Virus record (IMG/VR): IMGVR_UViG_3300042891_000711
Location: 1 to 64,000 of that record
Strand: one strand, 5' to 3'
Length of the DNA stretch: 64,000 nucleotides
In this document: one piece after another, positions 1 to 64,000 of the stretch
Layout: every line of letters starts with the position of its first letter
How positions within the stretch are numbered: the stretch's first letter is position 1
The notes under the pieces: model-generated
Told to the model about the DNA's origin: nothing
Seen by the model: the letters and a program-made list of their open reading frames with translations, nothing else
Databases searched by the model: none
Position numbers and translations under genes: made by a program

Positions 1-23
1 TACAACAAAAAGGACTGTATACT

Positions 24-263
24 ATGTTAAACACTAACACAATGGAACAAGCAATGGTTAATACACTTTATTCGATGCAAAATGCTTTTGTAAAACGCAA
101 GTTTGACCCAACTAAGAAAGCAGACTTAGCAGTTTACAAACAGTTTATCACAACTGGTTCATGGGGTGATGCTCCTTGTCCATTTGAACTCGAATGGCCT
201 GCGCTGAATATTCCCAGCATGATTGAGCGTAAGATTTCAGAATACACTGTGCGCAATATTTAA
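24..263 (+). CDS. hypothetical phage protein (start may be ATG 42)
   Basis: ORF followed by an intrinsic terminator. Confidence 0.6.
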   Translation: MLNTNTMEQAMVNTLYSMQNAFVKRKFDPTKKADLAVYKQFITTGSWGDAPCPFELEWPALNIPSMIERKISEYTVRNI

Positions 264-281
264 ACCTAGTATTATCTAACC

Positions 282-307
282 AAAGGCTCTTCGGAGCCTT
301 TTATTTT
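282..307 (+). terminator. intrinsic terminator
   Basis: AAAGGCTC-TTCG-GAGCCTTT hairpin plus T-rich tail. Confidence 0.8.
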
Positions 308-310
308 GGC

Positions 311-318
311 TATAAATA
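311..318 (+). promoter_or_regulatory. T4-like late promoter
   Basis: TATAAATA directly after a terminator; same motif at 4463, 17137, 47064, 48195 and on the minus strand at 27898-27905. Confidence 0.7.
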
Positions 319-336
319 TTATATTAGGAATCAATA

Positions 337-615
337 ATGGCATCATACTCACTAACTGCTACTAACACAAGTCAACAGAGCCCTGTACTTAAGAAGGGAG
401 TTATTATACTGTATTCATCGGTATCAATTTATTTTGTAGTAGGTGAAAATCCTGTAGTTGATCCTAACAAGTGCGCACTGCTACGTGCCGGCGAGAGTAG
501 ACAACTGCGTTTTCCCGTTAAGTGTAGTCGTATTGCTGTGCAGGCAGTCAGCACACCTGGAGCAGTAACTATAACTGAGCAAGCTGGCGGAGTAAAAGCT
601 AGCTGTACAGCATAA
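337..615 (+). CDS. hypothetical protein, late-promoter driven
   Basis: ORF with AGGA Shine-Dalgarno. Confidence 0.65.
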   Translation: MASYSLTATNTSQQSPVLKKGVIILYSSVSIYFVVGENPVVDPNKCALLRAGESRQLRFPVKCSRIAVQAVSTPGAVTITEQAGGVKASCTA

Positions 616-645
616 GATTAACTAAATACACTAAAGAGAATAGTT

Positions 646-1605
646 ATGTCAGCAAACGGAATATCAACATTAGCAAGTAAACAGCTTAAACAAGAAGGCA
701 AGCTAGACATTGCCGAAGCCAAACGCCAAGGCAAACTAGTAGCCATTGATGGAACCATTAGCGGGTCTGCGAATTCAAGTCAACCATTTGCACGTACACT
801 TAATGTATTAGATATTAATCTATTACCTACAAAATATTCAGGCAATGTAATTGTTGATAACATCCAAGATGGTAATGTATTAGTAACAGGACGTCCGTGG
901 ACTGATATTGCATGGACATTGCCAGCTGGCATGGACCGCAATGAACCATATAACGGTTCTGGTGGTAGCAATCCTACAGTACCGGGCGCACAATATAAAA
1001 CTGCAGCCGCACGTGGTGTTCCGGCATATTCAGCAAGTGGCATTACCTTTAACGATCTATCAGCGGATGCGCTTACTAGCATTTCAAATGAAGCAGATGG
1101 CTTATATCGTCGCAAATATGTTGGTAAAGTTGTATCAACTTACGGTAATTGGTCCAGCTACGATTCAACATGGTTTGCTGATCCGACACGCGGACCTATA
1201 TCAGAAGCCGTATATGAAGTTGATACCTATGTTAGCTTTGGCTATCGTAGCGACTTGGGCGCAGAAAATGGCTACAGTTTAGAGTGGAAAGGATATCTTA
1301 AAGCACCGGTTACTGGTAACATGCGTTTCTTTGTAGATGTAGATGATGATATTATGGTATGGATTGGAGCAAATGCTTTAGCACCAACTAACTCTAACTA
1401 TCTATTAGCACAAACAGGCGGCACAAGAACAGGCACTAATGGTATTACAGTAGTAGCAGGCAAATACTACCCAGTGCGCATGGCGTTTGTTGAACATGGT
1501 GGTGCAGAACAATTCCAAATCTTTGCTAATAGTTCAGCAGGTGCTACAGTATACAACGGTCAAGACCTAGACTGGGCATACAACACAGCAACCAAAGGCT
1601 ATTAA
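646..1605 (+). CDS. PA14-domain (carbohydrate-binding) protein, probably virion-associated
   Basis: C-terminal PA14 pattern WKGYLKAPVTG..F..DVDD..VWIG...GKYYPVRMAFVEHGG. Confidence 0.7.
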   Translation: MSANGISTLASKQLKQEGKLDIAEAKRQGKLVAIDGTISGSANSSQPFARTLNVLDINLLPTKYSGNVIVDNIQDGNVLVTGRPWTDIAWTLPAGMDRNEPYNGSGGSNPTVPGAQYKTAAARGVPAYSASGITFNDLSADALTSISNEADGLYRRKYVGKVVSTYGNWSSYDSTWFADPTRGPISEAVYEVDTYVSFGYRSDLGAENGYSLEWKGYLKAPVTGNMRFFVDVDDDIMVWIGANALAPTNSNYLLAQTGGTRTGTNGITVVAGKYYPVRMAFVEHGGAEQFQIFANSSAGATVYNGQDLDWAYNTATKGY

Positions 1606-1619
1606 GGTAAATACATATT

Positions 1620-1874
1620 ATGAAGATAGCAGAATTATTCAAACACATGATTGACTTGTTAGATCAAGAAGAACAAGCACAGTCTCAGGAAATTACACCA
1701 GATGAACCCGGTGTTATGGTTCCACCACTACAACAAAAAATTGAAATACTTAAACGTTCACAGGGTATAGACAATGTCTACGATGAAGAACCTGATGAAC
1801 TTGATCATATCAAACGCAACGCTGGTATAGCAGTAATTACCACAGCAGAAGAAGACGAACCTTTTGAAGGATAG
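1620..1874 (+). CDS. acidic hypothetical protein
   Basis: ORF starts 6 nt after a TAAATA motif. Confidence 0.65.
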   Translation: MKIAELFKHMIDLLDQEEQAQSQEITPDEPGVMVPPLQQKIEILKRSQGIDNVYDEEPDELDHIKRNAGIAVITTAEEDEPFEG

Positions 1875-1888
1875 GATAGGTAATACCT

Positions 1889-2788
1889 ATGTCTATCCAG
1901 TCTGATATAAACAATACCACAAGAACACTTTGGACCAGTAAGACTCCTTACAATGCTAACGTATGGGTAGGTGAAATTGGTCAAATATTCTATAACCCTA
2001 CCTTAGGTTGCTTGAGATTAAGTGACGGAGTTACTGCGGGTGGCCTACCATTATGCGACGGAGCAAACGGCAATGTAGGAGCCACTGGAGCAAATGGTGT
2101 TAGCATTTCAAATGCCACAGTAATTGGTGGCAATTTATTAATCACATTTAGTAACAGTTCTGCTATCTGGGCAGGCAATGTTGTTGGACCACAAGGCATT
2201 CAGGGGAATGTTGGACCACAAGGCATTCAGGGGAATGTTGGACCACAAGGCATTCAGGGGAATGTTGGACCACAAGGCATTCAGGGGAATGTTGGACCAG
2301 CAGGTAATACTTTTATAGGTGGTGACTACGGTTCTTTTTATGATATCACTACACAAACAATATCTAATATTGCCCTAGCGTATAAAGTGCCAATTGGTAA
2401 TACTTCGATCAGCTCCGGAGTTTCTATATCCAATAGCAACATTGTAGTTACTACTAGTGGAGTATACGACATACAATACAGCATACAATTCACTAACACA
2501 GACAATGCTAATCATGATATAGATGTTTGGGTTAGGATTAACAATATAAACTTACCAGACAGCAATAGTAGATTTACTATACACAGTCGAAATAGTAATC
2601 CTGGTGGCGCCGTGGGCAAATTGATAGCAGTCACTCCTATAGTTACTAGCCTTAATGCCAGTGACACTGTACAAATAATGTGGGCCACTGATGATATTGG
2701 TATTGCTATTACCACGTTTGCTGAACAGACTAGCCCAATCAGACCAAAGACACCCGGGGTTATCGTTTATGTTAATCAAATTGCGTAA
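1889..2788 (+). CDS. collagen-like fibre protein with C-terminal BclA/C1q-like beta domain
   Basis: (GPQGIQGNV)n Gly-X-Y repeats; N-terminal GEIG...LRLSDGVTAGG phage fibre motif; C-terminal SGVYDIQYSIQ. Confidence 0.75.
   Translation: MSIQSDINNTTRTLWTSKTPYNANVWVGEIGQIFYNPTLGCLRLSDGVTAGGLPLCDGANGNVGATGANGVSISNATVIGGNLLITFSNSSAIWAGNVVGPQGIQGNVGPQGIQGNVGPQGIQGNVGPQGIQGNVGPAGNTFIGGDYGSFYDITTQTISNIALAYKVPIGNTSISSGVSISNSNIVVTTSGVYDIQYSIQFTNTDNANHDIDVWVRINNINLPDSNSRFTIHSRNSNPGGAVGKLIAVTPIVTSLNASDTVQIMWATDDIGIAITTFAEQTSPIRPKTPGVIVYVNQIA
2183..2299 (+). repeat. 27-bp perfect tandem repeat, about 4.3 copies (collagen-coding)
   Basis: GTTGGACCACAAGGCATTCAGGGGAAT x4 plus GTTGGACCA. Confidence 0.95.
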
Positions 2789-2852
2789 TTTTTCTTGACT
2801 ATTATAAACTACCATGTTAAACTATCAGTTACAACTCAATAAATAATTAACT

Positions 2853-4454
2853 ATGTTATTTGGATTATTCATCTTAGCGGTGGCTTTAAGCATTTCAGCC
2901 GTGGCCGCATACTATTCCATAGCTGGATTAACAGCTATTTTTGCCGCGGCAGTAGTGCCTATTATCATTATGGGTGCTGTACTCGAAGTAGGTAAAATTG
3001 CCGCTACTGTATGGCTACATAAATTTTGGCATCGTGCTAACATACAGTTTAAACTTTATCTTGTTCCTGCCATTTTAGTGCTGATGCTGATTACCTCAAT
3101 GGGGATCTTCGGATTTTTGAGCAAGGCCCACATGGATCAAAACATTACAGTAGGCGATAGTGCCGCTCAGGTGCAGATCTTAGATGAAAAGATTAAAACA
3201 GAACAGGATAATATCAGCGTAAACAAACGAGCCCTACAACAAATGGACGCACAAGTGGACCAAATGTTGGGTCGTACCACAGACGATCGGGGTGCCAACC
3301 GTGCTGTACAAATACGTAAGAATCAAGCCAAAGAACGTAAATCATTGCAAGCAGACATCTCAGCCGCACAAAAGAATATATCAGCATTACAAGCAGAACG
3401 TGCTCCACTGGCCGCACAGAATCGTAAGATTGAAGCAGAAGTCGGACCTATCCGTTACATAGCCGCACTTATCTACGGTGATAACCCAGATGCAAACTTA
3501 CTAGAACGTGCTGTACGTTGGGTAATTATCCTACTAGTGTTTGTATTTGACCCATTGGCACTTATCCTTATCCTGGCCGCAGAGCAAACTATTATGTGGG
3601 CTAGAGAAGACAAGCGTAAGAAAGAAGATGAATACGAACTAGACGATGGACAGCTAACCGACGAACAATACGAAAAAATTAAGCAAGAAGCCGATGTTGA
3701 CGATTACATTGCAATGCAAAAGTTCTTTGATGATGGCAAAGAACTAGCCAAGTCAATTGATGACAACGATGGTCGTTTACCTAATAATTATGCTAGCACA
3801 CAAGCATATTTGCATACTCCTTGGGTTTGGCCCGAACGTACTTCAGATGAAGGACTAGTACCTAAACAACAACCAGTTGACGAAGATCCTTTAGATATTC
3901 CTATACCAGAAGGTGAAGAAATGTGGGCTCAAGAGGCTATTGATACAGACACTAGTAAACAAGACTTAGACAATGCTATTAGTTTAATTGCAGAAATGCA
4001 GGCTAAGTTAGATGTGCTACAAGCAGAGCATGATGCTAAACACGAAGAATTGGCACAGATTAAATCAGTTGATCCAGTTACCCTAACAGACCATTTGGGC
4101 AATCCAATTGCCACATATTATCCACAACCACAACAGGTTATCGCACCAGATTTAAGTATCAATGCTGAACTTGATGGTAATAGTGTAAGTGCTGGATTTG
4201 GTACAACCTTCCCAAAAGCTCCAGTCAAGGGTGATCTTTATCTAAGAGTTGACTATTTACCTAGTCGATTATACAAATGGAATGATATCAAGTGGATCGA
4301 AGTAGACAAAACTACAACTGATGTATATTCATATGATACAGAGTATATCAAACATCTAACAAATAAAATAGCATCTGGTGAGTATGATGTGGAATTACTT
4401 ACACCAGCAGAGCAAGAACAAATTCAACAGTATATTAAAAATAATCCTCAATAA
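2853..4454 (+). CDS. membrane protein with coiled coil and acidic C-terminus
   Basis: three N-terminal hydrophobic helices, a heptad region and a fourth TM (VIILLVFVFDPLALILILAA). Confidence 0.7.
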   Translation: MLFGLFILAVALSISAVAAYYSIAGLTAIFAAAVVPIIIMGAVLEVGKIAATVWLHKFWHRANIQFKLYLVPAILVLMLITSMGIFGFLSKAHMDQNITVGDSAAQVQILDEKIKTEQDNISVNKRALQQMDAQVDQMLGRTTDDRGANRAVQIRKNQAKERKSLQADISAAQKNISALQAERAPLAAQNRKIEAEVGPIRYIAALIYGDNPDANLLERAVRWVIILLVFVFDPLALILILAAEQTIMWAREDKRKKEDEYELDDGQLTDEQYEKIKQEADVDDYIAMQKFFDDGKELAKSIDDNDGRLPNNYASTQAYLHTPWVWPERTSDEGLVPKQQPVDEDPLDIPIPEGEEMWAQEAIDTDTSKQDLDNAISLIAEMQAKLDVLQAEHDAKHEELAQIKSVDPVTLTDHLGNPIATYYPQPQQVIAPDLSINAELDGNSVSAGFGTTFPKAPVKGDLYLRVDYLPSRLYKWNDIKWIEVDKTTTDVYSYDTEYIKHLTNKIASGEYDVELLTPAEQEQIQQYIKNNPQ

Positions 4455-4496
4455 ACAACGCATATAAATACATTTCAATAAGGAAGATAGCGATCA

Positions 4497-4733
4497 ATGG
4501 CACAACACGATTCAATGGTAAGAGGCAACACAGTCTACGTTAAGAATGACAACGTAGAACAGGCAATGCGCAAGTTCAAAAAGAACATTCAAGACAGCGG
4601 ACTAATATTAGATTTACGTGCTCGTGAATCATATGAAAAGCCTACACTTAAACGCAAACGCAAAGCGGCTGCGGCAAAACAACGCTGGAAAAAGAAATTA
4701 TCCAGTCAAACACTTCCAGCAAAACTTTATTAA
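4497..4733 (+). CDS. rpsU: ribosomal protein bS21 homolog
   Basis: VYVKNDNVEQAMRKFKK...RESYEKPTLKRKRK; late promoter TATAAATA at 4463. Confidence 0.9.
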   Translation: MAQHDSMVRGNTVYVKNDNVEQAMRKFKKNIQDSGLILDLRARESYEKPTLKRKRKAAAAKQRWKKKLSSQTLPAKLY

Positions 4734-4752
4734 GAATTACTTGTCAAACTAC

Positions 4753-4789
4753 TTGACAACTAATGTAGTATAGTGTATTATGATAAATA
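4753..4789 (+). promoter_or_regulatory. tandem sigma70 and late promoters for dnaK-hsp20
   Basis: TTGACA(4753)-17 nt-TATTAT(4776), then TAAATA(4784). Confidence 0.65.
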
Positions 4790-4793
4790 GTTA

Positions 4794-4852
4794 TGTAGAT
4801 GCCTAATTAGGGTCTACAACTACTACTTGCTTTTTATAAGGAGAAAACAATG
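4794..4852 (+). promoter_or_regulatory. ROSE-like RNA thermometer in the dnaK 5' UTR
   Basis: hairpin TGTAGATGCCT-AATT-AGGGTCTACA, then CTTGCTT-TTTAT-AAGGAG, pairing UUGCU with the SD around a bulged G. Confidence 0.7.
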
Positions 4853-6766
4853 AGCAAAAATACAATCATAGGTATTGACCTAGGCACCACTAATTCTTGT
4901 GTGGCCATTCTTGAAAATAACAAATCACGTGTAATTGAAAATAACGAAGGTGCTCGTACTACACCAAGTATCGTTGCCTACGGCGATGAAATTATTGTAG
5001 GTGCTAGTGCTAAACGTCAAGCAGTTACTAATCCAAAAAACACAATCTACGCCAGCAAACGACTTATTGGTCGTAAGTTTGATGAAGACGCTGTACAAAA
5101 AGACATTGACCTAATGCCTTACAAGATCGTTAAAAACGAAAATGGTGATGCATGGGTTGAAGTCAACGGTGACAAACTAGCACCTCCACAAATTTCAGCA
5201 GAAGTTCTGCGCAAAATGAAATTGACAGCAGAAGACTATTTAGGTTACAGTGTAACGCAGGCAGTTATCACAGTCCCTGCGTACTTTAACGACAGTCAAA
5301 GACAAGCTACTAAAGATGCTGGTAAGATTGCCGGCTTGGAAGTACTCCGTATTATTAACGAGCCTACTGCGGCCGCACTGGCATTTGGTTGCGATAAAGG
5401 TGATAAGAAAGACCGTAAGATTGCTGTGTATGACCTAGGTGGTGGTACATTTGATATCAGTATCATTGAAATCAGCGACATCGACGGCGAAAAACAATTT
5501 GAAGTATTATCTACCAATGGTGATACATTCCTAGGCGGTGAAGACTTTGACCAACGTATTATGGAATACTTGGTAGATGAGTTTAAGAAAGAGTCTGGCA
5601 TTGACTTAAAACAAGATATGCTAGCCCTACAACGTCTTAAAGAATCAGCTGAAAAAGCTAAAATTGAATTGTCAAGTTCAACACAGACAGATGTAAACTT
5701 ACCTTACATCACTGCTGATGCAACCGGTCCTAAACACTTGTCAGTTAAACTAACACGTAGTAAGTTTGAAAGTTTAGTTGAAGATTTAATTAAACGTTCG
5801 ATTGACCCATGTAAAATTGCTGTTAAAGACTCTGGTATTAACATCAGTGACATTGACGATGTTATCTTAGTCGGTGGTCAGACACGTATGCCTAAAGTAC
5901 AAGAAGCTGTTGAAGCATTCTTTGGTCGTGCACCACGTAAAGACGTTAACCCAGATGAAGCTGTGGCAGTTGGTGCGGCAATTCAAGGTGCGGTATTGGG
6001 TGGCGATAAGACTGATGTATTGTTACTAGACGTAACTCCACTATCATTGGGTATTGAAACAATGGGTGGTATTATGACCAAGCTGATTAAGAAAAATACA
6101 ACTATCCCAACCAAAGCAAGCCAAACATTCTCCACAGCAGAAGACAATCAACCAGCTGTGACTGTTATGGTAGCACAGGGTGAGCGTGAGTTTGTCAAGG
6201 ACAACAAAGTACTTGGTCAGTTCAATTTAGAAGGTATCGAACCACAACGTCGTGGCCAACCGCAGATTGAAATTACACTTGACATCGATGCTAACGGTAT
6301 TCTTAAAGTAAGTGCTAAAGATAAAGCAACTGGCAAAGAAAACAAGATTACTATCAAAGCTAACTCAGGTCTAACCGAAGAAGAAATTGATGCAATGGTA
6401 CGTGATGCAGAAGTTAATGCTGATGCAGATAAAAAATTGCGTGAATTAGTTGATGCACGTAACCAAGCTGAAGCACAGGTTCACGATGTTAAGAAAACTG
6501 TAGAAGAAGCTGGTGACGCGGTAACTGCTGAACAGCATACTGCAATCAATGATGCAATTACCGCGGTTGAAGAAGCCATCAAGGGTGATGATGTAGAAGC
6601 TATTAAATCAGCAATGGTAAAATTAGCAGAACCAGTAGCACCAATCTATCAAGCTAAACAAGCACAAGAGTCAGCAACAGTTGAGCCTGGTGCACAAACA
6701 GCTTCAGATGCGCAAGATGGTGTTGTTGATGCTGAATTTACAGAAGTTGACAAGGAGAGTAAATAA
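4850..6766 (+). CDS. dnaK: Hsp70 chaperone DnaK
   Basis: [31 protein letters not shown]-terminal VVDAEFTEV. Confidence 0.98.
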
Positions 6767-7230
6767 TGAAACAAGTTTACACAACCCTTGACATCCCTAG
6801 CATCTATAAGTTTGCTATCGGCTTCGATGAGTTATTTTCACAACTGCAACACTTAGAGCAACGCGGTAAGGATTCGGGCTACCCACCGTTTAATCTAATT
6901 AAACTAAACGAAACTAACTACGCCATTGAATTAGCAGTAGCTGGTTTTGCTGAAGATGAATTAGATGTAGAAATTGAAAACGGTGAATTAGTTATCCGCG
7001 GCACTAACCGTGAAGTCAGCTTAGAAGAAGCTCTTCATGACCTTGAACATAATCCAGTTGAGTATATCCATCGTGGTATTGCGGCTCGTGACTTTGTTAA
7101 ACGCATCAAGTTAGCCGAGGGTGTAGAAGTTAACTCAGCACACGTTAAGAACGGTATCCTAACAGTTAAATTGGAACAATTCACACCTGAACCAGTTAAA
7201 CAAAAGGTTGCAATTTCTTTCGAAAAGTAG
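6766..7230 (+). CDS. small heat shock protein Hsp20/IbpA family
   Basis: IGFD, YPPFNL, ELAVAGF, YIHRGIAARDF, NGILTV. Confidence 0.95.
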   Translation: MKQVYTTLDIPSIYKFAIGFDELFSQLQHLEQRGKDSGYPPFNLIKLNETNYAIELAVAGFAEDELDVEIENGELVIRGTNREVSLEEALHDLEHNPVEYIHRGIAARDFVKRIKLAEGVEVNSAHVKNGILTVKLEQFTPEPVKQKVAISFEK

Positions 7231-7294
7231 TAGTATAGTAATAAGGGTGGAGGAAACTCCACCCATCCTCAACAAAAATACAAAGAGAGAAGAT

Positions 7295-7600
7295 ATGGCC
7301 AAGGCAATTGCAAAAGTTAAAACAACACCAAACTTATCAGTCAAAGAACCCAGTATGTACAAGGTCATTTATATCAATGATAATGTAACAACTATGGAAT
7401 TTGTTATTGAAAGTCTGCGTGTGGTATTTGATATTGCCGTTGACACTGCAATTGAAATTACACAAACTATTCACGAAGAAGGCAGTGCAACAGTTATTGT
7501 GTTACCTTATGAAATGGCAGAACAAAAAGGTGTTGAAGCAACACAACTTGCTAGAGCAAATGGCTTTCCACTTGTAATTAAACTTGAACCTGCTGCATGA
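7295..7600 (+). CDS. clpS: N-degron adaptor ClpS
   Basis: PSMYKVIYINDNVTTMEFVI...IHEEG...AEQK...FPL; start moved to ATG 7295. Confidence 0.9.
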   Translation: MAKAIAKVKTTPNLSVKEPSMYKVIYINDNVTTMEFVIESLRVVFDIAVDTAIEITQTIHEEGSATVIVLPYEMAEQKGVEATQLARANGFPLVIKLEPAA

Positions 7601-8214
7601 GAAACTTGTTAGTAATAGGTGATAGTTTTTGTGATCACAGATATATAGATACAGACTGGCCTGTGTATTTGTCGAACCTATTAAATTTAAATTTAATTGG
7701 TGCCGGTTTACCTGGCGAATCTTGGTGGTTCATAAGAGAACATTTTATGAAAATTTATACATCGGATGAATTTAAAAAAACTGATCTTATTGTATATTGT
7801 CACACTGACCCAAATAGGATTATTGGTACTGATGGTACCTTACGCATAGGAGATGACGATCCGGATGTTATTAAACTTTATTTGACAAAATTACAAAATC
7901 TTAAATTCAATGATTGGTGTTGTCGACAATGGTTCAAAGAATTAAATAATCTATTAGCGGACAAAAAAGTAATACATGTTCAAAATTTTCCTTTAACTTC
8001 TAAATATTTTAATAAGTTAAACGGAGTTAAAGTTGATAGAACGACATTGTACGATTTAAGTTTAAGAGAACTTACCGATTGTAACAAATTCATATATGAT
8101 ACTAGAAACAACCATTTCAGCACAGAAAATAATTTAAAAATTGCAAACATGTTATTTGAAATAGTTAATACAACCACTAATTGGCAGAATGAAACTCGGG
8201 AATTACAATTTTGA
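7597..8214 (+). CDS. SGNH/GDSL-like hydrolase or acyltransferase
   Basis: N-terminal LLVIGDSF and C-terminal D..NHF; AT-rich. Confidence 0.55.
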   Translation: MRNLLVIGDSFCDHRYIDTDWPVYLSNLLNLNLIGAGLPGESWWFIREHFMKIYTSDEFKKTDLIVYCHTDPNRIIGTDGTLRIGDDDPDVIKLYLTKLQNLKFNDWCCRQWFKELNNLLADKKVIHVQNFPLTSKYFNKLNGVKVDRTTLYDLSLRELTDCNKFIYDTRNNHFSTENNLKIANMLFEIVNTTTNWQNETRELQF

Positions 8215-8696
8215 TTTTTAATAAAATTAAAGAACTCAAGCAAGAAGGTAAGAAAATTGGTATAACTTTTAGTACGTTTGACATGCTACATGCTGGCCAT
8301 ATAGCTATGTTAAGCGAAGCTAAAAATCATTGTGATTACCTAATTTGTGGTCTACAAACAGATCCAACTATTGATCGTCCCGATACTAAGAATAAACCTA
8401 TTCAAAGTATTGTTGAACGTCAGATCCAGCTAGCCGCTTGTCGCTATGTAGATGAAGTAGTTATCTACCAAACAGAACAAGACCTAATTGACCTGTTGCT
8501 AATCTTACCATTGGATGTGCGTGTCTTAGGTGTTGAATATGAACACGAAGAGTTTACAGGGCGAGAGGAATGTATGATGCGTAACATTGAATTGGTATTT
8601 AATGGACGTGACCATAGTTTCTCTAGTTCAAGTTTGCGTAAGCGTGTAGCACATGCTGAAACAATTAAACTATTAAAGGATGAGCATAATGGGTAA
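8211..8696 (+). CDS. cytidylyltransferase (TagD-like)
   Basis: TFDMLHAGH (HXGH) motif, YVDEV, RDHSFSSSSLRKR; TTG start. Confidence 0.9.
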   Translation: MIFNKIKELKQEGKKIGITFSTFDMLHAGHIAMLSEAKNHCDYLICGLQTDPTIDRPDTKNKPIQSIVERQIQLAACRYVDEVVIYQTEQDLIDLLLILPLDVRVLGVEYEHEEFTGREECMMRNIELVFNGRDHSFSSSSLRKRVAHAETIKLLKDEHNG

Positions 8697-8868
8697 TATT
8701 AAAATTGGTTTATTAATGATCATTGCATGGCTTGCATTAGTGTGGGCAGTGTATGGTTCAAGTGTAGAACACATCACTATGAAATATGATTGTGCTATTG
8801 CAGAAATTAGCCCAGATGTTCCGCAAACTGTTAAAGAACAATGTAGAAAGTTGATGCAGAAGAGATAA
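8680..8868 (+). CDS. small membrane protein (start may be ATG 8689)
   Basis: one TM helix, then YDC..AEISPD.P..VKEQCR. Confidence 0.6.
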   Translation: MSIMGNIKIGLLMIIAWLALVWAVYGSSVEHITMKYDCAIAEISPDVPQTVKEQCRKLMQKR

Positions 8869-8869
8869 C

Positions 8870-9577
8870 TTACTTAGTTCTAGGTCCTAATCCGGGTATC
8901 CAACCTAAACTAATATACTCGTTAAATAACTCAGGTGATATGTATTTTCTATCACATGTTTCCTTGTTATGTACCCAGCGTTTGCCAATAAGTGATTGTT
9001 TAATCTTTTCCGCTTTTTCGTCTGAGCAAGGTGGGCGAACATTCCACCCAGGAGTTCCTGCTCGTAGTTTGCGAGTAACAGATATTTTAGATACTTCTTC
9101 ATCTGTTCGAGCAATACCTTTATTCCAACTTGATTGCCCTTGCCTTGATAATGATAACTTTTCTCTCCATTCGAGAGTAAAATCTTCTGATGTGCGTCCT
9201 GTTTTTCTACCGTAGTTAGGATTGAGCGGACCTGTTAAAGTTTTAAGATATTCTGCTCGTTGTGATTTAAGTTTTTCGTATATAGTAGATGTCATTTTGT
9301 AGTCGTGTTTGCTGTTCTTACCTTTACAGCACATACGCCAAGCCGCGTGAAACATTTTAATTTGTGCCTGGCCTGTAGTCATTTTTGGTAGTAATAAATG
9401 ACAAACAAAGTGTTCTCGTGCTGTTAGGCTTACTAAGTTATCTTTAGAATTATTGCCACCTAAACTTTTTGGTATAATATGATGGCGTTCTATATATGTT
9501 TCTGGTGATAAAGTTCTTGACTTTGCGTTAGATACTATGTTAAAATAATACTTAGAATATTTATTTTGTAAATACAT
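8870..9577 (-). mobile_element. free-standing HNH homing endonuclease with NUMOD-type C-terminal repeats
   Basis: ERHHIIPKSLGGNNSKDNLVSLTAREHFVCHLLL; NPNYG/WNKG/EKIKQS DNA-binding repeats; antisense to neighbours; start ATG 9577 with AAGGAG SD. Confidence 0.85.
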
Positions 9578-9647
9578 TTGCTGTAACTCCTTTTCAGTTA
9601 TAGAGTAGTTGGATATCCCCATATCGCGAACTACATTATTATTTATC
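9578..9647 (-). promoter_or_regulatory. late promoter plus two-hairpin structured leader of the HNH gene
   Basis: minus strand: TAAATA, GTAGTT-CGC-GATAT-GGGG-ATATC-C-AACTAC, then TAACT-GAAAAGG-AGTTA covering the SD. Confidence 0.6.
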
Positions 9648-9662
9648 TCATAAAGGAATAAA

Positions 9663-10202
9663 ATGAGTTTTTCGGTTATGCTTGATTTAGAAACACTAAG
9701 TACCCGCCCAGAAGCAACTATCTTAACATTTGGCGCTATTAAGTTTAGCCCATACAATCAAGAGCCTATGACAGATGGTATCTACTATCGTATTAATGTT
9801 GATGAACAAATTGAGTTAGGTAGCCATGTAGACGAAAACACTGTAGCATGGTGGGGCACCCAAGCAGAAGATGTGCGTGAAGAAGCACTTAGTCCTGAGA
9901 ACCGTATTAGCCTAGAAGAGTTCACACAAAACTTAAATCGTTTCCTAGTAGGTGCTGACAATATTTGGGCACAAGGTCCGGTGTTTGATATTGTTATTTT
10001 AGAAAACTTATACAGACGATTGGGCAAACCTTGTCCATGGCAGTTCTGGCAGATCCGTGATAGTCGTACTTTGTTAAGTAGTCTAGGTGACCCACGTGAA
10101 AAGAACAAAGCAGGCCTGCATAATGCATTAGAAGATGCAGTCAGTCAAGCGCAGGCAGTCCAGTACGTGTTTAAACAAGCCGGAATTACGGAGAAACGAT
10201 AG
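9663..10202 (+). CDS. DEDDh 3'-5' exonuclease (DexA/Rv2179c-like)
   Basis: MLDLETL, WAQGPVFD, RDSRT, HNALEDA. Confidence 0.9.
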   Translation: MSFSVMLDLETLSTRPEATILTFGAIKFSPYNQEPMTDGIYYRINVDEQIELGSHVDENTVAWWGTQAEDVREEALSPENRISLEEFTQNLNRFLVGADNIWAQGPVFDIVILENLYRRLGKPCPWQFWQIRDSRTLLSSLGDPREKNKAGLHNALEDAVSQAQAVQYVFKQAGITEKR

Positions 10203-10522
10203 TGGAAATTATATTTGGTAGAGAAAACGCAGAAAAACTGCGTGAAAAGTACACTGTATTAGATTTAGAAACAGTTGAGCGAGATGGTGCAAGTCTTGAA
10301 GTATTTTGCCTAATTCCTGCTGATAAAATTAGCCTAGGTGATTTGCCTACGCTAGAACAATACACTAATCTACATGCAGAATTTTTACAAGGTTATAAGA
10401 ATAAACACTACGACTACTGTCGTCAGTGCATCACTTACCTAATGGGTAAGTTCTCCGGTGAAGTTGATACATTCTATGAAGAAATACTACGTAGAATTGA
10501 TCTAGAAGACCCTCCAAAGTAA
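10202..10522 (+). CDS. stand-alone homolog of the C-terminal region of the CHASE2 adenylate cyclase
   Basis: aligns by eye with the last ~110 aa of CDS 21801-23825; GTG start. Confidence 0.6.
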   Translation: MEIIFGRENAEKLREKYTVLDLETVERDGASLEVFCLIPADKISLGDLPTLEQYTNLHAEFLQGYKNKHYDYCRQCITYLMGKFSGEVDTFYEEILRRIDLEDPPK

Positions 10523-10542
10523 TACTATAAGTTAATTATATC

Positions 10543-10576
10543 AGAGCCCCCGTTAAATAATAATAACCGGGGCTTT
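10543..10576 (+). promoter_or_regulatory. hairpin with a late promoter in its loop, upstream of csgF
   Basis: AGAGCCCC-C-GTT...AAC-C-GGGGCTTT with TAAATA at 10554-10559. Confidence 0.55.
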
Positions 10577-10579
10577 CGC

Positions 10580-11077
10580 ATGAACAAACGTATGGTCTGC
10601 AATCTTTTATTGGTCGTCACGTTGACTGCTAGCGTTAATATTGCCAAGGCTGGCGAAATGGTGCACACATTCAGTAGCCCGGCATTCAGCGGACAGGGCT
10701 TTGGAATACATGCCCTTACGATTAAACAATTAGAAGATCAGGCCAAGGACAAGCGTGAATCTGCGGCAGAAGCTATACAGGCCAAAGCAGAATCTGCTGC
10801 ATTGAATACTCCGCAGGCTAGATTCATTGCTAACTTAGAATCAAGAATTTATAGTCAACTAGCAAAACAGCTAACTGACAGCATGTTTGGTGAAGGTGCT
10901 ACCTGTACTACAGCAGGAGTGGTATGCGGTAATATACCAAACCTGGGCGGTAACAGTATCGAGTGGAGTCTAGGCGCAGGTAGCGATAGTGGATTAATTA
11001 TTATTACTATACAGGATCTGGCTAATGTTGATAATGTAACAACAATGAAAGTGCCAGCAGGGACCTTTTACTTCTAA
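10580..11077 (+). CDS. csgF: curli assembly protein CsgF-like
   Basis: signal peptide, mature N-terminus GEMVHTFSSPAFSG, F..NLESRIYSQLA; directly upstream of csgG. Confidence 0.75.
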   Translation: MNKRMVCNLLLVVTLTASVNIAKAGEMVHTFSSPAFSGQGFGIHALTIKQLEDQAKDKRESAAEAIQAKAESAALNTPQARFIANLESRIYSQLAKQLTDSMFGEGATCTTAGVVCGNIPNLGGNSIEWSLGAGSDSGLIIITIQDLANVDNVTTMKVPAGTFYF

Positions 11078-11943
11078 TGAAAAAGTTATTAATTCTTTTA
11101 TTAGCAGTAACATTAGGCGGATGTGCCACGGGTAGTGTGATTCGTGAAAAAGTCACAGGTGAACAATTTGATAAACCTGAAGTAGTACGTGAAACATACT
11201 TTACTAAACCGGAGAATAGAGTATTGCCTCCAGCAGGCGGTCCTGTTCCTATAGCAGTGTATAGTTTCTTAGATAAAACAGGACAACGTAAGAATATACC
11301 TAACGTGGCTAGTTTTAGTACAGCAGTATCGCAGGGTGCAGAAGCATACTTAATCGGCGCCTTACAAGATGTAGGCGACCAACGTTGGTTTACTGTGTTA
11401 GAACGTGTAGGGTTAGACAACTTGATTAAAGAACGTCAGATGATTCGTCAGATGCGTGAACAATATCAAGGTAGAGAAGCCAAGTCATTACCACCAATGA
11501 TGTTTGCTGGTGTTATTGTTGAGGGAAGTGTAACAGGCTACGATAGTAACCTGCTTACAGGTGGTAGTGGTATGCGTATTTTGGGTATAGGAGCTCAAAC
11601 ACAATACCAAAGTGACACGGTTACAGTTACTCTAAGAACAGTAAGCGTTAATACAGGTGAAGTATTAACAACTGTAACAGTTACTAAAACAGTATTAAGC
11701 TACATGGATAAATTTGGTATATTAAAGTTTGTTGAAGAAGGCACAAAAGCCATTGAAGCTGAATCTGGTATGAGTATTAACGAAAGTGTCAATAAGGCAA
11801 CTAATCTAGCAGTCAAAGCAGCTGTGGTTGCTACTATTCGAGAAGGAGTTCGAAAAGGGCATTGGGCATTTAAGGAAGAGCCTAAGCCTGTAGTACAAAC
11901 AGATGGTATAACATATCCGCTGTTAGAAACAAAAAAACAATAA
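11077..11943 (+). CDS. csgG: curli secretion pore lipoprotein CsgG
   Basis: lipobox LGGC, AVYSFLDKTGQRK, FSTAVSQG, WFTVLERVGLDNLIKERQMIR. Confidence 0.93.
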   Translation: MKKLLILLLAVTLGGCATGSVIREKVTGEQFDKPEVVRETYFTKPENRVLPPAGGPVPIAVYSFLDKTGQRKNIPNVASFSTAVSQGAEAYLIGALQDVGDQRWFTVLERVGLDNLIKERQMIRQMREQYQGREAKSLPPMMFAGVIVEGSVTGYDSNLLTGGSGMRILGIGAQTQYQSDTVTVTLRTVSVNTGEVLTTVTVTKTVLSYMDKFGILKFVEEGTKAIEAESGMSINESVNKATNLAVKAAVVATIREGVRKGHWAFKEEPKPVVQTDGITYPLLETKKQ

Positions 11944-11967
11944 TAGGATTTTAAAAATCCAAGGAGC

Positions 11968-12759
11968 ATGACAATGAAATATAATTTAAAAGCAACGGTA
12001 AGTATGATGTTTTTAGCTTTGTCAACGTCGGTAATAGCCGCAGGTCCAACAGGCCCTAACCGTGTTTACATTGAACAATTGGGTAACACCAATAATGTTA
12101 CAATTGAACAGGTTGGCGGAACTAACGATGTTGGTGGTACTGCTGGTAGTGTAGCAGTTGACGCAACAGGTCTAAGTACACTAACAGTAACAGCACCAAG
12201 TACTAGTAACTATGCTACAATCAACGGTAGCAATAATGGTGTTACTATAACGCAAACTGGTGATGATAACCAAGCGCAGTATAATATTAAAGGTGGTACT
12301 AACACCTATACAAGTACTGTAACTGGTAGCGGCAATCAAAATAAACTTACTATTGGTAACACCAACACTAACGGTATGCGTAATACTGTTACTGAGTCAG
12401 TTACAGGTAGTACTAATATGTTGATTACTAATATTGTTGGCAGTGATAATGCGTTATCAACTACTATTGGCGGCGATAATAACCAATTAACCATTGGTGT
12501 AACTACTAGCAATGCCGATATTACTAACACTATTAGTGGTAGCAACAATATATTTAATATACAACAAATTGATGCTGCAGGCAGTGCTGGTCATAGTTTA
12601 ATTACATCAACTACAGGTGACTACAACAGTATTACCACACAGCAACAAGGTACAAATGATACTACATTGAACATTAGTACAACTGGTGATCATAATACGA
12701 TTACAGTACGTTCAAGCAGCGGTGCTATAGTAAGCCCAGTATCAGCAATAGTGAGATAG
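11968..12759 (+). CDS. secreted curlin-like beta-solenoid repeat protein
   Basis: signal peptide; repeated N-x-x-x-I-x-Q-x-G-x-x-N units. Confidence 0.75.
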   Translation: MTMKYNLKATVSMMFLALSTSVIAAGPTGPNRVYIEQLGNTNNVTIEQVGGTNDVGGTAGSVAVDATGLSTLTVTAPSTSNYATINGSNNGVTITQTGDDNQAQYNIKGGTNTYTSTVTGSGNQNKLTIGNTNTNGMRNTVTESVTGSTNMLITNIVGSDNALSTTIGGDNNQLTIGVTTSNADITNTISGSNNIFNIQQIDAAGSAGHSLITSTTGDYNSITTQQQGTNDTTLNISTTGDHNTITVRSSSGAIVSPVSAIVR

Positions 12760-12762
12760 TCA

Positions 12763-13854
12763 ATGAAACTATTGCTTGCCGTGGTATGCTTATTAGCATA
12801 TACCAACAGTTGGGCGGGCATTGGAACTGTAAGCGATACTAAAGGTACCGCTTGTTCAATAGAGCGTGCTAAACAGACCCTGCCTGGCAACAAAGGTGCC
12901 TCCATAGAAAGTATGGATACCTATGTTACAGGCGGCTGTGTTAGCAACATTACATTTAAAGATGACACCAAAGTAAAAATAACAGAAAACAGTCGACTAA
13001 TGATAGACGACTTTGTCTTCGATCCTAAAAAATCTGACGCAGGCAAACTAGCACTTAAAGTAGGCATGGGCACAGTGCGCTATGCCAGCGGTCAAATTGC
13101 TAAGAATAATCCACAACGAGTAGACATTAAAACTCCCACAGCCAGTATTGCTGTTCGTGGTACAGACTTTAACATGACTGTAGACGAAGCCGGTCAGAGT
13201 TTGGTAATTCTTGTGCCTAGTTGTAAAGACGGTGAAAAGATCAAAGAATATGAACTAGAAGAAAACTTATGTAAAGTGGGTAAGATTGAAGTTAGTACAC
13301 TGGCTGGTATAGTTACGTTAGATAAAGCATTTGAAGGTACCTATGTTACATCGGCTAACATGATGCCTAGTCCTCCAGCTATTATTAACACAATTGAAAG
13401 TAAGATTGGTAACAGTCTTATTATCACCCGCCCACCTGAAATTGTCAAGGCTAGTAAAGAAGCAGGTAAAAGCAAACGTGATCTAGAACAAGAAGAATTA
13501 GAAGCTATCCAAGCAAGTCAACTTGCTCAACGTATAGCCAAAGAAGGCGAAGCTAAAGCTACGGTAATGCCTTACAGTTTTGACAGTGGTAAATCAGGAT
13601 GTAATCCATCAATTAACGTCTGCGTCAAGTGGGAAAATCCTGATGGCGACAGTCTACAGGCCAAAGGTCGAGGAATAGCGTTTCGTCAAAGTGAAGATCA
13701 CTATGCGGAAGTTAAAACACAGGGCTACGAAAGTAATACGTCGATTGAAATAACACATGATGATAATATTGCTTCAGCTACAATTGGCTCAGGCGATCCA
13801 GGTGGTAATGTAGTACGTATCAAACAGAATTCTGGAGTGTTAAGACGACAATGA
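12763..13854 (+). CDS. FecR-domain periplasmic protein
   Basis: signal peptide; ITFKDDTKVKITENS, G.VRYASG, IKTPTASIAVRGTDF. Confidence 0.9.
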   Translation: MKLLLAVVCLLAYTNSWAGIGTVSDTKGTACSIERAKQTLPGNKGASIESMDTYVTGGCVSNITFKDDTKVKITENSRLMIDDFVFDPKKSDAGKLALKVGMGTVRYASGQIAKNNPQRVDIKTPTASIAVRGTDFNMTVDEAGQSLVILVPSCKDGEKIKEYELEENLCKVGKIEVSTLAGIVTLDKAFEGTYVTSANMMPSPPAIINTIESKIGNSLIITRPPEIVKASKEAGKSKRDLEQEELEAIQASQLAQRIAKEGEAKATVMPYSFDSGKSGCNPSINVCVKWENPDGDSLQAKGRGIAFRQSEDHYAEVKTQGYESNTSIEITHDDNIASATIGSGDPGGNVVRIKQNSGVLRRQ

Positions 13855-14987
13855 AACGACTCCTTTTAATCTTATTGTTAGTTTGTTCCGATACCCGGGC
13901 AGCAGGAATTACGGGTCTTAATTATCAAAATTATGCCGCAGGCGGTGCGCAACCCTCGTATACTCAAGATGCCAACGGTAACATCACCAATCGCACACTA
14001 TTAAGTACTGGAACTGTAAACACAGTAGGATTAACCACTAGTAGTGGGGCAGGCTTGCCTACTCGCAGTGATGGCTTTATTGTTCGTTTCTATGGTTACA
14101 TTAATATCGCAACAGCAGGCACCTACTACTTTGGCGGACAAGCCGACGACGGTATACGTATTAAAGTTGATGGTGTTTCTGTAGTCGACAGTTGGATTGA
14201 AAGTGGCGGAGCATTTAGACAAAGTAGTTCTATTACATTAGCCGCAGGTGTTGTTGCTGTGGAAGTGATGTTTTACGAGAACGGTGGCGGACAAATGGTT
14301 AACTTTCAGTGGTACACTCCGGGAGCAACAGCATGGGCTATGGTACCCACAGCGTCAACAGCCACCGATAATACCTATTGGGCGCCTGCAGCTCCTGCAC
14401 TATGCTGTGGGGGTAGTTCGTCAAGTTTTAATGCTAGTCCATCTAATGTAACAAAAGTACAGTCATACGCCACAAGGAATACCAATGACAGTCAAGTCTA
14501 CATAGACCAAATTGGTAATGACAATGAGATTACAGTTGATCAAACGGGTACTAAAAATAACTACACAGAATACAATGGTGGTGGTAGTTTCAATACCGTT
14601 AATATCTCACAAACTGGTAATAGTTCAACAACAGCAAACTATGTAGAACTAAATGTCAACGGTGATAGTAATACAGTAAATCTAACACAGCAGAGTACAG
14701 GCGGTGCTAAAGGTATCTACGCTACAGTTAACGATGACAATAATAATGTCACAGTCTTACAAAAAGACAGTGGTAATGCTTACTTAAACTTAAACTTGAG
14801 TGGTGGTAATAAGACAGTGGACATAACTCAACAGGGCAGTGCTAATCACATGGCCGACATTACATTAAGCGGTGCTGGTGCTAGAAGTTTAAACTTAAAT
14901 CAGCAAGGTGCAGTACAACAATTTTATAGTATCAATAGTAGTTGTGCTAGTAGTTGTCAAGCTATAACAGTAATACAGGGGCAATAA
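13851..14987 (+). CDS. secreted PA14 domain plus curlin-like repeat protein
   Basis: FYGYINIATAGTYYF...ADDGIRIKVDG...FYENGGG (PA14), then YIDQIGNDN-type repeats. Confidence 0.8.
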   Translation: MKRLLLILLLVCSDTRAAGITGLNYQNYAAGGAQPSYTQDANGNITNRTLLSTGTVNTVGLTTSSGAGLPTRSDGFIVRFYGYINIATAGTYYFGGQADDGIRIKVDGVSVVDSWIESGGAFRQSSSITLAAGVVAVEVMFYENGGGQMVNFQWYTPGATAWAMVPTASTATDNTYWAPAAPALCCGGSSSSFNASPSNVTKVQSYATRNTNDSQVYIDQIGNDNEITVDQTGTKNNYTEYNGGGSFNTVNISQTGNSSTTANYVELNVNGDSNTVNLTQQSTGGAKGIYATVNDDNNNVTVLQKDSGNAYLNLNLSGGNKTVDITQQGSANHMADITLSGAGARSLNLNQQGAVQQFYSINSSCASSCQAITVIQGQ

Positions 14988-15056
14988 CAGCACTTAACTT
15001 AGCAATTATTAAGTTTAAATATTAAAAACGACATTAAGATCGTAAGGAGCAAGTCT

Positions 15057-17105
15057 ATGAAGAAAATAACATTAGCATTGATGCTAGCGGGTGTATTTGG
15101 TTTGAATCAAGCAATGGCCGCAAATGCAATCATCGAAAATGAATACGTAAGAGCAGGTGTAAACGAAAGTACAGGTACACTAGGATCTGGTGGTGGCACA
15201 CGTCCGGGTCTACAGTATGACAATACAGGTACAAGTACTTGGCCCGGCAACAGTAGCCAAGGCGACTATCTAACACCGGGTAGCCCATTTGAAGGTTACA
15301 CAGTTAGATTAGAAGAAGCTGATGGTACACTAATCCGTTCATATACAAATAACAATACCGGTGGTGCACAAATTTCCGGCGGTGCTTGGGTAACTACTCC
15401 AACTGCTGACAGTGCTGTATGGGCTGCAACTACCAGTGACTTTGGTATTCAAAATACCTACAGCTTACCGGCTGGTCAAAAGTATATTGAAATTGACACA
15501 CAGATTACAGCAAGTATAGCTATACCTAAACTATGGTTTGGCCGCTTTATTGATCCTGATGCTATGCCTATGCCAGGTGATACGAGTGCTACAGACAATG
15601 CACGTGGCTACGGTGCAATTCCAACTACAAACGTAGTGTTTAGCGAAGCAACAGTAAGCCGTTACGCATTAGGTTTATACTCATCAGCAACTAACGTGGG
15701 TACAGGTATTAGCCCTATGTGGACAACTAATCCTAAGGACTACTACACAAACGTTGGCGGATACAATGTAGGTAACGGAGATCATACAATTGGTTTAGGT
15801 TTCTTAATGAGTGGCGTAAGTGCAGGTGACATTGTACACTTTAACTATGCTTATATCTTTGGACCAAGCGCATTTGGTGCGGCTACTTCGGCAGTTAGTG
15901 GTGGCGCTGGTGGTGGTACTCCTGGCACTGTTCCTGGAGGCGGCACGCTAGTTGACGTAGGTTCAGCAACAGATGCAGCGTCGGGTACACCAACACCTCC
16001 TCCTGCTCCAACAGTAACAGGCACAAGCACATCAACTATTACTATTAGCGATGTTACTGCGATAAGTGCAACATTACCAGTTATTACAGCGAGCCTAGCA
16101 CACCATGATGCTACAGAAGCCGCAGGTGTACAAACAATTGCACGTGAAACAACTACTAACGTAACAACTCCAATGGAACGTACATTAGTAACTAAAGTAC
16201 GTACAACCAGCACATGGAGTGATAGTACAACCACATTCGTTGATGCGGCTCCTGTGACTGATGTTACAGTATCGAACAGCGTAGCAACTTCAGTAGCTAA
16301 TGCTAGCTTCGGTGGTCGTGTTGATCAATACACACAATTAGCAGAACTAAACACAGGTATCAATCGTGGCTTAAACTCACAACTATTCCGTAAAGATATG
16401 GTTGATGGAAAGGGTTACAGAATGTACATGGGTGTTGCACATTTAGACAGCGGCGCAGGTAACGGCTATGATGCTAAGTCAGATAAATTTAACATTGGCG
16501 TTGAAAAAGATGTTAAAGCCTACTGGACGTTAGGTGCTCAATATACCAATGTTAATACATCATTAACAGGTGTTGACAGTGCCACTAAACAAAACAAAAA
16601 TCACTTGGGTGCTTATAGTATCTTAACTAAAAATAATTGGATCTTAAAAACAGATTTGGGTCTAGCTGATAACAGTCTTAAATCAAATCGCAACGTAGCG
16701 GGTTTATTCTACAATGCCAGCAGTACTGATGGAAACGATTGGTGGTTAAGTAACCGTGTTTATACTCCTAGCTTAAACGGCTTCCGCCCATACGCAGGTT
16801 ATACATATGGTAAAGATAAACGTGATGCTTACACTGAAACAGGTAGTATACAAAGTGCTAGAACTGTGGCCAGTGTAACTGACACCAATGACTACAGCGA
16901 AATTGGTGTGCGCTATGATAAGACCATTAATAAACTAATATTGTCGGGCGAAGCAGGTGTTTCTAGTGATAGCTACAAAGATATTAAAGGTGAAGTAAGT
17001 TATCTAGTTAATGCACGTAGCAGAATTAGCATAACAGCAAGTAGACAGGAACATAAGGACTTGTCAACTAACCAAATTGGTTTGCAAGGTAAGATAGATT
17101 TTTAA
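15057..17105 (+). CDS. outer-membrane autotransporter-like protein
   Basis: signal peptide, passenger-like domain, Pro/Thr linker, amphipathic beta-strand C-terminus ending in Phe (GKIDF). Confidence 0.7.
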   Translation: MKKITLALMLAGVFGLNQAMAANAIIENEYVRAGVNESTGTLGSGGGTRPGLQYDNTGTSTWPGNSSQGDYLTPGSPFEGYTVRLEEADGTLIRSYTNNNTGGAQISGGAWVTTPTADSAVWAATTSDFGIQNTYSLPAGQKYIEIDTQITASIAIPKLWFGRFIDPDAMPMPGDTSATDNARGYGAIPTTNVVFSEATVSRYALGLYSSATNVGTGISPMWTTNPKDYYTNVGGYNVGNGDHTIGLGFLMSGVSAGDIVHFNYAYIFGPSAFGAATSAVSGGAGGGTPGTVPGGGTLVDVGSATDAASGTPTPPPAPTVTGTSTSTITISDVTAISATLPVITASLAHHDATEAAGVQTIARETTTNVTTPMERTLVTKVRTTSTWSDSTTTFVDAAPVTDVTVSNSVATSVANASFGGRVDQYTQLAELNTGINRGLNSQLFRKDMVDGKGYRMYMGVAHLDSGAGNGYDAKSDKFNIGVEKDVKAYWTLGAQYTNVNTSLTGVDSATKQNKNHLGAYSILTKNNWILKTDLGLADNSLKSNRNVAGLFYNASSTDGNDWWLSNRVYTPSLNGFRPYAGYTYGKDKRDAYTETGSIQSARTVASVTDTNDYSEIGVRYDKTINKLILSGEAGVSSDSYKDIKGEVSYLVNARSRISITASRQEHKDLSTNQIGLQGKIDF

Positions 17106-17131
17106 TAAATTGCCCCGAAAGGGGCTTTTTA
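17100..17131 (+). repeat. 32-bp direct repeat copy 1 (contains stop codon and terminator)
   Basis: TTTTAATAAATTGCCCCGAAAGGGGCTTTTTA, identical to 19488-19519. Confidence 0.95.
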
Positions 17132-17149
17132 ATAACTATAAATACTATT

Positions 17150-17248
17150 ATGTATACATGGCGCGAACGTATTATTTTCTTTGAAATTGTCCTTTTCTTC
17201 ACCCTTGTGTTTTCTATCCCCTACATAGAACAACTAATCCAACTGTAA
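17150..17248 (+). CDS. 32-aa hydrophobic peptide (not in ORF track)
   Basis: MYTWRERIIFFEIVLFFTLVFSIPYIEQLIQL; starts 5 nt after TATAAATA. Confidence 0.45.
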   Translation: MYTWRERIIFFEIVLFFTLVFSIPYIEQLIQL

Positions 17249-17282
17249 CAAAAATTTAATCTGTTTGTAACGCTACTGTAAT
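17243..17282 (+). promoter_or_regulatory. Pho-box array (PhoB-type direct repeats)
   Basis: CTGTAAC/ATTTAAT/TTGTAAC/CTGTAAT at 17243, 17254, 17265, 17276, an exact 11-bp period, upstream of phosphate-related genes. Confidence 0.75.
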
Positions 17283-17304
17283 CTTTGTGTGTTTAAATAT
17301 AATT

Positions 17305-18054
17305 ATGACCACAAGATATAAGACCATTTGTATATCCGACTTCCATCTTGGCACTAAAGATGCCAAGGCCGATCTATTAAACAATTTCCTTAAACATCAC
17401 ACCTGCGAAAATTTATTTCTTGTAGGTGACATAATCGACGGCTGGAAAATACAGCAGAACAAATGGCGTTGGCATCAAAGCCATACTAATGTAATACGTA
17501 GGATATTAGGCTATAGTAAACGAGGATGCAATGTAACCTATATAACTGGCAACCATGACGAATTCCTTCGTCCGTTAGTTAGTCATGGTTTTAATCTAGG
17601 TAATATTCGTATGGCCAATCAGGCAGAATACCGTAGTATCGATGGGGAACTATTTCTTATCACACACGGCGACTTGTTTGATGGTGTTACTAGACTAGCA
17701 CCGTGGTTAGGATTTTTAGGTGACAAGATGTATGATGTTGCTTTGTGGTTTAATAACTACTTTAACTTTGCCCGTAGAAAATTAGGGTTTGGTTATTGGA
17801 GTCTGAGTAAGTTTTTAAAAGCTCGTGTTAAAAAAGCAATGGGGTTTGTGTTTAAGTTTGAGCTTACTATGTTACAGTACGCACAAAAACGTGGATACGA
17901 TGGTGTTATCTGCGGACACATACACACACCCGAAATTAAACACATCAACGGCATGATTTATATGAATGACGGCGATTGGGTTGAAAGTTGTAGTGCCCTG
18001 GTAGAAGATTATGAAGGACGCTGGGATATTATATATTGGAATGAAATCAAATAG
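17305..18054 (+). CDS. metallophosphoesterase, PlcP/LpxH2-like (phosphate-starvation phospholipase C family)
   Basis: ISDFHLG, GDIIDGW, GNHDEFLR, HGD, CGHIH, NDGDWVES. Confidence 0.8.
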   Translation: MTTRYKTICISDFHLGTKDAKADLLNNFLKHHTCENLFLVGDIIDGWKIQQNKWRWHQSHTNVIRRILGYSKRGCNVTYITGNHDEFLRPLVSHGFNLGNIRMANQAEYRSIDGELFLITHGDLFDGVTRLAPWLGFLGDKMYDVALWFNNYFNFARRKLGFGYWSLSKFLKARVKKAMGFVFKFELTMLQYAQKRGYDGVICGHIHTPEIKHINGMIYMNDGDWVESCSALVEDYEGRWDIIYWNEIK

Positions 18055-18065
18055 GAGAAAGATGA

Positions 18066-19493
18066 ATGACGATACAACAGGTTAAATCAATAATGTATTA
18101 TGTAGTAATAGCATTTGCGCTATCAATGGCAGGGTTAAAGCAAGCGCATGCCGACAGCACCACTGACATTGTTAACGCACTAGTTATGAAAGGTGTACTT
18201 ACAGAAGAAGAAGGCGCATTATTAAATAAAGGACACAGTGGAGAAACAGGCGCTGCTAAAAAAGAAAAAGACACTACTGTTCATGCGGCTAGTAAAATGA
18301 GCATTCGTGGCTATTTACAAATGCGTAACACTACTATGCTCAGTGGTGATGAAGGAGTTAACCTTTGGTCAGATCGATCTGTAGGTGATAAAAACTCTCT
18401 TGCTGATCAAGACAAAAATTTCTTAATTCGTCGAGCACGTGTGATTATTTCTGGTTCTGCCGGTGACCGTTTAGATTACTACATTCAACCTGACTTTGCT
18501 AGTACAGCAGGTACTACAGGTAACGTAGCGCAATTACGCGATGCTTATGGTGATGTCAACTTGACCAAAGACAAAGTCCACCGCGTTCGTGTTGGACAAA
18601 GTAAAGTACCATATGGCTTTGAAAACTTACAGTCTTCACAAAATCGTCTAGCACTTGATCGTGCTGACGCATTTAATAGTGCGGTACGTGATGAACGTGA
18701 CTTGGGTGCGTTTTACTACTACACACCGGATAATGTGCAAAAACTCTTTAAAGAAATTCAAGATGGCGGACTAAAACACTCAGGCAACTACGGTATGTTT
18801 GGTTTAGGTATATATAACGGCCAAGGTGCTAACCAACAAGATCGTAACGACAACTACCATGTAGTGGCACGTGCTACTTACCCATGGAAAACTGAAAGCG
18901 GTCAAATTTACGAAGCTGGTGTACAGGGTTATACAGGCAAGTATGTAAGAACAGGCAGTGCTTATAGAAAAAATATGGGCAACAATGTCTACGCAACTAA
19001 AACACCAACATTAGAACCAGGCAATACAACTGGATTTAAAGATGAGCGTGTGGGTGTGAGTTTTATGATGTACCCTATGCCTTTCGGTTTGCAAGGTGAG
19101 TGGAACTGGGGTAAAACTCCTGGCTTAGATACTGCTGCTAGTACTGACGGCATTATTAAAGAAACTAATTTAAACGGTGGCTACATTCAAACTATGTATA
19201 AAATTGATAACTTCAAGGTGTTAGATACCAATGGTACATTAATTCCATTTGTTAGATGGCAATACTTTGATGGTGCGTCAAAAGCAGAAACTAACTCACC
19301 AATGAACAAAGTTAACGATTGGGAGTTGGGTGCTGAATGGCAAATTGCTCCAGAAGTTGAACTTGTGGCTTACTATCATATGATGAACCGTAGCAATTTA
19401 GTAACAGGCGCATCAGCTACTACACTAGTAAAACAAGACTATGCTAACTTTAAAGCAGATGCTTTACGGGTTCAGCTACAGTATAACTTTTAA
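18066..19493 (+). CDS. phosphate-selective porin OprO/OprP family
   Basis: signal peptide, LVMKGVLTEEE N-terminus, IRRAR, LRDAY, GQSKVPYGFENLQSS, C-terminal Phe. Confidence 0.85.
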   Translation: MTIQQVKSIMYYVVIAFALSMAGLKQAHADSTTDIVNALVMKGVLTEEEGALLNKGHSGETGAAKKEKDTTVHAASKMSIRGYLQMRNTTMLSGDEGVNLWSDRSVGDKNSLADQDKNFLIRRARVIISGSAGDRLDYYIQPDFASTAGTTGNVAQLRDAYGDVNLTKDKVHRVRVGQSKVPYGFENLQSSQNRLALDRADAFNSAVRDERDLGAFYYYTPDNVQKLFKEIQDGGLKHSGNYGMFGLGIYNGQGANQQDRNDNYHVVARATYPWKTESGQIYEAGVQGYTGKYVRTGSAYRKNMGNNVYATKTPTLEPGNTTGFKDERVGVSFMMYPMPFGLQGEWNWGKTPGLDTAASTDGIIKETNLNGGYIQTMYKIDNFKVLDTNGTLIPFVRWQYFDGASKAETNSPMNKVNDWELGAEWQIAPEVELVAYYHMMNRSNLVTGASATTLVKQDYANFKADALRVQLQYNF

Positions 19494-19519
19494 TAAATTG
19501 CCCCGAAAGGGGCTTTTTA
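19488..19519 (+). repeat. 32-bp direct repeat copy 2 (contains stop codon and terminator)
   Basis: identical to 17100-17131. Confidence 0.95.
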
Positions 19520-19567
19520 TTGGATTAAATAGTAGACAACGGACAAATAAGAGTATAAAATAACTGT

Positions 19568-20359
19568 ATGAAACATATCGGAATTATAGGCTTTGGTTAT
19601 GTAGGCGGCGCAGTCGCAAGTAGCTATGCCAACGAACGAATATTAATCAACGACCCGTACAAATATCCAGATACTTCAATCAGTTATGAAACACTTATGA
19701 AAAAGTGTCGTGTGATATTTGTCTGCGTACCTACTCCGCAATCGGATGATGGCACCTGCAACACCAGCATATTGGAATCGGTATTACAAGGACTAGTGGG
19801 CTACGATGGTTTGGTAATTTGCAAATGTACAGCACCACCCAATGTATATACAAGACTTGAAACAGACCTAGCTCTTAAACTTGTGCATGTTCCAGAATTT
19901 TTAACACAGGCACGTGCAAAGTATGATTATGTTAATCCACATAAAATAGTAGTTGGCTGTAAGAAAAAGTTACGCGACGAAGTTGCTGAAGTATTAATGG
20001 CCAGTGCTATCAACTTTGACCGTGTTAATATTGAATACTGTGACATTGCCACTGCTAGTTTTTTTAAATATTTTGCTAACAATATGTTGGCCATTAAAGT
20101 TGTATTAAACAATGAGTTTAGTGTATTAGCCAGTGCCTTAGATGTAGAGTGGAATGAAGTTGCTCGTATTGCTGCAACTGACTCAAGACTAGGTAATACA
20201 CATTGGGCAGTGCCTGGTCCAGATGGACAAGCTGGATTTGGCGGAGCATGCTTTCCAAAAGACACTGCGGCATTTGCTACAATGGCAAAACCGTATAATA
20301 TACCGTTGTCTGTACTTGATGCAGCTATACAAGCAAACAAGTTAATGAGGGATGAATAA
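19568..20359 (+). CDS. UDP-glucose/GDP-mannose dehydrogenase family, short form lacking the C-terminal domain
   Basis: GIIGFGYVG, CVPTP, PEFL, GFGGACFPKD; own promoter TAGACA-17-TAAAAT. Confidence 0.85.
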   Translation: MKHIGIIGFGYVGGAVASSYANERILINDPYKYPDTSISYETLMKKCRVIFVCVPTPQSDDGTCNTSILESVLQGLVGYDGLVICKCTAPPNVYTRLETDLALKLVHVPEFLTQARAKYDYVNPHKIVVGCKKKLRDEVAEVLMASAINFDRVNIEYCDIATASFFKYFANNMLAIKVVLNNEFSVLASALDVEWNEVARIAATDSRLGNTHWAVPGPDGQAGFGGACFPKDTAAFATMAKPYNIPLSVLDAAIQANKLMRDE

Positions 20360-20427
20360 TGATAGGATCATTAATATCAGTAATGGTAATTGGTATAATA
20401 GTAATGATTGTAGCAATATTTCACTAA
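20359..20427 (+). CDS. 22-aa hydrophobic peptide (not in ORF track)
   Basis: MIGSLISVMVIGIIVMIVAIFH; coupled by TAATG overlap. Confidence 0.35.
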   Translation: MIGSLISVMVIGIIVMIVAIFH

Positions 20428-20561
20428 AATACGAGAAATTTAGCTGTCTTTAATGATTTTACGTATGTTTTTTCACCGTTTTAGGTGCTACTATATGTAT
20501 AAGTACTAGTAACAACAAAACATGTTGTGGTACTTTTTAATAATTTACTAGGAGAAATACT

Positions 20562-20633
20562 ATGTGGACTAAACCAGCAGCTACTGAAATGCGTTTCGGT
20601 TTTGAAGTAACTATGTATGTAATGAACAAGTAA
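20562..20633 (+). CDS. pqqA: PQQ precursor peptide PqqA (not in ORF track)
   Basis: MWTKPAATEMRFGFEVTMYVMNK with E-x-x-x-Y core; AGGAG SD; own terminator. Confidence 0.95.
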   Translation: MWTKPAATEMRFGFEVTMYVMNK

Positions 20634-20655
20634 TTTATTGTTCCGTACTGCAATA

Positions 20656-20679
20656 ACAAAAGCCCTTCGGGGCTTTTGT
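20656..20679 (+). terminator. intrinsic terminator after pqqA
   Basis: ACAAAAGCCC-TTCG-GGGCTTTTGT. Confidence 0.85.
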
Positions 20680-20693
20680 CACGAATACGGGTT

Positions 20694-20759
20694 ATAAATT
20701 TTTTTAATGATAGGTATAAGAAAATTTAATTAGACAAGTGAAGTTAATAAGTGTAGTAT
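20694..20759 (+). promoter_or_regulatory. OxyR-type site abutting the sigma70 promoter of ahpC
   Basis: ATAA-N7-TAAT-N7-ATAA-N7-TAAT (20694-20730), then TAGACA-17-TAGTAT. Confidence 0.65.
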
Positions 20760-20783
20760 ATAATTTTAATCAAGGAGAAATAA

Positions 20784-21350
20784 ATGAGTTTAATCGGAAA
20801 ACAAGTAGAAGAATTTAAAGCACAAGCATACCAACAGGGTAAGTTTGTAGAAGTATCAGAGCAAGACTTAAAAGGTAAATGGAGTGTGTTATTCTTTTAT
20901 CCAGCAGACTTTACATTTGTCTGCCCAACAGAATTAGCAGACCTACAAGACGTATACGCAAGTGACTTCAAAGGCTTAGGCGTTGAAGTATACAGTGTAA
21001 GCACAGACACACACTTTGTACACAAAGCATGGGCAGATGCTACAGACACAATCCGTAACATCACCTACACAATGATTGGTGATGCTAACCATCAGTTGGC
21101 TCGTCAATTTGGTGTGCTAATTGAAAGCGAAGGCTTAGCCGACCGCGGTACGTTTGTTATTGATCCAGATGGTGTAGTACAGATCATTGAGATCAATCCA
21201 GGTGGTGTAGGTCGCGATGCTAAAGAGTTGCTACGTAAAGTTAAAGCAGCAAAATACACACGTGAACATCCAGGTGAAGTATGCCCGGCTAAATGGCAAG
21301 AAGGAAGTGCTACACTAGCACCAAGTTTGGATTTAGTAGGTAAACTATAA
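20784..21350 (+). CDS. ahpC: alkyl hydroperoxide reductase C (2-Cys peroxiredoxin)
   Basis: [13 protein letters not shown] and GEVCPAKW. Confidence 0.97.
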
Positions 21351-21353
21351 AAC

Positions 21354-21380
21354 AAAAAGCCCCAATTAAGGGGCTTTTTT
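21354..21380. terminator. bidirectional terminator
   Basis: AAAAAGCCCC-AATTAA-GGGGCTTTTTT between convergent genes. Confidence 0.85.
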
Positions 21381-21381
21381 A

Positions 21382-21681
21382 TTACTGCGTCAACACCCAT
21401 TTAACGAGCGTTTTAATATCCTCGTCTTTGATCTGTGGACTCATTGGCGGCATTGGAATAGGACCCCATACTCCACTACCACCTTTCTTAACTTTGGCTA
21501 TAAGTTTAGCCTCTGCGTCAGCTTGACCTTTATATTTGGCAGCAACATCTCGATACGCCGGACCTAATATTTTTTTATCAACTGCGTGGCAAGCTAAACA
21601 GCCACTTTTCTGTGCCAATGCCTGATTAGCATTTGCTGTGATACAACTACCTAATAATAATACTGCTAAAATAGTTTTCAT
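21382..21681 (-). CDS. cytochrome c551/c552 (class I c8, cytochrome cH-like)
   Basis: signal peptide, CLACH heme motif, GPAY, GGSGVWGPIPMPP with axial Met. Confidence 0.93.
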   Translation of the reverse strand: MKTILAVLLLGSCITANANQALAQKSGCLACHAVDKKILGPAYRDVAAKYKGQADAEAKLIAKVKKGGSGVWGPIPMPPMSPQIKDEDIKTLVKWVLTQ

Positions 21682-21800
21682 TTTGATCCTTTCATAAAAA
21701 TTGTACCTGCATAGTATTTAACATCTATGTAAGAAAGAAGTTTATTTTTTTTGATTGAATTTCTCTTGACAAAAAACCCAAAAGAGTAAATAATAGTAAT

Positions 21801-23825
21801 ATGATGAAAAATAAACTTAAAAAACTCCTAGTCAGTCCGTGGACTGCATTAATTACATTAGCTGTTATTGTGGTAGTAATCCTACAAGGACCTACGTTTG
21901 TAGAGTCAGTTAGACTTAGATACTTTGACACCCTCATTGGCGGCAAGGCTCCTACAGAAAATAATATCTATACTGTAAACATAGATGAAGCTACATTAGA
22001 CAAGTATGGACAATGGCCATTCAAACGTGACAAGTATGCCAACCTAATTGATGACCTGTACAAACATGGCGCCGGCCTAGTTGTTTGGACTGTTATGATG
22101 CCAGAAGCAGATCGTCAAGGTGGCGATGCGGCCTTAGCATTAGAGTTAGAAGATCATCCAGTTATCTTAACTAACATGCCAAGTCAAACAACTAAAAACA
22201 TTCCACGTAAACCAGGCAGTGCTGTTATTGGTGATGAATACAGCGACACAATTATCACCTATCCAGGTATTATTGCTAACATTCCGGAACTAGAACGTAA
22301 TGCCGCAGGTGTTGGTATTGCTAATACGTTTCCAGAAGTGGATGGTGTTAATCGTCGACTACCATTGTTTGTTGGTTATGACAATAACGTATATCCAAGT
22401 ATTCCATTAGAAGTATTACGTGTTATATCACAGGACTCAACTTTCCAAGTTAAGTTAAATGAATTTGGTGTAGAGAAAATGCGCATACCAAGTTTCCGTC
22501 CTATTAGCACAGACAGTTTGGGTCGTATCTGGGTAGACTGGAGTCAAAAGTCGACACAGGTATCAGCAGTTAATTTACCTAAAGACTTTGGTGGTGCTGT
22601 GGTTATTGTAGGCCTAAGTGCCGCAGGTTTAGCTAATCCTGTGCCAACTAGTATCGGTAGTGTATGGCCACAAGACATGCAGGCCGCTGTTATTGGCACA
22701 CTTGCTAACAACGTAAACATTGAACGTCCATTCTGGGCAGACAACGCCGAACTGTTAGCTCTTATTGTTATCTCACTTATTATTTTAATCTTAAGCCGTT
22801 GGGTATATGTTGGCTTAGGAGTTGGTGTTGTATTGCTTGCGGCAATTACACCTGTAACAATGTATGCGTTTGCACACTATAACTTCTTGTTTGATGCTAT
22901 TGTGCCCACAGCAGGTGGTGTACTGGTTATGCTACACGCTTATGGTGTTAAATTCATCAGCGAGTTCTTACAGAAACAACAGATCAAGAAACAATTTGGT
23001 AGTTATGTCAACCCTACTATTGTTGAACGTTTACAAAAGAATCCAGAGCTGATTAAACTAGGCGGCGAACGTAAAGAACTTTCAATTGTTATGACTGACC
23101 TACGTGGCTTTACTACATTAGGTGAATCGTTTGGTGATGATGTAGAAGGACTTACACAGATCATGAACGACTACATGACCGCATTGAGTATTCCTGTGCT
23201 TAAGAATGATGGTACTTTAATTAAGTTTATTGGTGATGCTAGTTTACACGTACATGGTGCTCCATTAGACGATGTTGACCACGCTAAGACTGCGGTTAAG
23301 ACAGCACTTGAAATGATCAAAGCCATTGAAGACTTTAACGTAGAACTTACAGCTAGTGGTCGACCGCCGGTTGGTATGGGTGCAGGTGTTAACACAGGTG
23401 AAACCTTAATTGGTAATATTGGTGCTAAGAGCAAGTTTGGCTATGATGTCTTAGGTGACAGTGTAAGTACTGCGGCACGGTTAGAAGGACAGACTAAATC
23501 ATATGGTGTATTACTAATCATTGGTCCTAAGACTGCTGAATACTGTAAAGATGCGTTCCCTGTAGTATGGTTAGACAACATTGCTGTTAAAGGCAAAACA
23601 ATTGGTCTAGACATTTACACAGTTGGCCGTACTAATCTTTATATGCATGAAGAATATCGTAAAGAATATACTCGAGGTTCATGGAGTAAGGCTATTGTAT
23701 GGGCTAAAAAGTTAGTTAACAATGATGATGTTGACATTAAACATTACTATGAACTAATGATTGAACGCATGGAACAGGGTGTTCCTGCAAACTGGGACGG
23801 AACATATCATGCTACAAGTAAATAA
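21801..23825 (+). CDS. CHASE2-domain class III adenylate cyclase
   Basis: VNIDEATLDKYGQWPF and DGVNRRLPL (CHASE2); three TMs; TDLRGFT, KFIGDA, YDVLGDSVSTAARLEG. Confidence 0.93.
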   Translation: MMKNKLKKLLVSPWTALITLAVIVVVILQGPTFVESVRLRYFDTLIGGKAPTENNIYTVNIDEATLDKYGQWPFKRDKYANLIDDLYKHGAGLVVWTVMMPEADRQGGDAALALELEDHPVILTNMPSQTTKNIPRKPGSAVIGDEYSDTIITYPGIIANIPELERNAAGVGIANTFPEVDGVNRRLPLFVGYDNNVYPSIPLEVLRVISQDSTFQVKLNEFGVEKMRIPSFRPISTDSLGRIWVDWSQKSTQVSAVNLPKDFGGAVVIVGLSAAGLANPVPTSIGSVWPQDMQAAVIGTLANNVNIERPFWADNAELLALIVISLIILILSRWVYVGLGVGVVLLAAITPVTMYAFAHYNFLFDAIVPTAGGVLVMLHAYGVKFISEFLQKQQIKKQFGSYVNPTIVERLQKNPELIKLGGERKELSIVMTDLRGFTTLGESFGDDVEGLTQIMNDYMTALSIPVLKNDGTLIKFIGDASLHVHGAPLDDVDHAKTAVKTALEMIKAIEDFNVELTASGRPPVGMGAGVNTGETLIGNIGAKSKFGYDVLGDSVSTAARLEGQTKSYGVLLIIGPKTAEYCKDAFPVVWLDNIAVKGKTIGLDIYTVGRTNLYMHEEYRKEYTRGSWSKAIVWAKKLVNNDDVDIKHYYELMIERMEQGVPANWDGTYHATSK

Positions 23826-23828
23826 TAA

Positions 23829-24986
23829 ATGAAAAATCAAATCAAATCAATTGGATTTGCATTAGACCCCGCAGGAACTCCATCTTTTCTATTAGACTGG
23901 GAACTTACTAAGAAATGTAATTTAGATTGTAGTTATTGTGATATTGGAATCGAAGGTGGTCATGATAATAGTATTCCACACCCGCCATTAGACGAATGTT
24001 TGTCTACAATTGATTTTTTGTATGAGTATGTGGATTTATACATGCAGAACAAAAAACCAACTCAGCGCAAAGTTATATTAAATGTCTACGGGGGCGAAAG
24101 TTTATTTCATCCTGACATTGTTAAAATTTTACAAGCGTGTCACGAAAAACACAATAACTATGCAGATCGATGGCATTTAACCATAACCACTACAACAAAT
24201 GCAGTAATTAATAAAAGCATATGGGCAAAAATTGTACCATTGATAGATGAATTTACGGTTAGTTATCATGCTGAAAATTTACCTAAACAAGAAAAATTGT
24301 TCTTTGATAATCTATTATTATTAAAGTCACATAATAAACGAGTTAAGTGTGTAGTAATGATGCACAATCAATTTGAGTTATGGGGCAAGTCTATTAATAC
24401 AATTGAATTTTGTAAAGACCATGACATCAAACACGTAGCAAAGCCGTTTGATAATGAAGATCTATCATACACCACTGAGCAATTTGATTATTTAAAAAGT
24501 TTTTGGATTAAAAATACACCATCTAAAAATGTTGATAGTTCGACAAAAAATTTAAAAACCATAGGCATTACAGAAAAAGTAGTGAGTATATGCGAAGGCC
24601 GTGCCTGTTGTGGTGGCCGCAAATTATCTTTAAATAATGATTTAAAATCTTCGGTCACTTTTATACCTAGGCAAGGATTTTACGGATGGAGTTGTAGCGT
24701 TAACTGGTTTTTTTTATTTGTTCAACAGGTAACTGGCAATGTTTATTTCAATAAAGATTGTCGTATGTCGTTGAATAATCGAGTTGAACCTATTGGTAAT
24801 TTATCTAATACTGCGGAAATATTAACTACATTGCAAACACAATTCGAGACTAAGTCGATGCCAGTAATACAATGTGCAAAACATCTATGTAAATGTGGGT
24901 ACTGTGCGCCTAAGGCTCATACTATCGAAGATTTTAAAGAATTAATTGCAAGGAATGTTGTGACTGATGTTATTAAATTTGAATAA
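23829..24986 (+). CDS. radical SAM protein
   Basis: CNLDCSYC, GGE, C-terminal Cys-rich auxiliary region. Confidence 0.9.
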   Translation: MKNQIKSIGFALDPAGTPSFLLDWELTKKCNLDCSYCDIGIEGGHDNSIPHPPLDECLSTIDFLYEYVDLYMQNKKPTQRKVILNVYGGESLFHPDIVKILQACHEKHNNYADRWHLTITTTTNAVINKSIWAKIVPLIDEFTVSYHAENLPKQEKLFFDNLLLLKSHNKRVKCVVMMHNQFELWGKSINTIEFCKDHDIKHVAKPFDNEDLSYTTEQFDYLKSFWIKNTPSKNVDSSTKNLKTIGITEKVVSICEGRACCGGRKLSLNNDLKSSVTFIPRQGFYGWSCSVNWFFLFVQQVTGNVYFNKDCRMSLNNRVEPIGNLSNTAEILTTLQTQFETKSMPVIQCAKHLCKCGYCAPKAHTIEDFKELIARNVVTDVIKFE

Positions 24987-25767
24987 AATTTTATTTATCG
25001 GCATGTTGCTTTGTATAGGTACAGCAACTGCAAAGCCTATTACTGCCAAAAGTTTCTTAGTATCTGACACTAGTGGCGAAGTTATATTAGAAAAGAATGC
25101 CGACCGAGTACAACCTATTGCTAGTATTACTAAACTAATGACTGTAATGGTGGTTTTAGATGCTAATCAAAACTTAGATGAGATGATTACTCTAGATCGT
25201 AAATTAGTTGGTAAGTATCACACTCGATTGCCTCGTAGTGTTAAACAACTGACTCGTGGTGAACTAATTGACCTTGCTATTGTTAAGAGTGATAACCTTG
25301 CCGCGTATACCCTAGGCGCTAACTATCCAGGTGGGCTAGCTCGTTGTATAGCTGAAATGAATCACATTGCATTTGTGCTAGGTATGTCCAGTACAACATT
25401 TGCCGACCCAACAGGGTTAGATGCAAACAATGTTAGTAATGCCCGTGACCTAGGCAAATTAGTTCTAGCCGCAAACGAATATACAGAGATTACCGAAGCA
25501 AGTGGTAAACCTCAAGTAAGTATAAAAGTTAAACGCCGCTGGTGGCAGTTCGGCAACACTAATCCACTGGTTAGAAATACCAATGATGTACGAGTAAGTA
25601 AGACTGGTTATATAAATGAAAGTGGTGGCTGTGTGGTTATGCTACTTGATACTGAACTAGGACAACGTGTGATTGTGTTACTTGGCAGTAAGAATACTCG
25701 TACTAGATTCCCAGAAGCACAAAAAATCGCTGTAACAGTAAGCCACAGCGATATTGATGTTGATTAG
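24967..25767 (+). CDS. D-Ala-D-Ala peptidase S11 (PBP7/PbpG-like)
   Basis: signal peptide; SITK, SDN, KTG motifs. Confidence 0.9.
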   Translation: MLLNLNKILFIGMLLCIGTATAKPITAKSFLVSDTSGEVILEKNADRVQPIASITKLMTVMVVLDANQNLDEMITLDRKLVGKYHTRLPRSVKQLTRGELIDLAIVKSDNLAAYTLGANYPGGLARCIAEMNHIAFVLGMSSTTFADPTGLDANNVSNARDLGKLVLAANEYTEITEASGKPQVSIKVKRRWWQFGNTNPLVRNTNDVRVSKTGYINESGGCVVMLLDTELGQRVIVLLGSKNTRTRFPEAQKIAVTVSHSDIDVD

Positions 25768-26096
25768 TCACTACCGCCACTAGCGGCGTTGTCATCTTCC
25801 GATTTCTTCTTGTGTTTGCTTAGATCGTTAATTTCTTTTTCAGCTTCGACACGTTCATACTCAATTGTTTTACCACGTAGGTGTAGGACAGTGTTTACTT
25901 TTTGATTCAAACGTATAAGATCATTGTCTAACATACGTATGCGATCTATCAAGGCAATAAGCACAGTATTTGCGTCTGAAATGACTGGTTTTACCTCTTT
26001 TGTGGCCCATTCCCATACGTATTTGATAATGAATCCCATACCCACTGCCATAACAATGGGAAAGCCATATTTGTTTACTAAATCTACTACATCCAT
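25764..26096 (-). CDS. small membrane protein, holin-like (paralog of 27581-27862)
   Basis: N-terminal GFP-x-x-MA TM helix plus coiled coil ALIDRIRMLDNDLIR. Confidence 0.55.
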   Translation of the reverse strand: MDVVDLVNKYGFPIVMAVGMGFIIKYVWEWATKEVKPVISDANTVLIALIDRIRMLDNDLIRLNQKVNTVLHLRGKTIEYERVEAEKEINDLSKHKKKSEDDNAASGGSD

Positions 26097-26644
26097 AATA
26101 AAATCCCTTGTAACATTAAGAATACACCTGCGCCTGCCATAAAAAAGCTACCCCAGAAAAGGGCCATGCTAACACTTAAGATACTAGCTGATAGCAACAC
26201 AATGCTTAGTTGGTATGCTGTTGACGCATAACCTACCCATGGTAGTTGTTGTTTGTAATGGTCACGATCTGCTTCTAATGCTTTAGCCTGAGCAAACAAT
26301 GCTGGTTTACCTTCTTCACCTAACTCGTAACTAGCGGCTTTGTCAGTAAACTTCTTAGCTTTAGCAGGATCTGCGATTTGTTGTGCAGCTAGTTCATACT
26401 GTGTTTGCTTAATGCTTTTAGCTTGGTAGAACGCCCAGATGTCATTGGCCTGAATAGTGTTGTTCATTACTTTACTGTTTAGACTACCCTGTAGCCACAT
26501 GTTAAATGCTAACAATGCCGCAAAGATGTTGATAACTAAACCAGCTTTTGATTTAATTAACTTTTCAGTTGCTGAAACATCTTCTTCAACACCGTCTTTC
26601 TTTTGACGTGTTACCATCTTGATTACTGTATCGTGTAATGCCAT
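26087..26644 (-). CDS. DUF4337-like membrane protein
   Basis: ANDIWAFYQAKSIKQ motif, TM helices; start moved to ATG 26644. Confidence 0.7.
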   Translation of the reverse strand: MALHDTVIKMVTRQKKDGVEEDVSATEKLIKSKAGLVINIFAALLAFNMWLQGSLNSKVMNNTIQANDIWAFYQAKSIKQTQYELAAQQIADPAKAKKFTDKAASYELGEEGKPALFAQAKALEADRDHYKQQLPWVGYASTAYQLSIVLLSASILSVSMALFWGSFFMAGAGVFLMLQGILLWM

Positions 26645-27423
26645 TATCCATTGTCCCCATTCTTCCAACGCTCTAAGATTTCAGCATAGCGTGTAATGCT
26701 GTGATTAGTAAAGAAGTTAATTTCTTTACGTTTAAGTCCTACTAAGAACCCACGCCACACGTCTTTAGTAACCTGCCACGCTGTTGGAGCACGTAAGTGA
26801 CCATAGTGATTCATATAGTACATACCACCAAAGTGTTTGTATGGCCAGGGCGGAACACGGGCTACGATATCAGCATTGTTTACAAAGCGGAAGTGTAGTA
26901 CACCTGTTGCTTCAATTTTATTGATGTAATTTTTAGTGCCTACTTTTGGACTACCATAGGTAAACAAGGCCTGCGGACTGGGGCAATCTTCTGAATACTG
27001 CAGACGATAAGCAACCAATGTAGCCATTGCGGCTCCTAGACTGTGTCCAGTACACCATACCGTACGTGATTTACCATGATCATCAGCAAGGTCTTTTAGT
27101 TTAGGCCAAATATTATCAACTGATTCTTTAAATCCACGATGTATCCATTTTACACCTGACGCACTTTTTACTGGGCGAGCTTTTAGGTCACTAGCAATAT
27201 CAGCGAACTCTGTTGGTTGTGTGCCGCGGCAGGCAATAACTAGATCAGTTTTGTTTTCTAACCAGTATGCTTGACTACCCTTAACATCAATTAAGGTTGC
27301 TTTAAAACCTAATTGTTTAAATTCTTTCTTACCTTCTGCTTCATCTAAATAAGCAAGTTCGCTAATCTTAGCAAACAACCAGGCTTGCTCGGTGAAAGGT
27401 CTCATATTTAACGCTGTTGTCAT
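26644..27423 (-). CDS. class 3 lipase
   Basis: IACRGT, HRGF, TGHSLGAA, TYGSP, DIVARVP. Confidence 0.93.
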   Translation of the reverse strand: MTTALNMRPFTEQAWLFAKISELAYLDEAEGKKEFKQLGFKATLIDVKGSQAYWLENKTDLVIACRGTQPTEFADIASDLKARPVKSASGVKWIHRGFKESVDNIWPKLKDLADDHGKSRTVWCTGHSLGAAMATLVAYRLQYSEDCPSPQALFTYGSPKVGTKNYINKIEATGVLHFRFVNNADIVARVPPWPYKHFGGMYYMNHYGHLRAPTAWQVTKDVWRGFLVGLKRKEINFFTNHSITRYAEILERWKNGDNG

Positions 27424-27572
27424 ATTGCTATTCCTATTAAAAATCCTACTAACATACCCACTACAAAAAATCTAAACAAGTCGGCATCATGCCAAACTGC
27501 CTGTTTCTTCAACCATTCTTGAGTGTGTTCGGGTTGCTTTTCTAACCATACTTGATGTGGTAATTTAAACAT
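27420..27572 (-). CDS. 50-aa membrane protein (not in ORF track)
   Basis: MFKLPHQVWLEKQPEHTQEWLKKQAVWHDADLFRFFVVGMLVGFLIGIAI; GGAG SD; ATGA overlap with the lipase. Confidence 0.7.
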   Translation of the reverse strand: MFKLPHQVWLEKQPEHTQEWLKKQAVWHDADLFRFFVVGMLVGFLIGIAI

Positions 27573-27580
27573 ATTATCTC

Positions 27581-27862
27581 CTAGTCGCGTCGAGCGTCAT
27601 TTTTACCGTCTGCACGTGCAATACGGTCTGTGTCTGGTTTTAAACCTAAAGCATTACTGACGATAGTATCAATACGGATAACATCATGGTTCATAGTTTT
27701 AACGCGATTGTCCAATGCAGTGATGATGCCAGCCATACCTTTAATAGAACCAAGTACGCCAGCTAATAGTAGTTTGATAGTAAGATAAACAAAGTACCCG
27801 CCGGCTAATGCCATTGCAACGGGGAAGCCCAGATCGCCAATTAGTTTGAAGATGTCGCCCAT
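27581..27862 (-). CDS. small membrane protein, holin-like (paralog of 25764-26096)
   Basis: IGDLGFPVAMA TM plus ALDNRVKTMNHDVIR. Confidence 0.55.
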   Translation of the reverse strand: MGDIFKLIGDLGFPVAMALAGGYFVYLTIKLLLAGVLGSIKGMAGIITALDNRVKTMNHDVIRIDTIVSNALGLKPDTDRIARADGKNDARRD

Positions 27863-27897
27863 TAACTGCTCCTTGAATTTTGTTATTATTGTACAAG

Positions 27898-27905
27898 TAT
27901 TTATA
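27898..27905 (-). promoter_or_regulatory. late promoter for the minus-strand membrane/lipase operon
   Basis: TATAAATA on the minus strand. Confidence 0.7.
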
Positions 27906-27907
27906 GA

Positions 27908-27942
27908 TTTTGGTTGACTTTTTGGTTAGATGGCTGTATAAT
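27908..27942 (+). promoter_or_regulatory. early sigma70 promoter (conserved family)
   Basis: TTTTGG-TTGACT-TTTTGGTTAGATGGCTG-TATAAT. Confidence 0.85.
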
Positions 27943-27974
27943 GCTATACATAAACTGTTAATAAGGAAGAACAA

Positions 27975-28259
27975 ATGGCATACGTAGTCTACAACAAAGA
28001 AACAACTAAAACAATACGAGCTAAAGCATACGGTAAAGAATACTATGCCACAGAAGCTGCCGCTAAAGCGTTCTTAACACGTATGGTTAAAATGGGCTAT
28101 CGTAAAGAAGACTTTGCAGTGGCAGAAATTGGTAACTTTCGAGCTAACATTGAAAAATATGAAAATGTTACTAACTTAATGTCGGGTAAACAAGTTCGTC
28201 AAAGTGTTAACACTCCATTAAGTTGTGATGTTAGCTCAGAAACTTATTGGAGTATGTAA
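27975..28259 (+). CDS. hypothetical early protein
   Basis: ORF with AAGGA SD behind an early promoter. Confidence 0.75.
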   Translation: MAYVVYNKETTKTIRAKAYGKEYYATEAAAKAFLTRMVKMGYRKEDFAVAEIGNFRANIEKYENVTNLMSGKQVRQSVNTPLSCDVSSETYWSM

Positions 28260-28261
28260 GA

Positions 28262-28296
28262 TTTTGGTTGACTTTTTGGTAAAATGACTGTATAAT
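28262..28296 (+). promoter_or_regulatory. early sigma70 promoter (conserved family)
   Basis: TTTTGG-TTGACT-TTTTGGTAAAATGACTG-TATAAT. Confidence 0.85.
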
Positions 28297-28329
28297 GTTA
28301 CACATACACTAACAACACAGGAGCAATAA

Positions 28330-28650
28330 ATGAACTTACAAGCTATTCACAACGAAGCATATCAAGCAGCAGTTAACGCAGAAAACGCTTACCTAGCTCA
28401 ATACGGTGAACGTGCATACTGTGGTTTTGCATGGGTTAACGTGTACGTAGATCGTACTAACTCAAAAGAAGCTAAAGGTTTAATGGATATTGGTTTTAAG
28501 AAAGACTATCGTCCTAAATGCTTAAACATGTGGAAGCCAGGTAACTACAATGGTCAAAGTATGGATGTGTTAGAAGAAGGTGCTCGTGCTTATGCAGAAG
28601 TATTAAGCAAATATGGTTTCCGTGCTTATGCTGGTTCACGTGCTGACTAG
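28330..28650 (+). CDS. conserved hypothetical phage early protein
   Basis: CGFAWV...QSMDVLEEGARAYAEVL...SRAD; AGGAG SD. Confidence 0.8.
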   Translation: MNLQAIHNEAYQAAVNAENAYLAQYGERAYCGFAWVNVYVDRTNSKEAKGLMDIGFKKDYRPKCLNMWKPGNYNGQSMDVLEEGARAYAEVLSKYGFRAYAGSRAD

Positions 28651-28651
28651 T

Positions 28652-28873
28652 ATGGAAGTTATACGAGAAGTAACTGAATGGAAGGTTGATTACCGACAGC
28701 CAAACCATGTTTACCTAATGAGTGGCGAACGGGTTATTGGCTATCAAAAATGGGGCGAAGGTCTTCCTATCTACTTCAATCACAAAGCCAAGTTCGACAA
28801 GCGCGGCCGTAAGTTTGTAAAAATTCCTTTAAAAGACAGTGTGTTTAAAGTCGTTGACATTTTAATTAAATGA
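28652..28873 (+). CDS. hypothetical protein
   Basis: ORF from ATG 28652; EVTEW..PNH.Y...FDKRGRKF. Confidence 0.65.
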   Translation: MEVIREVTEWKVDYRQPNHVYLMSGERVIGYQKWGEGLPIYFNHKAKFDKRGRKFVKIPLKDSVFKVVDILIK

Positions 28874-28888
28874 TTGTATAATAATCTT

Positions 28889-29914
28889 ATGAATACTAAA
28901 CGCATAGGCTTTGCTTGTAAGTGGATTGATAGCCCAGATCAGGTTAATGGTATCAAACCGCTAGATGATGCTAAACAGTATAACACTGGCAGTACAACAG
29001 TAGCATGGCTTAACCGCCAAACTAAGGAAGTTGCCGAAGAAAAACTATGGGACCTAATGGTAGGTAACATAGAATCAACACGTAAGTTAATTGAAAGAAT
29101 TGGAACATTAAATGGCAACCTTAGGATGGTTCGTATCAGCTCTGATATACTACCAGTATACACTCAGTCTGATTGGAGTTATTTTTGGCGCAAGCCTGAT
29201 GTCGTTGGTTATTGCGAGCAAGCCTTGGGTAAGGTGGGCGAGCTTGCTCGTATGCTTGATGTCCGCTTATCTTTTCACCCAGGTCAATTCACTGTACTTG
29301 CAAGTGATAATGACGACATTGTTCACAGAAGTATAGCAGAGTTCGAGTACCATGCGGACATGATCCGTTGGATGGGCTATGGTCAAAAGTTCCAAGACTT
29401 CAAGTGTAATGTACATATCGCAGGCCGACGTGGCGCACAAGGTATACGCGATGTGTATCCTAGACTAAGTGTCGAAGCACGTAATACTATTACTATCGAA
29501 AATGAGGAGATGAAACATGGACTTGTGGATTGCCTTGAGCTTTATGATCTTGTGCCAATTGTGCTTGATATACATCATCATTGGGTCCGAGAGGGAGAAT
29601 ATATCTCAAGTAATGACCCAAGAGTTGCGAAGGTTATTGAAAGTTGGCGTGGCGTGCGTCCTGCTTGTCATTACAGCGTATCTCGCGAAGACGTATTGGT
29701 TGGGCACGATACTAGCATTGCCCCTGACTACCAACAGCTATTAGAAAATGGTTACAAAAAAAGTAAAATGCGAGCACACAGTGACTTCTATTGGAACACT
29801 GTGGTTAACGACTGGGCATTAGAACACTTAGCCTGGGCAGATATCATGTGTGAAGCTAAGGGTAAGAATCTTGCTTCATTTGCTCTATATGATCAATGGC
29901 AAAAATCATTATAA
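28889..29914 (+). CDS. uvsE: UV damage endonuclease UvsE
   Basis: RIGFAC, RISSD, RLSFHPGQF, IENEE, LDIHHH, HSD, MCEAKGK; promoter TTGACA-17-TATAAT just upstream. Confidence 0.9.
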   Translation: MNTKRIGFACKWIDSPDQVNGIKPLDDAKQYNTGSTTVAWLNRQTKEVAEEKLWDLMVGNIESTRKLIERIGTLNGNLRMVRISSDILPVYTQSDWSYFWRKPDVVGYCEQALGKVGELARMLDVRLSFHPGQFTVLASDNDDIVHRSIAEFEYHADMIRWMGYGQKFQDFKCNVHIAGRRGAQGIRDVYPRLSVEARNTITIENEEMKHGLVDCLELYDLVPIVLDIHHHWVREGEYISSNDPRVAKVIESWRGVRPACHYSVSREDVLVGHDTSIAPDYQQLLENGYKKSKMRAHSDFYWNTVVNDWALEHLAWADIMCEAKGKNLASFALYDQWQKSL

Positions 29915-29941
29915 GTAATCTTGGCCAGTATAAGTAATTGC

Positions 29942-31186
29942 ATGGCCCAAGATTATAATAATAAATTCCCAATAAAAACCAACACTGCATGTCAGAGCAA
30001 ATGGACATGGAGCACTATATGGCTTAATAAAGGTCAGACATCGAGTTGTCATCGAGTTAATAGTGTTCCCTTAGATTCATCAAACTTTGGTAATTTTCAC
30101 AATCTTCCAAAAAAGATTAATGACCGTGAGTTAATGTTAAAAGGTGAGTGGCCCACTGGTGGTTGCGAATACTGTCGAAAAATAGAAGATGCCGGCGGTT
30201 GGAGTGACAGGCAACATAATAATGATATTGGCGGCTATACTCCTAAGGAATTAGTTGATAATCCGTTAGCCACACATGTAACACCGCGTATTGTTGAAAT
30301 ATTTGCCCGCAATACCTGTAATCTTTCCTGCATCTATTGTGCTGAAGATCTAAGTAGTCAAATACAAGCCGAAAATAAAAAATACGGATATGCCAATGGT
30401 GTACCCAAAGTACCTGTTATTAACATCGATCAAAATAATGCATATTTTGATCAATTCTTAGATTGGTTAGATAATAACATACAAGATCTGTCCAGGTTGC
30501 ATTTACTCGGTGGTGAAACATTCATACAACACGACCTTATGGAAAGTGTATTGGGTATTATCGAACGCAGGCCGAACCCCAATTTACAATTAAATATTTT
30601 TAGTAATTTCAATGCACCAGAGAAGCACTGGTATAGTTATATCAATCGTATTAAAGATTACTGTGCATCTGGAAATTTAGGTCGGTTTGATTTAACCTGT
30701 AGCATAGACTGTTGGGGGGCCCAGGCTGAGTATGTGCGCAGTGGATTAAAACTTGATGTGTTAGAAAATTATCTTGCATGGGCCGCAGAACAAAGCGAAG
30801 ATTGGTTATATTTAAATGTTAATCAGACTGTCAGTTCGATGACTATTAAAACTATGCCAGATTTAATTAAAAAAATTAATCAATACAGCAAGCATAGACA
30901 TATAGGACATTATTTTATGTTAGTCGACGGTGACCGATATCATCATCCAGACATATTCGATTATTCGTTATGGGAAGAAGATTTTGTTAATATTTTTAAT
31001 GTTATGAAAACTGAGTCTGCCGAAGATAAAGAAACTCTACAACGAATGATTGGCCTGCAAAAACGTTTACAAAATACCTGTAAAAAAGATCCTATTATAA
31101 TAGGTAAATTACACGCTTACCTAGATGAATTGGATCGCCGCCGTGGCACAGATTGGCGAGCACTGTTTCCTTATCTAATTAACTAG
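29942..31186 (+). CDS. radical SAM protein with N-terminal twitch-like Cys cluster
   Basis: ACQSKW..SSCH..CEYC, CNLSCIYC, GGE. Confidence 0.88.
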   Translation: MAQDYNNKFPIKTNTACQSKWTWSTIWLNKGQTSSCHRVNSVPLDSSNFGNFHNLPKKINDRELMLKGEWPTGGCEYCRKIEDAGGWSDRQHNNDIGGYTPKELVDNPLATHVTPRIVEIFARNTCNLSCIYCAEDLSSQIQAENKKYGYANGVPKVPVINIDQNNAYFDQFLDWLDNNIQDLSRLHLLGGETFIQHDLMESVLGIIERRPNPNLQLNIFSNFNAPEKHWYSYINRIKDYCASGNLGRFDLTCSIDCWGAQAEYVRSGLKLDVLENYLAWAAEQSEDWLYLNVNQTVSSMTIKTMPDLIKKINQYSKHRHIGHYFMLVDGDRYHHPDIFDYSLWEEDFVNIFNVMKTESAEDKETLQRMIGLQKRLQNTCKKDPIIIGKLHAYLDELDRRRGTDWRALFPYLIN

Positions 31187-32296
31187 GGTTTTAAAGATAT
31201 TATCATAGGCTATGGCTTGATCGTTATAGCCTATTTCCTTGAATAGCGACTGACAATTAGCCAGTAGTTCACGATTAATAATATGTTTGAACTCACCGTA
31301 GAAGTGATGGAAATTGTACTCTACGATTGGCGCTATGGCCTCTATAACACGTTGTTTTTCTTCTGCACTTAACGCACAATACCAGGCAATCTGCGCAACA
31401 ACAGCTTCTGTACGTAGATCGTTATCTATAATAGTATCGTAGCTTTCATCTATAATGCCTTCAAAGGTTTTAAAACCATATGATTTTAAATAGGCTAAGT
31501 TACCTGGTGCAGCCAGCAACATAAATGGTTGCTTCATTACAATAGGTTTAAATATCTTTTCTGTTAGATGTAGTTTGTCGTAGTAGAACACTGTTTCTGT
31601 AACTATGTGCCAAAAGCTATCGTTTGTGCATCGTGGGATATCTGCACTAGCACTGCCTAATATATGCTCGTTGTCAATGATTAATGGTGTACTAGGTAGG
31701 TGTAGTTTAATATGGTCAATGGCTCGTTGCGATAACTTTGTATTAACATTTGTAATTTCTTCTTGCCACGGGGCCTGTTCGGTGTCTAATCCAAAACTAA
31801 TTTGTCCGTGCTCTAATAGTAATTCTTCAGCTAGCTTACTAACAAAATAACAACGATAACTACGATCATTTGATACTAGACGATTAAATGTTATATAATC
31901 GTACTTGTAGTCCTTAACCACTTGTTTGTTATAATTTAATGCATAAAATCCTCGATACCAATCAAGCGCGGCAAAACCATGAAAGAAATAATATAACAAA
32001 TTATAATTATGCGTGGAAATTATCTTATCTATTAATGGAGATTTTTCGCTAACAACAAAAGTAATTGTATCTAAAATTTCTAATTTTAATTCTTTAATAA
32101 ATGCCTGCATATTTGTTTCTAATATTGGTTCCTGATCATAGAAAAAAATAGCAGATACGGTATCGATATTAAATACATATAAGTCGGTTAGTGCTCCTAT
32201 TTTAGCAGGTACCACTCCGCCAGGCAATGCAAGTATTGTTTGATCTTTAAAGATAGTAGAATGAAAAAATTCGTAAACATGATCAATTTGGAGCAT
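31175..32296 (-). CDS. putative glycosyltransferase-like protein (GT10-like TEK motif)
   Basis: IVTET...LTEKIFKPI..KQPF...GFKTF..IIDESYD; paralog of 59923-60936. Confidence 0.55.
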   Translation of the reverse strand: MLQIDHVYEFFHSTIFKDQTILALPGGVVPAKIGALTDLYVFNIDTVSAIFFYDQEPILETNMQAFIKELKLEILDTITFVVSEKSPLIDKIISTHNYNLLYYFFHGFAALDWYRGFYALNYNKQVVKDYKYDYITFNRLVSNDRSYRCYFVSKLAEELLLEHGQISFGLDTEQAPWQEEITNVNTKLSQRAIDHIKLHLPSTPLIIDNEHILGSASADIPRCTNDSFWHIVTETVFYYDKLHLTEKIFKPIVMKQPFMLLAAPGNLAYLKSYGFKTFEGIIDESYDTIIDNDLRTEAVVAQIAWYCALSAEEKQRVIEAIAPIVEYNFHHFYGEFKHIINRELLANCQSLFKEIGYNDQAIAYDNIFKTLVN

Positions 32297-32299
32297 TAA

Positions 32300-33544
32300 A
32301 TGTCGTCTCAATTAAAAACAGTAGGATTCGTTGGAATCGGTAAATTAGGTCTTGCGTGTGCGGAAGTAATGGCACAATCATATGCGGTCACTGGCTATGA
32401 TATTTACCCACGTACCAGTGATAAGATAGCAATATCTGATACATTAGAAGGAGCAGTAAAGGGTAAAGATGTTATCTTTGTTGCTGTACAAACACCACAC
32501 GATCCAATCTATGATGGTTCACAACCAATTACACACTTACCAAACAAAGACTTTGATTACACAATTGTAAATCAAGTGTTGGCAGATATTAATCAATATG
32601 TTACACCGGATCAACTTGTAGTGTTAATCAGTACAGTACTGCCTGGCACAACACGTAGAGAACTACGCAAACATATTACCAACGCACGTTTCATCTATAA
32701 CCCATACTTAATTGCTATGGGCAGTGTGGCATGGGATATGGTTAACCCTGACATGATTATTATCGGTACAGAAGATGGTAGTGTAACAGGTGATGCTAAG
32801 TTGCTTACAGACTTTTACGCACCACTAATGCAGAACAATCCGCATACAGCAATTGGTACCTGGGACGAAGCAGAAGCAATTAAAATCTTCTATAATACAT
32901 TTATTTCAACTAAAGTTGGCTTGGTAAACATGATACAAGATGTTGCAGTAAAGAGTGGTAACATTAATGTTGATGTAGTAACTGACGCATTATGTGCGTC
33001 GACTATGCGTATTATTAGTACCAAGTATATGACAGCGGGTATGGGTGATGCCGGGCCGTGTCACCCACGTGATAACATTGCGCTACGTTGGCTGGCTGAA
33101 AATTTAGACCTGGGCTACGATATTTTTAATACAGTTATGCATGCCCGTGAGATACAAGCAAAGAATCTTGCCAAATATCTTAATGATTTACAAGACCTAA
33201 CTGATTTACCTATAGTTATACACGGAAAAGCCTACAAGCCAGATGTGGACCTATTAGATGGTAGTTACAGCCTTTTAATTGGTAGTTATCTAACTGAAAT
33301 GGGTGCAAAATATGTTTATTCTGACCCGTTAACAGGTGATGTTGTTGTTGACGGAACAACTGCTATTGTACTACTGGCACATAATAGACAAATCACCTAC
33401 GGTTACACAGGCACATTTCCAGAGCAACAACTGTATTATAAACTTGGATTAAGCAGTATTGTAGTCGACCCGTGGCGAAAATTTACAACAGATACATCAT
33501 CAATTAAAGTAATACATTATGGTAACACCCGTGGACAAGTTTAA
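32300..33544 (+). CDS. UDP-glucose/GDP-mannose dehydrogenase family
   Basis: GFVGIGKLG, VAVQTP, ISTVLPGT, EAIK, GPCHPRD, GKAYKPD. Confidence 0.9.
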   Translation: MSSQLKTVGFVGIGKLGLACAEVMAQSYAVTGYDIYPRTSDKIAISDTLEGAVKGKDVIFVAVQTPHDPIYDGSQPITHLPNKDFDYTIVNQVLADINQYVTPDQLVVLISTVLPGTTRRELRKHITNARFIYNPYLIAMGSVAWDMVNPDMIIIGTEDGSVTGDAKLLTDFYAPLMQNNPHTAIGTWDEAEAIKIFYNTFISTKVGLVNMIQDVAVKSGNINVDVVTDALCASTMRIISTKYMTAGMGDAGPCHPRDNIALRWLAENLDLGYDIFNTVMHAREIQAKNLAKYLNDLQDLTDLPIVIHGKAYKPDVDLLDGSYSLLIGSYLTEMGAKYVYSDPLTGDVVVDGTTAIVLLAHNRQITYGYTGTFPEQQLYYKLGLSSIVVDPWRKFTTDTSSIKVIHYGNTRGQV

Positions 33545-34034
33545 TATTGAACCATTTTGGGATGATAGTTTTAAACAACTCGACTATTCAGTAGAAGCAT
33601 TTAACAATCCTAACGACACAGCACAATGGATGGAACAAGGCTACCCTGGTAAGTTCACTGGTGCTATGTGCGATATGCGTAAGCCTCAACCCGTTTGGAA
33701 TGCTATGTTTGTTAAATACTTTAATCGTCTTGGATGGAAGGATGTGGGCACTAGTTATTATCGAATGAGCAGTGGTACTATACTACCAGTTCATCGAGAT
33801 ACATATAAAAGATATATAGAACTATTTGACCTTAACGGGCAAGAACATACTATACATCGTGCTATAGTATTCTTGGAACCCTGGGCCAGCGGCCATTATT
33901 TAGAAGTTAATAATGAACCATTTATTAAATGGTCAGTTGGTGATGTAGTAACGTGGTGTTACGATGCACCACACATGGCGGCCAACATGGGATTGACTCC
34001 TAGATACACATTACAAATAACAGGACACGTATGA
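33519..34034 (+). CDS. Fe(II)/2OG oxygenase-like cupin
   Basis: LPVHRD...PHMAAN...RYTLQITG (HxD...H). Confidence 0.7.
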   Translation: MVTPVDKFNIEPFWDDSFKQLDYSVEAFNNPNDTAQWMEQGYPGKFTGAMCDMRKPQPVWNAMFVKYFNRLGWKDVGTSYYRMSSGTILPVHRDTYKRYIELFDLNGQEHTIHRAIVFLEPWASGHYLEVNNEPFIKWSVGDVVTWCYDAPHMAANMGLTPRYTLQITGHV

Positions 34035-34945
34035 AATTAAGCACGAGCAATGAGTGGGGAAAATTAAAGAGTATTATAGTTGGGTCAGCGACACATGCTA
34101 ACTGGCCCAATACCGATCCGGTATTCTCACAGGAACATCTAAAGACAGCCTGGCATGAAACACCAGTGCCTAGTGGCGCAGTGCCGCAATGGATTGTAGA
34201 TGAAGCAAATGAAGATTTAGATGAACTTGCTGGAGTATTAACTAAGTTGGGCATAGAAGTATTCCGTCCACGTGAAATAAACTTTGTTGAACGTGGGGGT
34301 ATGTATAATTACTGTCCACGTGATAGACTATTACTATCAGGAGATTGTGTAATTGATCCAGCTATGATGTATCCGTGTCGTGACCAAGAAATTGAAGCAT
34401 TAGATTTCGTAATGGATGCTGCACGTACAATCTGCCCAATGCCACGCGATCAAGGTTATGTTATGGATGCTGCTAACGTATGCAGACTTGGTGACACTTG
34501 GTTATACCTACTCAGCGACAGTGGAAATCAATTAGCATTAGATTGGTTACGTAAAAAATTACCACACATTAACATAGAAGCATGTAACTTTTATAATGGA
34601 GTGCATATAGACAGTACGATTGTTCCGTTGCGTGAAGGATTTGTTGTACTTAATGCCAGCAGGGTAACACCGGATAATTGCCCTCGAGCCTTTGATGGTT
34701 GGACTAAACTTTGGGTTACTGATGTAGAAGCACAAACATTTCATGAATATCCTTATGCTAGTAAATGGATTGGTTTGAATATGTTGAGCATAGATCCTAA
34801 TACAGTAATTGTTGACCGAGCACAGTATAGACTTATAGAAGACTTGGAACGTGCTGGTTTTGTAACAATTCCGTTACAATTACGACATAGCAGAACACTT
34901 GGCGGTGGATTCCACTGTGTAACACTTGATTTAGTTAGAGATTAG
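34031..34945 (+). CDS. amidinotransferase (glycine/inosamine-phosphate amidinotransferase family)
   Basis: NEWGKLKSIIVG, CPRD, DAAN, HIDST, GGGFHCVTLD (Cys-His-Asp triad). Confidence 0.9.
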   Translation: MKLSTSNEWGKLKSIIVGSATHANWPNTDPVFSQEHLKTAWHETPVPSGAVPQWIVDEANEDLDELAGVLTKLGIEVFRPREINFVERGGMYNYCPRDRLLLSGDCVIDPAMMYPCRDQEIEALDFVMDAARTICPMPRDQGYVMDAANVCRLGDTWLYLLSDSGNQLALDWLRKKLPHINIEACNFYNGVHIDSTIVPLREGFVVLNASRVTPDNCPRAFDGWTKLWVTDVEAQTFHEYPYASKWIGLNMLSIDPNTVIVDRAQYRLIEDLERAGFVTIPLQLRHSRTLGGGFHCVTLDLVRD

Positions 34946-35006
34946 CACAGTCTGTTAATGTGTTTAATTAAGATTTAACTAAATATTTGTAACATTTGGA
35001 TATATC

Positions 35007-35738
35007 ATGACCAATAGCTTCGCAAGCTACACCCAGGCATCACTTAATGCTTTACAATTTAATCTTAAAAGTCAAGATGCGATTAATAAAAAGCAAGAGA
35101 TATTAACCGGTATTGCAGCCTATTATAAATCTAATCCCACAAGTATATTATTTGTTGGGTTCAGTCCATTGATGTTAGGTGTAACTTATAAACAGATATT
35201 TGTCACCAACATAACCGCTGAAACAAAAAATTATCTCGATGCTAGCGACATTAAATACACATATATAGATACAAAGGATTTACCAGGATATAAGAAACAA
35301 TTCTCCTGGGTAGTGGCAGGTGATGAATATTTTACCTTTGCCCGCACTGAAGAAGAGCAACAGACCAGTGTGGAAATAATTGCCAGTCTAGCTAAAGATT
35401 TGATAGTCACAACATTACGTGATTATAAAAATCAAAACTTTAAAGACCGTGAGTTTAGTCAACCACAGGCAGTTTATAATCACAGTGACAGTATGGTATT
35501 TTTAGAATATCACAAGTATGAGTATTCAGATAAGAATGCTTGGGCAACGACGGTATACGAAATGCAGGATGCCAATACAAAGTCATATGGTCCGTTTAGT
35601 CGTCGTGCAATGTTTTTTAAACAGTTGGCAAAGTTTAGTATCGATGCTGGTGCTCGACAATTTTATGTACACAAGGATTTAATGTACAAAAGTCTCATAC
35701 GTAGAAACTATGAGCATGTAATATCAATTTCAATTTAA
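35007..35738 (+). CDS. hypothetical protein, possibly degenerate methyltransferase fold
   Basis: intact ORF; SILFVG followed by an alpha/beta pattern. Confidence 0.5.
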   Translation: MTNSFASYTQASLNALQFNLKSQDAINKKQEILTGIAAYYKSNPTSILFVGFSPLMLGVTYKQIFVTNITAETKNYLDASDIKYTYIDTKDLPGYKKQFSWVVAGDEYFTFARTEEEQQTSVEIIASLAKDLIVTTLRDYKNQNFKDREFSQPQAVYNHSDSMVFLEYHKYEYSDKNAWATTVYEMQDANTKSYGPFSRRAMFFKQLAKFSIDAGARQFYVHKDLMYKSLIRRNYEHVISISI

Positions 35739-35756
35739 AGTTTTTCAAGTGAGTAT

Positions 35757-37025
35757 ATGGATATCAATGAACAATTACAGCCCATTGTCGCCGGGCTAAT
35801 AGACAATCTCAAAGTATCAATTGAGCAAGAACTACATGACAAAGTCAGTGCCGAAGTAATTAAGAAAATTGCCAGTACTGAACTTGATGCAGTAGTTGAT
35901 AGTTTGGTCAAAAAACAAATTGGCGATCGTCTTGACAAATTTAATTTTGCTGATACTAGTAGAGAACAGTTAACTGCGCAGATTGCAAAGATTACAACTG
36001 ATGTTAATAAAACTGTAATTGACAAAGCCAACGTACAGATCACACAAGAAATAAAAAAACAATTAGCCACAATTGATCTTAATTTAATAGTTAACGAAAT
36101 CGTTAAGTCTAAATTACTCGAGCTGATTAAACTACATAATTTTCCAGAGAGAAGTATTGCGCACACTGCTATAAATTTCCAAGGGCTTGGACTATCCGGT
36201 GATGCAATTAACGGTGGTATTATCGAGAACTTTGGCAGTACGGGTATAGAAGACCGCGCTAGTTTTGTACAGCTTACACTCATGGATCACGCCTGTGCAT
36301 TTGAAGGGCCTGTATTTGCACCTAGTGCAAAGATTACAGGTGACTTAACAGTAGATGGCGCACTAACACTCAATGGCACAGTATCAGAAACAAGCCCTGG
36401 ATTTGCACAGTTAGTCGATGCCGCTGGCAGTGCTGTTATTGGTAAACTTGATGCACAGTTGTTCACGGGATTCAGTGATATAGTATTTGGTAGAATACAG
36501 GAAACTGGAATTGACCTAGACAAGATTACCCAAGGCGGTAAGGAAATTGTCAAGGGATCGCAACTAGGCTATCACATTGTCGACAGTAACCTGCAACGTG
36601 TGGGAGTGGTCAAAGATCTTCAGACATCGGGTGAGAACTTACTAAGCGATACACTGTACGTTACACAGCGTAGAGTTGGAGTTAATACTATAGATCCAAG
36701 TGCTGTGTTTGCAGTATGGGATGAAGAAGTTGAACTTATTGTAGCTAAACGTAAAACAGATGTTGCTTATATTGCAACACCACGTAAGCAACAACTAGTA
36801 CTCGGTAGTAACGGCAAAGAAAATATTGTACTTGATACCGATGGTAGTGCGCATATAGAGAACTTAGTAGTGGGCCGTGTTGCAATGACATCGGCCACCG
36901 CAGTGCCAAACTATGCCGGAGAAATGGCACAGATTGTCTATAATGAATTGCCTGCACCAGGTAGTCCTATTGGGTGGGTATGTATTGGCGGATCACGATG
37001 GGCTAAGTTTGGAATGATTGAATAA
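35757..37025 (+). CDS. hypothetical protein (helical N-terminus, beta-rich virion-like C-terminus)
   Basis: long ORF; RVGVNTIDP and PIGWVCIGG motifs typical of fibre proteins. Confidence 0.6.
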   Translation: MDINEQLQPIVAGLIDNLKVSIEQELHDKVSAEVIKKIASTELDAVVDSLVKKQIGDRLDKFNFADTSREQLTAQIAKITTDVNKTVIDKANVQITQEIKKQLATIDLNLIVNEIVKSKLLELIKLHNFPERSIAHTAINFQGLGLSGDAINGGIIENFGSTGIEDRASFVQLTLMDHACAFEGPVFAPSAKITGDLTVDGALTLNGTVSETSPGFAQLVDAAGSAVIGKLDAQLFTGFSDIVFGRIQETGIDLDKITQGGKEIVKGSQLGYHIVDSNLQRVGVVKDLQTSGENLLSDTLYVTQRRVGVNTIDPSAVFAVWDEEVELIVAKRKTDVAYIATPRKQQLVLGSNGKENIVLDTDGSAHIENLVVGRVAMTSATAVPNYAGEMAQIVYNELPAPGSPIGWVCIGGSRWAKFGMIE

Positions 37026-37034
37026 TTAAATAAC

Positions 37035-37637
37035 ATGAATATTGCTATTACTGGGCATGCATCGGGGATAGGCCATGGCTTGTATAATTTCTACAAAAAT
37101 GAAAACTGTACAGGATTTGATTTAACCAATGGATATAATATCAATACTGATATTGATGATATATTAATTAAAAGTCGACACTGTAATATTTTCATCAATA
37201 ATGCTTATAGTAAAAATAAACAAACCGAGCTAGCCATAGCATGGCATAAAATGCATGCAGATGATGATTATTTATTAGTGAACATCAGCAGTACATTTGT
37301 TAATCTGTCCAAAGATGCCCAATTTAAAATAAAATCACCGTGTTTAATGGAATATATTAAATACAAAACAAAATTAAATCAAGCCTCTGAGTTTATTAAC
37401 ATTAGCAATAATAAATGTCGGAGTGTTACAGTCTTAGTTGGATTAACTGATACTCAATTTATCAATAGTTGGGCTACTCAATTTACACCATACGAGTTGG
37501 AGTATTTTACTAAGTTAATTGCAGAATGTAGTCTATTAGAAATTGCCGATGTAGTTGATACTGTGGATTTTGTCATACGGTCTAATAACAATCGAAAGTT
37601 TATATCAAATATATCCTTATCGAATAAAATAGGTTGA
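37035..37637 (+). CDS. short-chain dehydrogenase/reductase
   Basis: IAITGHASGIG, FINNA, NISS, YIKYK (YxxxK). Confidence 0.85.
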   Translation: MNIAITGHASGIGHGLYNFYKNENCTGFDLTNGYNINTDIDDILIKSRHCNIFINNAYSKNKQTELAIAWHKMHADDDYLLVNISSTFVNLSKDAQFKIKSPCLMEYIKYKTKLNQASEFINISNNKCRSVTVLVGLTDTQFINSWATQFTPYELEYFTKLIAECSLLEIADVVDTVDFVIRSNNNRKFISNISLSNKIG

Positions 37638-37695
37638 CAAATACAAATAATTAGCGTATAATACTTACACTATAAAGTTAATAAGGAAATGACAA

Positions 37696-37935
37696 ATGGT
37701 TACCGATGAGTTTCAATACAATAATGAAGAAGAAGCAGAAATGGGTCAGCTTCATGCTATTCATAATAACATGAATCACATTGCCGCGGTACAACGTGAA
37801 TTAGCTAAACAAGCAGCACAACCAAGCCTTGAGCACTGTGAAGAATGTGGCGATGAAATTCCACGAGCACGACAACTTGCCATACCTGGTGTTAGGCTTT
37901 GTGTTTTTTGTAAAGAACGTGCTGAACGACATTAA
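37696..37935 (+). CDS. DksA/TraR C4 zinc-finger protein
   Basis: CEECGDEIPRARQLAIPGVRLCVFC; own sigma70 promoter. Confidence 0.9.
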   Translation: MVTDEFQYNNEEEAEMGQLHAIHNNMNHIAAVQRELAKQAAQPSLEHCEECGDEIPRARQLAIPGVRLCVFCKERAERH

Positions 37936-38804
37936 TGTTAACAATCGAATACGCTGATCCTTGCAATCTTTCCGATACAGTAACTCTACGGTATAAATTA
38001 AGAGATCATGCCGTAACTAAAAAGTGGATCGAACGATTACTGCTGGCACAGCATCAATATTCAATTGACGCTCCTACTAGATTTTATGGATTTGGTTCTA
38101 TAGAAGATCAAACAGCAGATGCTATTAATCGAATTAACCAATGTATTGCACAGATTAATGCGCATGAACCTATTATCAACAGAATCCTGTCTGACATCAC
38201 AGATCAGGATACATTAAATTATCTACATAATATCTTTGAAGTATATCACGGTTTATTGGATCAACAAACTCATAAGGTATGGCAAGGTGCGCCGCAAGAA
38301 ATTAGACTAGCACTGGCAGATTTAAACTTACTTGTCCATCGCTGTGAAAGTGTACAAAGGGGAGCGCAACCTCGCCATGTAGTAACCTATTACGGGTTAC
38401 CTAAAACAGAACTATTGGCTATAGAAGATTATACATTGTTTGAACCAACTGTACAGTTTGGTACAGTGTATTTGAACTATGCTGAAATTGGCAAAACTTT
38501 GGATGACTTAGCTGTGGATAATGATAGCTATATTGCAGATGCTGCATTCCAACCATACAGACATTATAGTGCAGATTTTAATGTTAAGTTTTATTCAACG
38601 GATCGTAGACAAGCGGATGAACAATCTGCTATAATAAAACAGTATTACGATTTGCATAGTAAGTTCTTTGAAAATCGTAACTTGCCCTGGGGTCATCCGT
38701 ATTTAAATAGTGGAGCAATACCCTTGGCAGATTTAATTAACGCAACCAATGTAATAGAACAATTAACCACTAGACAATATGTCAAATCAGTAACTTTAAT
38801 TTAA
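37935..38804 (+). CDS. hypothetical protein
   Basis: intact 289-aa ORF, translationally coupled. Confidence 0.7.
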
Positions 38805-38812
38805 GGAATCAC

Positions 38813-39433
38813 ATGTCAACTTTAGTCCCAATGGTAGTAGAACGTACAAGTCAAGGCGAACGTAGCTATGACATTTATTCACGTTTGCTTAAAGATCGTA
38901 TCATCATGTTAGATACAGATGTTAACGAGCATACTGCTAGTTTAATTGTAGCGCAGATGCTGTTCTTAGAAAGCGAAAGCCCAGAGAAAGACATATTGTT
39001 CTATATCAATAGCCCGGGAGGCAGTGTTACAGCAGGTCTAGCTATCTACGATACGATGCAGTTTATTAAATGCGATGTGTCAACTATTGTACTCGGACAA
39101 GCATGTTCAATGGGTAGTTTCCTAGCACAAGCTGGTGCACCAGGCAAGCGTATTGTTCTGCCAGAAGCACGTACAATGATTCACCGTGTTAGTTCGGGTA
39201 CTCCGGGTACACGTGGTTCAGTTCATGTACAAGACCTACAGTTTGAAGATGCTAAACGTAGCTTTGAAGAAAGTGTACGTATTAACAAGCGTTTAACAGA
39301 ACTGTATGCACGCCATAACACTGCTGGTAAAACATATGACGAACTATATGAAGCAATGAAGTTTGATACATTCTTATCAGCAGACGAAGCAGTGGCCTAC
39401 GGTTTAGCTGACGAAGTGATCACTAAACGTTAA
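38813..39433 (+). CDS. clpP: Clp protease proteolytic subunit
   Basis: [39 protein letters not shown]. Confidence 0.95.
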
Positions 39434-40749
39434 TGCTTAAAGATACATTTTGCTCCAGTCCCTGGTTCCATATTAGAATAGATCCTGCGGGTAAATACCT
39501 ACCTTGTCGATGGAGTAGTCACCAAGATACTACAGGTTATACTGTGGCTAACATTACTATTTTAGGATTTATGAACAGTGATATCATGCAAGGTATCCGA
39601 GCTAAGATGTTAGATGGCGAGTCTGTGCCTATGTGTAGTTCATGTCATTATGATGAGTCTAACAATAAAGTAAGTGGTCGGCACCGTCAACTACTTAAAA
39701 GTGCAATTAACGTTGATAATTTTGATAAGACATTTTGCAGCAGTCCGCATTGGCCGATGTTTGAAAATACCTTTGCAAATGCTGAGAATGACAATTATCA
39801 ACCGGTTGATTTTCAAATTGATCTGGGTAATACTTGTAATAGTGCGTGTATTATGTGCTCACCGACTTATAGTAGCAAATTGGCTGCAGAATATCCTAAA
39901 CTAATTAATTTTGAGCCCACGTTATTTAAACAGTCGCAATCTTTTAAGAATTGGGCAGATGATCCGGCTTTGGTAGATAAGTTTGTTAATGAATTGTCAG
40001 CTATTCCTGGTATCAAATACATACATTTCTTAGGTGGCGAGACCCTATACTTAAAAAGTTTTTATGATATCTGCAATCGTTTGATAGAATTAGATCTAGC
40101 TAAAAATATTAGTATAGGTACTACTACTAACTGTACTGTTTACTCTGAAGAGCTTGAATATATTATTCGTAATTTTAAACATGTGCATTTGGGACTTAGT
40201 GTAGAAGCTATACATAACGTTAACGATTATATACGTTACCCTAGCAACATTAAGCAAGTGTCTACAAATATTGCTAGATTTTTACAGTTACGCGAATTAT
40301 ATAATATACAATTGAGCTTGCGCATCACTCCAAACATTTTTAGTATCTATTATTTAGATACTATATTCAAATTGATGCTTACTGAACAAGTTATTGCAGA
40401 AAGTTGTTGGATACTACATAATCCAAGTTGTTTACGTATCGAAGTACTACCTAAAGAATTAATAGCAGTATGTTTAGCTAAAATTAACCAAGTTATCCAA
40501 CAGTATCATTTGGTTCAAGATACTCAGACTATTATTAATCGACGTAGGGAAGATTTAATAGATCCTGTTATCAGCCAGATTATTTTCGAATACAAACATC
40601 TATTAGAAAACGTAATAGTACCCAACAACGTAGAAGAAGAACGCTATAACCTAGTCAAATACATTCGAGCATTTGAGCAAGTACACAATAATACAATTTT
40701 GGATTATCTACCCGAATATGAAGAATTTTTACGAAGCTACGGTTACTAA
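39433..40749 (+). CDS. radical SAM protein with N-terminal twitch/SPASM-like domain
   Basis: FCSSPW..PC..CSSC, CNSACIMC, GGE. Confidence 0.88.
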   Translation: MLKDTFCSSPWFHIRIDPAGKYLPCRWSSHQDTTGYTVANITILGFMNSDIMQGIRAKMLDGESVPMCSSCHYDESNNKVSGRHRQLLKSAINVDNFDKTFCSSPHWPMFENTFANAENDNYQPVDFQIDLGNTCNSACIMCSPTYSSKLAAEYPKLINFEPTLFKQSQSFKNWADDPALVDKFVNELSAIPGIKYIHFLGGETLYLKSFYDICNRLIELDLAKNISIGTTTNCTVYSEELEYIIRNFKHVHLGLSVEAIHNVNDYIRYPSNIKQVSTNIARFLQLRELYNIQLSLRITPNIFSIYYLDTIFKLMLTEQVIAESCWILHNPSCLRIEVLPKELIAVCLAKINQVIQQYHLVQDTQTIINRRREDLIDPVISQIIFEYKHLLENVIVPNNVEEERYNLVKYIRAFEQVHNNTILDYLPEYEEFLRSYGY

Positions 40750-41101
40750 ACCTGGATTAAAATTAGATCTAGTAATTGCATTAGATCCTGTAGAACAATG
40801 CGTTTGCGTTTTATTGGTTAACGATGAGGTTATACATGACGGATTGTTGTCTAGCCCCAAAGTGATTACACGCCGGCTACTTATTGATAACCCTATAAAA
40901 ATTAAGGCTATTGTTACACGCCGTCACCCAGAAGCTGTGAATCTTAGTGTTAGTATAGATAACTTGCCAATTATACCGTTGTATCAGCACGTGGCTGTGC
41001 CTGCAACTGACTATATTGATTTCAATGGTGAGTGGACCTTGACTATACCTAAGTTTTATCCATGGTATCATCAGGTTACTGGACAAGGCTGGATAGCCTA
41101 A
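40718..41101 (+). CDS. hypothetical protein
   Basis: ORF overlapping the rSAM end; C-terminal FYPWYHQVTGQGW. Confidence 0.6.
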   Translation: MKNFYEATVTKPGLKLDLVIALDPVEQCVCVLLVNDEVIHDGLLSSPKVITRRLLIDNPIKIKAIVTRRHPEAVNLSVSIDNLPIIPLYQHVAVPATDYIDFNGEWTLTIPKFYPWYHQVTGQGWIA

Positions 41102-41103
41102 TA

Positions 41104-41138
41104 TTTTGGTTGACTTTTTGGTTAGATGATAGTATAAT
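41104..41138 (+). promoter_or_regulatory. early sigma70 promoter (conserved family)
   Basis: TTTTGG-TTGACT-TTTTGGTTAGATGATAG-TATAAT. Confidence 0.85.
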
Positions 41139-41174
41139 GTGTTTGTAAGTTAATTAAACAACAGGAGAATTAAA

Positions 41175-41372
41175 ATGCGATTCGAAGTTAGTTACAAAAC
41201 TCTAGCACGTGGACTTAGTGAAAGTGGTGGTGTTATTCATGGCACTGACGGTCCGAGTAATTATGTTGTAGTAGTAGAAGCAGCAAACCAGAACTATGCA
41301 GAAAATCAAGTACGCAATATGAATGGTGGTGCTGATCGTTGTATCATTCAATATGCACGTCATATTGGTTAA
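41175..41372 (+). CDS. hypothetical early protein
   Basis: AGGAG SD. Confidence 0.7.
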   Translation: MRFEVSYKTLARGLSESGGVIHGTDGPSNYVVVVEAANQNYAENQVRNMNGGADRCIIQYARHIG

Positions 41373-41385
41373 GGAGAAATAAATT

Positions 41386-41583
41386 ATGGCAAGTAAAGAA
41401 GCAAATCGTACTATTGTAACAGGTGTTGATAATTTCACAGTTAACATTATGGACAATGGTTTTACGGTGGAGTACACTGGTAATAACAGTGACAATGATT
41501 GGATCACTTCAAAGACTATTGTCGGTGATGTTGATAAACTATGTGAAATCATTCGTGGAATTGTTGTTATCCCACGTTCTTAG
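41386..41583 (+). CDS. hypothetical protein
   Basis: AAGGAG SD. Confidence 0.7.
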   Translation: MASKEANRTIVTGVDNFTVNIMDNGFTVEYTGNNSDNDWITSKTIVGDVDKLCEIIRGIVVIPRS

Positions 41584-41591
41584 GAGATATT

Positions 41592-41915
41592 ATGTCTTTA
41601 TTTAAAGTAGCAGGTGTTTCAACATTAAATGGTGTTACCAAAGTACGCTTTGCTAATGATTTCGTTAGTCGAGTTAAAATGTTAATTAAGTCAGGTCATA
41701 CTGATATTGAATTAATTGAATTGGCAGAGCCACAGTCTAAATCAGAAGTAGTTAAGTATCTTAAAACCACTGACTTGATGCAAACAGCTCGATATGCAGA
41801 AGCAATTAATCTAGCGGATGAGAAGTATAACCTTAACTATGCAGTTAAATTATCTAAACCCAAAGTAGAGCTAAGTTTGGCTGCTATCAAGGCACGTGCT
41901 GGCATAGTTGCTTAA
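41592..41915 (+). CDS. conserved hypothetical phage protein
   Basis: AGGAG SD; FKVAGVS..NG..KVRFAND. Confidence 0.75.
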   Translation: MSLFKVAGVSTLNGVTKVRFANDFVSRVKMLIKSGHTDIELIELAEPQSKSEVVKYLKTTDLMQTARYAEAINLADEKYNLNYAVKLSKPKVELSLAAIKARAGIVA

Positions 41916-42013
41916 TATAGTATAATTCTGTTACAGAATATTTACACCTTAAAGGTTAAATACTGATAACGGCGCCCTGTTATTTTTCCGACGCCCGATA
42001 GGAGGAATACAGA

Positions 42014-42454
42014 ATGCGTAAAATACTAATGTTGTTAACAGCATCTTTGATTCAAACTGCGACGGCTGCTGATTTACCCAGGGAAATGTACATGCCCAAT
42101 GATGCTGGTGGGTTTGTTGTGTTAACCACACGACCATGTACAGTTGAAAAGATAGCAGAAGAATATCCGTATCGTGCTTATGCTACAGAAAGTTCTGAGT
42201 TGGTCAATCACGAAGGATGCTGGAATAGTCCAGACACTTCTGAAGTGCCTACTCAATTGATGTCAAAGTCAGAAGGAGCAGGTCCAGCACCCACTATACG
42301 TGTTATACCTTTGGTTAATACTTGGTGGGTAGAAGCTGGCAGAATGACATTTATGCAACGAAGTTTTAGTCCGGAAAAGAAGAGATATCGTAGTAATGGT
42401 ACAATTGAAATAACGTTGCCGTCGATTGTAGTAAAACCGCAGGAAGTAAAATGA
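42014..42454 (+). CDS. secreted hypothetical protein
   Basis: signal peptide; AGGAGG SD. Confidence 0.7.
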   Translation: MRKILMLLTASLIQTATAADLPREMYMPNDAGGFVVLTTRPCTVEKIAEEYPYRAYATESSELVNHEGCWNSPDTSEVPTQLMSKSEGAGPAPTIRVIPLVNTWWVEAGRMTFMQRSFSPEKKRYRSNGTIEITLPSIVVKPQEVK

Positions 42455-42582
42455 AAACACGTAAACTAGTAAGAAAAATGTATAGAGCCTGTGTACGACA
42501 CAATGTAACAAAACAAAAGAAATTGTGGTTAAAAATACTTAAAAAGTCTTTAAAACATAAACATACTGAAACTATGCAGTAA
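42451..42582 (+). CDS. 43-aa highly basic peptide (not in ORF track)
   Basis: MKTRKLVRKMYRACVRHNVTKQKKLWLKILKKSLKHKHTETMQ; ATGA overlap, AGGA SD. Confidence 0.55.
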   Translation: MKTRKLVRKMYRACVRHNVTKQKKLWLKILKKSLKHKHTETMQ

Positions 42583-42710
42583 ATAGTTATAGTTACAGTA
42601 GGTATGCTGGCCAGCATATACTGAGGTATGTTAGGTAACACATGATTTTCGGCCTCGATCTTGTATAATTAATAGTATAAGCAGTACTTTTAATCACAGG
42701 AGAAGTTGAA

Positions 42711-42953
42711 ATGTTAGCACGTAGTTTAATATTTGTGGCACTATTAGCAGTGGGTGTAGCACAAGCAGATGAGCAGAGTAATGTTGTTAATCAACAGCAA
42801 CTAGCTAAACGTTCATATGCGGCACCTGTTAAAGAGAAAGAAGTTCTTGAAGGTGCTAGTGTAACAGAAGAAGTAGTAGTTGATAAAAAACATCAGACGT
42901 TGCGTTTACACATGTTAGGAAAACTTCCATACATGGAAAAAGCAACTGATTAA
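42711..42953 (+). CDS. small secreted protein
   Basis: signal peptide ending AQA; AGGAG SD. Confidence 0.75.
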   Translation: MLARSLIFVALLAVGVAQADEQSNVVNQQQLAKRSYAAPVKEKEVLEGASVTEEVVVDKKHQTLRLHMLGKLPYMEKATD

Positions 42954-42960
42954 AGAAATT

Positions 42961-43295
42961 GTTGTAGAAGCTCTAAAGTAATACATGTTGGACGGCGGTT
43001 CGATTCCGCCCAGGTCCACCAAAAGCATATTGTCACTAAGGTCCCGTAAGGATTATGTCTTTGGCAAGATAGTATGCTTCTGATGGGCCTGACCAGGTTT
43101 CGACAGCGTGAGATAGGATAAGAGTCAACACGTGGGGTCACGTAAAATACAAAACTCGTAAATGCAAACGCAAATACAAAAGACGTAGTTAAAGTGTCAA
43201 TGGGTCGTGGCTTCCGCTTCGGTTCACGCACTGAAGCTTTAGCAGCCTAAGAAACTGCTCGTCCGGGGTAGCTATACCTTGTTACCAAAAATAGT
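42961..43295 (+). ncRNA. ssrA: circularly permuted two-piece tmRNA
   Basis: acceptor piece with T-arm GGCGG-TTCGATT-CCGCC and CAGGTCC-A-CCA (ends 43021) precedes the coding piece starting GGGCCTG (43085); G3-U70 pair; tag frame 43164-43250 ending ALAA; outer ends approximate. Confidence 0.93.
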
Positions 43296-43326
43296 AGAAA
43301 GCTCACTTCGGTGGGCTTTCTTTTTG
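43296..43326 (+). terminator. intrinsic terminator after tmRNA
   Basis: AGAAAGCTCAC-TTCG-GTGGGCTTTCT-TTTT. Confidence 0.85.
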
Positions 43327-43386
43327 CTTGACATTTCTATAAAAGAGTGTATAATAGCGTTATAGTTAATTAAGAAGGAAAAGACG

Positions 43387-44535
43387 ATGACAACATACGC
43401 AGATAAAGCAAACAGTTTTTATAATCAGAAAGAGAGTCACTTTATATCCTTGCGCGAACGATTGGTCGAAAGCCTGGGAGATACTTTCGAACCGTTACTA
43501 GATCGAATTGCTGAAGAATTTAAGCGCAGACATACGCAATGGGAACAATTTACTGATTTACAGATTTGTCAAGCAATTATGGTTCCTATGGACAAAATAT
43601 TAATTGACACTACAATGCAACGTAAAGTAAATCTTCAACATATTTTGAATATTTTGCATTATTTTAAAGAAACAATGATCATGGCTATTCAAGTATATGA
43701 AGATCCAACTCGCCCTGGTTATTATATTGCATGGGACGGGCAACACACGGCCCTTGTACTGTATATCTTAGCAACTAAGGTTTTTGGCCAACGTATTGCT
43801 AATTTAATGGTTCCAGTAGTTGTATACAGTATTAAACAAAAAGCAGATATACGTCGTAACTTTATTTTGCTTAATGGTGATGCCAAAGATCCTTTGGATT
43901 TTATTGATATTTTACGTCAGATGATTTGTGGTGTGCGTATCGATGGTAGCGAGGATAAAATTTGGCAAGCTGCCGAACTTAAACAACGCTATTTGGAGAA
44001 AGCTGGATTATTTGCCACCGATGCCAAGTTTGGTGATGAGAATGAATCTGGAGCATTTACTTTGCTTGCAGATACTTTATGTAGTAAAAGTGACAAGACT
44101 CTCAAAGATCCAGAAGTAACTCGAATGTTTGCAGATTATTGGGTATTAATTAACCAAGCTCGACCAGTTGACGCTAAGGAAGCTAGACAGTTATATGAAT
44201 TTTTTGACGCTTGTTTCCGTGAAAATATTACAGTAGATAATGCGTATCTTAAAGAATTTGCGCAGTTTACATTGGATTATTTTGATGCAGATTTTAATTC
44301 AAAAGGTCCGTTTTGGGATAAAGTAAAAATGGCTTATGATAAATGGTATCGTAAGGCTAATCCAGAAGGCGAATTAGATGAACGCACTGGTGAGATTAAG
44401 ATTAAGGGATTCACAAAAGAATGGAAATGTGGAGGGCCGTTCTTACTAGCTCAATTACGTGCGAGTACTAAATTGCAAGTACCTAATTACGATGCAGACA
44501 GTGATTTTGTTCCAGCTAAAAAGGATCTTTGGTAA
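43387..44535 (+). CDS. ParB/DndB-like DGQH-motif protein
   Basis: IDTTMQR...IQVY...YIAWDGQHT...FILLN; own promoter TTGACA-17-TATAAT. Confidence 0.65.
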   Translation: MTTYADKANSFYNQKESHFISLRERLVESLGDTFEPLLDRIAEEFKRRHTQWEQFTDLQICQAIMVPMDKILIDTTMQRKVNLQHILNILHYFKETMIMAIQVYEDPTRPGYYIAWDGQHTALVLYILATKVFGQRIANLMVPVVVYSIKQKADIRRNFILLNGDAKDPLDFIDILRQMICGVRIDGSEDKIWQAAELKQRYLEKAGLFATDAKFGDENESGAFTLLADTLCSKSDKTLKDPEVTRMFADYWVLINQARPVDAKEARQLYEFFDACFRENITVDNAYLKEFAQFTLDYFDADFNSKGPFWDKVKMAYDKWYRKANPEGELDERTGEIKIKGFTKEWKCGGPFLLAQLRASTKLQVPNYDADSDFVPAKKDLW

Positions 44536-45005
44536 TGGCTAAACTACGTACCCCAGACCAAGATAAACATAAGAATTTTAGGTTACTTACTGCGCAGTTG
44601 CGTACTACACCGGTTTGTAAGTTGGAAGATTGTTGCAACCCACTTAGCGACTATGAAGGACCTGGCAGTGATAGTTTATGCCGAGAACATCAACTTGAGC
44701 AAGTCGAGTATGGTGGAATGGGCAAAGCAAGTCGTCCGCATACATTTTACCGTGCTTGGGTATGCACTAAATGTAAGTACGACGCAAGACTCGATCCTGA
44801 GATTTTAGAAATTGAAGATCCATGGGATCAATTGGTAGTTATGCGCGGAGTGATGCATGGTGACCATTTAATTCGTAAGAGTGATGGCGGCAAGGATACT
44901 AAAGAAAACATCAACGCACTTTGCTGTAGATGTCATATGATTAAAACTTATAAAGAGAAAGATTATCTTAAAGGTAATAAAAATAAATCTACAGAAACCC
45001 GTTGA
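44535..45005 (+). CDS. zinc-binding HNH endonuclease
   Basis: CTKC...HGDHLIRKSDGGKDTKENINALCCRCHMIKT; TAATG-coupled to the upstream gene. Confidence 0.85.
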   Translation: MAKLRTPDQDKHKNFRLLTAQLRTTPVCKLEDCCNPLSDYEGPGSDSLCREHQLEQVEYGGMGKASRPHTFYRAWVCTKCKYDARLDPEILEIEDPWDQLVVMRGVMHGDHLIRKSDGGKDTKENINALCCRCHMIKTYKEKDYLKGNKNKSTETR

Positions 45006-45029
45006 CATAAGTAATTATCTGTAATACAC

Positions 45030-45093
45030 TATGTATTTCGTGCCTGACTTAGGGCGTGTACATAATTTTATTTGCTTAATAAAGGAGTAATAA

Positions 45094-45096
<3 letters not shown>
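45030..45096 (+). promoter_or_regulatory. ROSE-like RNA thermometer in the groES 5' UTR
   Basis: hairpin with TGCCT...AGGGC core, then TTATTTGCTT-AATA-AAGGAGTAA pairing UUGCU with the SD. Confidence 0.7.
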
Positions 45097-47002
<1,906 letters not shown>

Positions 47003-47026
47003 TAACTTAATAAGTTAGTTGTTTAT

Positions 47027-47055
47027 AAAATAGCACCTTCGGGTGCTATTTTTTT
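47027..47055 (+). terminator. intrinsic terminator
   Basis: AAAATAGCACC-TTCG-GGTGCTATTTT. Confidence 0.85.
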
Positions 47056-47107
47056 GGTTGTGCTATAAATACTACAGTAAATTCATTTAATGGGGAATAT
47101 AGGAACC

Positions 47108-48142
47108 ATGGCAAATAGTAACTTTGTAGTACACAATGGCTTAACAGTTGGGCCACTAACAATTAACGCAACAACAGGTGATATATCAACATCGGGTAAT
47201 GTGACATTAACTGGTAGTGGAGCAGTTACAGGCCCCGCAGCAGCTGGTACATTAACCGGAGCAACTTTAGCAAGTGGTGTTACTGCCAGTAGTTTAACTT
47301 CAGTTGGCACATTAACAAGTTTGGCAGTAGGTGCAATCACAACAACCGGGACATTAGCTGGCCCAGCAACATTTACAATCGATCCAGCAGCAGTTGGTGA
47401 CAATACTGGTACTGTGGTAATTAAAGGTAACTTACAAGTTGACGGCACAACAGTAACAGTAAATTCAGCTACAATGTCCGTAACTGATTTAAACATTACA
47501 GTAGCTAAAGATGCGGCAAATGCCGCTGCGGCTGATGGCGCTGGGTTAACAGTTGCTGGCGCAAGTGCTACAATGCTTTACACAAGCTCAACTGATACAT
47601 TTAACTTTAACAAAGGTTTAGTTAGTACGTCGGCTGTATTAAGCGGTGCTATTACTATAAACAGTGGTAACGGTGTTACGGCAATAATCAACGGCGGCAC
47701 TAACGGCGTAGGTAATATTGGTTCATCAACTACAGGATTTAACACAGTATTTGCTAAGTCAACATCAGCACAATACGCTGACGTTGCAGAAAATTATGCA
47801 GGTGATGCAGCAATTGAGCCAGGTACAGTGGTACACTTTGGTGGTGAGCAAGAAGTTAGTGTGTGTGATGCAGACATGTGTTCAGCAGTAGCAGGTGTAG
47901 TTTCAACTAACCCAGCTTACTTAATGAATTCAGAAATTACAGCAGAATATGTAGTTGCAGTAGCGTTTACTGGTCGTGTGCCATGTAAAGTTACTGGTAC
48001 AGTACGTAAAGGTGATTTAATGGTATCTGCTGGTAACGGTCGTGCAAGAGCAGAAGCTAATCCAAGTGTTGGATCAGTAATTGGTAAAGCATTACAAGCA
48101 TCAGATGGTGATGCAGTAATTGAAGTAGTTGTTGGAAGATAA
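47108..48142 (+). CDS. tail fibre/spike-like protein with C-terminal intramolecular-chaperone-like domain
   Basis: Thr/Gly-rich LTSVGTLTSL repeats; STSAQYADVAE...GVVSTNPAYLMN...GRVPCKV; late promoter at 47064. Confidence 0.75.
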   Translation: MANSNFVVHNGLTVGPLTINATTGDISTSGNVTLTGSGAVTGPAAAGTLTGATLASGVTASSLTSVGTLTSLAVGAITTTGTLAGPATFTIDPAAVGDNTGTVVIKGNLQVDGTTVTVNSATMSVTDLNITVAKDAANAAAADGAGLTVAGASATMLYTSSTDTFNFNKGLVSTSAVLSGAITINSGNGVTAIINGGTNGVGNIGSSTTGFNTVFAKSTSAQYADVAENYAGDAAIEPGTVVHFGGEQEVSVCDADMCSAVAGVVSTNPAYLMNSEITAEYVVAVAFTGRVPCKVTGTVRKGDLMVSAGNGRARAEANPSVGSVIGKALQASDGDAVIEVVVGR

Positions 48143-48167
48143 TTAAACTACAATAGCACAACAATGT

Positions 48168-48192
48168 GAATAGGACCTTCGGGTCCTATTTT
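48168..48192 (+). terminator. intrinsic terminator
   Basis: AAATAGGACC-TTCG-GGTCCTATTT. Confidence 0.85.
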
Positions 48193-48225
48193 CGTATAAA
48201 TACATAGAATAATACGAGAATCCAC

Positions 48226-50376
48226 ATGGCATTAACTAGACCAACCGCATATCAGATCAATACAGTGTCTACAACTATTAGTGATCCGTTGACTGTACTA
48301 AATCAAGGTAGTACTGCGGCAAACATAGATATTGGTTTTATTTTAAATCGCAGTCCTTCTGCTAATGTTGCAATAGTCTGGCAAGCATCAAGCAATCAGT
48401 TTATTCTCGCAAATACATCTAGTTCCGGTTCAACAAATGCTAACATTACTGTTAGTAATTATGCCAATCTTCGTGCAGGTAATGTGTTGGCTACAACAAT
48501 AACTACAACAAATTTAGTAGGTGATGCTAATATTACTGTTACCGGTAGTATAATACCAAGTGCAAATGTAACTTATGATTTAGGTAGCCCAACGCAGCGT
48601 TGGCGCGAAGGCTGGTTTAGTGGGTCGACTATACATATTGGTGACGAATCTATTAGTGTAGATACCAATGGTAAGTGGACATTTAGTAGTAAAGGATCTA
48701 CTGTAAATATGGGTAAAGATCACCCATTTGATGTTCCGACAGCTACATTGACTGGTAATATTACTGCTGCAAATTTTAATTTCTCAAACGGTAATAGTAT
48801 TTTTGCAACTATTAATTCAACAATAGCAACTGCTAATACCAATATGAAAGGGTATGTTGATGGGCAGATATCAACTACTACCACAGCAATAACCACAGCT
48901 AACACTAACTTAAAAGGTTATACTGATAACTTAGTCACAACTGCTAATACTAATCTTAAAGGTTATATTGATGCAGCTAATACAATTCAGTCAAATCAAG
49001 TAGCTGGTGCTAATTCAGCTATTACCACAGCTAATACCAACTTAAAAGGTTATGTCGATGGACAGATATCAACTACTACTACAGCTATAACCACAGCTAA
49101 TACCAACTTAAAAGGTTATGTCGATGGACAGATATCAACTACTACTACAGCTATAACCACTGCTAACACTAACCTTAAGGGCTATACTGACGGACAGATA
49201 TCAACTACTACCACAGCGATAACCACTGCTAATACTAACCTTAAGGGTTATACTGATAACTTAGTCACAACTGCTAATACCAATATGAAAGGGTATGTTG
49301 ACGGGCAGATTACTAATTTAGTAAATAGTGCTCCGAGCACATTAGACACACTAAATGAACTGGCAGCTGCATTAGGTAATGATGCCAATTTAAGTGCATC
49401 ACTAACATCGATGATTGGCAACGTGCAGGCAAATGTTACCACCGCTAACACCAACATGAAAGGCTATGTTGATGCGGCTAATACTATTCAATCAAATCAA
49501 ATCGGTTGGGCCAATGCATCTATATCAGCTGCTAACACAGCAATAACCACTGCTAACACTAACATGAAAGGCTATGTTGATAATGGATTAACAGCACGTG
49601 TTACAAGTGTTTCGGGAACCGCACCAGTTACATCAAGTGGTGGAACTACACCGGCAATTAGTATGGCGGCTGCAACCGCATCAGTTAACGGTTACATGAC
49701 CAGCACCTATGCTAGTAAATTAGATGGTATTGCGGCTGGTGCAACTAACGTAACCAATACTAATCAACTTACTAACGGTAATGCATTTGTTACAGCATCA
49801 GTTACATTAACCACTGCAGCACAAACAAACATTACGTCAGTTGGTACACTAACATCATTGGCTGTCAGCGGTGCAATAACAGTTAATAGTGGCGCAGCGG
49901 TAACTGCTATCATTAATGGCGCTACTACTGGTGTGGGCAATATTGGTAGTTCGACTGTGGGATTTAACACAGTATTTGCCAAATCAACCTCAGCACAGTA
50001 CGCTGACTTGGCCGAAGTTTATCGTAGCGATCGTAACTATATTCCAGGCACTGTGGTTGTATTCGGTGGTACTAGTGAAGTTACAGTAAGTTTAACCAGT
50101 CACGATACCAAAGTTGCAGGTGTAGTATCTACAAATCCTGCATATCTAATGAATAGTGAGTTAGAGGGTGTAGCAGTAGCTCTACAAGGTCGTGTACCCT
50201 GTCGTGTATTAGGTCCAGTAGTTAAAGGCGATCGTGTAGTTACCAGCGATGTACGCGGCGTAGCAGAACGCTTAGACATGGGCAAATATCAACCAGGTTG
50301 TATCATTGGCAAAGCGTTAGGCACAATACCCGATGGTGAAATAGCCACAATCGAAGTAGTAGTTGGACGTAATTAA
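48226..50376 (+). CDS. tail fibre-like protein with coiled-coil repeats and the same C-terminal domain as 47108-48142
   Basis: YDLGSPTQRW, TANTN(L/M)KGY repeats, APSTLDTLNELAAALG, STSAQYADLAE. Confidence 0.8.
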   Translation: MALTRPTAYQINTVSTTISDPLTVLNQGSTAANIDIGFILNRSPSANVAIVWQASSNQFILANTSSSGSTNANITVSNYANLRAGNVLATTITTTNLVGDANITVTGSIIPSANVTYDLGSPTQRWREGWFSGSTIHIGDESISVDTNGKWTFSSKGSTVNMGKDHPFDVPTATLTGNITAANFNFSNGNSIFATINSTIATANTNMKGYVDGQISTTTTAITTANTNLKGYTDNLVTTANTNLKGYIDAANTIQSNQVAGANSAITTANTNLKGYVDGQISTTTTAITTANTNLKGYVDGQISTTTTAITTANTNLKGYTDGQISTTTTAITTANTNLKGYTDNLVTTANTNMKGYVDGQITNLVNSAPSTLDTLNELAAALGNDANLSASLTSMIGNVQANVTTANTNMKGYVDAANTIQSNQIGWANASISAANTAITTANTNMKGYVDNGLTARVTSVSGTAPVTSSGGTTPAISMAAATASVNGYMTSTYASKLDGIAAGATNVTNTNQLTNGNAFVTASVTLTTAAQTNITSVGTLTSLAVSGAITVNSGAAVTAIINGATTGVGNIGSSTVGFNTVFAKSTSAQYADLAEVYRSDRNYIPGTVVVFGGTSEVTVSLTSHDTKVAGVVSTNPAYLMNSELEGVAVALQGRVPCRVLGPVVKGDRVVTSDVRGVAERLDMGKYQPGCIIGKALGTIPDGEIATIEVVVGRN
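48826..49581 (+). repeat. imperfect coding repeats (about 66- and 45-bp units)
   Basis: about ten TANTN(L/M)KGY(V/T/I)D units; near-identical 66-bp copies at about 49015-49250. Confidence 0.85.
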
Positions 50377-50421
50377 CAGTTGACAATTGGATTAATTTCG
50401 TGTATTATATAGCTTATTAAT

Positions 50422-51024
50422 ATGAAAATTAAAGAACTTATGGAATCTATTTCTTATTCTTGGTTAACAACTGTTCAACAGGCATTTATTAACCAGGGAG
50501 TAAACTATATCGATCCTGTTATTACTACAGTAAAGAATTTACACACAGGCGTAGTAGGAAGACATACCGGAATCTATATAATTTTCAAAGAAGCACCCGA
50601 CGGTACTGTATTTTATTACCTAGGTATTGCTACTAAAGGCAATACCATTCATGCTCGATTTCAGCCGCACTATGCCAAACTAACAGTTAATTTATCTGCA
50701 ATGTATGGTCCTAATTTAGAACCTCGCCCAGAAACTCGCTGGATGTTTCCAAAAAATTGGCGCAAAGGTGTTAAACAACATTTTTTAGATAATCCGGATG
50801 ATATTCCTGATTATTGGACTGGCAAACAAAAACGAGGTGTACAACCTATTAATCATGAGTGGAAACCAATTTGGAAACAGGGAGTTGATATTGACAACTT
50901 GTCCGTGGCTATTTGGAATTTAAGTTCAGCCGATGCTGTACAAATTGATAAAATAGAAACTTCATTAATTCAAACTCTTAAGCCAATTTTCAATGGCGCA
51001 AAAACAAAAGTACGCACAAACTAG
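50422..51024 (+). CDS. GIY-YIG family nuclease
   Basis: GIYII..YYLGIA...RF..H...IETSLIQTLKPIFN. Confidence 0.7.
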   Translation: MKIKELMESISYSWLTTVQQAFINQGVNYIDPVITTVKNLHTGVVGRHTGIYIIFKEAPDGTVFYYLGIATKGNTIHARFQPHYAKLTVNLSAMYGPNLEPRPETRWMFPKNWRKGVKQHFLDNPDDIPDYWTGKQKRGVQPINHEWKPIWKQGVDIDNLSVAIWNLSSADAVQIDKIETSLIQTLKPIFNGAKTKVRTN

Positions 51025-51027
51025 CTC

Positions 51028-51056
51028 TTGACTTTTTGGTTAAATGACTGTATAAT
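51028..51056 (+). promoter_or_regulatory. early sigma70 promoter (conserved family)
   Basis: TTGACT-TTTTGGTTAAATGACTG-TATAAT. Confidence 0.85.
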
Positions 51057-51074
51057 ACACTTATAAATTAATAA

Positions 51075-52421
51075 ATGAGTGTATACATGATAAATGCTAT
51101 TTTAGAAGAAGTTGCTAACGAACCTAGTAAGAATGCAAAAATTGCTATCCTTACCCAGCATAAAGACAATAAAGAACTACAAGAAGTTGTTCGTCTTGCC
51201 TATGACCCAACTGTAAACTTCTTTATTAAAAAAATTCCTCAATACGAAACTAAAATGCGCATTGACTTCATGACCATGTCCGAAGCATTTTCGTTATTAG
51301 AAACGTTAAGCACACGTAAAGTTACTGGTACTGCTGGTATTAATCAGCTTAAACTTATACTCGAATGTGTATCAGCAGACAATGCAAAAGTAATTGCTAA
51401 GGTTGTGGATCGCGACCTACGTGCTGGCTTCGGTGAGTCAACAGCAAACAAAGTATGGAAGAATTTAATTCCAGAGTTTCCGTATATGCGTTGCGCACTA
51501 CCAAAAGCTGCCAAGTTAGATGAGTTTAGTTGGACAGATGGCGTTTACAGTCAGCTCAAAGCTGATGGTATGTTTGCCAATGTAAATCATACAGAGGACG
51601 GTGAAGTACAAATTCTAAGTCGTGCAGGATCATTATTTCCACAGCAACACTTTGCACATTTAATTGCCGACGTACAAAAAACATTTCCTGTAGGCACACA
51701 GTCACACGGTGAATTATTAGTTAAACGTGATGGTACAGTGCTACCACGTCAAATTGGTAATGGTATCTTAAACAAGGTACAAAAAGGTGGCGATATCGGC
51801 CCAAACGATGAGATTGTATACCTAGTATGGGACCAAATAGCTCTAACTTCAGTAGTTTCTAAAGGTACTTATAATGTACCTTATCAACTTCGCTTTGCTG
51901 AATTAGCAACACAAACGATGCGAGCAGAATGTATTGAGCTTATCGATACACGCATTGTACATAATATGGAAGAAGCACTTGCTCACTATCGTGAAATGCT
52001 AGATGCAGGTATGGAAGGTACAATTATTAAAAACGCCCTAGGTATTTGGAAAGATACTACTAGCAAAGACCAAGTTAAGATGAAACTTGATATTGATGTT
52101 GATTTGGTTATTATGGGTTTTAATGCCGGCAATGGTAAAAATGAAGCAACGTTTGGTTCTATTGTTTGCCAATCAAGTGATGGCTTATTAGAAGTAAACA
52201 TCAGTGGCTTTACAGATGAAGTGCGTTTAGAAGTACATAATAATCGAGACCGACTACTTGGTACCATTGTCACAGTTAAAGGCAACAGCATTATGCCACC
52301 GACGGGTAATAACACAAAATACTCATTGTTCCTTCCACGATTTGCTGAATTTAGAACAGACAAGCAAGTAGCAGATGACTTAGACAAAGTTATCGAACAG
52401 TTTGACAATGCTATTAAATGA
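51075..52421 (+). CDS. ATP-dependent DNA ligase (T4 gp30-like)
   Basis: QLKADG (KxDG), HGEL, VWD, EGTIIK, KMK, SLFLPRF. Confidence 0.95.
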   Translation: MSVYMINAILEEVANEPSKNAKIAILTQHKDNKELQEVVRLAYDPTVNFFIKKIPQYETKMRIDFMTMSEAFSLLETLSTRKVTGTAGINQLKLILECVSADNAKVIAKVVDRDLRAGFGESTANKVWKNLIPEFPYMRCALPKAAKLDEFSWTDGVYSQLKADGMFANVNHTEDGEVQILSRAGSLFPQQHFAHLIADVQKTFPVGTQSHGELLVKRDGTVLPRQIGNGILNKVQKGGDIGPNDEIVYLVWDQIALTSVVSKGTYNVPYQLRFAELATQTMRAECIELIDTRIVHNMEEALAHYREMLDAGMEGTIIKNALGIWKDTTSKDQVKMKLDIDVDLVIMGFNAGNGKNEATFGSIVCQSSDGLLEVNISGFTDEVRLEVHNNRDRLLGTIVTVKGNSIMPPTGNNTKYSLFLPRFAEFRTDKQVADDLDKVIEQFDNAIK

Positions 52422-52726
52422 TAGTAAAATTAATAAACTGGCTATCAAGGATATTACCTTTGACTAAAAATTATAAACTAGCGCAAGAAGCTAACAGGGG
52501 CACTGTCTACGGTGCTATGGTAGAAATTACTAAGAACCCACGCTTGTGGCGTAATAGTCCTGTGGGACGTGAGTATTGCCATTTCACAGAAGAAGGACGC
52601 GAGGTTATTGTAGACCTAATGCAGGATCTATTGCGCACTGTGGCTGTATTAGAACGTAAAGCTGTAGATCAACGAGCTAAAGAAATTACAATTGATATAT
52701 TAAAGGGAAAACATGAAACTGACTAA
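52418..52726 (+). CDS. hypothetical protein
   Basis: ATGA-coupled ORF. Confidence 0.65.
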   Translation: MIVKLINWLSRILPLTKNYKLAQEANRGTVYGAMVEITKNPRLWRNSPVGREYCHFTEEGREVIVDLMQDLLRTVAVLERKAVDQRAKEITIDILKGKHETD

Positions 52727-52985
52727 AGAAGAATTGGTAGCAAAATTAAGAGACCGTGTATGCGAAGTAACATTTACTAAAGTAAACGGCGAAACTCGCA
52801 CTATGCCCTGTACCCTTAGAGCAGACCTTGTGCCTGCGTATGAGCGTAAAACACCGGTTAAAGAAGCCACTGAAAAGGAATCTGCTACACTTAGCGTATG
52901 GTGTATAGACAAACAGGCATGGCGCAGTTTCCGTGTAGATTCAGTAACTGACATTAAAATTCACCTTGAATTACACGGATTTTAA
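52713..52985 (+). CDS. WYL-like SH3 beta-barrel phage protein
   Basis: VTFTKVNGETRTMPCTL...W...WRSFRVDSV. Confidence 0.75.
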   Translation: MKLTKEELVAKLRDRVCEVTFTKVNGETRTMPCTLRADLVPAYERKTPVKEATEKESATLSVWCIDKQAWRSFRVDSVTDIKIHLELHGF

Positions 52986-52997
52986 CTAAAAGTTGAC

Positions 52998-54140
52998 ATG
53001 AAAAACTATTGCCGATTAATATTCCAAAATCTGTACGTAGAAAAAGTTAATACAACACAAAGTAAGTTAGGATTTTGTTGCAACAGTAAAACTACAGAAC
53101 CAGTCGACACTGTTACTTTTAATCATCCTACCCTCGAATCTGGTCGAAAGCATCTATTAGACACAGGTGAGTTGCCTTCTTCGTGTAGTTTATGTATTGA
53201 TAATGAACGTAACGGGTCTATATCAATGAGATTAAGTGCAAATAATAGTGATTATAAATCCGGTATAGAAACTAAATTAACTAATATCCAATATAATTGC
53301 GACACAGTATGTAATTTAAAATGCATTGTCTGTAGTGGCCAATACAGTTCGTCGTGGATTGAAGACGAAATTAAATTGGGTCGGCCTAATCGAATTCGAA
53401 TGATTCCGACTAAAAATAACGCATTAATATATAATTTAGATTTAAGTAATATTGTTTCGGTGTATTTTAATGGCGGCGAACCATTTATGTCATTAGACCA
53501 CATTAAATTTTTAACTCATTTGATCAATGTTAGTGATCCGAGTAAAATAACGGTATACTATAATACTAATGCAACTTGGCCAATAACTGAGGCAATGTTA
53601 GATGTATGGAATAAGTTTGAAACAATTGAGATAATGTGTAGTATAGATGGTATTGGTGAGGTGTTTGAATACGTTAGGTTTCCGGGAAATTGGAAAGAAG
53701 TTGAAAAAAATCTAATAGAGTTTAACCAAATCAACCAACCAAATATAAAAATTAGAATAACTCCTGCAATAGGTATTCATAATATATTATATATAGATCA
53801 ATTGCTATCATGGTGTAAAGAAAATAATTTTAAAACGTCGTTTGATAAAGATTTCACTGAGGTAAATACCGTCGGTGGTATATTCACGCTGCACAATTTC
53901 CCCAAAGAACACCATGATTATCTATTAGCTTACCTATCGTCAACTTGGTTAAATGATAAAAAACGTCAGCAGTTAATAGCAGCAATTACTCCACTTGCAG
54001 AACAAACTACCGATTGGATCGACCAATTAACACGGCTTGATAGGATTAGAGGAAATAATTGGAAAAAAAGTCTATCTAAACTATATAAGCTAAATTCCGA
54101 TTATTTTGATAAAATAATGGTTGACAACGTCATTAACTGA
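52998..54140 (+). CDS. radical SAM protein with N-terminal twitch-like Cys cluster
   Basis: YC..FCC..CSLC, CNLKCIVC, FNGGEP, YNTN, SIDG. Confidence 0.88.
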   Translation: MKNYCRLIFQNLYVEKVNTTQSKLGFCCNSKTTEPVDTVTFNHPTLESGRKHLLDTGELPSSCSLCIDNERNGSISMRLSANNSDYKSGIETKLTNIQYNCDTVCNLKCIVCSGQYSSSWIEDEIKLGRPNRIRMIPTKNNALIYNLDLSNIVSVYFNGGEPFMSLDHIKFLTHLINVSDPSKITVYYNTNATWPITEAMLDVWNKFETIEIMCSIDGIGEVFEYVRFPGNWKEVEKNLIEFNQINQPNIKIRITPAIGIHNILYIDQLLSWCKENNFKTSFDKDFTEVNTVGGIFTLHNFPKEHHDYLLAYLSSTWLNDKKRQQLIAAITPLAEQTTDWIDQLTRLDRIRGNNWKKSLSKLYKLNSDYFDKIMVDNVIN

Positions 54141-54206
54141 GTATATAATATACACATGCTTAGAAATTAAGCAAAACTTTTATTAATCGTTATGGAGAAG
54201 TAAACA

Positions 54207-54455
54207 ATGGCAAATTTAGCTAAAGTAACAAATCAAGTAGCATTCTTAGAAAAATACCTACGCGGTACAGGTAAAACATTAACAGCGGCTCAAGCATCTG
54301 CTAACTACGGTATCAAAAATTTACCAGCTCGTATGTCAGAGTTCCGTAAATGCGGTCTGGTAGTTAAAACAGAAGTAAACACCACAGGCAAAACTGCTTA
54401 CGCTGTTACTGCTCGTGATGTTAATGGTTCACGTGCTCGTGCTTTTATTGCTTAA
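54207..54455 (+). CDS. winged-helix DNA-binding protein
   Basis: LTAAQA...YGIKNLPARMSEFRKCGL; own promoter and terminator. Confidence 0.7.
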   Translation: MANLAKVTNQVAFLEKYLRGTGKTLTAAQASANYGIKNLPARMSEFRKCGLVVKTEVNTTGKTAYAVTARDVNGSRARAFIA

Positions 54456-54479
54456 TTAAGCGATAGAAGTTGTAACCAT

Positions 54480-54507
54480 AAAAAAGCCGCGTAATGCGGC
54501 TTTTTTG
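54480..54507. terminator. bidirectional terminator
   Basis: AAAAAAGCCGC-GTAAT-GCGGCTTTTTT. Confidence 0.85.
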
Positions 54508-54508
54508 T

Positions 54509-55042
54509 TTATACTGTTGGTAGTTCGGATTTGTTTATCTGTACATCGTCGACATAAAATTCTTCAACTATTGTATTGTTAAGAGATGCCGCAAGAGCAA
54601 TTACTGCATCTAACCGTTCACGATATTCTACATTGTATTGATAAGATAATTCTTCAACATCATTATATGTGTGTATAACTGTATATGTTAGGGAAAATGG
54701 ATTATAGTTTGGTTTTGTATCTTTAAATTTTACATTGTTTAAAAAATTGTCAATTACATTGCTGCCGTAGTCTAAATATTCATCGGTTTGATTAATTGAA
54801 TTAATTGATATAGCATTAGTAGAACGACTGAGTAACCATTCTTTTATGTCCGGGCGTAATTCATCGATTCTGTCAGAAATTTCCTGCCATGTAATTTGTT
54901 CAGCGTAATGGCACGAACAATCAATAGTTTGGTCGGTTATTGGTGCAACAGATATTGGGTACATTCCTCGTTCGGAATTTTCAACCCAGAAAACGTCATT
55001 TAATGTTGGTCTTGAAGCGATAAGTTTATATACTGCTGACAT
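54509..55042 (-). CDS. hypothetical protein
   Basis: ORF with AGGA SD and TAAATA upstream on the minus strand. Confidence 0.7.
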   Translation of the reverse strand: MSAVYKLIASRPTLNDVFWVENSERGMYPISVAPITDQTIDCSCHYAEQITWQEISDRIDELRPDIKEWLLSRSTNAISINSINQTDEYLDYGSNVIDNFLNNVKFKDTKPNYNPFSLTYTVIHTYNDVEELSYQYNVEYRERLDAVIALAASLNNTIVEEFYVDDVQINKSELPTV

Positions 55043-55136
55043 TGTATTCTTCCTATTTTAATTATTTATCTTTTGCTTGACTTTGGGATGAATTTATAGT
55101 ATAATACACTTGTTTTAAACATTAGAGAAAGCGTAT

Positions 55137-55706
55137 ATGATTAAACGTGGCCTAATTTACTTTATTATTGCAGGTGTGCTATACATATTATTTGTGCAGG
55201 ATCAACGTATGGATCGAATGGAAGAACATGTATTCGAAATACATGATGATGTTGAAATAATCAAGGAAGCAGTGTTAGAACGCAGTGCAAGTAGAATTAA
55301 CTATACTCCGCGAGAGTTTGAATGTTTGGTTCGTAATATATACTACGAAGCTGGTGTTGAAAGTGACCTGGGCAAGTATGCAGTTGCACAGGTAACACTT
55401 AACCGTAAGAAATCAGGTTATTGGGGTAAGAATATATGCAACGTTGTATATTCAAAAGCACAGTTTTCGTGGACTAAAGTTAAAGAACGTGCATGGACTA
55501 GACCTAAAGATGCAACGTGGACTCGCAGTAGAGAAATTGCAAGCCAGGTATTAAATAATGGAGTTAGAGTAAAACCATTAAAGAAAGCCTTGTTCTACCA
55601 CGCAGACTATGTTAGACCAGACTGGCGTGACAAAGGTAAACGAGTAGCAAAGATAGGGCAACATATTTTTTATACACAAGCAAAAGGAAATTCAATTAAA
55701 CTATGA
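55137..55706 (+). CDS. cell wall hydrolase, SleB/Hydrolase_2 family, N-terminal membrane anchor
   Basis: CLVRNIYYEA, AVAQVTLNR, QFSW, ALFYHA, IGQHIFY. Confidence 0.9.
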   Translation: MIKRGLIYFIIAGVLYILFVQDQRMDRMEEHVFEIHDDVEIIKEAVLERSASRINYTPREFECLVRNIYYEAGVESDLGKYAVAQVTLNRKKSGYWGKNICNVVYSKAQFSWTKVKERAWTRPKDATWTRSREIASQVLNNGVRVKPLKKALFYHADYVRPDWRDKGKRVAKIGQHIFYTQAKGNSIKL

Positions 55707-56140
55707 AATACTTCAGTTACGGAATGAATACTAATCTAACACAAATGGCTCGCCGCTGTCCACAGGCAGTGAGTTTAGGGGCCGCAGTATTACCAGGCTT
55801 CCGCTTTGAGTTTAAATCATTTGCCACTGTAGTTGCTGATTATACTAGTGATGCAGTTGGAGTAGTTTGGGAAATCTCAGATGACTGCGAGGATGCCTTA
55901 GACATATTAGAAGGCTACCCTGTTTACTACACTAAACAAATAGTTACAGTGTTGATTGATGGTACCTTGCATACTGCTATGACCTACTTAATGTACCCGG
56001 ATGAACAACTTAGCTTACCAAGTAACAGTTATTATAATATGGTAGCAGATGGTTATGAGGACCATGGCATTAGTTTGGTTCAACTCGAAGATGCTGTTGA
56101 CCGTGTTCATATGATGTATGGTGAAGCATATTGCAGTTGA
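55703..56140 (+). CDS. gamma-glutamylcyclotransferase-like protein
   Basis: YFSYGMN, GVVWEI, LDILEGYP. Confidence 0.85.
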   Translation: MKYFSYGMNTNLTQMARRCPQAVSLGAAVLPGFRFEFKSFATVVADYTSDAVGVVWEISDDCEDALDILEGYPVYYTKQIVTVLIDGTLHTAMTYLMYPDEQLSLPSNSYYNMVADGYEDHGISLVQLEDAVDRVHMMYGEAYCS

Positions 56141-56198
56141 CAACATCGGCTGTTTAGTGTATAATATAAAACATAAACTAGTGTAATGGAGAATATGT

Positions 56199-56900
56199 AT
56201 GGCCACTGAGCAAGAAAAAGAAGAATTATTGCAGACACTTAAATTTACACCTCGTACTTATCGTGTGGAAATTTGGGGCCGTGGGGGTGAAATTTACTGG
56301 GGTAAAGTTGACCGTAAGATCTACGATTTCTTTAAAGAAAAAGAGATTGATATCGAACAGTATGCTGGTAGTTGGGAAGAACGTATGTGGGACGATGTTC
56401 CATTTGATATGCGTCCATTTGACCCGGGCAGTCCGTACGAATGTGATGATGTACATACCAGTGGTGCTACATTTGATGACTCTAGCACCATCGTAGTCTA
56501 TGATGAAACTGGTGCAGAGGTTTGGACTAGTACCTTAGGGCAAGATGCACTGTCCGACAATGGTGCTGAATGTGACTGTATCGATGAAAAGTATATCAGT
56601 GACTATCCTGCGGGTACTGTAGTGTTCTATGGTGCCCAGGGTGAAAAAGGTACGTTCTTTGGCAATGATTTTGAGCTTAAATCTCCGTTTGATCCTAACA
56701 AACTACGTGTACTCTATGAAGACATGGATGGTTGGGAAATTACCACCGGCGTGCAATATGATGGTGAAGACATCGATGGTAACGACTACGATACTACAGG
56801 TAAGTGGGGTGAAAACAAGTGGATTATTGTAGGTGGCGAACCAATCTATCAAGGTGTGGAACGTGATGAAGATGACTACAGTGACGAGGAAGAGGATTAG
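56199..56900 (+). CDS. acidic hypothetical protein
   Basis: intact ORF with GGAG SD and own promoter. Confidence 0.75.
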   Translation: MATEQEKEELLQTLKFTPRTYRVEIWGRGGEIYWGKVDRKIYDFFKEKEIDIEQYAGSWEERMWDDVPFDMRPFDPGSPYECDDVHTSGATFDDSSTIVVYDETGAEVWTSTLGQDALSDNGAECDCIDEKYISDYPAGTVVFYGAQGEKGTFFGNDFELKSPFDPNKLRVLYEDMDGWEITTGVQYDGEDIDGNDYDTTGKWGENKWIIVGGEPIYQGVERDEDDYSDEEED

Positions 56901-56904
56901 TATA

Positions 56905-57057
56905 ATGGATTATTTATTATTAGCAATAGCAGTACTCACAGCAATAGGACTAGGATTAGTTTATTTGGTTTTTGAAACTAATGTCGCCGGCTCGGGTACT
57001 AGTTGTACAGGTAATTGCAATCAAGGCCGTAACTGTAATTGCAAGGGTTACAAGTAG
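56905..57057 (+). CDS. small membrane protein with Cys-rich tail
   Basis: TM helix plus CTGNCNQGRNCNC. Confidence 0.65.
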   Translation: MDYLLLAIAVLTAIGLGLVYLVFETNVAGSGTSCTGNCNQGRNCNCKGYK

Positions 57058-57437
57058 TGGCAACAGTATATCCGGGCTATCGTTCAACACCTACTACAAG
57101 TAATATCACCTTAGGTAGTGGTGGTGCCGGCACAAGTACTGTTAGTGTAACTGGAGCAGGCGGTAGTGGTGGTGTATTAATGGCTGGTAGTGCTGGTACT
57201 AATTGGACTACTGCGGCTAAAACAACGATGCAGGGACAACTACAGTTAGACGGCGCCAACCCAGATATTATGATTGGTGGAAAAAGTATGGTAACATGGA
57301 TGCAAAAAGTAGAGCAACGTCTTAGCATACTCGAACCCAAACCAGAATTACTGGCCAAATACGAAGCACTACAACAGGCATACGACCATTACAAAACACT
57401 CGAAGCATTACTACACGGAACAGAAAATGATTCATAA
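57057..57437 (+). CDS. hypothetical protein
   Basis: Gly/Thr-rich N-terminus, helical C-terminus; start uncertain. Confidence 0.6.
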   Translation: MATVYPGYRSTPTTSNITLGSGGAGTSTVSVTGAGGSGGVLMAGSAGTNWTTAAKTTMQGQLQLDGANPDIMIGGKSMVTWMQKVEQRLSILEPKPELLAKYEALQQAYDHYKTLEALLHGTENDS

Positions 57438-57606
57438 GATTGATATATACAGTGATGTTGCTCGTACTGCAAAGTGTATTGATTGGTGTAATAAGAACTT
57501 AAATAACAATGAGTGGGATTTAAAATTACTGTCAATGGCTCCACTGCATTACGCATTTGAATTTAAAGATCCACAGATACATTTAATGGCAGTTATGGCA
57601 CACTAG
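57427..57606 (+). CDS. 59-aa hypothetical protein (not in ORF track)
   Basis: open frame MIHKIDIYSD...MAVMAH fills the gap. Confidence 0.55.
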   Translation: MIHKIDIYSDVARTAKCIDWCNKNLNNNEWDLKLLSMAPLHYAFEFKDPQIHLMAVMAH

Positions 57607-57614
57607 GGAATAAA

Positions 57615-58439
57615 ATGAGAAACTATTGGACTTGTAGTAAATTTGCTGATTGGCTACGCGGCACTCCTAAATTAGATGCTGGCACAAGCGAGGAATGGAA
57701 CAAGTGGAATAAGGATGCTAAGTCAGCACACCCATTCCGTTTTTGGTTAGCAGAAGAAGCACTAAGTGATCTAGACGATGCGTGGAATTATATTCCCGGC
57801 AAGATTAACGATGTACGCTATTATATCGATAATCGTTTTCTATCAAAAACACACGCACTAACCAGTCGTTTGAGTAAAGGGCAATGGCATGAATTTGAAG
57901 AACGCTTGCTACATAGCATATTCGATACATTTGTGGACTTTATTGAAATTGACACTGCGTGGAATCACTGTATGTGGAATGACGACGCACAGAAAAAATT
58001 CAATATGCCTTGGTGGAGGGGACAATGGTATACTCGTTGGTTCCGGCGCTGGCGTTGTGCTGACGCAGCTATAGCTCACCTAGAATGGGAAATGACTTTA
58101 AAGTATGATGACAACTGGATAAAGAAAACTGATCCATTATACGGTACCTTTACACCACAGGCAGAAGCCGCTAAAGAGAAATGGGCCTTGTACTACTGGT
58201 GGAAACATGTTCGTCCGCAACGTGCTGATGCATATGACTACTGTGGCTGGACACAATACTGCGAAGACACTAGAGCTAAAGATGGAGATGATTGGCTGTT
58301 TGGTAAAGAAAGCAAAAAAGATAAAAAACGCAGTAAGGCTATCTTAGATGCCATGGATCGTCTTGAACAGCAGTATGACGCAGAAGATGAAGTTATGTTA
58401 ATTCGTTTAGTTAAATTAAGGAAATCGCTATGGACTTAA
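57615..58439 (+). CDS. Trp-rich hypothetical phage protein
   Basis: intact 274-aa ORF. Confidence 0.75.
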   Translation: MRNYWTCSKFADWLRGTPKLDAGTSEEWNKWNKDAKSAHPFRFWLAEEALSDLDDAWNYIPGKINDVRYYIDNRFLSKTHALTSRLSKGQWHEFEERLLHSIFDTFVDFIEIDTAWNHCMWNDDAQKKFNMPWWRGQWYTRWFRRWRCADAAIAHLEWEMTLKYDDNWIKKTDPLYGTFTPQAEAAKEKWALYYWWKHVRPQRADAYDYCGWTQYCEDTRAKDGDDWLFGKESKKDKKRSKAILDAMDRLEQQYDAEDEVMLIRLVKLRKSLWT

Positions 58440-58741
58440 TGATATCAATATTTAATATAATAATAACAGGATATATTACATTTTGTGTATTGTTTACAAC
58501 ATTCTTTATTGTTAAATTTTATTCTAACTATCGAAAAGAAATTACTAAGATCAAATCTCCAGACCAACCCGATATTTCAGCAGTTAAATTAGTTAGTGTT
58601 GAAGTTGTCGAGAATCGAGTAATGATGTATGATGCTGTAACACACGCATTTATCTGTCAGGCGGATACAGAAGAAGCACTGTGGGCCACAGCTGAAGCAA
58701 TGTTTCCGGGCAAATCATTACTGCGTTATGTTAGCACTTGA
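58430..58741 (+). CDS. hypothetical membrane protein
   Basis: N-terminal TM; FICQA motif. Confidence 0.65.
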   Translation: MDLMISIFNIIITGYITFCVLFTTFFIVKFYSNYRKEITKIKSPDQPDISAVKLVSVEVVENRVMMYDAVTHAFICQADTEEALWATAEAMFPGKSLLRYVST

Positions 58742-58798
58742 CAAATAACTAAATTTACTGTATAATACTTGTATTGATAATTAAGAAAGGTACTAATT

Positions 58799-59002
58799 AT
58801 GAGCACACCTGTGTATATGGATATTGAACAAGCATATAGCATTGTACAGTGGGCAGGCGAAGCGTACGGACATCGCAATCTTTGGGGTGCATTAGATAGC
58901 ATGGAAAAGAATTGGGACGATCTAGACAAACAAGAGCGCACTGCCTATAACATGATTAAGAAAGACTTAATTGCAACTACTAGTACTGGCGCAGAAGGAT
59001 AG
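58799..59002 (+). CDS. hypothetical protein
   Basis: own TTGACA-17-TATAAT promoter. Confidence 0.7.
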   Translation: MSTPVYMDIEQAYSIVQWAGEAYGHRNLWGALDSMEKNWDDLDKQERTAYNMIKKDLIATTSTGAEG

Positions 59003-59006
59003 TTAA

Positions 59007-59399
59007 ATGAGTATGCACATGGAAAAAGCATATCTTACCACAACAGGTAAGAAGAAAGGCAAGGAAAAATTCCGTACTGCCGCACATGCACAAAGGGCTC
59101 GTATGAACGAAGAATCGTGGAAAGAATTACAAAAGCGTTGGGGCATCGAGCAAGAAGAAAAGAAACGCAATCGTGCGCTTAAGGCACCTGCTTACAAACC
59201 TTCAGAACCTTACCGTAGGGATACTGGCCCACGTATCGCTAGTTTAGAAACAACTGGACCAGGTGTTTGTACTCGTCCAGCAGATAAAGTCTATACTGGC
59301 ACAGCAATGATTGGCATTGGGCAACTACACAAGTCAAATGCTATTCCTGTATTCAGTCAAGAAGATGCTGTTGATATTAGTAAAATGCGGAGAGGGTAA
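59007..59399 (+). CDS. conserved hypothetical phage protein
   Basis: YTGTAMIGIGQLHKSNAIPVF..EDAVDISKMRR. Confidence 0.75.
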   Translation: MSMHMEKAYLTTTGKKKGKEKFRTAAHAQRARMNEESWKELQKRWGIEQEEKKRNRALKAPAYKPSEPYRRDTGPRIASLETTGPGVCTRPADKVYTGTAMIGIGQLHKSNAIPVFSQEDAVDISKMRRG

Positions 59400-59544
59400 T
59401 GACAGAAGATAAAGAATTAAAACTTGTCTGTCAGAGAAATGCAACAAGAATCGGTGACACTGAATATTATCGAGTAGAGCAAGCCCTTAATGAATTGTTT
59501 TATACAGTTAAAATCGTTAAATTTTGTTAAAAGATGGAAGTATA

Positions 59545-59727
59545 ATGAAAAAGTTTATTGGGTGTGTAGTAAGTCGAGTGTTGTATTGGTTAGGTGATTT
59601 AGTGAGTAAACCAATGGATAGGTTTGATTGGGCGTGGTTATACCCGTTATACAATCGTTTAATGATTAGTAGTTTACTAGTACAGGATTGGGCAAGGAAT
59701 ACTACACCGTGGTCTATAAACAAGTGA
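59545..59727 (+). CDS. hypothetical protein
   Basis: ORF from ATG 59545. Confidence 0.5.
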   Translation: MKKFIGCVVSRVLYWLGDLVSKPMDRFDWAWLYPLYNRLMISSLLVQDWARNTTPWSINK

Positions 59728-59951
59728 TGGGTTCTGGATACATTAATTATTGGGGTAGTATGTGGGACAGCAGTTGGGAATGGCAGTTAACATTTGCTTG
59801 GTTCCCGTGTAGTTTAGACAGCGGTCGTTGGATTTGGTTTAAAAAATATTATCACGGGGTCAGAGTAATACATGGTCCAGGTACCCCAGTTATCTTACAT
59901 CAGTATATGACACCAGAAGAGTTTACTTGGCATCAATTAATACAGTCTTAA
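59727..59951 (+). CDS. hypothetical protein
   Basis: FAWFP...RWIWFKKYY; TGATG coupling. Confidence 0.55.
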   Translation: MGSGYINYWGSMWDSSWEWQLTFAWFPCSLDSGRWIWFKKYYHGVRVIHGPGTPVILHQYMTPEEFTWHQLIQS

Positions 59952-60936
59952 GTTTATTGTGAAATTGTTGTTGCCAGTCAGTTTCGAACATAATCCGTTT
60001 ATTGTGCTCGACTATTTCACATATTTGTTCTAACACATCTGCCTGCGGTACAGTAGTTAAATATTCCATTTGTTTAAATGCTTGTTCAAATCTAGTAGTT
60101 GAATCTTCAATAGTATCATAAGTTTCATCAATAATACCATCAAATGTTTTAAATCCTAAACTGCGAAGATTACGCAGATAGTGTTGCCCGCTAAACACAA
60201 TAAACAATCTTTCTGCTAGTATAGGTTTAACAATCTTCTCAGTATAAAAACTATAATCATTGTCGAAGTTTGTTTCTGCCACAATGCTGTAGGCAGTTTG
60301 ATTATATATGCTGATAGGTACAATAGTACTAATGCTCATTTCGCTATTGTGATATTTAACTTTACCTATACTATGGGTAATCGAGTCAAGTGGAATCATA
60401 TCACTTTCCCAAATAAAATTATCATTGTTAGATAATTCTAAATGCGCAAATTTATAATAGGTCATCACGGATAATTTATCTATGCCTGATGTAATTGCTT
60501 TATTATGTATAAAATCTCTATGCAGTCTTCTGCAGCCTAATAATATATCAAATACTTTTTCTTTAGGCTTGAACGGAGTTAGTTGTGCTAGTGCATCGTG
60601 TTGTTGATAAAACAATCGAGTATTAGTAAACCAATCCATCCAAAGATCCGATTTAACACCACAGACAAATCCACAGGTGAAATATTTTATTTTATCAAAC
60701 TGATAACGCCGCATAAAATCAACAGTAGTTCGATGTAACTCCGATACTAATATAACAACGCAATCACAGTGGATTAATGCTTGACCTACATCAAGTTCAA
60801 AATCAGTATTATATGGAAATGGTACGTGGAATACTGCCTGTGTAGCAAGGGCAATATTGTCAGTTGGTGTGATGTTAAGACAATTTAAATGGTATCGGCA
60901 AACGTCTGAGTTTGTATAAACGCTTGCCGATATCAT
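59923..60936 (-). CDS. putative glycosyltransferase-like protein (GT10-like TEK motif)
   Basis: IVAETNFDNDYSFYTEKIVKPI...GFKTFDGIIDETYD; paralog of 31175-32296. Confidence 0.55.
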   Translation of the reverse strand: MISASVYTNSDVCRYHLNCLNITPTDNIALATQAVFHVPFPYNTDFELDVGQALIHCDCVVILVSELHRTTVDFMRRYQFDKIKYFTCGFVCGVKSDLWMDWFTNTRLFYQQHDALAQLTPFKPKEKVFDILLGCRRLHRDFIHNKAITSGIDKLSVMTYYKFAHLELSNNDNFIWESDMIPLDSITHSIGKVKYHNSEMSISTIVPISIYNQTAYSIVAETNFDNDYSFYTEKIVKPILAERLFIVFSGQHYLRNLRSLGFKTFDGIIDETYDTIEDSTTRFEQAFKQMEYLTTVPQADVLEQICEIVEHNKRIMFETDWQQQFHNKLKTVLIDAK

Positions 60937-60939
60937 GTA

Positions 60940-61209
60940 TTACTTAGCGGCTACTGGCGTTTTTGCCTTAGCTGCAGGTTTCTTTTTACCGTAATATGGT
61001 TTACGTTTCTTAGCTGGTGCAGCAGTTGTTTTAGCTGGCAATGGTGCTAATTTAACTTCAGCCACTGTGCCTGCACGTTGTCTTGTTGGTTTCGCTGGCG
61101 GAATATATATAGCAGTTGCTACTTCAGCCTTAGCTGGCGGTGTTAAAATTTCTTTAACAGTTTCTTGTGGTGCGCCAAAACCAAAAAGTTGTTTGATAAA
61201 ATTAATCAT
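60940..61209 (-). CDS. basic Ala/Lys/Pro-rich protein
   Basis: AGGAG SD, TAAATA upstream, histone-H1-like tail. Confidence 0.7.
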   Translation of the reverse strand: MINFIKQLFGFGAPQETVKEILTPPAKAEVATAIYIPPAKPTRQRAGTVAEVKLAPLPAKTTAAPAKKRKPYYGKKKPAAKAKTPVAAK

Positions 61210-61261
61210 GTAGTTCTCCTTGTACAGTATTTATTCATTATATACGCATAGATAAAATTTA

Positions 61262-61296
61262 TTTCGGTTGACATTTTGGTTAAATGACTGTATAAT
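61262..61296 (+). promoter_or_regulatory. early sigma70 promoter (conserved family)
   Basis: TTTCGG-TTGACA-TTTTGGTTAAATGACTG-TATAAT; leader nearly identical to the 28262 copy. Confidence 0.85.
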
Positions 61297-61328
61297 GTTA
61301 CACATACAATAACAAAACGGAGTACAAT

Positions 61329-61607
61329 ATGACTACAATTAAAACACAAGCTGATTTAGATTGGGAAATACAAGCATACGGTATGTCAGAAGCTTCGGTT
61401 AAGCATCTTGTAGAAACACAGGCTTTTCCAGGTACAGAGTTGATGTTTGCCGCTGGTATGTTAAGTGATGCACAACAAATTATGGATCCAGAGTGCAATG
61501 ATGAAGGTTGGGTAAGTCCAGAAACTGCCAACCGTGCTCGTCAATATATTAATGTTGCCAAGTATATTATGTTTAACTTGATGCGTGAAGAAAGAGAGGC
61601 TGCTTAA
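61329..61607 (+). CDS. hypothetical early protein
   Basis: GGAG SD behind an early promoter. Confidence 0.75.
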   Translation: MTTIKTQADLDWEIQAYGMSEASVKHLVETQAFPGTELMFAAGMLSDAQQIMDPECNDEGWVSPETANRARQYINVAKYIMFNLMREEREAA

Positions 61608-61804
61608 TGATAGATGGTCTTGAGCATGTGGGTGATGATCATAAGTGTAGTGTTTGCAGTTGTGAATTTACCGAAGATGAAGGCGGCATATTAGGATTCT
61701 TTGGTATGTTGCCTGTAGCATTTTGTCCGTTTTGTTTTAGTTCGATGTGTGATATGGTTAGTCAATTGTCAATTGATGAAGATCTTGAAGAGGAAGGTGA
61801 ATAA
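61607..61804 (+). CDS. small zinc-finger protein
   Basis: CSVC...CPFC. Confidence 0.7.
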   Translation: MIDGLEHVGDDHKCSVCSCEFTEDEGGILGFFGMLPVAFCPFCFSSMCDMVSQLSIDEDLEEEGE

Positions 61805-62232
61805 TGGGCTTAGACATGTATGCGTATGCCGCCGCTAGAGACGGACAACAAAAAGAATTTTGGGCCGGCGGTGAGTACGATCCAGATACTGGTGATTATA
61901 TCAATCCCAAGGTAGCCAAACCAATTGAAATTGCCTATTGGCGCAAACACCCTAACTTGCATGGTTGGATGGAAGAACTTTGGCGCAGTAAAGGTTCACC
62001 TGCAGATGACGATGATGACACAATGTTCAACGGTATCGAACTTGAACTAACATGGGAAGATATTGACATGTTAGAGGAAGATATCAATCAAGGTGCACTA
62101 CCTGGTACAAGTGGTTTCTTCTTTGGTGATCCGGCAGACGATTATTATCGTGAAGATGACTTAAAGTTCATTAAAGAAGCACGTAGTCAATTGTTCTTAG
62201 GCTTACGTGTATTTTATAATTCAAGTTGGTAA
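61804..62232 (+). CDS. conserved hypothetical phage protein
   Basis: MGLDMY...YWRKHPNLHGWM...GFFFG...YNSSW. Confidence 0.8.
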   Translation: MGLDMYAYAAARDGQQKEFWAGGEYDPDTGDYINPKVAKPIEIAYWRKHPNLHGWMEELWRSKGSPADDDDDTMFNGIELELTWEDIDMLEEDINQGALPGTSGFFFGDPADDYYREDDLKFIKEARSQLFLGLRVFYNSSW

Positions 62233-62242
62233 GGAGAATAGT

Positions 62243-62425
62243 ATGGATAAGGCAATTAAAGTAATTAAAGGTATTGGTGAAGTTGGTATTGATACTGAAG
62301 CAAGTCCGGGCAATGGTCCTTACTATGTTAAGCACTATCGTACAGGCTATGATGTCTGTGGTTTTGACAGTGTAGAAGAAGCACTAATGGAGTTAGAATT
62401 TGTCGAAGATGGGACATTGGCTTGA
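62243..62425 (+). CDS. hypothetical protein
   Basis: AAGGAG SD, ATG 62243. Confidence 0.65.
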   Translation: MDKAIKVIKGIGEVGIDTEASPGNGPYYVKHYRTGYDVCGFDSVEEALMELEFVEDGTLA

Positions 62426-62649
62426 TTAACCACACGCTACAATGGTTAGGCACAAGCTGTTTGATTGCTATGTATGTGATCATGAGTTTTTATCCTGAGC
62501 TATATCCTGTGAACATTATCCTTGGAGTCACCGGCGGCGTGTTTTATTTTGCCTGGAGTTTCCGTGTAGCTAACAAGCCGCAGATGTTGGTTAATGCCGC
62601 AGGTATATTAGTATGTTCAGCCGGATTAGTTAAATTATACTTTACCTAA
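62422..62649 (+). CDS. small three-TM membrane protein
   Basis: hydrophobic ORF; TTG start. Confidence 0.65.
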   Translation: MINHTLQWLGTSCLIAMYVIMSFYPELYPVNIILGVTGGVFYFAWSFRVANKPQMLVNAAGILVCSAGLVKLYFT

Positions 62650-62689
62650 CATTCGACTTAAATAAGTATATAATAAGGAAACAGCCACA

Positions 62690-62905
62690 TTGGCAAAAGA
62701 AGAAGTCTTAAAATTCAGTGGAGTAGTCGAAGAAGTACTAGGCAATTCCATGTTCAGAGTTAAATTAGAAAACAATCACACTGTAATAGCGTATATTGGC
62801 GGTAAACTGCGTAAGTTTACTATTAAAATTATTCTTGGTGATAAGGTTGATGTTGAAATGTCACCTTATGACTTATCTAAAGCACGAATCGTATATAGGA
62901 AATAA
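62690..62905 (+). CDS. infA: translation initiation factor IF-1
   Basis: AKEE...[18 protein letters not shown]...[21 protein letters not shown]. Confidence 0.96.
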
Positions 62906-62906
62906 C

Positions 62907-63230
62907 ATGATTACATTACAACCAACTGCTATTGCAAAACTTAAAGAATTATTTGCTGAAGAAGATAATCCAAATATAAAACTACGTGTTTTTGTACAAG
63001 GTGGTGGATGCTCGGGTTTTCAATATGGATTTACCTTTGACGAAGAAGTTAACGAAGACGACTTTGATCTAGAGTTTGATGGTGTACGTTTACTAGTAGA
63101 CAGCATGAGTTCAAGTTACTTACAAGGTGCAGAAATTGAATATGTTGAAAGCATAAATGGCAGTTCTTTTAGTATTAAAAATCCACAGGCAACAACTACT
63201 TGTGGATGTGGTAGTAGTTTTTCAGTTTAA
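62907..63230 (+). CDS. erpA: A-type Fe-S cluster carrier ErpA/IscA
   Basis: [36 protein letters not shown]; start ATG 62907. Confidence 0.92.
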
Positions 63231-63246
63231 CTAATTTTACCCAACA

Positions 63247-63270
63247 AGCCCGCCGAGTGCGGGTTTTTTA
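63247..63270 (+). terminator. intrinsic terminator
   Basis: AAGCCCGC-CGAGT-GCGGGTTT-TTT. Confidence 0.8.
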
Positions 63271-63338
63271 TTGACTAGACAAATTAAACAATAATAGTTT
63301 TAACATAAATACTTAAACAAGTATATTAGAGTGAAACT

Positions 63339-64000
63339 ATGACCATAACTACAGCACAATTTATTGCAATTAATACCGGACTTGTAGCAAATGACGGAAC
63401 CGGAGATGATTTACGCACAGCGTTTACTAAAGTAAATGATGCGTTTGCTAATATTGCAGATATTGGTTTCAATGCAGCAAATATCAGTGCCAGTGGTGCT
63501 ATCGAAGTAACCGGAAATGTAACTGCTGGAAATGTTAGTGCTACAAATTTATACGGTCTTATTCAGACCCCAACACAATCACAAATTACATCACTTGGCA
63601 CATTAACTGGTGCAAATATTAGTGGCGTCACACGTATTACAAATACTACTCAATCATTACAATTTAACAGCGGTGCATTAGTAATTGATGGTGGTGTTGG
63701 TATTGCTAAAGACGTATATATTCAAGGCAATTTGTATGTTGCTAATGCACTTGCAACTAGTGTAACAACCTTAGTATCGACTAGCCCGTTGGTATTTTTT
63801 GATACTGTTCCATCATATCCGTATAACTTTGACATTGGCTTCTTTGGAAGATTTACCGGTGGCGTTGGGAATTTAAGTCAGTTAACTGGCTTTGTGCGCA
63901 ATGATGCTGACGGTAAATGGAATTTATTTAGTAATGTAGCAAATGCTACAGTTACCACACAAATGTCATTGACCAATGCCAAATATGATACGTTAGTACT
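63339..64000 (+). CDS. baseplate/fibre structural protein, partial (runs off the window)
   Basis: INTGLVANDGTGDDLRTAFTKVN (T4 gp9/gp10-type N-terminus); SGALVIDGGVGIAKD; late promoter near 63304. Confidence 0.8.
   Translation, partial: MTITTAQFIAINTGLVANDGTGDDLRTAFTKVNDAFANIADIGFNAANISASGAIEVTGNVTAGNVSATNLYGLIQTPTQSQITSLGTLTGANISGVTRITNTTQSLQFNSGALVIDGGVGIAKDVYIQGNLYVANALATSVTTLVSTSPLVFFDTVPSYPYNFDIGFFGRFTGGVGNLSQLTGFVRNDADGKWNLFSNVANATVTTQMSLTNAKYDTLV

What the first reader, a model, noticed from the sequence alone, without database searches (positions are those of the whole stretch)
10202..23825. Candidate phage trans-envelope cAMP signalling system: CsgF-CsgG-curlin-FecR-PA14/curlin-beta-barrel plus CHASE2 adenylate cyclase
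Seen: a tight late operon (10580-17105) of six exported proteins: CsgF-like, CsgG lipoprotein pore, curlin-like solenoid, FecR-domain protein, PA14 lectin fused to curlin-like repeats, and an autotransporter-like barrel. A CHASE2/TM/class III cyclase lies 4.7 kb downstream, and a free copy of the cyclase tail sits directly before csgF. Known: CsgG/F secrete and anchor curlin. In bacteria, CHASE2 cyclases often co-occur with FecR-domain and outer-membrane proteins, as in the Sinorhizobium CyaD/NsrA surface-sensing cascade. From memory, csgF/csgG in aquatic myophages have been read as structural or lysis genes. Inference: this may instead be a surface sensor on the infected cell (glycan-binding curlin-like filament, CsgG, FecR, CHASE2, cAMP) that reports contact or superinfection and tunes host metabolism or lysis timing.
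Basis: partly seen in the sequence, partly recalled or inferred. Interest (0 to 1): 0.85.

Follow-up and report, generated by a model that had tools for sequence, protein, structure and literature searches.

The report
Phage curli-type fibre module with receptor cyclase
A large aquatic phage carries a bacterial gene set for sticky, lectin-tipped curli-like surface fibres, linked to a membrane receptor enzyme that makes cAMP; the set was already described in marine phages, but what it does is still unknown.

Summary
Window 10202-23825 encodes signal-peptide-bearing CsgF, CsgG (lipoprotein), a curlin-repeat protein, a FecR-fold protein, a PA14-curlin fusion and a type Va autotransporter, packed tightly and closed by a terminator. 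A CHASE2/class III adenylate cyclase lies 4.7 kb downstream. A free paralogue of the cyclase C-terminal subdomain sits before csgF (hhalign 98.9%).

The link between cyclase and csg genes is real. In Melnitz, HTVC008M and most of about 160 related viral loci, the order csgF-csgG-curlin-FecR-curlin-cyclase is contiguous or nearly so. It survives inversions. The same order occurs in chromosomal contigs of Henriciella and Caulobacteraceae MAGs.

It is not new. Wittmers et al. 2022 described this viral T8SS module with FecR and an adenylate cyclase. New here:
- the cyclase is a CHASE2 receptor, so its input is periplasmic;
- a bacterial counterpart operon exists;
- the second curlin subunit has swappable lectin heads (PA14 or discoidin);
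- there is a free tail paralogue and an autotransporter insert.

"Late operon" is unsupported. Outside-in signalling (fibre/CsgG to FecR to CHASE2 to cAMP) is plausible but untested. The S. meliloti FecR-domain precedent argues against a perception role. Verdict: new member of a known kind, with a testable hypothesis.

The parts
10202..10522 (+). 106-aa cytoplasmic protein (no signal peptide). It is a free-standing paralogue of the cyclase C-terminal subdomain: the last strands of the catalytic domain plus a three-helix tail.
   Evidence: hhalign of A6 against A7: 98.9% probability, E 1.3e-17. tblastn hits the cyclase tails of relatives. Conserved as an ORF before csgF in at least 14 relatives.
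10580..11077 (+). CsgF-like protein with a signal peptide
   Evidence: PF10614, 4.9e-11; phrog_35372; signal peptide
11077..11943 (+). CsgG outer-membrane lipoprotein channel
   Evidence: PF03783, 1.4e-49; lipobox LGGC; 44-47% identity to Melnitz and HTVC008M CsgG
11968..12759 (+). Secreted curlin-repeat protein 1 (CsgA/B-like)
   Evidence: PF07012, 21.4 bits against a cut-off of 20.7; signal peptide and N-x-[VI]-x-[IV]-x-Q-x-G repeats; homologous to the C-terminal half of the PA14 protein
12763..13854 (+). Secreted FecR-fold protein: beta domain at residues 21-200, a helical linker, and a small C-terminal beta domain. It has no transmembrane anchor.
   Evidence: PF04773, 1.2e-10. AF2 model pLDDT 74.5, about 90 in the FecR domain. 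Foldseek hits to 4m0h and 6ovk (PupR), E about 1e-4. Signal peptide.
13851..14987 (+). Secreted PA14 lectin head fused to curlin repeats (fibre subunit 2). The head domain is exchangeable among relatives.
   Evidence: PA14 6.8e-12 and Curlin_rpt 23.1 bits. Among 53 homologues: PA14 in 12, F5/8 type C in 16-17, Curlin_rpt in 17.
15057..17105 (+). Type Va autotransporter: signal peptide, passenger of unknown function, G/T/P-rich linker, beta-domain. Accessory; present in only some relatives.
   Evidence: PF03797, 3.2e-16 on the last 307 aa; sequence features; scattered presence
17112..17125 (+). Terminator-like hairpin GCCCCGAAAGGGGC followed by a T-run, closing the operon. An identical copy lies at 19500-19513.
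17287..21681 (.). Variable insert between the cassette and the cyclase. It holds an LpxH-like metallophosphoesterase (17287-18054), an OprO/P-type porin (18066-19493), a truncated UDP-glucose dehydrogenase (19568-20359), a peroxiredoxin (20784-21350) and a cytochrome c (21382-21681, minus strand).
   Evidence: Pfam; NCBIfam. Absent from Melnitz and HTVC008M, where the cyclase abuts the cassette. Content and order vary in close relatives.
21801..23825 (+). CHASE2 receptor class III adenylate cyclase. Layout: TM 6-39, periplasmic CHASE2, three TMs at 310-380, catalytic domain 425-600, helical tail to 674.
   Evidence: Pfam; topology. Catalytic residues D433, K475, D479, D549 and R560 present; Asn replaced by Ser. 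AF2 model pLDDT 86.9. Foldseek TM about 0.87 to CyaC and CyaB.
25764..26096 (-). Small protein with a TM segment and a coiled coil (phrog_18771). Homologue of Melnitz gp98 and HTVC008M gp012, which sit directly before csgF in those phages.
27581..27862 (-). Paralogue of the above (phrog_18771). Homologue of Melnitz gp97 and HTVC008M gp011.

Best explanation
This is a mobile envelope module of alphaproteobacterial origin, carried by a large T4-like aquatic phage.

Shown by sequence:
- The infected cell is given a complete curli-type (type VIII) export unit, CsgG plus CsgF.
- It is also given two Sec-exported curlin-repeat subunits. One carries a PA14 lectin head, which is replaced by a discoidin head in relatives.
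- There is a soluble periplasmic FecR-fold protein.
- There is an inner-membrane adenylate cyclase whose sensor domain (CHASE2) faces the periplasm.

Inferred:
- The subunits are secreted through CsgG/F and form glycan-binding fibres on the infected cell.
- The FecR-fold protein has the fold that, in FecR/PupR, clamps an outer-membrane partner's periplasmic domain. It co-varies most tightly with CsgG and CsgF. It is proposed to bridge the outer-membrane secretion complex and the CHASE2 domain.
- Fibre or secretion status, or fibre engagement, would then set cAMP synthesis in the cytoplasm.
- The free tail paralogue (10202-10522) is a candidate cytoplasmic modulator of the cyclase.

What cAMP then controls (host CRP regulon, phage timing) is unknown.

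In this window the ancestral contiguous cassette has been split by a 6.8-kb insert of other envelope and redox genes, counting the accessory autotransporter.
For: - Domain content and export signals.
- Contiguous csgF-csgG-curlin-FecR-curlin-cyclase in Melnitz and HTVC008M.
- The same order in most of about 160 viral loci. FecR in 63 of 63; cyclase in 39 of 44 plus 3 further along the same contig; csgG or FecR within 10 kb of 29 of 34 cyclase-anchored loci, 3 of them inverted.
- The same cassette in Henriciella (397-kb contig) and Caulobacteraceae MAG contigs. Flanks are metabolic genes and GC matches the flanks; one contig has a SpdA/CpdA-like phosphodiesterase next to csgF.
- Cyclase catalytic residues are of the adenylyl type and invariant across 12 diverse members.
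- The catalytic fold is confirmed.
- The FecR model matches PupR and an anti-sigma periplasmic domain.
- Identity matrices of csgG, csgF and fecR correlate at r = 0.81-0.91.
- Lectin heads on the second curlin subunit.
- Literature: FecR-domain genes lie next to CHASE2 kinases in Burkholderiales and P. aeruginosa (PMC5192318). CHASE2 cyclases of S. meliloti are activated through an outer-membrane beta-barrel protein (PMC13001267, PMC7529298).
Against: - No interaction, fibre or cAMP has been measured for any member.
- FecR co-varies far better with CsgG/F (r about 0.9) than with CHASE2 (r = 0.41). Gene adjacency alone could explain the former.
- In S. meliloti the FecR-domain protein next to the cyclase locus is not required for signal perception and is a cAMP-Clr target (PMC5498481).
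- The window's cyclase subtype has Ser in place of the transition-state Asn.
- No cNMP-binding or CRP protein was found among 48 other ORFs of the window, and the host is unknown.
- Buchholz et al. saw no clumping of Melnitz-infected cells (PMC9004378).
- The Curlin_rpt hits are only just above threshold.
Confidence: 0.45

Rival explanations
1. Published reading (Wittmers et al. 2022). The cluster is a functional T8SS that makes curli fibres for aggregation ('sibling capture') or for shielding against superinfection. FecR, the cyclase and the small 'HK' proteins are regulators of the T8SS. Information would flow from some other cue, such as iron, through cAMP to fibre production, rather than from the fibre to cAMP.
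For: PMC9599517. There are complete export and subunit genes with lectin heads, consistent with adhesion. In S. meliloti the FecR-domain protein acts downstream of cAMP.
Against: The genes sit in one tight phage operon with no cAMP-responsive regulator in the window. The FecR protein here has a cleavable signal peptide and no anti-sigma or TM part, so it cannot itself signal to the cytoplasm. The 'HK' proteins show no kinase similarity.
Confidence: 0.25
2. CsgG/F has been repurposed as a gated pore, a pinholin- or secretin-like device that times lysis (Buchholz et al. 2022), or as an uptake channel (Zaragoza-Solas et al. 2020). The other genes would be accessory.
For: PMC9004378 and PMC7029224. 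No CsgE-like gate was detected in the cassette.
Against: Curlin-repeat substrates with signal peptides are always present. The same cassette lies in bacterial chromosomes, where lysis timing is irrelevant. CsgG is an outer-membrane lipoprotein, not an inner-membrane holin. Those papers did not recognise the subunit genes, FecR or the cyclase.
Confidence: 0.08
3. The cyclase and the csg/fecR genes are unrelated auxiliary genes that merely share a hypervariable island. The cyclase would raise cAMP on its own to reprogramme host metabolism.
For: The region is an island of variable accessory genes. Cyclase identity correlates only weakly with csgG/fecR (r = 0.3-0.4), and CHASE2 against the catalytic domain gives only 0.31, which points to independent recombination.
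Against: Linkage holds across 37-100% identity, across podo- and myophages (PMC9599517), across inversions, and in bacterial chromosomes.
Confidence: 0.07
4. The proteins are virion or structural components.
For: The module lies next to tail and baseplate genes in Melnitz and HTVC008M.
Against: Every cassette protein has a Sec signal peptide or lipobox, and the cyclase is a polytopic membrane protein. Bacterial homologues lie in non-phage contexts.
Confidence: 0.02

Closest known systems
Viral T8SS (curli) module of pelagiphages: HTVC008M gp014-019, Melnitz genes 99-104, and HTVC023P-type podophages (Wittmers et al. 2022, PMC9599517; Zaragoza-Solas et al. 2020; Buchholz et al. 2022)
   Same: Same genes in the same order (CsgF, CsgG, curlin, FecR, curlin, adenylate cyclase). 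Identity is 37-47% for CsgG and the cyclase. The same pair of small membrane proteins is nearby.
   Different: The cyclase is displaced 6.8 kb from the PA14-curlin gene by an insert that includes an autotransporter. The small membrane-protein pair has moved downstream onto the opposite strand. There is an extra free paralogue of the cyclase tail before csgF. The phage is a 219-kb contig from a different, apparently very abundant, clade.
Alphaproteobacterial curli operons (csgG-csgF-curlin, no csgE/C/D)
   Same: CsgG and CsgF are closest to alphaproteobacterial versions. Curlin-repeat subunits are present and CsgE/CsgD are absent (PMC9599517).
   Different: About 60 of the 80 nearest bacterial csgG loci lack FecR and the CHASE2 cyclase. 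Only the Henriciella MAG and two Caulobacteraceae MAGs carry the full cassette.
S. meliloti NsrA - CyaD1/CyaD2/CyaK (CHASE2 cyclases) - Clr cascade
   Same: A CHASE2 receptor adenylate cyclase is activated by an extracellular cue through an outer-membrane protein. A FecR-domain gene and a class III phosphodiesterase lie in the cyclase neighbourhood (PMC13001267, PMC5498481; for the SpdA-like gene in L164).
   Different: That system has no CsgG/F or curlin. Its FecR-domain protein SMc02177 is not needed for perception. No Clr/CRP homologue was seen in the window.
FecR/PupR cell-surface signalling and FecR-LysM + CHASE2 histidine kinase operons of Burkholderiales and P. aeruginosa
   Same: The FecR periplasmic fold is shared. 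A FecR-domain gene sits adjacent to a CHASE2 sensor (PMC5192318).
   Different: The protein here is soluble and exported, with no anti-sigma domain, no TM and no LysM. The output is a cyclase, not a kinase or an ECF sigma factor.
Synechocystis Cya2 (PDB 2w01, 6fht)
   Same: Best sequence match for the catalytic domain (2.2e-26).
   Different: Cya2 has Glu/Gly at the base-specifying positions (guanylyl). The phage enzyme has Lys/Asp (adenylyl). Its C-terminal helical tail has no solved counterpart.

Membership tests
Type VIII (curli) secretion system | CsgG outer-membrane lipoprotein channel | tested here: met
   PF03783, 1.4e-49; lipobox LGGC
Type VIII (curli) secretion system | CsgF accessory protein with a signal peptide | tested here: met
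   PF10614, 4.9e-11, 43.4 bits against a cut-off of 25.8; signal peptide
Type VIII (curli) secretion system | Secreted curlin-repeat subunits (CsgA/CsgB type) | tested here: met
   PF07012 at 21.4 and 23.1 bits, just above the 20.7 cut-off. 17 of 53 homologues of subunit 2 also match. Visible Q-x-G-x-x-N repeats and signal peptides.
Type VIII (curli) secretion system | CsgE gate, CsgC/H chaperone, CsgD regulator (gammaproteobacterial type) | tested here: not met
   No such Pfam hits among the cassette ORFs. This is the same as in alphaproteobacterial operons (PMC9599517).
Type VIII (curli) secretion system | Amyloid fibre on the cell surface | not testable with these tools
   Needs microscopy or dye binding. 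Buchholz et al. saw no clumping (PMC9004378).
CHASE2 receptor class III adenylate cyclase | TM - extracytoplasmic CHASE2 - TMs - cyclase homology domain | tested here: met
   PF05226 1.4e-36, PF00211 9.6e-18; hydrophobic segments at 6-39 and 310-380
CHASE2 receptor class III adenylate cyclase | Catalytic residues: two metal Asp, Lys/Asp base pair, transition-state Asn and Arg | tested here: inconclusive
   D433, D479, K475, D549 and R560 are present. The Asn is replaced by Ser in the window, Melnitz and L125; other relatives keep the Asn.
CHASE2 receptor class III adenylate cyclase | cAMP synthesis | not testable with these tools
   Needs an enzyme assay or complementation of a cya-deficient laboratory strain.
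FecR/PupR anti-sigma cell-surface signalling | FecR periplasmic domain fold | tested here: met
   PF04773, 1.2e-10; Foldseek hits to 4m0h and 6ovk, E 1e-4 to 4e-4
FecR/PupR anti-sigma cell-surface signalling | Cytoplasmic anti-sigma domain and a single TM anchor | tested here: not met
   There is a cleavable signal peptide and no other hydrophobic segment.
FecR/PupR anti-sigma cell-surface signalling | Partner TonB-dependent transducer and ECF sigma factor | tested here: not met
   Neither appears among the Pfam hits of the window's ORFs.
Viral T8SS-FecR-cyclase module (Wittmers et al. 2022) | Gene set and order: small membrane proteins, CsgF, CsgG, curlin, FecR, curlin, cyclase | tested here: met
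   All members are present. The order is kept, except that the cyclase is displaced by an insert and the small-protein pair lies downstream on the minus strand.
Type Va autotransporter (the 682-aa protein) | Signal peptide, passenger, C-terminal 12-strand beta-domain | tested here: met
   PF03797, 3.2e-16, 60.3 bits against a cut-off of 26 on residues 376-682; signal peptide and terminal Phe
NsrA-CyaD-Clr type cAMP cascade | cAMP receptor (Clr/CRP) encoded with or near the system | tested here: not met
   No cNMP-binding or Crp family among 48 further ORFs of the window. The rest of the 219-kb genome and the host were not examined.

The most novel reading that the evidence does not exclude
The module is an outside-in contact sensor. 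A curli-type fibre with exchangeable lectin heads acts as an antenna. Its engagement or assembly state passes through CsgG/F and the soluble FecR-fold protein to the CHASE2 domain and is converted into cAMP. If so, this would give CHASE2 its first defined periplasmic partner. It would also show a phage installing a complete surface-to-second-messenger pathway in its host, shared with a few Caulobacterales.
Probability: 0.25. Interest if true: 0.85.

Novelty: new member of a known kind. Interest (0 to 1): 0.5.

Why it matters
Relatives of this module are very abundant in aquatic viromes. More than 6,400 FecR clusters at 90% identity were found, and Wittmers et al. report about 0.1% of assembled viral proteins in the Global Ocean Viromes (GOV2.0) data set. 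Three papers call its function unknown or a mystery.

Three points turn a descriptive puzzle into a defined hypothesis:
- the cyclase is a periplasm-facing receptor;
- the FecR protein has the fold of a trans-periplasmic coupler;
- the full cassette also exists in bacterial chromosomes.

The hypothesis can be tested with cultured systems (Melnitz with OM43, HTVC008M with SAR11) or by reconstitution in E. coli. It also bears on the still unknown input of CHASE2 domains.

Tried and rejected
- Nucleotide search of the region against GenBank phages found only a 38-bp chance match. Protein-level searches were needed.
- BLASTP of the 106-aa ORF against the window's own cyclase was not significant. 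The profile comparison settled it.
- Pfam on the full 682-aa protein, and phmmer and profile searches of PDB with it, found nothing. Only the isolated C-terminal part matched the autotransporter model.
- Idea tested: the window's metallophosphoesterase is a cAMP phosphodiesterase. Rejected. Its best (weak) matches are LpxH-like, and it resembles the SpdA/CpdA-like gene of the bacterial cassette only at superfamily level.
- The 'histidine kinase' label for the small membrane proteins could not be supported.
- The search for a T4-type late promoter before csgF was negative. Sigma-70-like and terminator scans are at chance level overall.
It was repeated without them.
- The protein database search with FecR returned only close phage-type relatives and gave no bacterial context.
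- No cAMP-binding protein was found in the window.
- Several 'bacterial' MAG hits (L163, L166, L168-170, L175, L178, L239) were set aside as probable phage contigs, because they are short and have 34-40% GC.

Full report
**What is in the sequence**

The window is positions 1-64000 of a 218.9-kb IMG/VR viral contig. It carries tail-fibre-like genes, DnaK, Hsp20, GroES/EL, ClpP/ClpS, DNA ligase and a permuted tmRNA.

Between 9663 and 17105 the plus strand is packed with genes, separated by -4 to 69 nt:
- 9663-10202: an Rv2179c-like exoribonuclease;
- 10202-10522: a 106-aa ORF;
- 10580-11077: CsgF;
- 11077-11943: CsgG;
- 11968-12759: a curlin-repeat protein;
- 12763-13854: a FecR-domain protein;
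- 13851-14987: a PA14-curlin fusion;
- 15057-17105: a 682-aa protein.

A GC hairpin with a T-run follows at 17112-17125. CsgF, CsgG (lipobox LGGC), both curlin proteins, the FecR protein and the 682-aa protein all start with signal peptides.

The 682-aa protein is a type Va autotransporter. Its last 307 residues match PF03797 at 3.2e-16, as do 6 of 8 homologues. All homologues have signal peptides and nearly all end in Phe.

After a variable stretch comes the cyclase at 21801-23825. The stretch holds an LpxH-like metallophosphoesterase, an OprO/P-type porin, a truncated Ugd, a peroxiredoxin and an antisense cytochrome c. The cyclase has one TM, a periplasmic CHASE2 domain, three TMs, a class III cyclase domain and a 75-residue tail.

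The exception is 'late': no T4-type late promoter motif precedes csgF, and the promoter scans are at chance level.

**The cyclase**

The best solved relatives are Cya2, CyaB, the photoactivated cyclases and CyaC. In an alignment of 12 diverse phage and bacterial members:
- the two metal aspartates (D433, D479), the base-specifying lysine (K475) and the transition-state arginine (R560) are invariant;
- the second specificity position is Asp (window, Melnitz, L125) or Thr/Ser. Both go with adenylyl specificity, from established knowledge of class III cyclases. Cya2, a guanylyl cyclase, has Glu/Gly at these positions.

One canonical residue, the transition-state Asn, is Ser in the window's subtype. 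Activity is therefore likely but not certain.

An AF2 model of the cytoplasmic part is confident (pLDDT 86.9, pTM 0.86). It superposes on CyaC and CyaB with TM about 0.87. The tail forms three well-predicted helices that have no solved counterpart.

**The free tail copy**

The 106-aa ORF before csgF is conserved as an ORF in at least 14 relatives. By profile-profile comparison it is homologous to the last ~110 residues of the cyclases: the final strands of the catalytic domain plus the helical tail (98.9%, E 1.3e-17). It has no signal peptide.

It is absent from the bacterial cassettes and from Melnitz and HTVC008M. It is therefore a phage-clade innovation. A role as a modulator of the cyclase is inference only.

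**Is the cyclase part of the csg/fecR unit?**

Yes, on the following grounds.
- In Methylophilales phage Melnitz (genes 99-104) and Pelagibacter phage HTVC008M (gp014-019), the six genes csgF, csgG, curlin, FecR, curlin and cyclase are contiguous.
- Among 80 csgG-anchored viral loci, FecR follows in 63 of 63 with enough sequence.
- The cyclase lies within the locus in 39 of 44 loci with at least 9 kb downstream. The median distance from csgG to the cyclase is 5.0 kb. Three of the five exceptions have the cyclase further along the same contig, at up to 19.5 kb.
- Among 34 cyclase-anchored loci with 10 kb on both sides, 29 contain csgG or fecR. In three of these the cassette is inverted, yet still adjacent.

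In this window the ancestral arrangement has been split by an insert. Its content and order differ even among close relatives.

**A bacterial counterpart**

I scanned one genome per species with a CsgG profile. The 80 nearest loci are mostly alphaproteobacterial curli operons without FecR or CHASE2.

A Henriciella MAG (397-kb contig) and two Caulobacteraceae MAGs carry csgF, csgG, curlin(s), FecR and a CHASE2 cyclase in the same order. In the two loci I annotated (L164 and L165), the flanks are ordinary metabolic genes: a TonB-dependent receptor, an FAA hydrolase, a 2OG oxygenase, an amidohydrolase and an acyl-CoA dehydrogenase. Cassette GC (0.51-0.53) is close to that of the flanks, whereas phage-like contigs are 0.34-0.40.

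One of these loci has a metallophosphoesterase directly before csgF. Its best matches are the S. meliloti SpdA and E. coli CpdA cyclic-nucleotide phosphodiesterase models, though below their cut-offs.

[quoted passage not shown] It also argues that the module's primary function is not phage lysis.

**The FecR protein**

The AF2 model (pLDDT 74.5, about 90 over residues 21-200) shows a beta domain. Its closest solved folds are a Bacteroidales anti-sigma periplasmic domain and the PupR C-terminal cell-surface signalling domain, which was solved bound to its outer-membrane partner (E about 1e-4). A helical linker and a lower-confidence C-terminal beta domain follow. The C-terminal domain weakly resembles an adhesin 'cell surface anchoring domain' (E 0.024), which is a hint only.

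Unlike FecR and PupR, this protein has no anti-sigma domain and no TM. It is a soluble periplasmic protein.

Across 70 non-identical loci, the pairwise-identity matrices of CsgF, CsgG and FecR correlate at r = 0.81-0.91. The cyclase domains correlate with them only at 0.31-0.41. CHASE2 against the catalytic domain also gives only 0.31, so the cyclase is mosaic. FecR is therefore most tightly tied to the secretion unit, although adjacency may contribute to that.

**The fibre subunits**

The second curlin-repeat protein has a conserved C-terminal repeat region and a variable head. The head is PA14 in 12 of 53 homologues and F5/8-type-C (discoidin) in 16-17 of 53. In others it is absent or undetected. 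Both PA14 and discoidin are carbohydrate-binding or adhesion modules. This supports a glycan-binding surface fibre whose specificity is exchanged among phages.

**Prior art**

- Zaragoza-Solas et al. 2020 (PMC7029224) reported csgF and csgG in pelagimyophages and proposed uptake or 'sibling capture'.
- Buchholz et al. 2022 (PMC9004378) proposed a pinholin- or secretin-like role in lysis timing.
- Wittmers et al. 2022 (PMC9599517) defined the viral module as HK(s), CsgF, CsgG, CsgA/B, FecR, CsgA/B and adenylate cyclase in podo- and myophages. They inferred an alphaproteobacterial origin and read FecR, the cyclase and HK as regulators.

None of these papers mentions CHASE2. No paper in the library combines CHASE2 with CsgG, or CHASE2 with a phage cyclase. 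The gene cluster itself is therefore known. The receptor-cyclase reading is not found in that literature.

The small 'HK' proteins correspond to a phrog_18771 pair. In this window they lie at 25764-26096 and 27581-27862 on the minus strand. I found no support for a kinase assignment.

**Mechanism**

Shown:
- a complete export unit with substrates;
- a periplasmic FecR-fold protein;
- a periplasm-facing receptor cyclase with adenylyl-type residues;
- conserved linkage of all of these in phages and in bacteria.

Inferred:
- lectin-tipped curlin fibres are assembled on the infected cell;
- the FecR-fold protein links the outer-membrane complex, or the secretion and fibre status, to CHASE2;
- cAMP is the output.

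Two precedents support this. FecR-domain genes sit beside CHASE2 kinases in Burkholderiales and P. aeruginosa (PMC5192318). In S. meliloti, CHASE2 cyclases are activated through the outer-membrane protein NsrA (PMC13001267).

Four points count against it:
- the S. meliloti FecR-domain protein SMc02177 is not needed for perception and is itself a cAMP-Clr target;
- the Asn is replaced by Ser in this cyclase subtype;
- no cAMP receptor was found in the window;
- there are no experimental data at all.

**Verdict**

This is a real and correctly described feature. It is a new, rearranged member of a published viral T8SS-FecR-cyclase module. It adds several details and gives a sharpened, testable hypothesis. 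Interest is moderate.

Noticed in passing
window 25764-26096 (-) and 27581-27862 (-): Two paralogous small proteins, each with a TM segment and a coiled coil (phrog_18771). They are homologues of Melnitz gp97/98 and HTVC008M gp011/012. In nearly every related locus they lie either just before csgF or 2-4 kb beyond the cyclase. They are probably the 'histidine kinases' of Wittmers et al., but no kinase similarity was found.
   Followed up: partly
window 21801-23825 and relatives (A2): The cyclases are mosaic. CHASE2 and catalytic-domain identity matrices correlate only at r = 0.31. There are two catalytic subtypes: Lys/Asp with Ser in place of the transition-state Asn, and Lys/Thr or Lys/Ser with the Asn. 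These do not follow overall similarity. HTVC008M-type cyclases lack the C-terminal tail.
   Followed up: partly
window 17112-17125 and 19500-19513: Identical terminator-like hairpins (GCCCCGAAAGGGGC followed by a T-run) lie after the autotransporter gene and after the porin gene.
   Followed up: no
window 19568-20359 versus 32300-33544: A truncated UDP-glucose dehydrogenase copy (N-terminal and central domains only, 263 aa) lies inside the insert. A full-length copy (414 aa) lies 12 kb downstream.
   Followed up: no
window 23829-25767; loci L084-L103: In many relatives an S11 D-Ala-D-Ala carboxypeptidase gene directly follows the cyclase. In the window a radical SAM gene is inserted between them.
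   Followed up: no
window 42929-43341: A permuted (two-piece) tmRNA gene, as reported for Melnitz.
   Followed up: no
window 4850-7600 and 45094-47002: An unusually rich chaperone and protease set for a phage: DnaK, Hsp20, ClpS-like, GroES and GroEL. ClpP is also present elsewhere in the window.
   Followed up: no
window 18066-19493: A phosphate-selective OprO/P-type porin with a signal peptide lies inside the insert. It is conserved (92-96% identity) in the closest relatives, but in a different order.
   Followed up: no
L164 8230-9090: In the Caulobacteraceae MAG, the gene just upstream of csgF is a metallophosphoesterase. Its best NCBIfam matches are SpdA and CpdA cyclic-nucleotide phosphodiesterases, below their cut-offs. 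Many phage loci carry a different, LpxH-like metallophosphoesterase between the cassette and the cyclase.
   Followed up: partly
window 8870-9757 (-): An HNH/NUMOD3 homing-endonuclease-like gene lies on the opposite strand just upstream of the exoribonuclease gene that leads into the operon.
   Followed up: no
elsewhere in the window (ORF not located): One further ORF outside the cassette matches the PA14 and GLEYA domains. It was not found by tblastn with the cassette's PA14 head.
   Followed up: partly

What the first reader, a model, noticed from the sequence alone, without database searches (positions are those of the whole stretch)
17243..19493. Pho-box-controlled PlcP-like phosphoesterase plus phosphate porin: possible phosphate mining from host lipids
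Seen: four heptamers at an exact 11-bp period (CTGTAAC, ATTTAAT, TTGTAAC, CTGTAAT) before a metallophosphoesterase and an OprO/P porin. Known: PhoB binds CTGTCAT-like repeats with 11-bp period. PlcP (often annotated LpxH-like) is the Pho-regulated phospholipase C that frees phosphate from membrane lipids, and OprO/P import phosphate. Inference: under P limitation the phage imports phosphate and recycles host phospholipid phosphate for DNA synthesis, a different kit from the pstS/phoA/phoH of cyanophages.
Basis: partly seen in the sequence, partly recalled or inferred. Interest (0 to 1): 0.75.

Follow-up and report, generated by a model that had tools for sequence, protein, structure and literature searches.

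The report
Phage phosphate-starvation cassette: PlcP plus porin
A giant lake phage carries a two-gene unit, a lipid-cleaving enzyme of the PlcP family and a phosphate-type outer-membrane pore, behind a promoter built like its host family's phosphate-starvation promoters, so it probably turns the infected cell's membrane lipids and outside phosphate into phosphorus for new phage.

Summary
Four heptamers sit at an exact 11-bp period (17243-17282). They precede a 249-aa metallophosphoesterase (17305-18054) and a 475-aa Porin_O_P protein (18066-19493).

Match to the textbook Pho box alone is not beyond chance. Comparative evidence is strong:
- The YTGTAAY-N4-YTGTAAY repeat occurs once in the 219-kb phage record.
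- Related phages conserve the heptamer cores, a TGnTTAAAT extended -10 and the spacing, while synonymous sites are saturated.
- The promoter always precedes the first gene of the unit, whichever gene that is. In close relatives the unit also holds pstS.
- Methylophilaceae, the likely host family, have canonical TGTCA Pho boxes with the same layout before their own porin, pstS and plcP.

The enzyme groups with characterised PlcP (52% identity to the P. aeruginosa PA3219 orthologue). It does not group with LpxH (20%). About a third of related viral loci have an Agt-like glycosyltransferase right after it.

Best explanation: a host-PhoB-activated, terminator-bounded bicistron that frees phospholipid phosphorus and raises outer-membrane phosphate entry.

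Not shown: PhoB binding, enzyme activity and pore selectivity. I found no description of phage PlcP in the searched literature. Phage oprP and host-PhoB control of phage genes have precedents.

The parts
17100..17131 (+). Left copy of a 32-bp perfect direct repeat. It holds the last codon (Phe), the stop and the intrinsic terminator (hairpin 17112-17125 plus T-run) of the upstream 682-aa outer-membrane-type gene. It marks the 5' boundary of the cassette.
   Evidence: Sequence. Terminator scan. The 25-mer and the hairpin occur only at 17107/17112 and 19495/19500 in the 219-kb record.
17243..17260 (+). Distal Pho-box-like pair: CTGTAAC aaaa ATTTAAT.
   Evidence: Conserved only in the nearest relatives (L010, L011, L013, L016, L019). 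More distant relatives have a terminator here instead.
17265..17282 (+). Proximal Pho-box-like pair: TTGTAAC gcta CTGTAAT. It sits where a -35 would be.
   Evidence: Unique in the record. The TGTAA and G.AA cores are invariant in 14 loci while the spacer varies (A2). No -35 hexamer was found.
17290..17298 (+). Extended -10 element, TGt TTAAAT. It lies 10 nt after the last heptamer and 6 nt before the ATG. This implies a leaderless or near-leaderless plcP mRNA (inferred).
   Evidence: Invariant T.TG.TTAAATA in A2. Same spacing in host-family Pho promoters. TGTTTAAATA occurs only twice in the record.
17305..18054 (+). plcP-like gene: a 249-aa metallophosphoesterase of the PlcP (lipid-remodelling phospholipase C) family. 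It has no signal peptide.
   Evidence: Pfam Metallophos. 52% and 42% identity to PlcP orthologues against 20% to LpxH. Tree. Metal-binding residues D12 H14 D42 N83 H84 H121 H205 H207 are invariant with characterised PlcPs (A4). LpxH-like fold with a helical insert. dN/dS 0.03-0.05.
18054..18059 (+). Shine-Dalgarno AGGAGA for the porin gene.
   Evidence: Read. It lies 6 nt before ATG 18066.
18066..18152 (+). Signal peptide (29 aa, ...AHA|DST) of PstS origin, fused in frame to the mature porin.
   Evidence: Alignment A1. It is identical in type to the PstS signal peptide of L010 and L016. The porins of those loci have a different signal peptide of their own.
18066..19493 (+). Porin of the phosphate-selective O/P family: 475 aa, C-terminal ...QYNF.
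   Evidence: PF07396 at 132.6 bits over profile positions 5-370 of 370. Foldseek top hits are OprP 2o4v and OprO 4rjx/4rjw. 75% identity to Methylophilaceae porins. dN/dS 0.04-0.08.
19488..19519 (+). Right copy of the 32-bp direct repeat: Phe codon, stop and terminator hairpin 19500-19513 plus T-run. It marks the 3' boundary of the bicistron.

Best explanation
The region is a self-contained phosphate-stress cassette in a fragment of a jumbo myovirus-like phage from lake water. The phage most likely infects methylotrophs of the family Methylophilaceae.

Proposed mechanism, all steps inferred:
1. When the host is phosphate-starved, host PhoB~P binds two tandem Pho boxes (four TGTAA-core heptamers, 17243-17282). 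These replace the -35 element.
2. PhoB recruits RNA polymerase to an extended -10 (17290-17298). Transcription starts at or next to the A of ATG 17305.
3. The transcript carries plcP (leaderless) and the porin gene (with its own AGGAGA). It stops at the hairpin at 19500-19513.
4. PlcP is a cytoplasmic, membrane-facing, metal-dependent phosphoesterase with an LpxH-like lipid-binding lid. It cleaves host glycerophospholipids into diacylglycerol and a phospho-head group. The phosphate of that head group becomes available for nucleotide synthesis.
5. The pre-porin is exported with a signal peptide inherited from a deleted pstS gene and cleaved at AHA|D. It inserts in the outer membrane and raises phosphate entry to the periplasm, where the host Pst system takes over.

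Shown here: gene identities by homology, operon boundaries, promoter conservation and geometry, strong purifying selection, and linkage with pstS and agt in relatives.

Inferred: PhoB as the activator, the start site, both biochemical activities, and the benefit to the phage.
For: Record type.
- It is a virus record, estimated 62% complete.
- It has a T4-type DNA polymerase, a baseplate hub/tail lysozyme and tail-fibre-like genes.

Promoter.
- The repeat is unique in the record.
- No sigma-70 -35 is present.
- Heptamer cores and the extended -10 are invariant in 14 loci.
- Only 2-6 of 56 nt differ among the nearest relatives (read from alignment A2), although dS of the adjoining genes is 0.5-2.3.
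- The same array precedes porin-first, pstS-first and plcP-first versions of the unit.

Geometry, all with the layout heptamer-4-heptamer-10 nt-(-10).
- Phage: TTGTAACgctaCTGTAAT + 10 + TTAAAT.
- Methylophilaceae porin: CTGTCATcaaaTTGTCAT + 10 + CAAAAT and CTGTCATcaaaCTGTCAT + 10 + CAAAAT.
- Methylophilaceae pstS: TTGTCATatacTTGTCAC + 10 + TAATAT.
- Methylophilaceae plcP in 1.3-Mb genomes: four heptamers + 10 nt + TTTAAT + 7-8 nt + ATG.
- P. aeruginosa plcP: four heptamers at period 11. Its Pho box is published (PMC8528852).
- E. coli phoE: CTGTAATatatCTTTAAC + 10 + TAAAAA. This sequence shows TGTAA and TTTAA cores there.

Gene content.
- PstS (PF12849, 143 bits) sits in the same operon in L010, L011, L016 and L021.
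- An Agt-like GT4 follows PlcP in about 30 of 89 loci and is 36-43% identical to P. aeruginosa Agt1.
- Pelagibacter phage Mosig has its PlcP homologue next to pstS.

PlcP identity.
Porin identity.

Host link.
- The porin is 75% identical to Methylophilaceae porins.
- The phage pqqA is 85-95% identical at nucleotide level to multiple copies in all five Methylophilaceae genomes tested.

Precedent: host PhoBR controls cyanophage genes (PMC10976474).
Against: - Match to the canonical consensus is no better than the best random site in a genome of this size.
- Every conserved phage core is TGTAA. The host-family boxes seen here are TGTCA. PhoB affinity may therefore be low, or another factor may bind.
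- Published work found in-silico Pho boxes in phage genomes unreliable against EMSA and expression data (PMC10976474).
- There are no start-site or expression-versus-phosphate data. The RNA-library material available was assembled contigs of relatives, which cannot show a 5' end or exclude DNA carry-over.
- This phage fragment lacks agt and pstS, so the fate of the diacylglycerol is open.
- Only the closest porin matches and pqqA tie the phage to Methylophilaceae. Its permuted beta-type tmRNA was not found in five genomes of that family.
- The porin model is of moderate confidence (pLDDT 67). OprP and OprO are only marginally ahead of general porins.
Confidence: 0.7

Rival explanations
1. The promoter is activator-dependent, but the activator is not PhoB. 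Another OmpR-family response regulator of the host, or a phage-encoded factor on the missing 38% of the genome, recognises TGTAA direct repeats. The cassette would then answer a different signal, such as envelope or osmotic stress or the infection stage.
For: All conserved cores are TGTAA rather than the host-type TGTCA. OmpR-family regulators in general bind tandem direct repeats (textbook knowledge). The record is incomplete. Similar repeats precede other envelope genes in relatives: L022 before an OMP_b-brl gene, L028, and L016 before a small ORF.
Against: No Trans_reg_C regulator is encoded in the 219 kb held. The 11-bp period, the 10-nt distance to the -10 and the four-heptamer layout copy Pho promoters of the same genes in the host family. 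The genes under the promoter (pstS, O/P porin, plcP) are classic Pho-regulon members. The E. coli phoE sequence shows TGTAA and TTTAA cores in a porin promoter known as PhoB-dependent (the dependence is from my own knowledge of the literature).
Confidence: 0.15
2. PlcP is real, but its purpose is envelope remodelling rather than phosphorus supply. Examples are changing the surface to block superinfection or grazing, altering membrane properties for a long jumbo-phage infection, or preparing lysis. The porin would be one of many phage-encoded outer-membrane proteins.
For: The cassette lies in an island of envelope genes: CsgF, CsgG, curlin-repeat, PA14 and FecR-like proteins, a 682-aa outer-membrane-type protein, a D-Ala-D-Ala carboxypeptidase and a class-3 lipase. 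Lipid renovation changes phage attachment and predation in other systems (titles and abstracts of PMC9938194 and PMC9457565).
Against: This does not explain the Pho-type promoter, the pstS gene in the same operon in relatives, or the O/P-family identity of the porin. It is also not exclusive of phosphorus scavenging.
Confidence: 0.1
3. The enzyme is a true LpxH (UDP-2,3-diacylglucosamine diphosphatase) that supports lipid A synthesis, as similar phage genes are annotated.
For: Database names of homologues, including those in phages Mosig and S-SRM01. The nearest solved folds are all LpxH.
Against: The LpxH equivalog models score 40 and 29 bits against cut-offs of 134 and 190. Identity to E. 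coli LpxH is 20% at 31.6 bits, against 52% at 248 bits to PlcP. No PDB sequence hit was found. LpxH sits on a branch of about 10 substitutions per site in the tree. Synteny with an Agt-like glycosyltransferase matches plcP-agt operons.
Confidence: 0.02
4. The heptamer array is a chance feature of AT-rich intergenic DNA, and the genes are read from a plain constitutive promoter.
For: Random genomes reach the same consensus score.
Against: The array is unique in the record. The cores are invariant while the spacers and flanks vary across 14 loci. The array moves with the first gene of the unit. There is no -35 element.
Confidence: 0.03

Closest known systems
plcP-agt lipid-renovation operons of bacteria (S. 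meliloti SMc00171, Phaeobacter MED193, SAR11 HTCC7211, P. aeruginosa PA3219-PA3218)
   Same: The enzyme family is the same (42-52% identity, comparable to the 46-47% between characterised PlcPs). Pho boxes lie upstream, four heptamers in P. aeruginosa. A GT4 Agt-like gene follows directly in about a third of the related viral loci.
   Different: It is encoded by a phage. This record has no agt. It is paired with a porin instead. The heptamer cores are TGTAA. The viral proteins form their own clade, and the best bacterial matches found were 53% identical or less in 552 sampled genomes.
Pho-regulated auxiliary genes of cyanophages (pstS, phoA; host PhoBR control)
   Same: Phage genes for phosphorus acquisition placed under the host's phosphate two-component system (PMC10976474). 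Close relatives of this phage carry pstS in the same operon.
   Different: The gene content differs: a phospholipase C-type enzyme and an outer-membrane porin. The host group differs (betaproteobacterial-type methylotrophs in lakes). The Pho box is of the proteobacterial type (7+4+7, period 11) rather than the cyanobacterial PyTTAAPyPy(T/A) type.
OprP/OprO of P. aeruginosa; PhoE of E. coli; phage-encoded oprP in freshwater amoC-phages
   Same: Pfam family Porin_O_P, with OprP and OprO as the best fold matches. Phosphate-starvation porins with Pho boxes; the phoE box has TGTAA and TTTAA cores. A 2026 preprint lists oprP as a host-like gene of lake jumbo phages (10.64898/2026.06.18.733297).
   Different: Only 14-16% identity to OprP and OprO in the structural alignment, and no sequence-level PDB hit. 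The signal peptide is borrowed from PstS. No amoC is present in this record.
LpxH (lipid A pathway)
   Same: A metallophosphoesterase core with a helical lipid-binding insert. The top 25 PDB fold matches are LpxH.
   Different: The sequence is far outside the LpxH equivalog. The genomic context and the promoter are those of the phosphate response.

Membership tests
PlcP (Pho-regulated intracellular phospholipase C, metallophosphoesterase type) | Sequence groups with experimentally characterised PlcPs rather than with LpxH | tested here: met
   52% identity at 248 bits to the PA3219 orthologue and 42% at 217 bits to the S. meliloti orthologue, against 20% at 31.6 bits to E. coli LpxH. In the ML tree, LpxH sits on a branch of about 10 substitutions per site outside all PlcP-like rows.
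PlcP (Pho-regulated intracellular phospholipase C, metallophosphoesterase type) | Intact metallophosphoesterase metal-binding motifs (DxH, GD, GNH[DE], H, GH, H) | tested here: met
   D12 H14 D42 N83 H84 H121 H205 H207 are invariant in alignment A4, which includes both PlcP orthologues.
PlcP (Pho-regulated intracellular phospholipase C, metallophosphoesterase type) | Genomic linkage to non-phosphorus-lipid synthesis (agt) and/or a Pho box upstream | tested here: met
   A Pho-box-like array is present here. A GT4 Agt-like gene follows directly in about 30 of 89 related loci. No agt is present in this record itself.
PlcP (Pho-regulated intracellular phospholipase C, metallophosphoesterase type) | Hydrolyses PE, PG or PC to diacylglycerol plus a phospho-head group | not testable with these tools
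   Needs an enzyme assay or complementation of a plcP mutant.
LpxH (UDP-2,3-diacylglucosamine diphosphatase) | Scores above the curated equivalog cut-off | tested here: not met
   NF003743 scores 40.4 bits against 134. TIGR01854 scores 29.1 against 190.35.
Pho regulon promoter (PhoB-dependent, proteobacterial type) | Two or more 7-bp direct repeats at an 11-bp period, replacing the -35 and ending about 10 bp before the -10 | tested here: met
   The geometry is identical to host-family porin, pstS and plcP promoters and to E. coli phoE.
Pho regulon promoter (PhoB-dependent, proteobacterial type) | Heptamers match CTGTCAT better than chance | tested here: inconclusive
   19 of 28 matches is the best site in the record, but random genomes give 1.35 such sites. 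All cores carry A instead of C at position 5.
Pho regulon promoter (PhoB-dependent, proteobacterial type) | Binds PhoB~P and is induced by phosphate limitation in a phoB-dependent way | not testable with these tools
   Needs EMSA or footprinting and reporter assays. The RNA data available were contigs only.
Phosphate-selective porin O/P (PF07396; OprP/OprO type) | Full-length match to the family profile, with a signal peptide and a C-terminal aromatic residue | tested here: met
   132.6 bits over profile positions 5-370 of 370. Signal peptide with AHA|D cleavage site. The protein ends ...QYNF.
Phosphate-selective porin O/P (PF07396; OprP/OprO type) | 16-stranded porin barrel closest to OprP/OprO | tested here: inconclusive
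   OprP and OprO rank 1-3 (E about 1e-11, TM 0.52-0.60). OmpF-type porins follow closely, and the model pLDDT is 67.
Phosphate-selective porin O/P (PF07396; OprP/OprO type) | Arginine ladder and lysine cluster giving phosphate or anion selectivity | not tested
   The residue-level mapping was not attempted, because identity to OprP is 14% and the model confidence is moderate. It needs electrophysiology or a better model.

The most novel reading that the evidence does not exclude
A large, so far undescribed group of lake phages, mostly jumbo-sized, carries a modular phosphorus kit wired to the host PhoB. At least 456 IMG/VR contigs encode a PlcP 65-97% identical to this one. The kit combines PlcP with or without Agt, a UDP-sugar-dehydrogenase-like gene, PstS and an O/P porin. 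Infection would then impose phospholipid-to-glycolipid renovation and extra phosphate uptake on hosts. Most sampled hosts lack plcP (121 of 151 Methylophilaceae genomes had no hit). That would make viral lipid renovation a real term in lake phosphorus budgets. The systematic TGTAA (not TGTCA) cores would be a viral tuning of PhoB affinity, so the kit fires only under severe starvation.
Probability: 0.45. Interest if true: 0.8.

Novelty: new variant of a known kind. Interest (0 to 1): 0.68.

Why it matters
Phage genes that answer the host's phosphate alarm are known mainly from marine cyanophages (pstS, phoA). Here the same regulatory trick appears in a lake jumbo phage that likely infects methylotrophs, and the cargo differs in kind.

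- One gene encodes an enzyme that mines the cell's own membrane phospholipids. That pool is of the same order as the host chromosome's phosphorus in a small cell (my own rough estimate, not computed).
- The other gene encodes an outer-membrane pore.

The enzyme family is routinely mislabelled LpxH in phage genomes. Viral lipid renovation has therefore probably been overlooked, although hundreds of viral contigs carry the gene and a third of those examined also carry the partner glycosyltransferase.

The cassette offers clean, testable parts: a 60-bp promoter, a 249-aa enzyme and a porin. It also shows how such kits evolve. The unit is flanked by 32-bp direct repeats, its gene order is shuffled among relatives, and pstS was lost by an in-frame deletion that left its signal peptide on the porin.

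Tried and rejected
- The search for related loci in genome contigs with the single protein returned only one locus. It was a 2.6-kb low-GC contig binned in a Competibacteraceae MAG (L009). Its sequence carries the phage-type TGTAAT repeat and it groups with the viral clade. I treated it as probably phage DNA, not as a bacterial reference.
- Taxon names are hidden for genomes reached through loci. Host inference therefore could not use the genome search labels. It rests on names attached to porin homologues and on pqqA similarity.
- The tmRNA was tried as a host marker. The Rfam beta_tmRNA model found nothing above cut-off in five Methylophilaceae genomes, so it gives no support.
- PDB sequence searches were empty for both proteins. 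Only fold searches were informative.
I rebuilt the alignment without those rows and did not resend them.
- Pfam Gp23 and Terminase_6N searches of the record found no capsid or terminase. The only Terminase_6N hit was the PhoH P-loop. Phage identity rests and the PHROG hits.
- The region upstream of phoH shows no heptamer array.
- Reads laid from RNA libraries were contigs of relatives and gave no start site.
- I did not find any paper describing a phage-encoded PlcP. The library covers open-access papers only.
- One unpublished genome (G040) is counted in the tally of 111 of 401. No other claim uses it.
Full report
**What is there**

The window is the first 64 kb of a single 218,902-bp contig. 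The tools class it as an IMG/VR virus record, linear, with an estimated completeness of 62%. It encodes a T4-type DNA polymerase, a baseplate hub/tail lysozyme and several tail-fibre-like proteins. It is therefore a fragment of a jumbo, myovirus-like phage. Twenty lake-water metagenomes hold the stretch studied here.

- CTGTAAC at 17243
- ATTTAAT at 17254
- TTGTAAC at 17265
- CTGTAAT at 17276

Their starts are 11 bp apart. They lie in a 199-bp gap. The gap begins after the terminator of a 682-aa outer-membrane-type gene (hairpin 17112-17125) and ends at ATG 17305.

The first ORF (17305-18054, 249 aa) is a calcineurin-type metallophosphoesterase. The second (18066-19493, 475 aa) matches Pfam Porin_O_P over the whole profile. 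It has its own AGGAGA ribosome-binding site. A second copy of the same terminator follows (hairpin 19500-19513).

The 32-bp string that holds the last Phe codon, the stop and the terminator is identical at 17100-17131 and 19488-19519. It occurs nowhere else in the record. The two genes thus form a terminator-bounded bicistron flanked by direct repeats.

**Is the heptamer array more than chance?**

By similarity to the textbook box alone, it is not. The literature consensus is CTGTCAT-N4-CTGTCAT (quoted in PMC8528852). Scored against four copies of CTGTCAT at period 11, the site has 19 of 28 matches. That is the best site on either strand of the record. However, first-order Markov genomes of the same size give 1.35 such sites on average.

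Four other observations carry the case.

1. Uniqueness. The self-similar repeat YTGTAAY-N4-YTGTAAY occurs once in 219 kb on both strands. My own composition arithmetic expects about 0.08.
2. Position. The gap has no sigma-70 -35/-10 pair. The last heptamer ends exactly 10 nt before TGtTTAAAT, an extended -10.
3. Conservation. In 14 loci from independent metagenomes, with PlcP proteins 73-97% identical, these features are invariant (alignment A2):
   - the TGTAA core of heptamer 3;
   - the G.AA core of heptamer 4;
   - the T.TG.TTAAATA block.

   The 4-nt spacers and all flanks vary. Among the nearest relatives, 2-6 of the 56 nt from 17243 to 17298 differ (read from A2). Synonymous divergence of the adjoining genes is 0.5-2.3 substitutions per site.
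4. The array travels with the operon, not with a gene. It precedes:
   - plcP in the window, L010 and L011;
   - the porin in L013-L015 and L019-L020, where the order is porin, small peptide, plcP;
   - pstS in L016 and L021, where the order is pstS, porin, peptide, plcP.

**The enzyme is PlcP-like, not LpxH**

Sequence comparisons:

| Comparator | Identity | Score |
|---|---|---|
| P. aeruginosa protein followed by a GT4 gene and an adenylate cyclase gene (the PA3219-PA3218-cyaB arrangement, recognised from my own knowledge of that locus) | 52% | 248 bits |
| S. meliloti PlcP orthologue | 42% | 217 bits |
| E. coli LpxH | 20% | 31.6 bits |

- Characterised PlcPs are themselves 46-47% identical to each other (PMC8528852).
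- The NCBIfam LpxH equivalog models score 40 and 29 bits against cut-offs of 134 and 190.
- No PDB chain matches by sequence.
- In a maximum-likelihood tree of 91 proteins, LpxH sits on a branch of about 10 substitutions per site. All other rows form one group. That group includes both PlcP orthologues, 22 proteins from unnamed bacterial genomes, the phage Mosig protein and 63 viral-contig proteins. The viral-contig proteins form a single clade with support 89/68.
- The metal-binding residues are invariant.
- The AlphaFold model (pLDDT 80) has a phosphoesterase core plus a helical insert. Its 25 best PDB matches are all LpxH structures at 18-21% identity. The architecture is that of a lipid-handling phosphoesterase, but the family is a different one.

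**Context in relatives**

At least 456 IMG/VR contigs encode a relative of this protein, and the 80 kept are 64-97% identical to it. By contrast, the best bacterial matches were 53% identical or less. Those came from 401 sampled genomes of one class and 151 of the family Methylophilaceae. The class-level tally of 111 of 401 includes one unpublished genome, G040.

In about 30 of 89 loci examined, a GT4 glycosyltransferase follows directly. It is 36-43% identical to P. aeruginosa Agt1. This is the plcP-agt pairing that defines bacterial lipid renovation (PMC4796936).

Locus L027 shows the order porin, plcP, GT4, UDP-sugar-dehydrogenase-like gene, ahpC. The window has the same last two genes downstream (19568-20359 and 20784-21350) but no GT4 anywhere in the record.

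The cultured Pelagibacter phage Mosig has its homologue, annotated as an LpxH-type hydrolase, divergently next to a pstS-like gene.

**The porin and a trace of pstS**

- The closest named cellular homologues of the porin are from Methylophilaceae, at 75% identity. Methylotenera and Methylophilus follow at 66-70%.
- The model (pLDDT 67) is a porin barrel. Its three best PDB matches are OprP and OprO, only slightly ahead of OmpF-type porins.
- In L010 and L016 a PstS-family gene (PF12849, 143 bits) lies directly before the porin.
- The window's porin starts with the PstS signal peptide (MTIQQVKSIMYYVVIAFALSMAGLKQAHA). It is joined exactly at the cleavage site to the mature porin (DSTTDIVN...). 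The porins of L010 and L016 have a different signal peptide of their own (alignment A1).

The window's lineage therefore lost pstS by an in-frame deletion that left a working export signal. Both genes are under strong purifying selection among phage relatives, with dN/dS of 0.03-0.08.

**Host family and its Pho promoters**

Besides the porin, the phage carries a 23-codon pqqA at 20562-20633 (PF08042, 42 bits). It is 85-95% identical at nucleotide level to two to eight copies in each of five Methylophilaceae genomes tested. The G+C content of 38% also fits small-genome members of that family; that last point is my own knowledge.

In those genomes the promoters of the orthologous genes have canonical boxes with the same layout as the phage promoter:

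| Promoter | First box | Second box | Gap | -10 | Gap to ATG |
|---|---|---|---|---|---|
| Phage (window) | CTGTAAC aaaa ATTTAAT | TTGTAAC gcta CTGTAAT | 10 nt | TTAAAT | 6 nt |
| Host-family porin (L119) | none | CTGTCAT caaa TTGTCAT | 10 nt | CAAAAT | not leaderless |
| Host-family porin (L121) | none | CTGTCAT caaa CTGTCAT | 10 nt | CAAAAT | not leaderless |
| Host-family pstS (L119) | none | TTGTCAT atac TTGTCAC | 10 nt | TAATAT | not leaderless |
| Host-family plcP (L132-L136, 1.3-Mb genomes) | ATGTCAT attt GTGACAC | TTGTCAC gaaa CTTTCAC | 10 nt | TTTAAT | 7-8 nt |

In the phage and in the host-family plcP promoters the two boxes are joined by a further 4-nt spacer, so all four heptamers keep the 11-bp period.

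The phage promoter thus has the layout of the host family's own plcP promoter, including the near-leaderless start. P. aeruginosa plcP also has four heptamers at period 11.

The one systematic difference is A instead of C at heptamer position 5. The E. coli phoE upstream sequence reads CTGTAAT atat CTTTAAC + 10 nt + TAAAAA. That this is the phoE Pho box is from my knowledge of the literature. It shows that such cores occur in a PhoB-dependent porin promoter.

**How it most likely works**

All steps below are inferred.
1. In a phosphate-starved host, PhoB~P occupies the two tandem boxes. It substitutes for the missing -35 and activates transcription from the extended -10.
2. The mRNA begins at or next to ATG 17305, carries plcP and the porin gene, and ends at the second terminator.
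3. PlcP has no signal peptide. It acts at the inner face of the membrane and converts phospholipids to diacylglycerol plus a phospho-head group. Host phosphatases can then release phosphate for nucleotide synthesis.
4. The porin is exported, cleaved at AHA|D and inserted in the outer membrane. It raises phosphate flux towards the host Pst transporter.

A phage with a genome of roughly 350 kb has a large phosphorus demand per particle, which gives a plausible selective reason. That genome size is 219 kb divided by 0.62, my own arithmetic.

Relatives that also carry agt and pstS would replace the lost phospholipid with glycolipid and add a high-affinity binding protein. This phage would have to rely on the host for both. 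Two Methylophilaceae genomes that carry the closest porins have no PlcP detectable with this query. Only 30 of 151 sampled genomes of the family have one. For many hosts the phage would therefore bring a new capability.

**What argues against, and what remains open**

- No experiment links PhoB to this DNA.
- A published study found that predicted Pho boxes in a cyanophage genome agreed poorly with binding and expression data (PMC10976474).
- The invariant TGTAA cores could mean weaker PhoB binding or a different OmpR-family regulator. No such regulator is encoded in the 219 kb held, but 38% of the genome is missing.
- The RNA-library data available were assembled contigs of related phages. 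They cover both genes, and one contig bridges the plcP-porin junction (17829-18118). They cannot show a 5' end or exclude DNA carry-over.
- The host assignment is not supported by the phage's permuted beta-type tmRNA, which was not found in five Methylophilaceae genomes.
- Phosphate selectivity of the porin and phospholipase C activity of the enzyme are inferred from family membership only.

**Novelty**

- Host-PhoB control of phage phosphorus genes is established in cyanophages (PMC10976474).
- A 2026 preprint lists oprP among host-like genes of lake jumbo phages (10.64898/2026.06.18.733297).
- Four full-text searches found no description of a phage-encoded PlcP or of a viral plcP-agt module. 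In phage records the gene is annotated as an LpxH-type hydrolase.

I therefore rate this as a new variant of a known kind. The regulatory logic is familiar. The cargo is new and apparently widespread, and the evolutionary traces are unusually legible.

Noticed in passing
window 20562-20633 (+): A 23-codon pqqA gene ([23 protein letters not shown]; PF08042, 42 bits against a cut-off of 21) with its own AGGAGA and a terminator at about 20662-20680. It is 85-95% identical at nucleotide level to 2-8 copies in each of five Methylophilaceae genomes. It is the most deeply covered stretch in four lake RNA libraries (word depth 120-260), probably because host copies map there. It is a phage-borne precursor of the methanol-dehydrogenase cofactor PQQ.
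   Followed up: partly
window 10580-17105 (+): A curli-type secretion set in a phage: CsgF (10580-11077), CsgG (11077-11943), curlin-repeat proteins (11968-12759, and 13851-14987 with a PA14 domain), a FecR-domain protein (12763-13854) and a 682-aa protein ending in Phe. A homologue of the last one in L005 is called an autotransporter. Together with the porin, this makes an island of outer-membrane and surface proteins.
   Followed up: partly
window 42915-43321 (+): A phage-encoded two-piece (permuted) tmRNA. It matches Rfam tmRNA_permuted (111 bits) and beta_tmRNA (98 bits), with a tag ending ...ALAA. The beta_tmRNA model found nothing above cut-off in five Methylophilaceae genomes, so its origin does not match the host family suggested by other genes.
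   Followed up: partly
window 17100-17131 and 19488-19519: Perfect 32-bp direct repeats (Phe codon, stop, terminator) flank the plcP-porin cassette and occur nowhere else in the 219-kb record. With the shuffled gene order in relatives, this suggests the unit is moved or rearranged by recombination between terminator repeats.
   Followed up: partly
window 4850-6766, 45365-47002, 20784-21350, 21801-23825, 24967-25767, 26644-27423 (-), 28874-29914, 51075-52421: Many host-like genes sit in the first 64 kb: DnaK (68% identical to gammaproteobacterial DnaK), GroEL, AhpC (TIGR03137, 320 bits), a CHASE2-adenylate/guanylate cyclase, a D-Ala-D-Ala carboxypeptidase, a class-3 lipase, UvdE and an ATP-dependent DNA ligase. 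The class-3 lipase could act on diacylglycerol made by PlcP. That is speculation and was not examined.
   Followed up: no
L005 2770-2858; L012-L016 and L019-L021 just upstream of the PlcP gene: In several relatives a small hydrophobic ORF of about 29 codons (MFE[LI]FI[DE]A...) lies between the promoter or the porin and plcP, overlapping its start. It is absent from the window.
   Followed up: no
L016 2120-2145; L022 6756; L028 4667; L085 6904: Further TGTAAT-type direct repeats precede other genes near the cassette in relatives: a 53-codon ORF, an OMP_b-brl gene, and sites after the GT4 gene. This hints at a small regulon. One of them (L016) has a 12-bp rather than 11-bp period.
   Followed up: no
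G000:C1:75683-76294 (-), outside the window: A phoH gene (PF02562, 139 bits) is present in the same phage record. Its upstream region shows no heptamer array.
   Followed up: yes
L117 (Pelagibacter phage Mosig) 2897-4732: The cultured pelagimyophage Mosig has a PlcP-family gene (48% identical, annotated as a UDP-2,3-diacylglucosamine hydrolase) divergently adjacent to a pstS-like gene. Synechococcus phage S-SRM01 has a more distant homologue (32%). Both look like mis-annotated PlcP genes.
   Followed up: partly
window 19568-20359 (+): A short (263-aa) UDP-glucose/GDP-mannose-dehydrogenase-like protein lacks the C-terminal domain. It is 92% identical to the gene that follows the Agt-like GT4 in L027. 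A full-length UDP-glucose dehydrogenase lies at 32300-33544. Either could relate to UDP-glucuronate supply for glycolipids, but this record has no GT4.
   Followed up: no

What the first reader, a model, noticed from the sequence alone, without database searches (positions are those of the whole stretch)
29942..37637. Biosynthetic-looking cluster centred on an amidinotransferase
Seen: rSAM, GT10-like protein, NDP-sugar dehydrogenase, HxD..H oxygenase and amidinotransferase (the last three overlapping), then an unknown, a virion-like protein and an SDR. Elsewhere in the window are a second NDP-sugar dehydrogenase, a cytidylyltransferase, an SGNH-like protein and a second GT10-like gene. Known: amidinotransferases move the amidino group of Arg to amines (glycine, inosamine-phosphate). 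Inference: a pathway for a guanidinylated sugar or small amine used to decorate virions, host surface or DNA. I know of no characterised phage example.
Basis: partly seen in the sequence, partly recalled or inferred. Interest (0 to 1): 0.65.

Follow-up and report, generated by a model that had tools for sequence, protein, structure and literature searches.

The report
Phage operon for a guanidino sugar
A lake-water jumbo phage carries a conserved, phage-only enzyme set (sugar dehydrogenase, oxygenase, arginine amidinotransferase, glycosyltransferase, radical SAM enzyme) whose gene fusions and repeated gene order in other phages suggest it makes and attaches a sugar bearing a guanidino group. 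No such sugar pathway has been characterised in a virus.

Summary
At 29.9-37.6 kb there are a twitch-type radical SAM gene, a GT-B glycosyltransferase with a GT10-like motif (minus strand), an NDP-sugar 6-dehydrogenase (DH), a small HxD..H oxygenase (OX) and a StrB1-type amidinotransferase (AT). DH, OX and AT overlap. The "unknown" has a TylM1-like methyltransferase fold. The "virion-like" protein stays unassigned. The "SDR" is weak and not conserved.

The grouping is not chance. In 80 related viral contigs, with enough flank, OX is beside AT in 79/79, GT in 70/73 and DH in 64/73. Twelve distant contigs fetched with an OX-GT fusion, not with AT, all read DH - GT - rSAM - short DegT-like PLP enzyme - AT - OX/GT, mostly followed by a carbamoyltransferase. 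Fusions DH-GT, OX-GT, GT-OX-GT and DegT-OX tie the enzymes to one pathway. This genome carries the short DegT and the carbamoyltransferase elsewhere.

Best reading (about 0.5): a sugar is oxidised at C6, a hydroxyl is oxidised, aminated, then amidinated from arginine, and the GT transfers the sugar. This parallels streptidine (StsC, StrB1) and WbpA/B/E/D chemistry. The acceptor (host envelope, virion protein or DNA) is unresolved, and no product has been shown. I found no characterised phage example.

The parts
28854..28882 (+). Perfect sigma-70 consensus promoter-like site (TTGACA-N17-TATAAT) upstream of the plus-strand genes of the module
   Evidence: 7 perfect sites in the window, all on the + strand, against 0.11 expected. 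This one and the site at 37634 bracket the cluster.
29921..31186 (+). Twitch-domain radical SAM enzyme (probable true start is the ATG at 29942)
   Evidence: NF033640 at 205 bits (cut-off 170). CxxxCxxC motif plus an N-terminal Cys cluster. It is not syntenic within the window's own clade, but rSAM genes sit in the same operon in other lineages.
31175..32311 (-). GT-B fold glycosyltransferase with a GT10-like nucleotide-sugar motif, transcribed divergently from the dehydrogenase
   Evidence: Model pLDDT 81. All top Foldseek and VIA hits are GT-B enzymes. Present in 70/73 related loci. Its C-terminal domain is fused to OX or DH in other phages.
32300..33544 (+). NDP-sugar 6-dehydrogenase (UDP-glucose dehydrogenase family), catalytic Cys retained
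   Evidence: Present in 64/73 related loci. It is 57% identical to the N-terminal domain of a DH-GT fusion in L110.
33519..34034 (+). Small cupin, probably an Fe(II)/2-oxoglutarate oxygenase (AspH-like); H92-x-D94...H152 with R162
   Evidence: Present in 79/79 related loci. Homologue adjacent to AT in cyanophage S-SCSM2R. Fusions to GT and to a short DegT-like enzyme.
34031..34945 (+). StrB1-type L-arginine amidinotransferase (pentein fold); D98, D146, H192, D194 and C296 conserved
   Evidence: 1bwd 7e-59; HsvA, AGAT and SxtG at 1e-21 to 1e-25. (invariant columns)..
35007..35738 (+). Class I methyltransferase-fold protein of the TylM1/DesVI (aminosugar N-methyltransferase) architecture. Motif I is VGFSP rather than GxGxG
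   Evidence: Model pLDDT 92.5. Foldseek 4e-11, TM 0.64-0.69. Atlas features 0.93 to class I MTases. Present in 43/69 related loci. Not seen in the distant clades.
35757..37025 (+). 422-aa protein of unknown function (helical N-terminus by composition, conserved C-terminal two thirds), the 'virion-like' gene
   Evidence: No Pfam, PHROG, PDB or GenBank-phage match. Directly downstream of AT or MT in 56/69 loci. Absent from the distant clades.
37035..37637 (+). Short SDR-like protein; probably co-transcribed here but not a conserved member
   Evidence: NCBIfam SDR E = 0.039. Motifs read. Found in 0/80 related loci. One paralogue at G000 208824-209348.
37634..37662 (+). Second perfect sigma-70 consensus promoter-like site, marking the start of the next unit
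59923..60936 (-). Paralogue of the GT-B glycosyltransferase
   Evidence: hhalign probability 99.6%, E = 5e-24.
19568..20359 (+). Second NDP-sugar dehydrogenase. It is truncated after the catalytic Cys motif and lacks the C-terminal nucleotide-binding domain

Best explanation
The cluster is the local copy of a widespread, phage-only pathway that tailors and transfers a nucleotide sugar.

**Shown:**
- the enzyme families and their catalytic residues;
- that DH, OX, AT and GT are inherited as a block in this phage clade;
- that in distant phages DH, GT, an rSAM enzyme, a short DegT-like PLP enzyme, AT, OX/GT and a carbamoyltransferase form one colinear operon;
- that DH-GT, OX-GT, GT-OX-GT and DegT-OX occur as single polypeptides.

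**Inferred chemistry:**
1. DH oxidises C6 of an NDP-hexose to the uronic acid.
2. OX (and/or the twitch rSAM enzyme) oxidises a ring hydroxyl to a ketone.
3. The short DegT-like enzyme, encoded at G000 128130-128714 in this genome, transaminates the ketone.
4. The StrB1-like AT moves the amidino group of L-arginine onto the new amine through its Cys296 thiouronium intermediate, releasing ornithine.
5. Optional steps follow: the TylM1-like protein here, and the carbamoyltransferase at G000 159420-160910.
6. The GT-B enzyme(s) attach the sugar to a macromolecular acceptor.

The order of glycosyl transfer and tailoring, the identity of the sugar and the acceptor are not known. The two perfect sigma-70 sites that flank the unit suggest transcription by host RNA polymerase. 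That favours an intracellular or host-envelope target over late virion decoration, but only weakly.
For: **Family assignments**
- AT matches StrB1 at 7e-59 with the catalytic residues kept.
- DH has its catalytic Cys.
- OX has an invariant HxD..H+R, and 12/27 members hit Asp_Arg_Hydrox.
- GT has a GT-B fold.
- The MT-like protein has a fold nearest the aminosugar N-methyltransferases TylM1/DesVI.

**Synteny in 80 loci**
- OX 79/79, GT 70/73, DH 64/73, while the flanking genes vary.

**Independent clades**
- S-SCSM2R reads short DegT - rSAM - GT - OX - AT - GT2.
- L091, L094 and L098/L099 read short DegT - AT - OX(/GT).
- Nine loci fetched with a distant AT carry DH, short DegT, OX, GT and rSAM around it.
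- Twelve of 12 loci fetched with an OX-GT fusion carry DH - GT - rSAM - short DegT - AT - OX/GT, and 10/12 add a carbamoyltransferase.

**Fusions**
- OX-GT and GT-OX-GT; DegT-OX; DH-GT.

**Same genome**
- It encodes the short DegT with its Schiff-base Lys, a full DegT, an epimerase/dehydratase and a carbamoyltransferase.
- All five large relatives tested also carry a DegT-family gene.

**Phage-restricted**
- Only 5 hits in about 185,000 species' genomes. Four of these are phage contigs inside MAGs.

**Established precedents (my own knowledge)**
- Streptidine: oxidation, then the StsC DegT-family aminotransferase, then StrB1.
- UDP-ManNAc3NAcA: WbpA 6-dehydrogenase, WbpB 3-oxidation, WbpE transamination, then N-capping.
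Against: - No product, substrate or acceptor has been observed. Everything beyond family assignment and linkage is inference.
- OX belongs, weakly, to the AspH family, whose best-known members hydroxylate proteins or lipid A rather than sugars.
- In this genome the short DegT and the carbamoyltransferase lie 94-125 kb from AT, so they are linked to it only by analogy with other phages.
- The short DegT lacks about half of a normal DegT, so its activity is uncertain.
- The MT-like protein lacks a canonical SAM motif I and an acidic residue after strand 2.
- StrB1's own acceptor is an aminocyclitol phosphate, not an NDP-sugar.
- Campylobacter phages have AT with rSAM and GT-A genes but no detectable OX or short DegT.
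Confidence: 0.5

Rival explanations
1. Hydroxylate-then-glycosylate modification of a protein. OX acts like AspH or a lysyl hydroxylase on a residue of a phage or host protein (possibly the 422-aa neighbour). The fused or adjacent GT glycosylates the new hydroxyl. DH, DegT, AT and the carbamoyltransferase only tailor the sugar, or AT converts lysines to homoarginine.
For: - OX's only family signal is Asp_Arg_Hydrox.
- OX-GT fusions mirror bifunctional collagen lysyl hydroxylase/glycosyltransferases (LH3, Mimivirus L230; my own knowledge).
- The 422-aa protein follows AT or MT in 56/69 loci.
- In S-SCSM2R a second AT and a 2OG oxygenase were detected in purified virions (PMC12801897).
Against: - The DegT-OX fusion is easier to explain if OX acts on the sugar.
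- The 422-aa protein is absent from all distant clades that keep the enzyme set.
- There is no evidence that the 422-aa protein is in virions.
Confidence: 0.2
2. DNA hypermodification. OX hydroxylates a methylpyrimidine in phage DNA (as JBP or TET do), the GT-B enzyme glycosylates it (as T4 beta-GT or JGT do), and the remaining enzymes give the sugar a cationic guanidino group.
For: - The top structural matches of the GT include both T4 DNA glucosyltransferases (Z 11.3 and 10.4).
- Phage clusters of an oxygenase, a GT-B enzyme and sugar-nucleotide enzymes are known to glycosylate 5hmC (bioRxiv 10.1101/2023.12.21.572611).
- The module occurs in unrelated phage lineages, and packaged DNA is one acceptor common to all of them.
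Against: - OX gives no Tet_JBP or AlkB signal.
- No TET/JBP hit was found in five genomes, though the control was silent.
- There is a single ordinary ThyA next to DHFR, and one complete relative has the module but no ThyA-family gene.
- GT and OX are acidic, with median pI 5.7-5.8.
- The T4 GT matches tie with a fucosyltransferase and many other GT-B enzymes.
Confidence: 0.1
3. A free small guanidino metabolite: an aminocyclitol of streptidine type, a creatine-like N-methylguanidino compound or an antibiotic. It would act as an auxiliary metabolic function, as proposed for S-SCSM2R.
For: - AT is closest to StrB1 of streptomycin biosynthesis.
- AT followed by a methyltransferase-fold protein recalls AGAT followed by GAMT.
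- Viral GAMT-like genes have been reported (PMC11360552).
- The S-SCSM2R authors called these 'antibiotic synthesis genes'.
Against: - One or two GTs and a nucleotide-sugar dehydrogenase are the most constant partners and are fused to OX and to each other.
- No inositol-phosphate synthase, kinase or exporter was seen in the loci examined.
- The MT-like gene is missing from the distant clades.
Confidence: 0.12
4. Unrelated accessory genes that happen to be neighbours in a variable region.
For: - The flanks are highly variable.
- The rSAM and the SDR-like gene are not syntenic within the window's own clade.
Against: - The same set recurs at 30-38% identity in several lineages, with different orders and with four kinds of fusion.
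Confidence: 0.02

Closest known systems
Streptidine branch of streptomycin biosynthesis (StsC aminotransferase plus StrB1 amidinotransferase, Streptomyces griseus)
   Same: - The AT is most similar to StrB1 (E = 7e-59) and keeps its catalytic residues.
- A DegT/StrS-family PLP enzyme is its constant neighbour in other phages.
- The logic is the same: hydroxyl to ketone to amine to guanidine.
   Different: - The phage AT is about 40 residues shorter (304 aa against 348), with a deletion between residues 120 and 140.
- The oxidant would be a 2OG oxygenase and/or an rSAM enzyme rather than an NAD dehydrogenase.
- The partners are a nucleotide-sugar dehydrogenase and GT-B enzymes, not cyclitol enzymes.
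- The acceptor is unknown.
WbpA/WbpB/WbpE/WbpD(/WbpG) pathway to UDP-2,3-diamino-uronic acids in Pseudomonas and Bordetella O-antigens
   Same: The order of chemistry would be the same: 6-dehydrogenation, ring oxidation, DegT-type transamination, N-capping, then glycosyl transfer. This rests on my own knowledge of that pathway plus the gene sets seen.
   Different: - N-capping would be amidination from arginine by a pentein enzyme, rather than acetylation or acetamidino formation.
- The oxidation enzyme belongs to another family.
- The DegT is a truncated, roughly 195-aa form.
Campylobacter phage CP220/CPt10 'radical SAM plus glycine amidinotransferase' module (Timms et al. 2010, PMC2853527)
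   Same: A phage-borne pentein amidinotransferase (24-26% identity) sits among rSAM genes and two glycosyltransferase-like genes. It was described as an interchangeable module of unknown function.
   Different: - No detectable OX homologue: gp085 against the OX profile gives probability 0.6%.
- No short DegT or A1-type GT.
- It has five rSAM genes instead.
Synechococcus phage S-SCSM2R ORF305-310 (PMC12801897)
   Same: Short DegT ('AHBA synthase'), rSAM, GT, an OX homologue (hhalign 99.6%) and AT (34% identity) lie in one run. This is the only cultured phage found to carry the OX-AT pair.
   Different: - It is a T4-like cyanophage.
- Its GTs are not of the A1 family.
- The published annotation calls them antibiotic-synthesis genes, without any test.
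Phage DNA glycan hypermodification clusters (5mYOX/TET plus GT) and base J (JBP plus JGT)
   Same: An oxygenase is paired or fused with a glycosyltransferase and accompanied by sugar-nucleotide enzymes. The GT-B fold resembles T4 beta-GT.
   Different: - OX is not of the TET/JBP family.
- There is no adjacent C5-methyltransferase or hydroxymethylase.
- The proteins are acidic.

Membership tests
Amidinotransferase (pentein superfamily, StrB1/AGAT type) | Significant sequence similarity to characterised amidinotransferases over the whole chain | tested here: met
   phmmer against PDB: StrB1 7e-59, HsvA 4e-25, AGAT 2e-23, SxtG 7e-21. Pfam-A itself gave no hit at E <= 0.01.
Amidinotransferase (pentein superfamily, StrB1/AGAT type) | Catalytic Cys-His-Asp plus the substrate-binding Asp residues (StrB1 C332, D179 and the HxD motif) | tested here: met
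   C296 lies in the GGGFHC motif. D146, H192/D194 and D98 align to the StrB1 motifs and are invariant in 27 homologues.
Amidinotransferase (pentein superfamily, StrB1/AGAT type) | Transfer of the amidino group from L-arginine to an amine acceptor | not testable with these tools
   Needs an enzyme assay.
UDP-glucose/GDP-mannose dehydrogenase family | N-terminal NAD domain, central domain with catalytic Cys, C-terminal nucleotide-sugar domain | tested here: met
   PF03721 at 57 bits and PF00984 at 58 bits, both above cut-off. PF03720 is only 20 bits against a cut-off of 30. Cys in GPCHPRD. UDP-Glc dehydrogenases at 3e-19 in PDB. Sugar specificity is not assignable: all NCBIfam equivalog scores are far below their cut-offs.
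Fe(II)/2-oxoglutarate oxygenase (Asp_Arg_Hydrox, PF05118) | Score above the Pfam gathering threshold | tested here: not met
   17.3 bits against 22.6. 12 of 27 homologues match, with best E = 2.7e-4.
Fe(II)/2-oxoglutarate oxygenase (Asp_Arg_Hydrox, PF05118) | HxD/E...H metal triad and a basic residue about 10 positions after the distal His for the 2OG carboxylate | tested here: met
   H92, D94, H152 and R162 are invariant in 27 sequences.
Glycosyltransferase family GT10 (alpha1,3/4-fucosyltransferases) | Match to PF00852 (Glyco_transf_10) | tested here: not met
   No Pfam hit in any of 25 homologues at E <= 0.1. Atlas feature scores to GT10 clusters are only 0.77-0.78.
Glycosyltransferase family GT10 (alpha1,3/4-fucosyltransferases) | GT-B fold with the C-terminal FucT motif (..EN.. 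/ ..TEK..) | tested here: inconclusive
   The GT-B fold is clear. Z = 10.4 to H. pylori FucT, but it ties with T4 BGT (11.3) and T4 AGT (10.4). An invariant E239/T240 and L249-E251-K252 resemble the motif.
Radical SAM, twitch-domain subfamily (NF033640) | Score above the curated cut-off and a CxxxCxxC cluster | tested here: met
   205 bits against 170. A C-x3-C-x2-C motif and extra N-terminal cysteines are present.
Class I SAM-dependent methyltransferase (TylM1/DesVI-like) | Rossmann-like MTase fold with a C-terminal lid | tested here: met
   Foldseek E = 4e-11, probability 1.0, TM 0.64-0.69 to 1wzn, TylM1, DesVI, CalS10 and CypM. Model pLDDT 92.5.
Class I SAM-dependent methyltransferase (TylM1/DesVI-like) | GxGxG SAM-binding motif I and an acidic residue after strand 2 | tested here: not met
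   Motif I reads VGFSP, and no conserved acidic residue follows strand 2. No Pfam MTase hit in 26 homologues.
Short-chain dehydrogenase/reductase (the 200-aa gene) | Family-level score plus TGxxxGxG, NNAG and YxxxK motifs | tested here: inconclusive
   NCBIfam SDR E = 0.039 and no Pfam SDR hit. Motif-like strings are present in the translation.

The most novel reading that the evidence does not exclude
OX and the GT-B enzyme act on the phage's own DNA, as JBP/JGT or the TET-GT pairs do. OX would hydroxylate a methylpyrimidine, and the GT would attach a uronic sugar that is then aminated and amidinated. The result would be a DNA base carrying a cationic guanidino sugar, a new class of DNA hypermodification shared by freshwater jumbo phages and marine T4-like phages.
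Probability: 0.1. Interest if true: 0.9.

Novelty: new variant of a known kind. Interest (0 to 1): 0.62.

Why it matters
If the inference is right, phages encode their own route to a guanidino, probably zwitterionic, uronic sugar. I know of no such sugar in phage biology, and it would be rare in glycobiology generally.

The OX family alone has 4,767 sequence clusters at 90% identity in public metagenomes. The window's stretch is present in at least 18 lake-water runs. The module is therefore abundant in nature yet essentially absent from cellular genomes.

It offers:
- a defined, testable enzyme set, including natural fusions convenient for biochemistry;
- a cultured handle, Synechococcus phage S-SCSM2R;
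- a possible explanation for the long-unexplained 'rSAM plus amidinotransferase' module of Campylobacter phages.

Whatever the target is (host envelope, virion or DNA), it bears on how large phages alter surfaces or evade defences.

Tried and rejected
- **Complex prediction** of AT with OX: no verdict (score 0.28, mark 0.32). This is not evidence either way.
- **Profile searches of PDB sequences** with the GT, OX, MT-like and 422-aa alignments: nothing significant.
- **Pfam scans of all members** of the GT and MT-like alignments: only scattered chance hits.
- **PHROG scan of the 422-aa family:** no consistent family.
- **tblastn of the GT and the 422-aa protein against 50,697 GenBank phages:** no match.
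- **CP220 gp085 as an OX homologue:** rejected.
- **S-SCSM2R ORF307 as an A1-type GT:** rejected.
- **C-terminal 244 aa of the L110 DH-GT fusion as a homologue of the MT-like protein:** rejected, probability 1.8%.
- **Tet_JBP search of five genomes:** no hits, but the control genomes were also silent, so this is uninformative.
- **PDB searches** of the 872-aa protein next to DegT, the 405-aa protein upstream of the short DegT, and the 274-aa window ORF: empty.
- **The look-up of encoding contigs** for the L110 fusion: not on record.
- **Word-based homologue search with the OX profile:** returned only close, unnamed relatives in its top 120.

Full report
**Source.** The window is the first 64 kb of an IMG/VR virus record of 218,902 bp, estimated 62% complete. 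Its relatives are 289-364 kb phages, two of them with terminal repeats. The examined stretch occurs almost identically in at least 18 lake-water metagenome runs. A contig from an independent run covers DH-OX-AT (32548-34834) without a single difference. The window also encodes DnaK, GroEL, ClpP, curli-secretion proteins and a porin. This is a freshwater jumbo phage of a Gram-negative-type host with no cultured relative.

**The genes.**
- 29921/29942-31186 (+) is a twitch-domain radical SAM enzyme: NF033640 at 205 bits against a cut-off of 170, with a CxxxCxxC motif.
- 31175-32311 (-) has no Pfam match. It folds with pLDDT 81 as a GT-B glycosyltransferase. Its best Z-scores are tied between T4 beta-glucosyltransferase (11.3), H. 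pylori alpha1,3-fucosyltransferase (10.4) and T4 alpha-glucosyltransferase (10.4). An invariant ..TE.. / LTEK pair recalls the GT10 motif. 'GT10-like' is therefore a fair resemblance, but family membership is not shown.
- 32300-33544 (+) is an NDP-sugar 6-dehydrogenase with its catalytic Cys. Its sugar specificity cannot be assigned.
- 33519-34034 (+) is a 171-aa cupin. Its only family signal is a sub-threshold Asp_Arg_Hydrox hit. H92, D94, H152 and R162 are invariant in 27 homologues, which is the pattern of an Fe(II)/2-oxoglutarate oxygenase.
- 34031-34945 (+) is an amidinotransferase. It matches StrB1 at E = 7e-59, and the Asp, His and Cys residues of the catalytic apparatus align and are invariant.
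- DH/OX overlap by 26 nt and OX/AT by 4 nt.
It lacks the canonical SAM motifs.
- 35757-37025 (+) remains unassigned.
- 37035-37637 (+) is SDR-like only by motifs and a weak hit.

**Transcription.** The window holds seven perfect TTGACA-N16-18-TATAAT sites, all on the + strand, against 0.11 expected. Two of them, at 28854 and 37634, bracket the cluster. The plus-strand genes from UvdE to the SDR-like gene therefore look like one host-polymerase transcription unit, with the GT antisense inside it.

**Is the grouping meaningful?** A scan of viral contigs with the AT returned 80 loci at 55-94% identity. Counting only loci with enough flank:

| Partner | Loci with it |
|---|---|
| OX upstream of AT | 79/79 |
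| GT | 70/73 |
| DH | 64/73 |
| 422-aa gene | 56/69 |
| MT-like gene | 43/69 |

The surrounding genes (UvdE, lipase, DUF4337, cyclase and others) change position or vanish. The rSAM and the SDR-like gene are not syntenic within this clade. Because these phages are related, this alone could reflect shared descent, so I looked further away.

**Distant relatives and fusions.**
- A profile of OX found 923 cluster representatives. Among them are natural fusions:
  - OX with a C-terminal domain homologous to the window's GT (seven proteins of 522-595 aa; hhalign 99.2% for P0159);
  - a GT-OX-GT protein of 1018 aa;
  - a short DegT-like PLP enzyme fused to OX.
- The contexts of these proteins repeat one pattern: short DegT, then AT (32-34% identical to the window's), then OX, free or fused to GT. 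This is seen in L091, L094 and L098/L099. L097 carries the same genes in another order.
- The cultured cyanophage S-SCSM2R has short DegT - rSAM - GT - OX - AT - GT2.
- A scan with a distant AT gave nine loci that also carry DH (46-63% identical to the window's), and most of which carry short DegT, OX, GT and a twitch rSAM.
- The cleanest test was a scan with an OX-GT fusion, that is, not with AT. All 12 loci are colinear: DH - GT - rSAM - short DegT - AT - OX/GT. Ten of the 12 are followed by a carbamoyltransferase.
- In L110 the DH (57% identical over its whole length) is itself fused to an A1-type GT domain in a 1039-aa protein.
- The window's genome holds the missing partners at a distance: a 194-aa short DegT with its Schiff-base lysine at 128130-128714, a carbamoyltransferase at 159420-160910, and a full DegT with an epimerase/dehydratase at 151.8-153.8 kb.
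- The OX family is nearly absent from about 185,000 species' genomes. There were five hits, and four of them lie on phage contigs binned into MAGs.

**Mechanism.** The set is a 6-dehydrogenase, an oxidant (2OG oxygenase and/or twitch rSAM), a DegT-family aminotransferase, an N-capping enzyme and glycosyltransferases. This is the logic of two established pathways that I cite from my own knowledge:
- the streptidine branch of streptomycin, where a DegT-family aminotransferase (StsC) and StrB1 act in succession;
- the WbpA/B/E/D route to 2,3-diamino-uronic acids.

I therefore propose that a ring hydroxyl of a uronic sugar is converted through a ketone and an amine into a guanidino group. Arginine would be the donor, with optional N-methylation or carbamoylation. 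The GT-B enzymes would install the sugar on a polymer. The DegT-OX and OX-GT fusions fit consecutive steps. Only the family assignments, conserved residues, linkage and fusions are shown. The substrates, the order of steps and the acceptor are inferred.

**Target.** The 422-aa neighbour is confined to the window's clade, so it is not the general acceptor.

A DNA target cannot be excluded, given the T4 GT-like fold and known oxygenase-plus-GT DNA glycosylation. It lacks support for these reasons:
- OX shows no TET/JBP-type signal;
- there is a single ordinary ThyA next to DHFR;
- one complete relative has no ThyA-family gene at all;
- GT and OX are acidic.

A protein target, by AspH-like hydroxylation followed by glycosylation, is the main rival. 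A free small metabolite is less likely because the GTs and DH are the most constant partners.

**Literature.** Papers in the searchable library mention phage amidinotransferases only as annotations:
- the CP220/CPt10 'rSAM plus amidinotransferase' interchangeable module (PMC2853527);
- S-SCSM2R 'antibiotic synthesis genes' (PMC12801897);
- tables of auxiliary metabolic genes.

None characterises the enzyme or recognises the wider operon.

**Verdict.** The finding is a new variant of a known kind, a virus-encoded nucleotide-sugar tailoring and transfer pathway. It is distinguished by an arginine amidinotransferase, a phage-specific oxygenase and unusual fusions. Product and target remain to be shown.

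Noticed in passing
window 10580-14987: A phage-borne curli-type (type VIII) secretion set: CsgF (10580-11077), CsgG (11077-11943), two curlin-repeat proteins (one with a PA14 domain) and a FecR-domain protein. One homologue of the GT family also gave a CsgE hit.
   Followed up: no
window 4850-6766, 38813-39433, 45365-47002: The phage encodes its own DnaK/Hsp70 (844 bits), ClpP and a GroEL-type chaperonin.
   Followed up: no
window 28854, 37634, 43328, 54121, 56137, 58738, 61268: Seven perfect sigma-70 consensus promoters (TTGACA-N16-18-TATAAT), all on the + strand, against 0.11 expected. Several carry an extended TG -10 element.
   Followed up: partly
window 23829-24986, 29921-31186, 39433-40749, 52998-54140; G000 163383-169977 and 209338-210459: Many radical SAM paralogues, mostly of the N-terminal twitch type, including four consecutive genes at 163-170 kb. 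This recalls the 11-12 rSAM genes of Campylobacter phages.
   Followed up: partly
window 19568-20780: The second NDP-sugar dehydrogenase stops right after its catalytic Cys motif, and about 420 nt full of stop codons follow. It is either a truncated gene or a remnant.
   Followed up: partly
window 21801-23825 and 18066-19493: A CHASE2-sensor adenylate/guanylate cyclase and a phosphate-selective porin O/P are encoded by the phage.
   Followed up: no
window 646-2788: A GLEYA/PA14 adhesin-like protein and a collagen-repeat protein with a BclA-like C-terminal domain. These are candidate surface or fibre proteins that could be glycosylation targets.
   Followed up: no
window 8870-9757 (-) and 44529-45005: Two HNH endonuclease genes, probably homing endonucleases. 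One carries a NUMOD3 motif.
   Followed up: no
L100 (S-SCSM2R 213353-216336): S-SCSM2R has a second, more distant pair of an amidinotransferase and a 2OG oxygenase (ORF266/267, plus ORF269) next to KdsA/KdsB. ORF266 and ORF269 were reported in the virion proteome.
   Followed up: partly
L110 14-3133: The DH-GT fusion carries a further 260-aa C-terminal domain with a GxGxG-like string. It is not detectably related to the window's MT-like protein. Downstream of about 10.7 kb this locus has very few ORFs of 70 aa or more.
   Followed up: partly
L088 (Neomarinimicrobiota MAG contig, 335 kb): This is the only OX homologue found on a long, possibly cellular contig. No AT, DH or GT homologue lies within 10 kb.
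   Followed up: no
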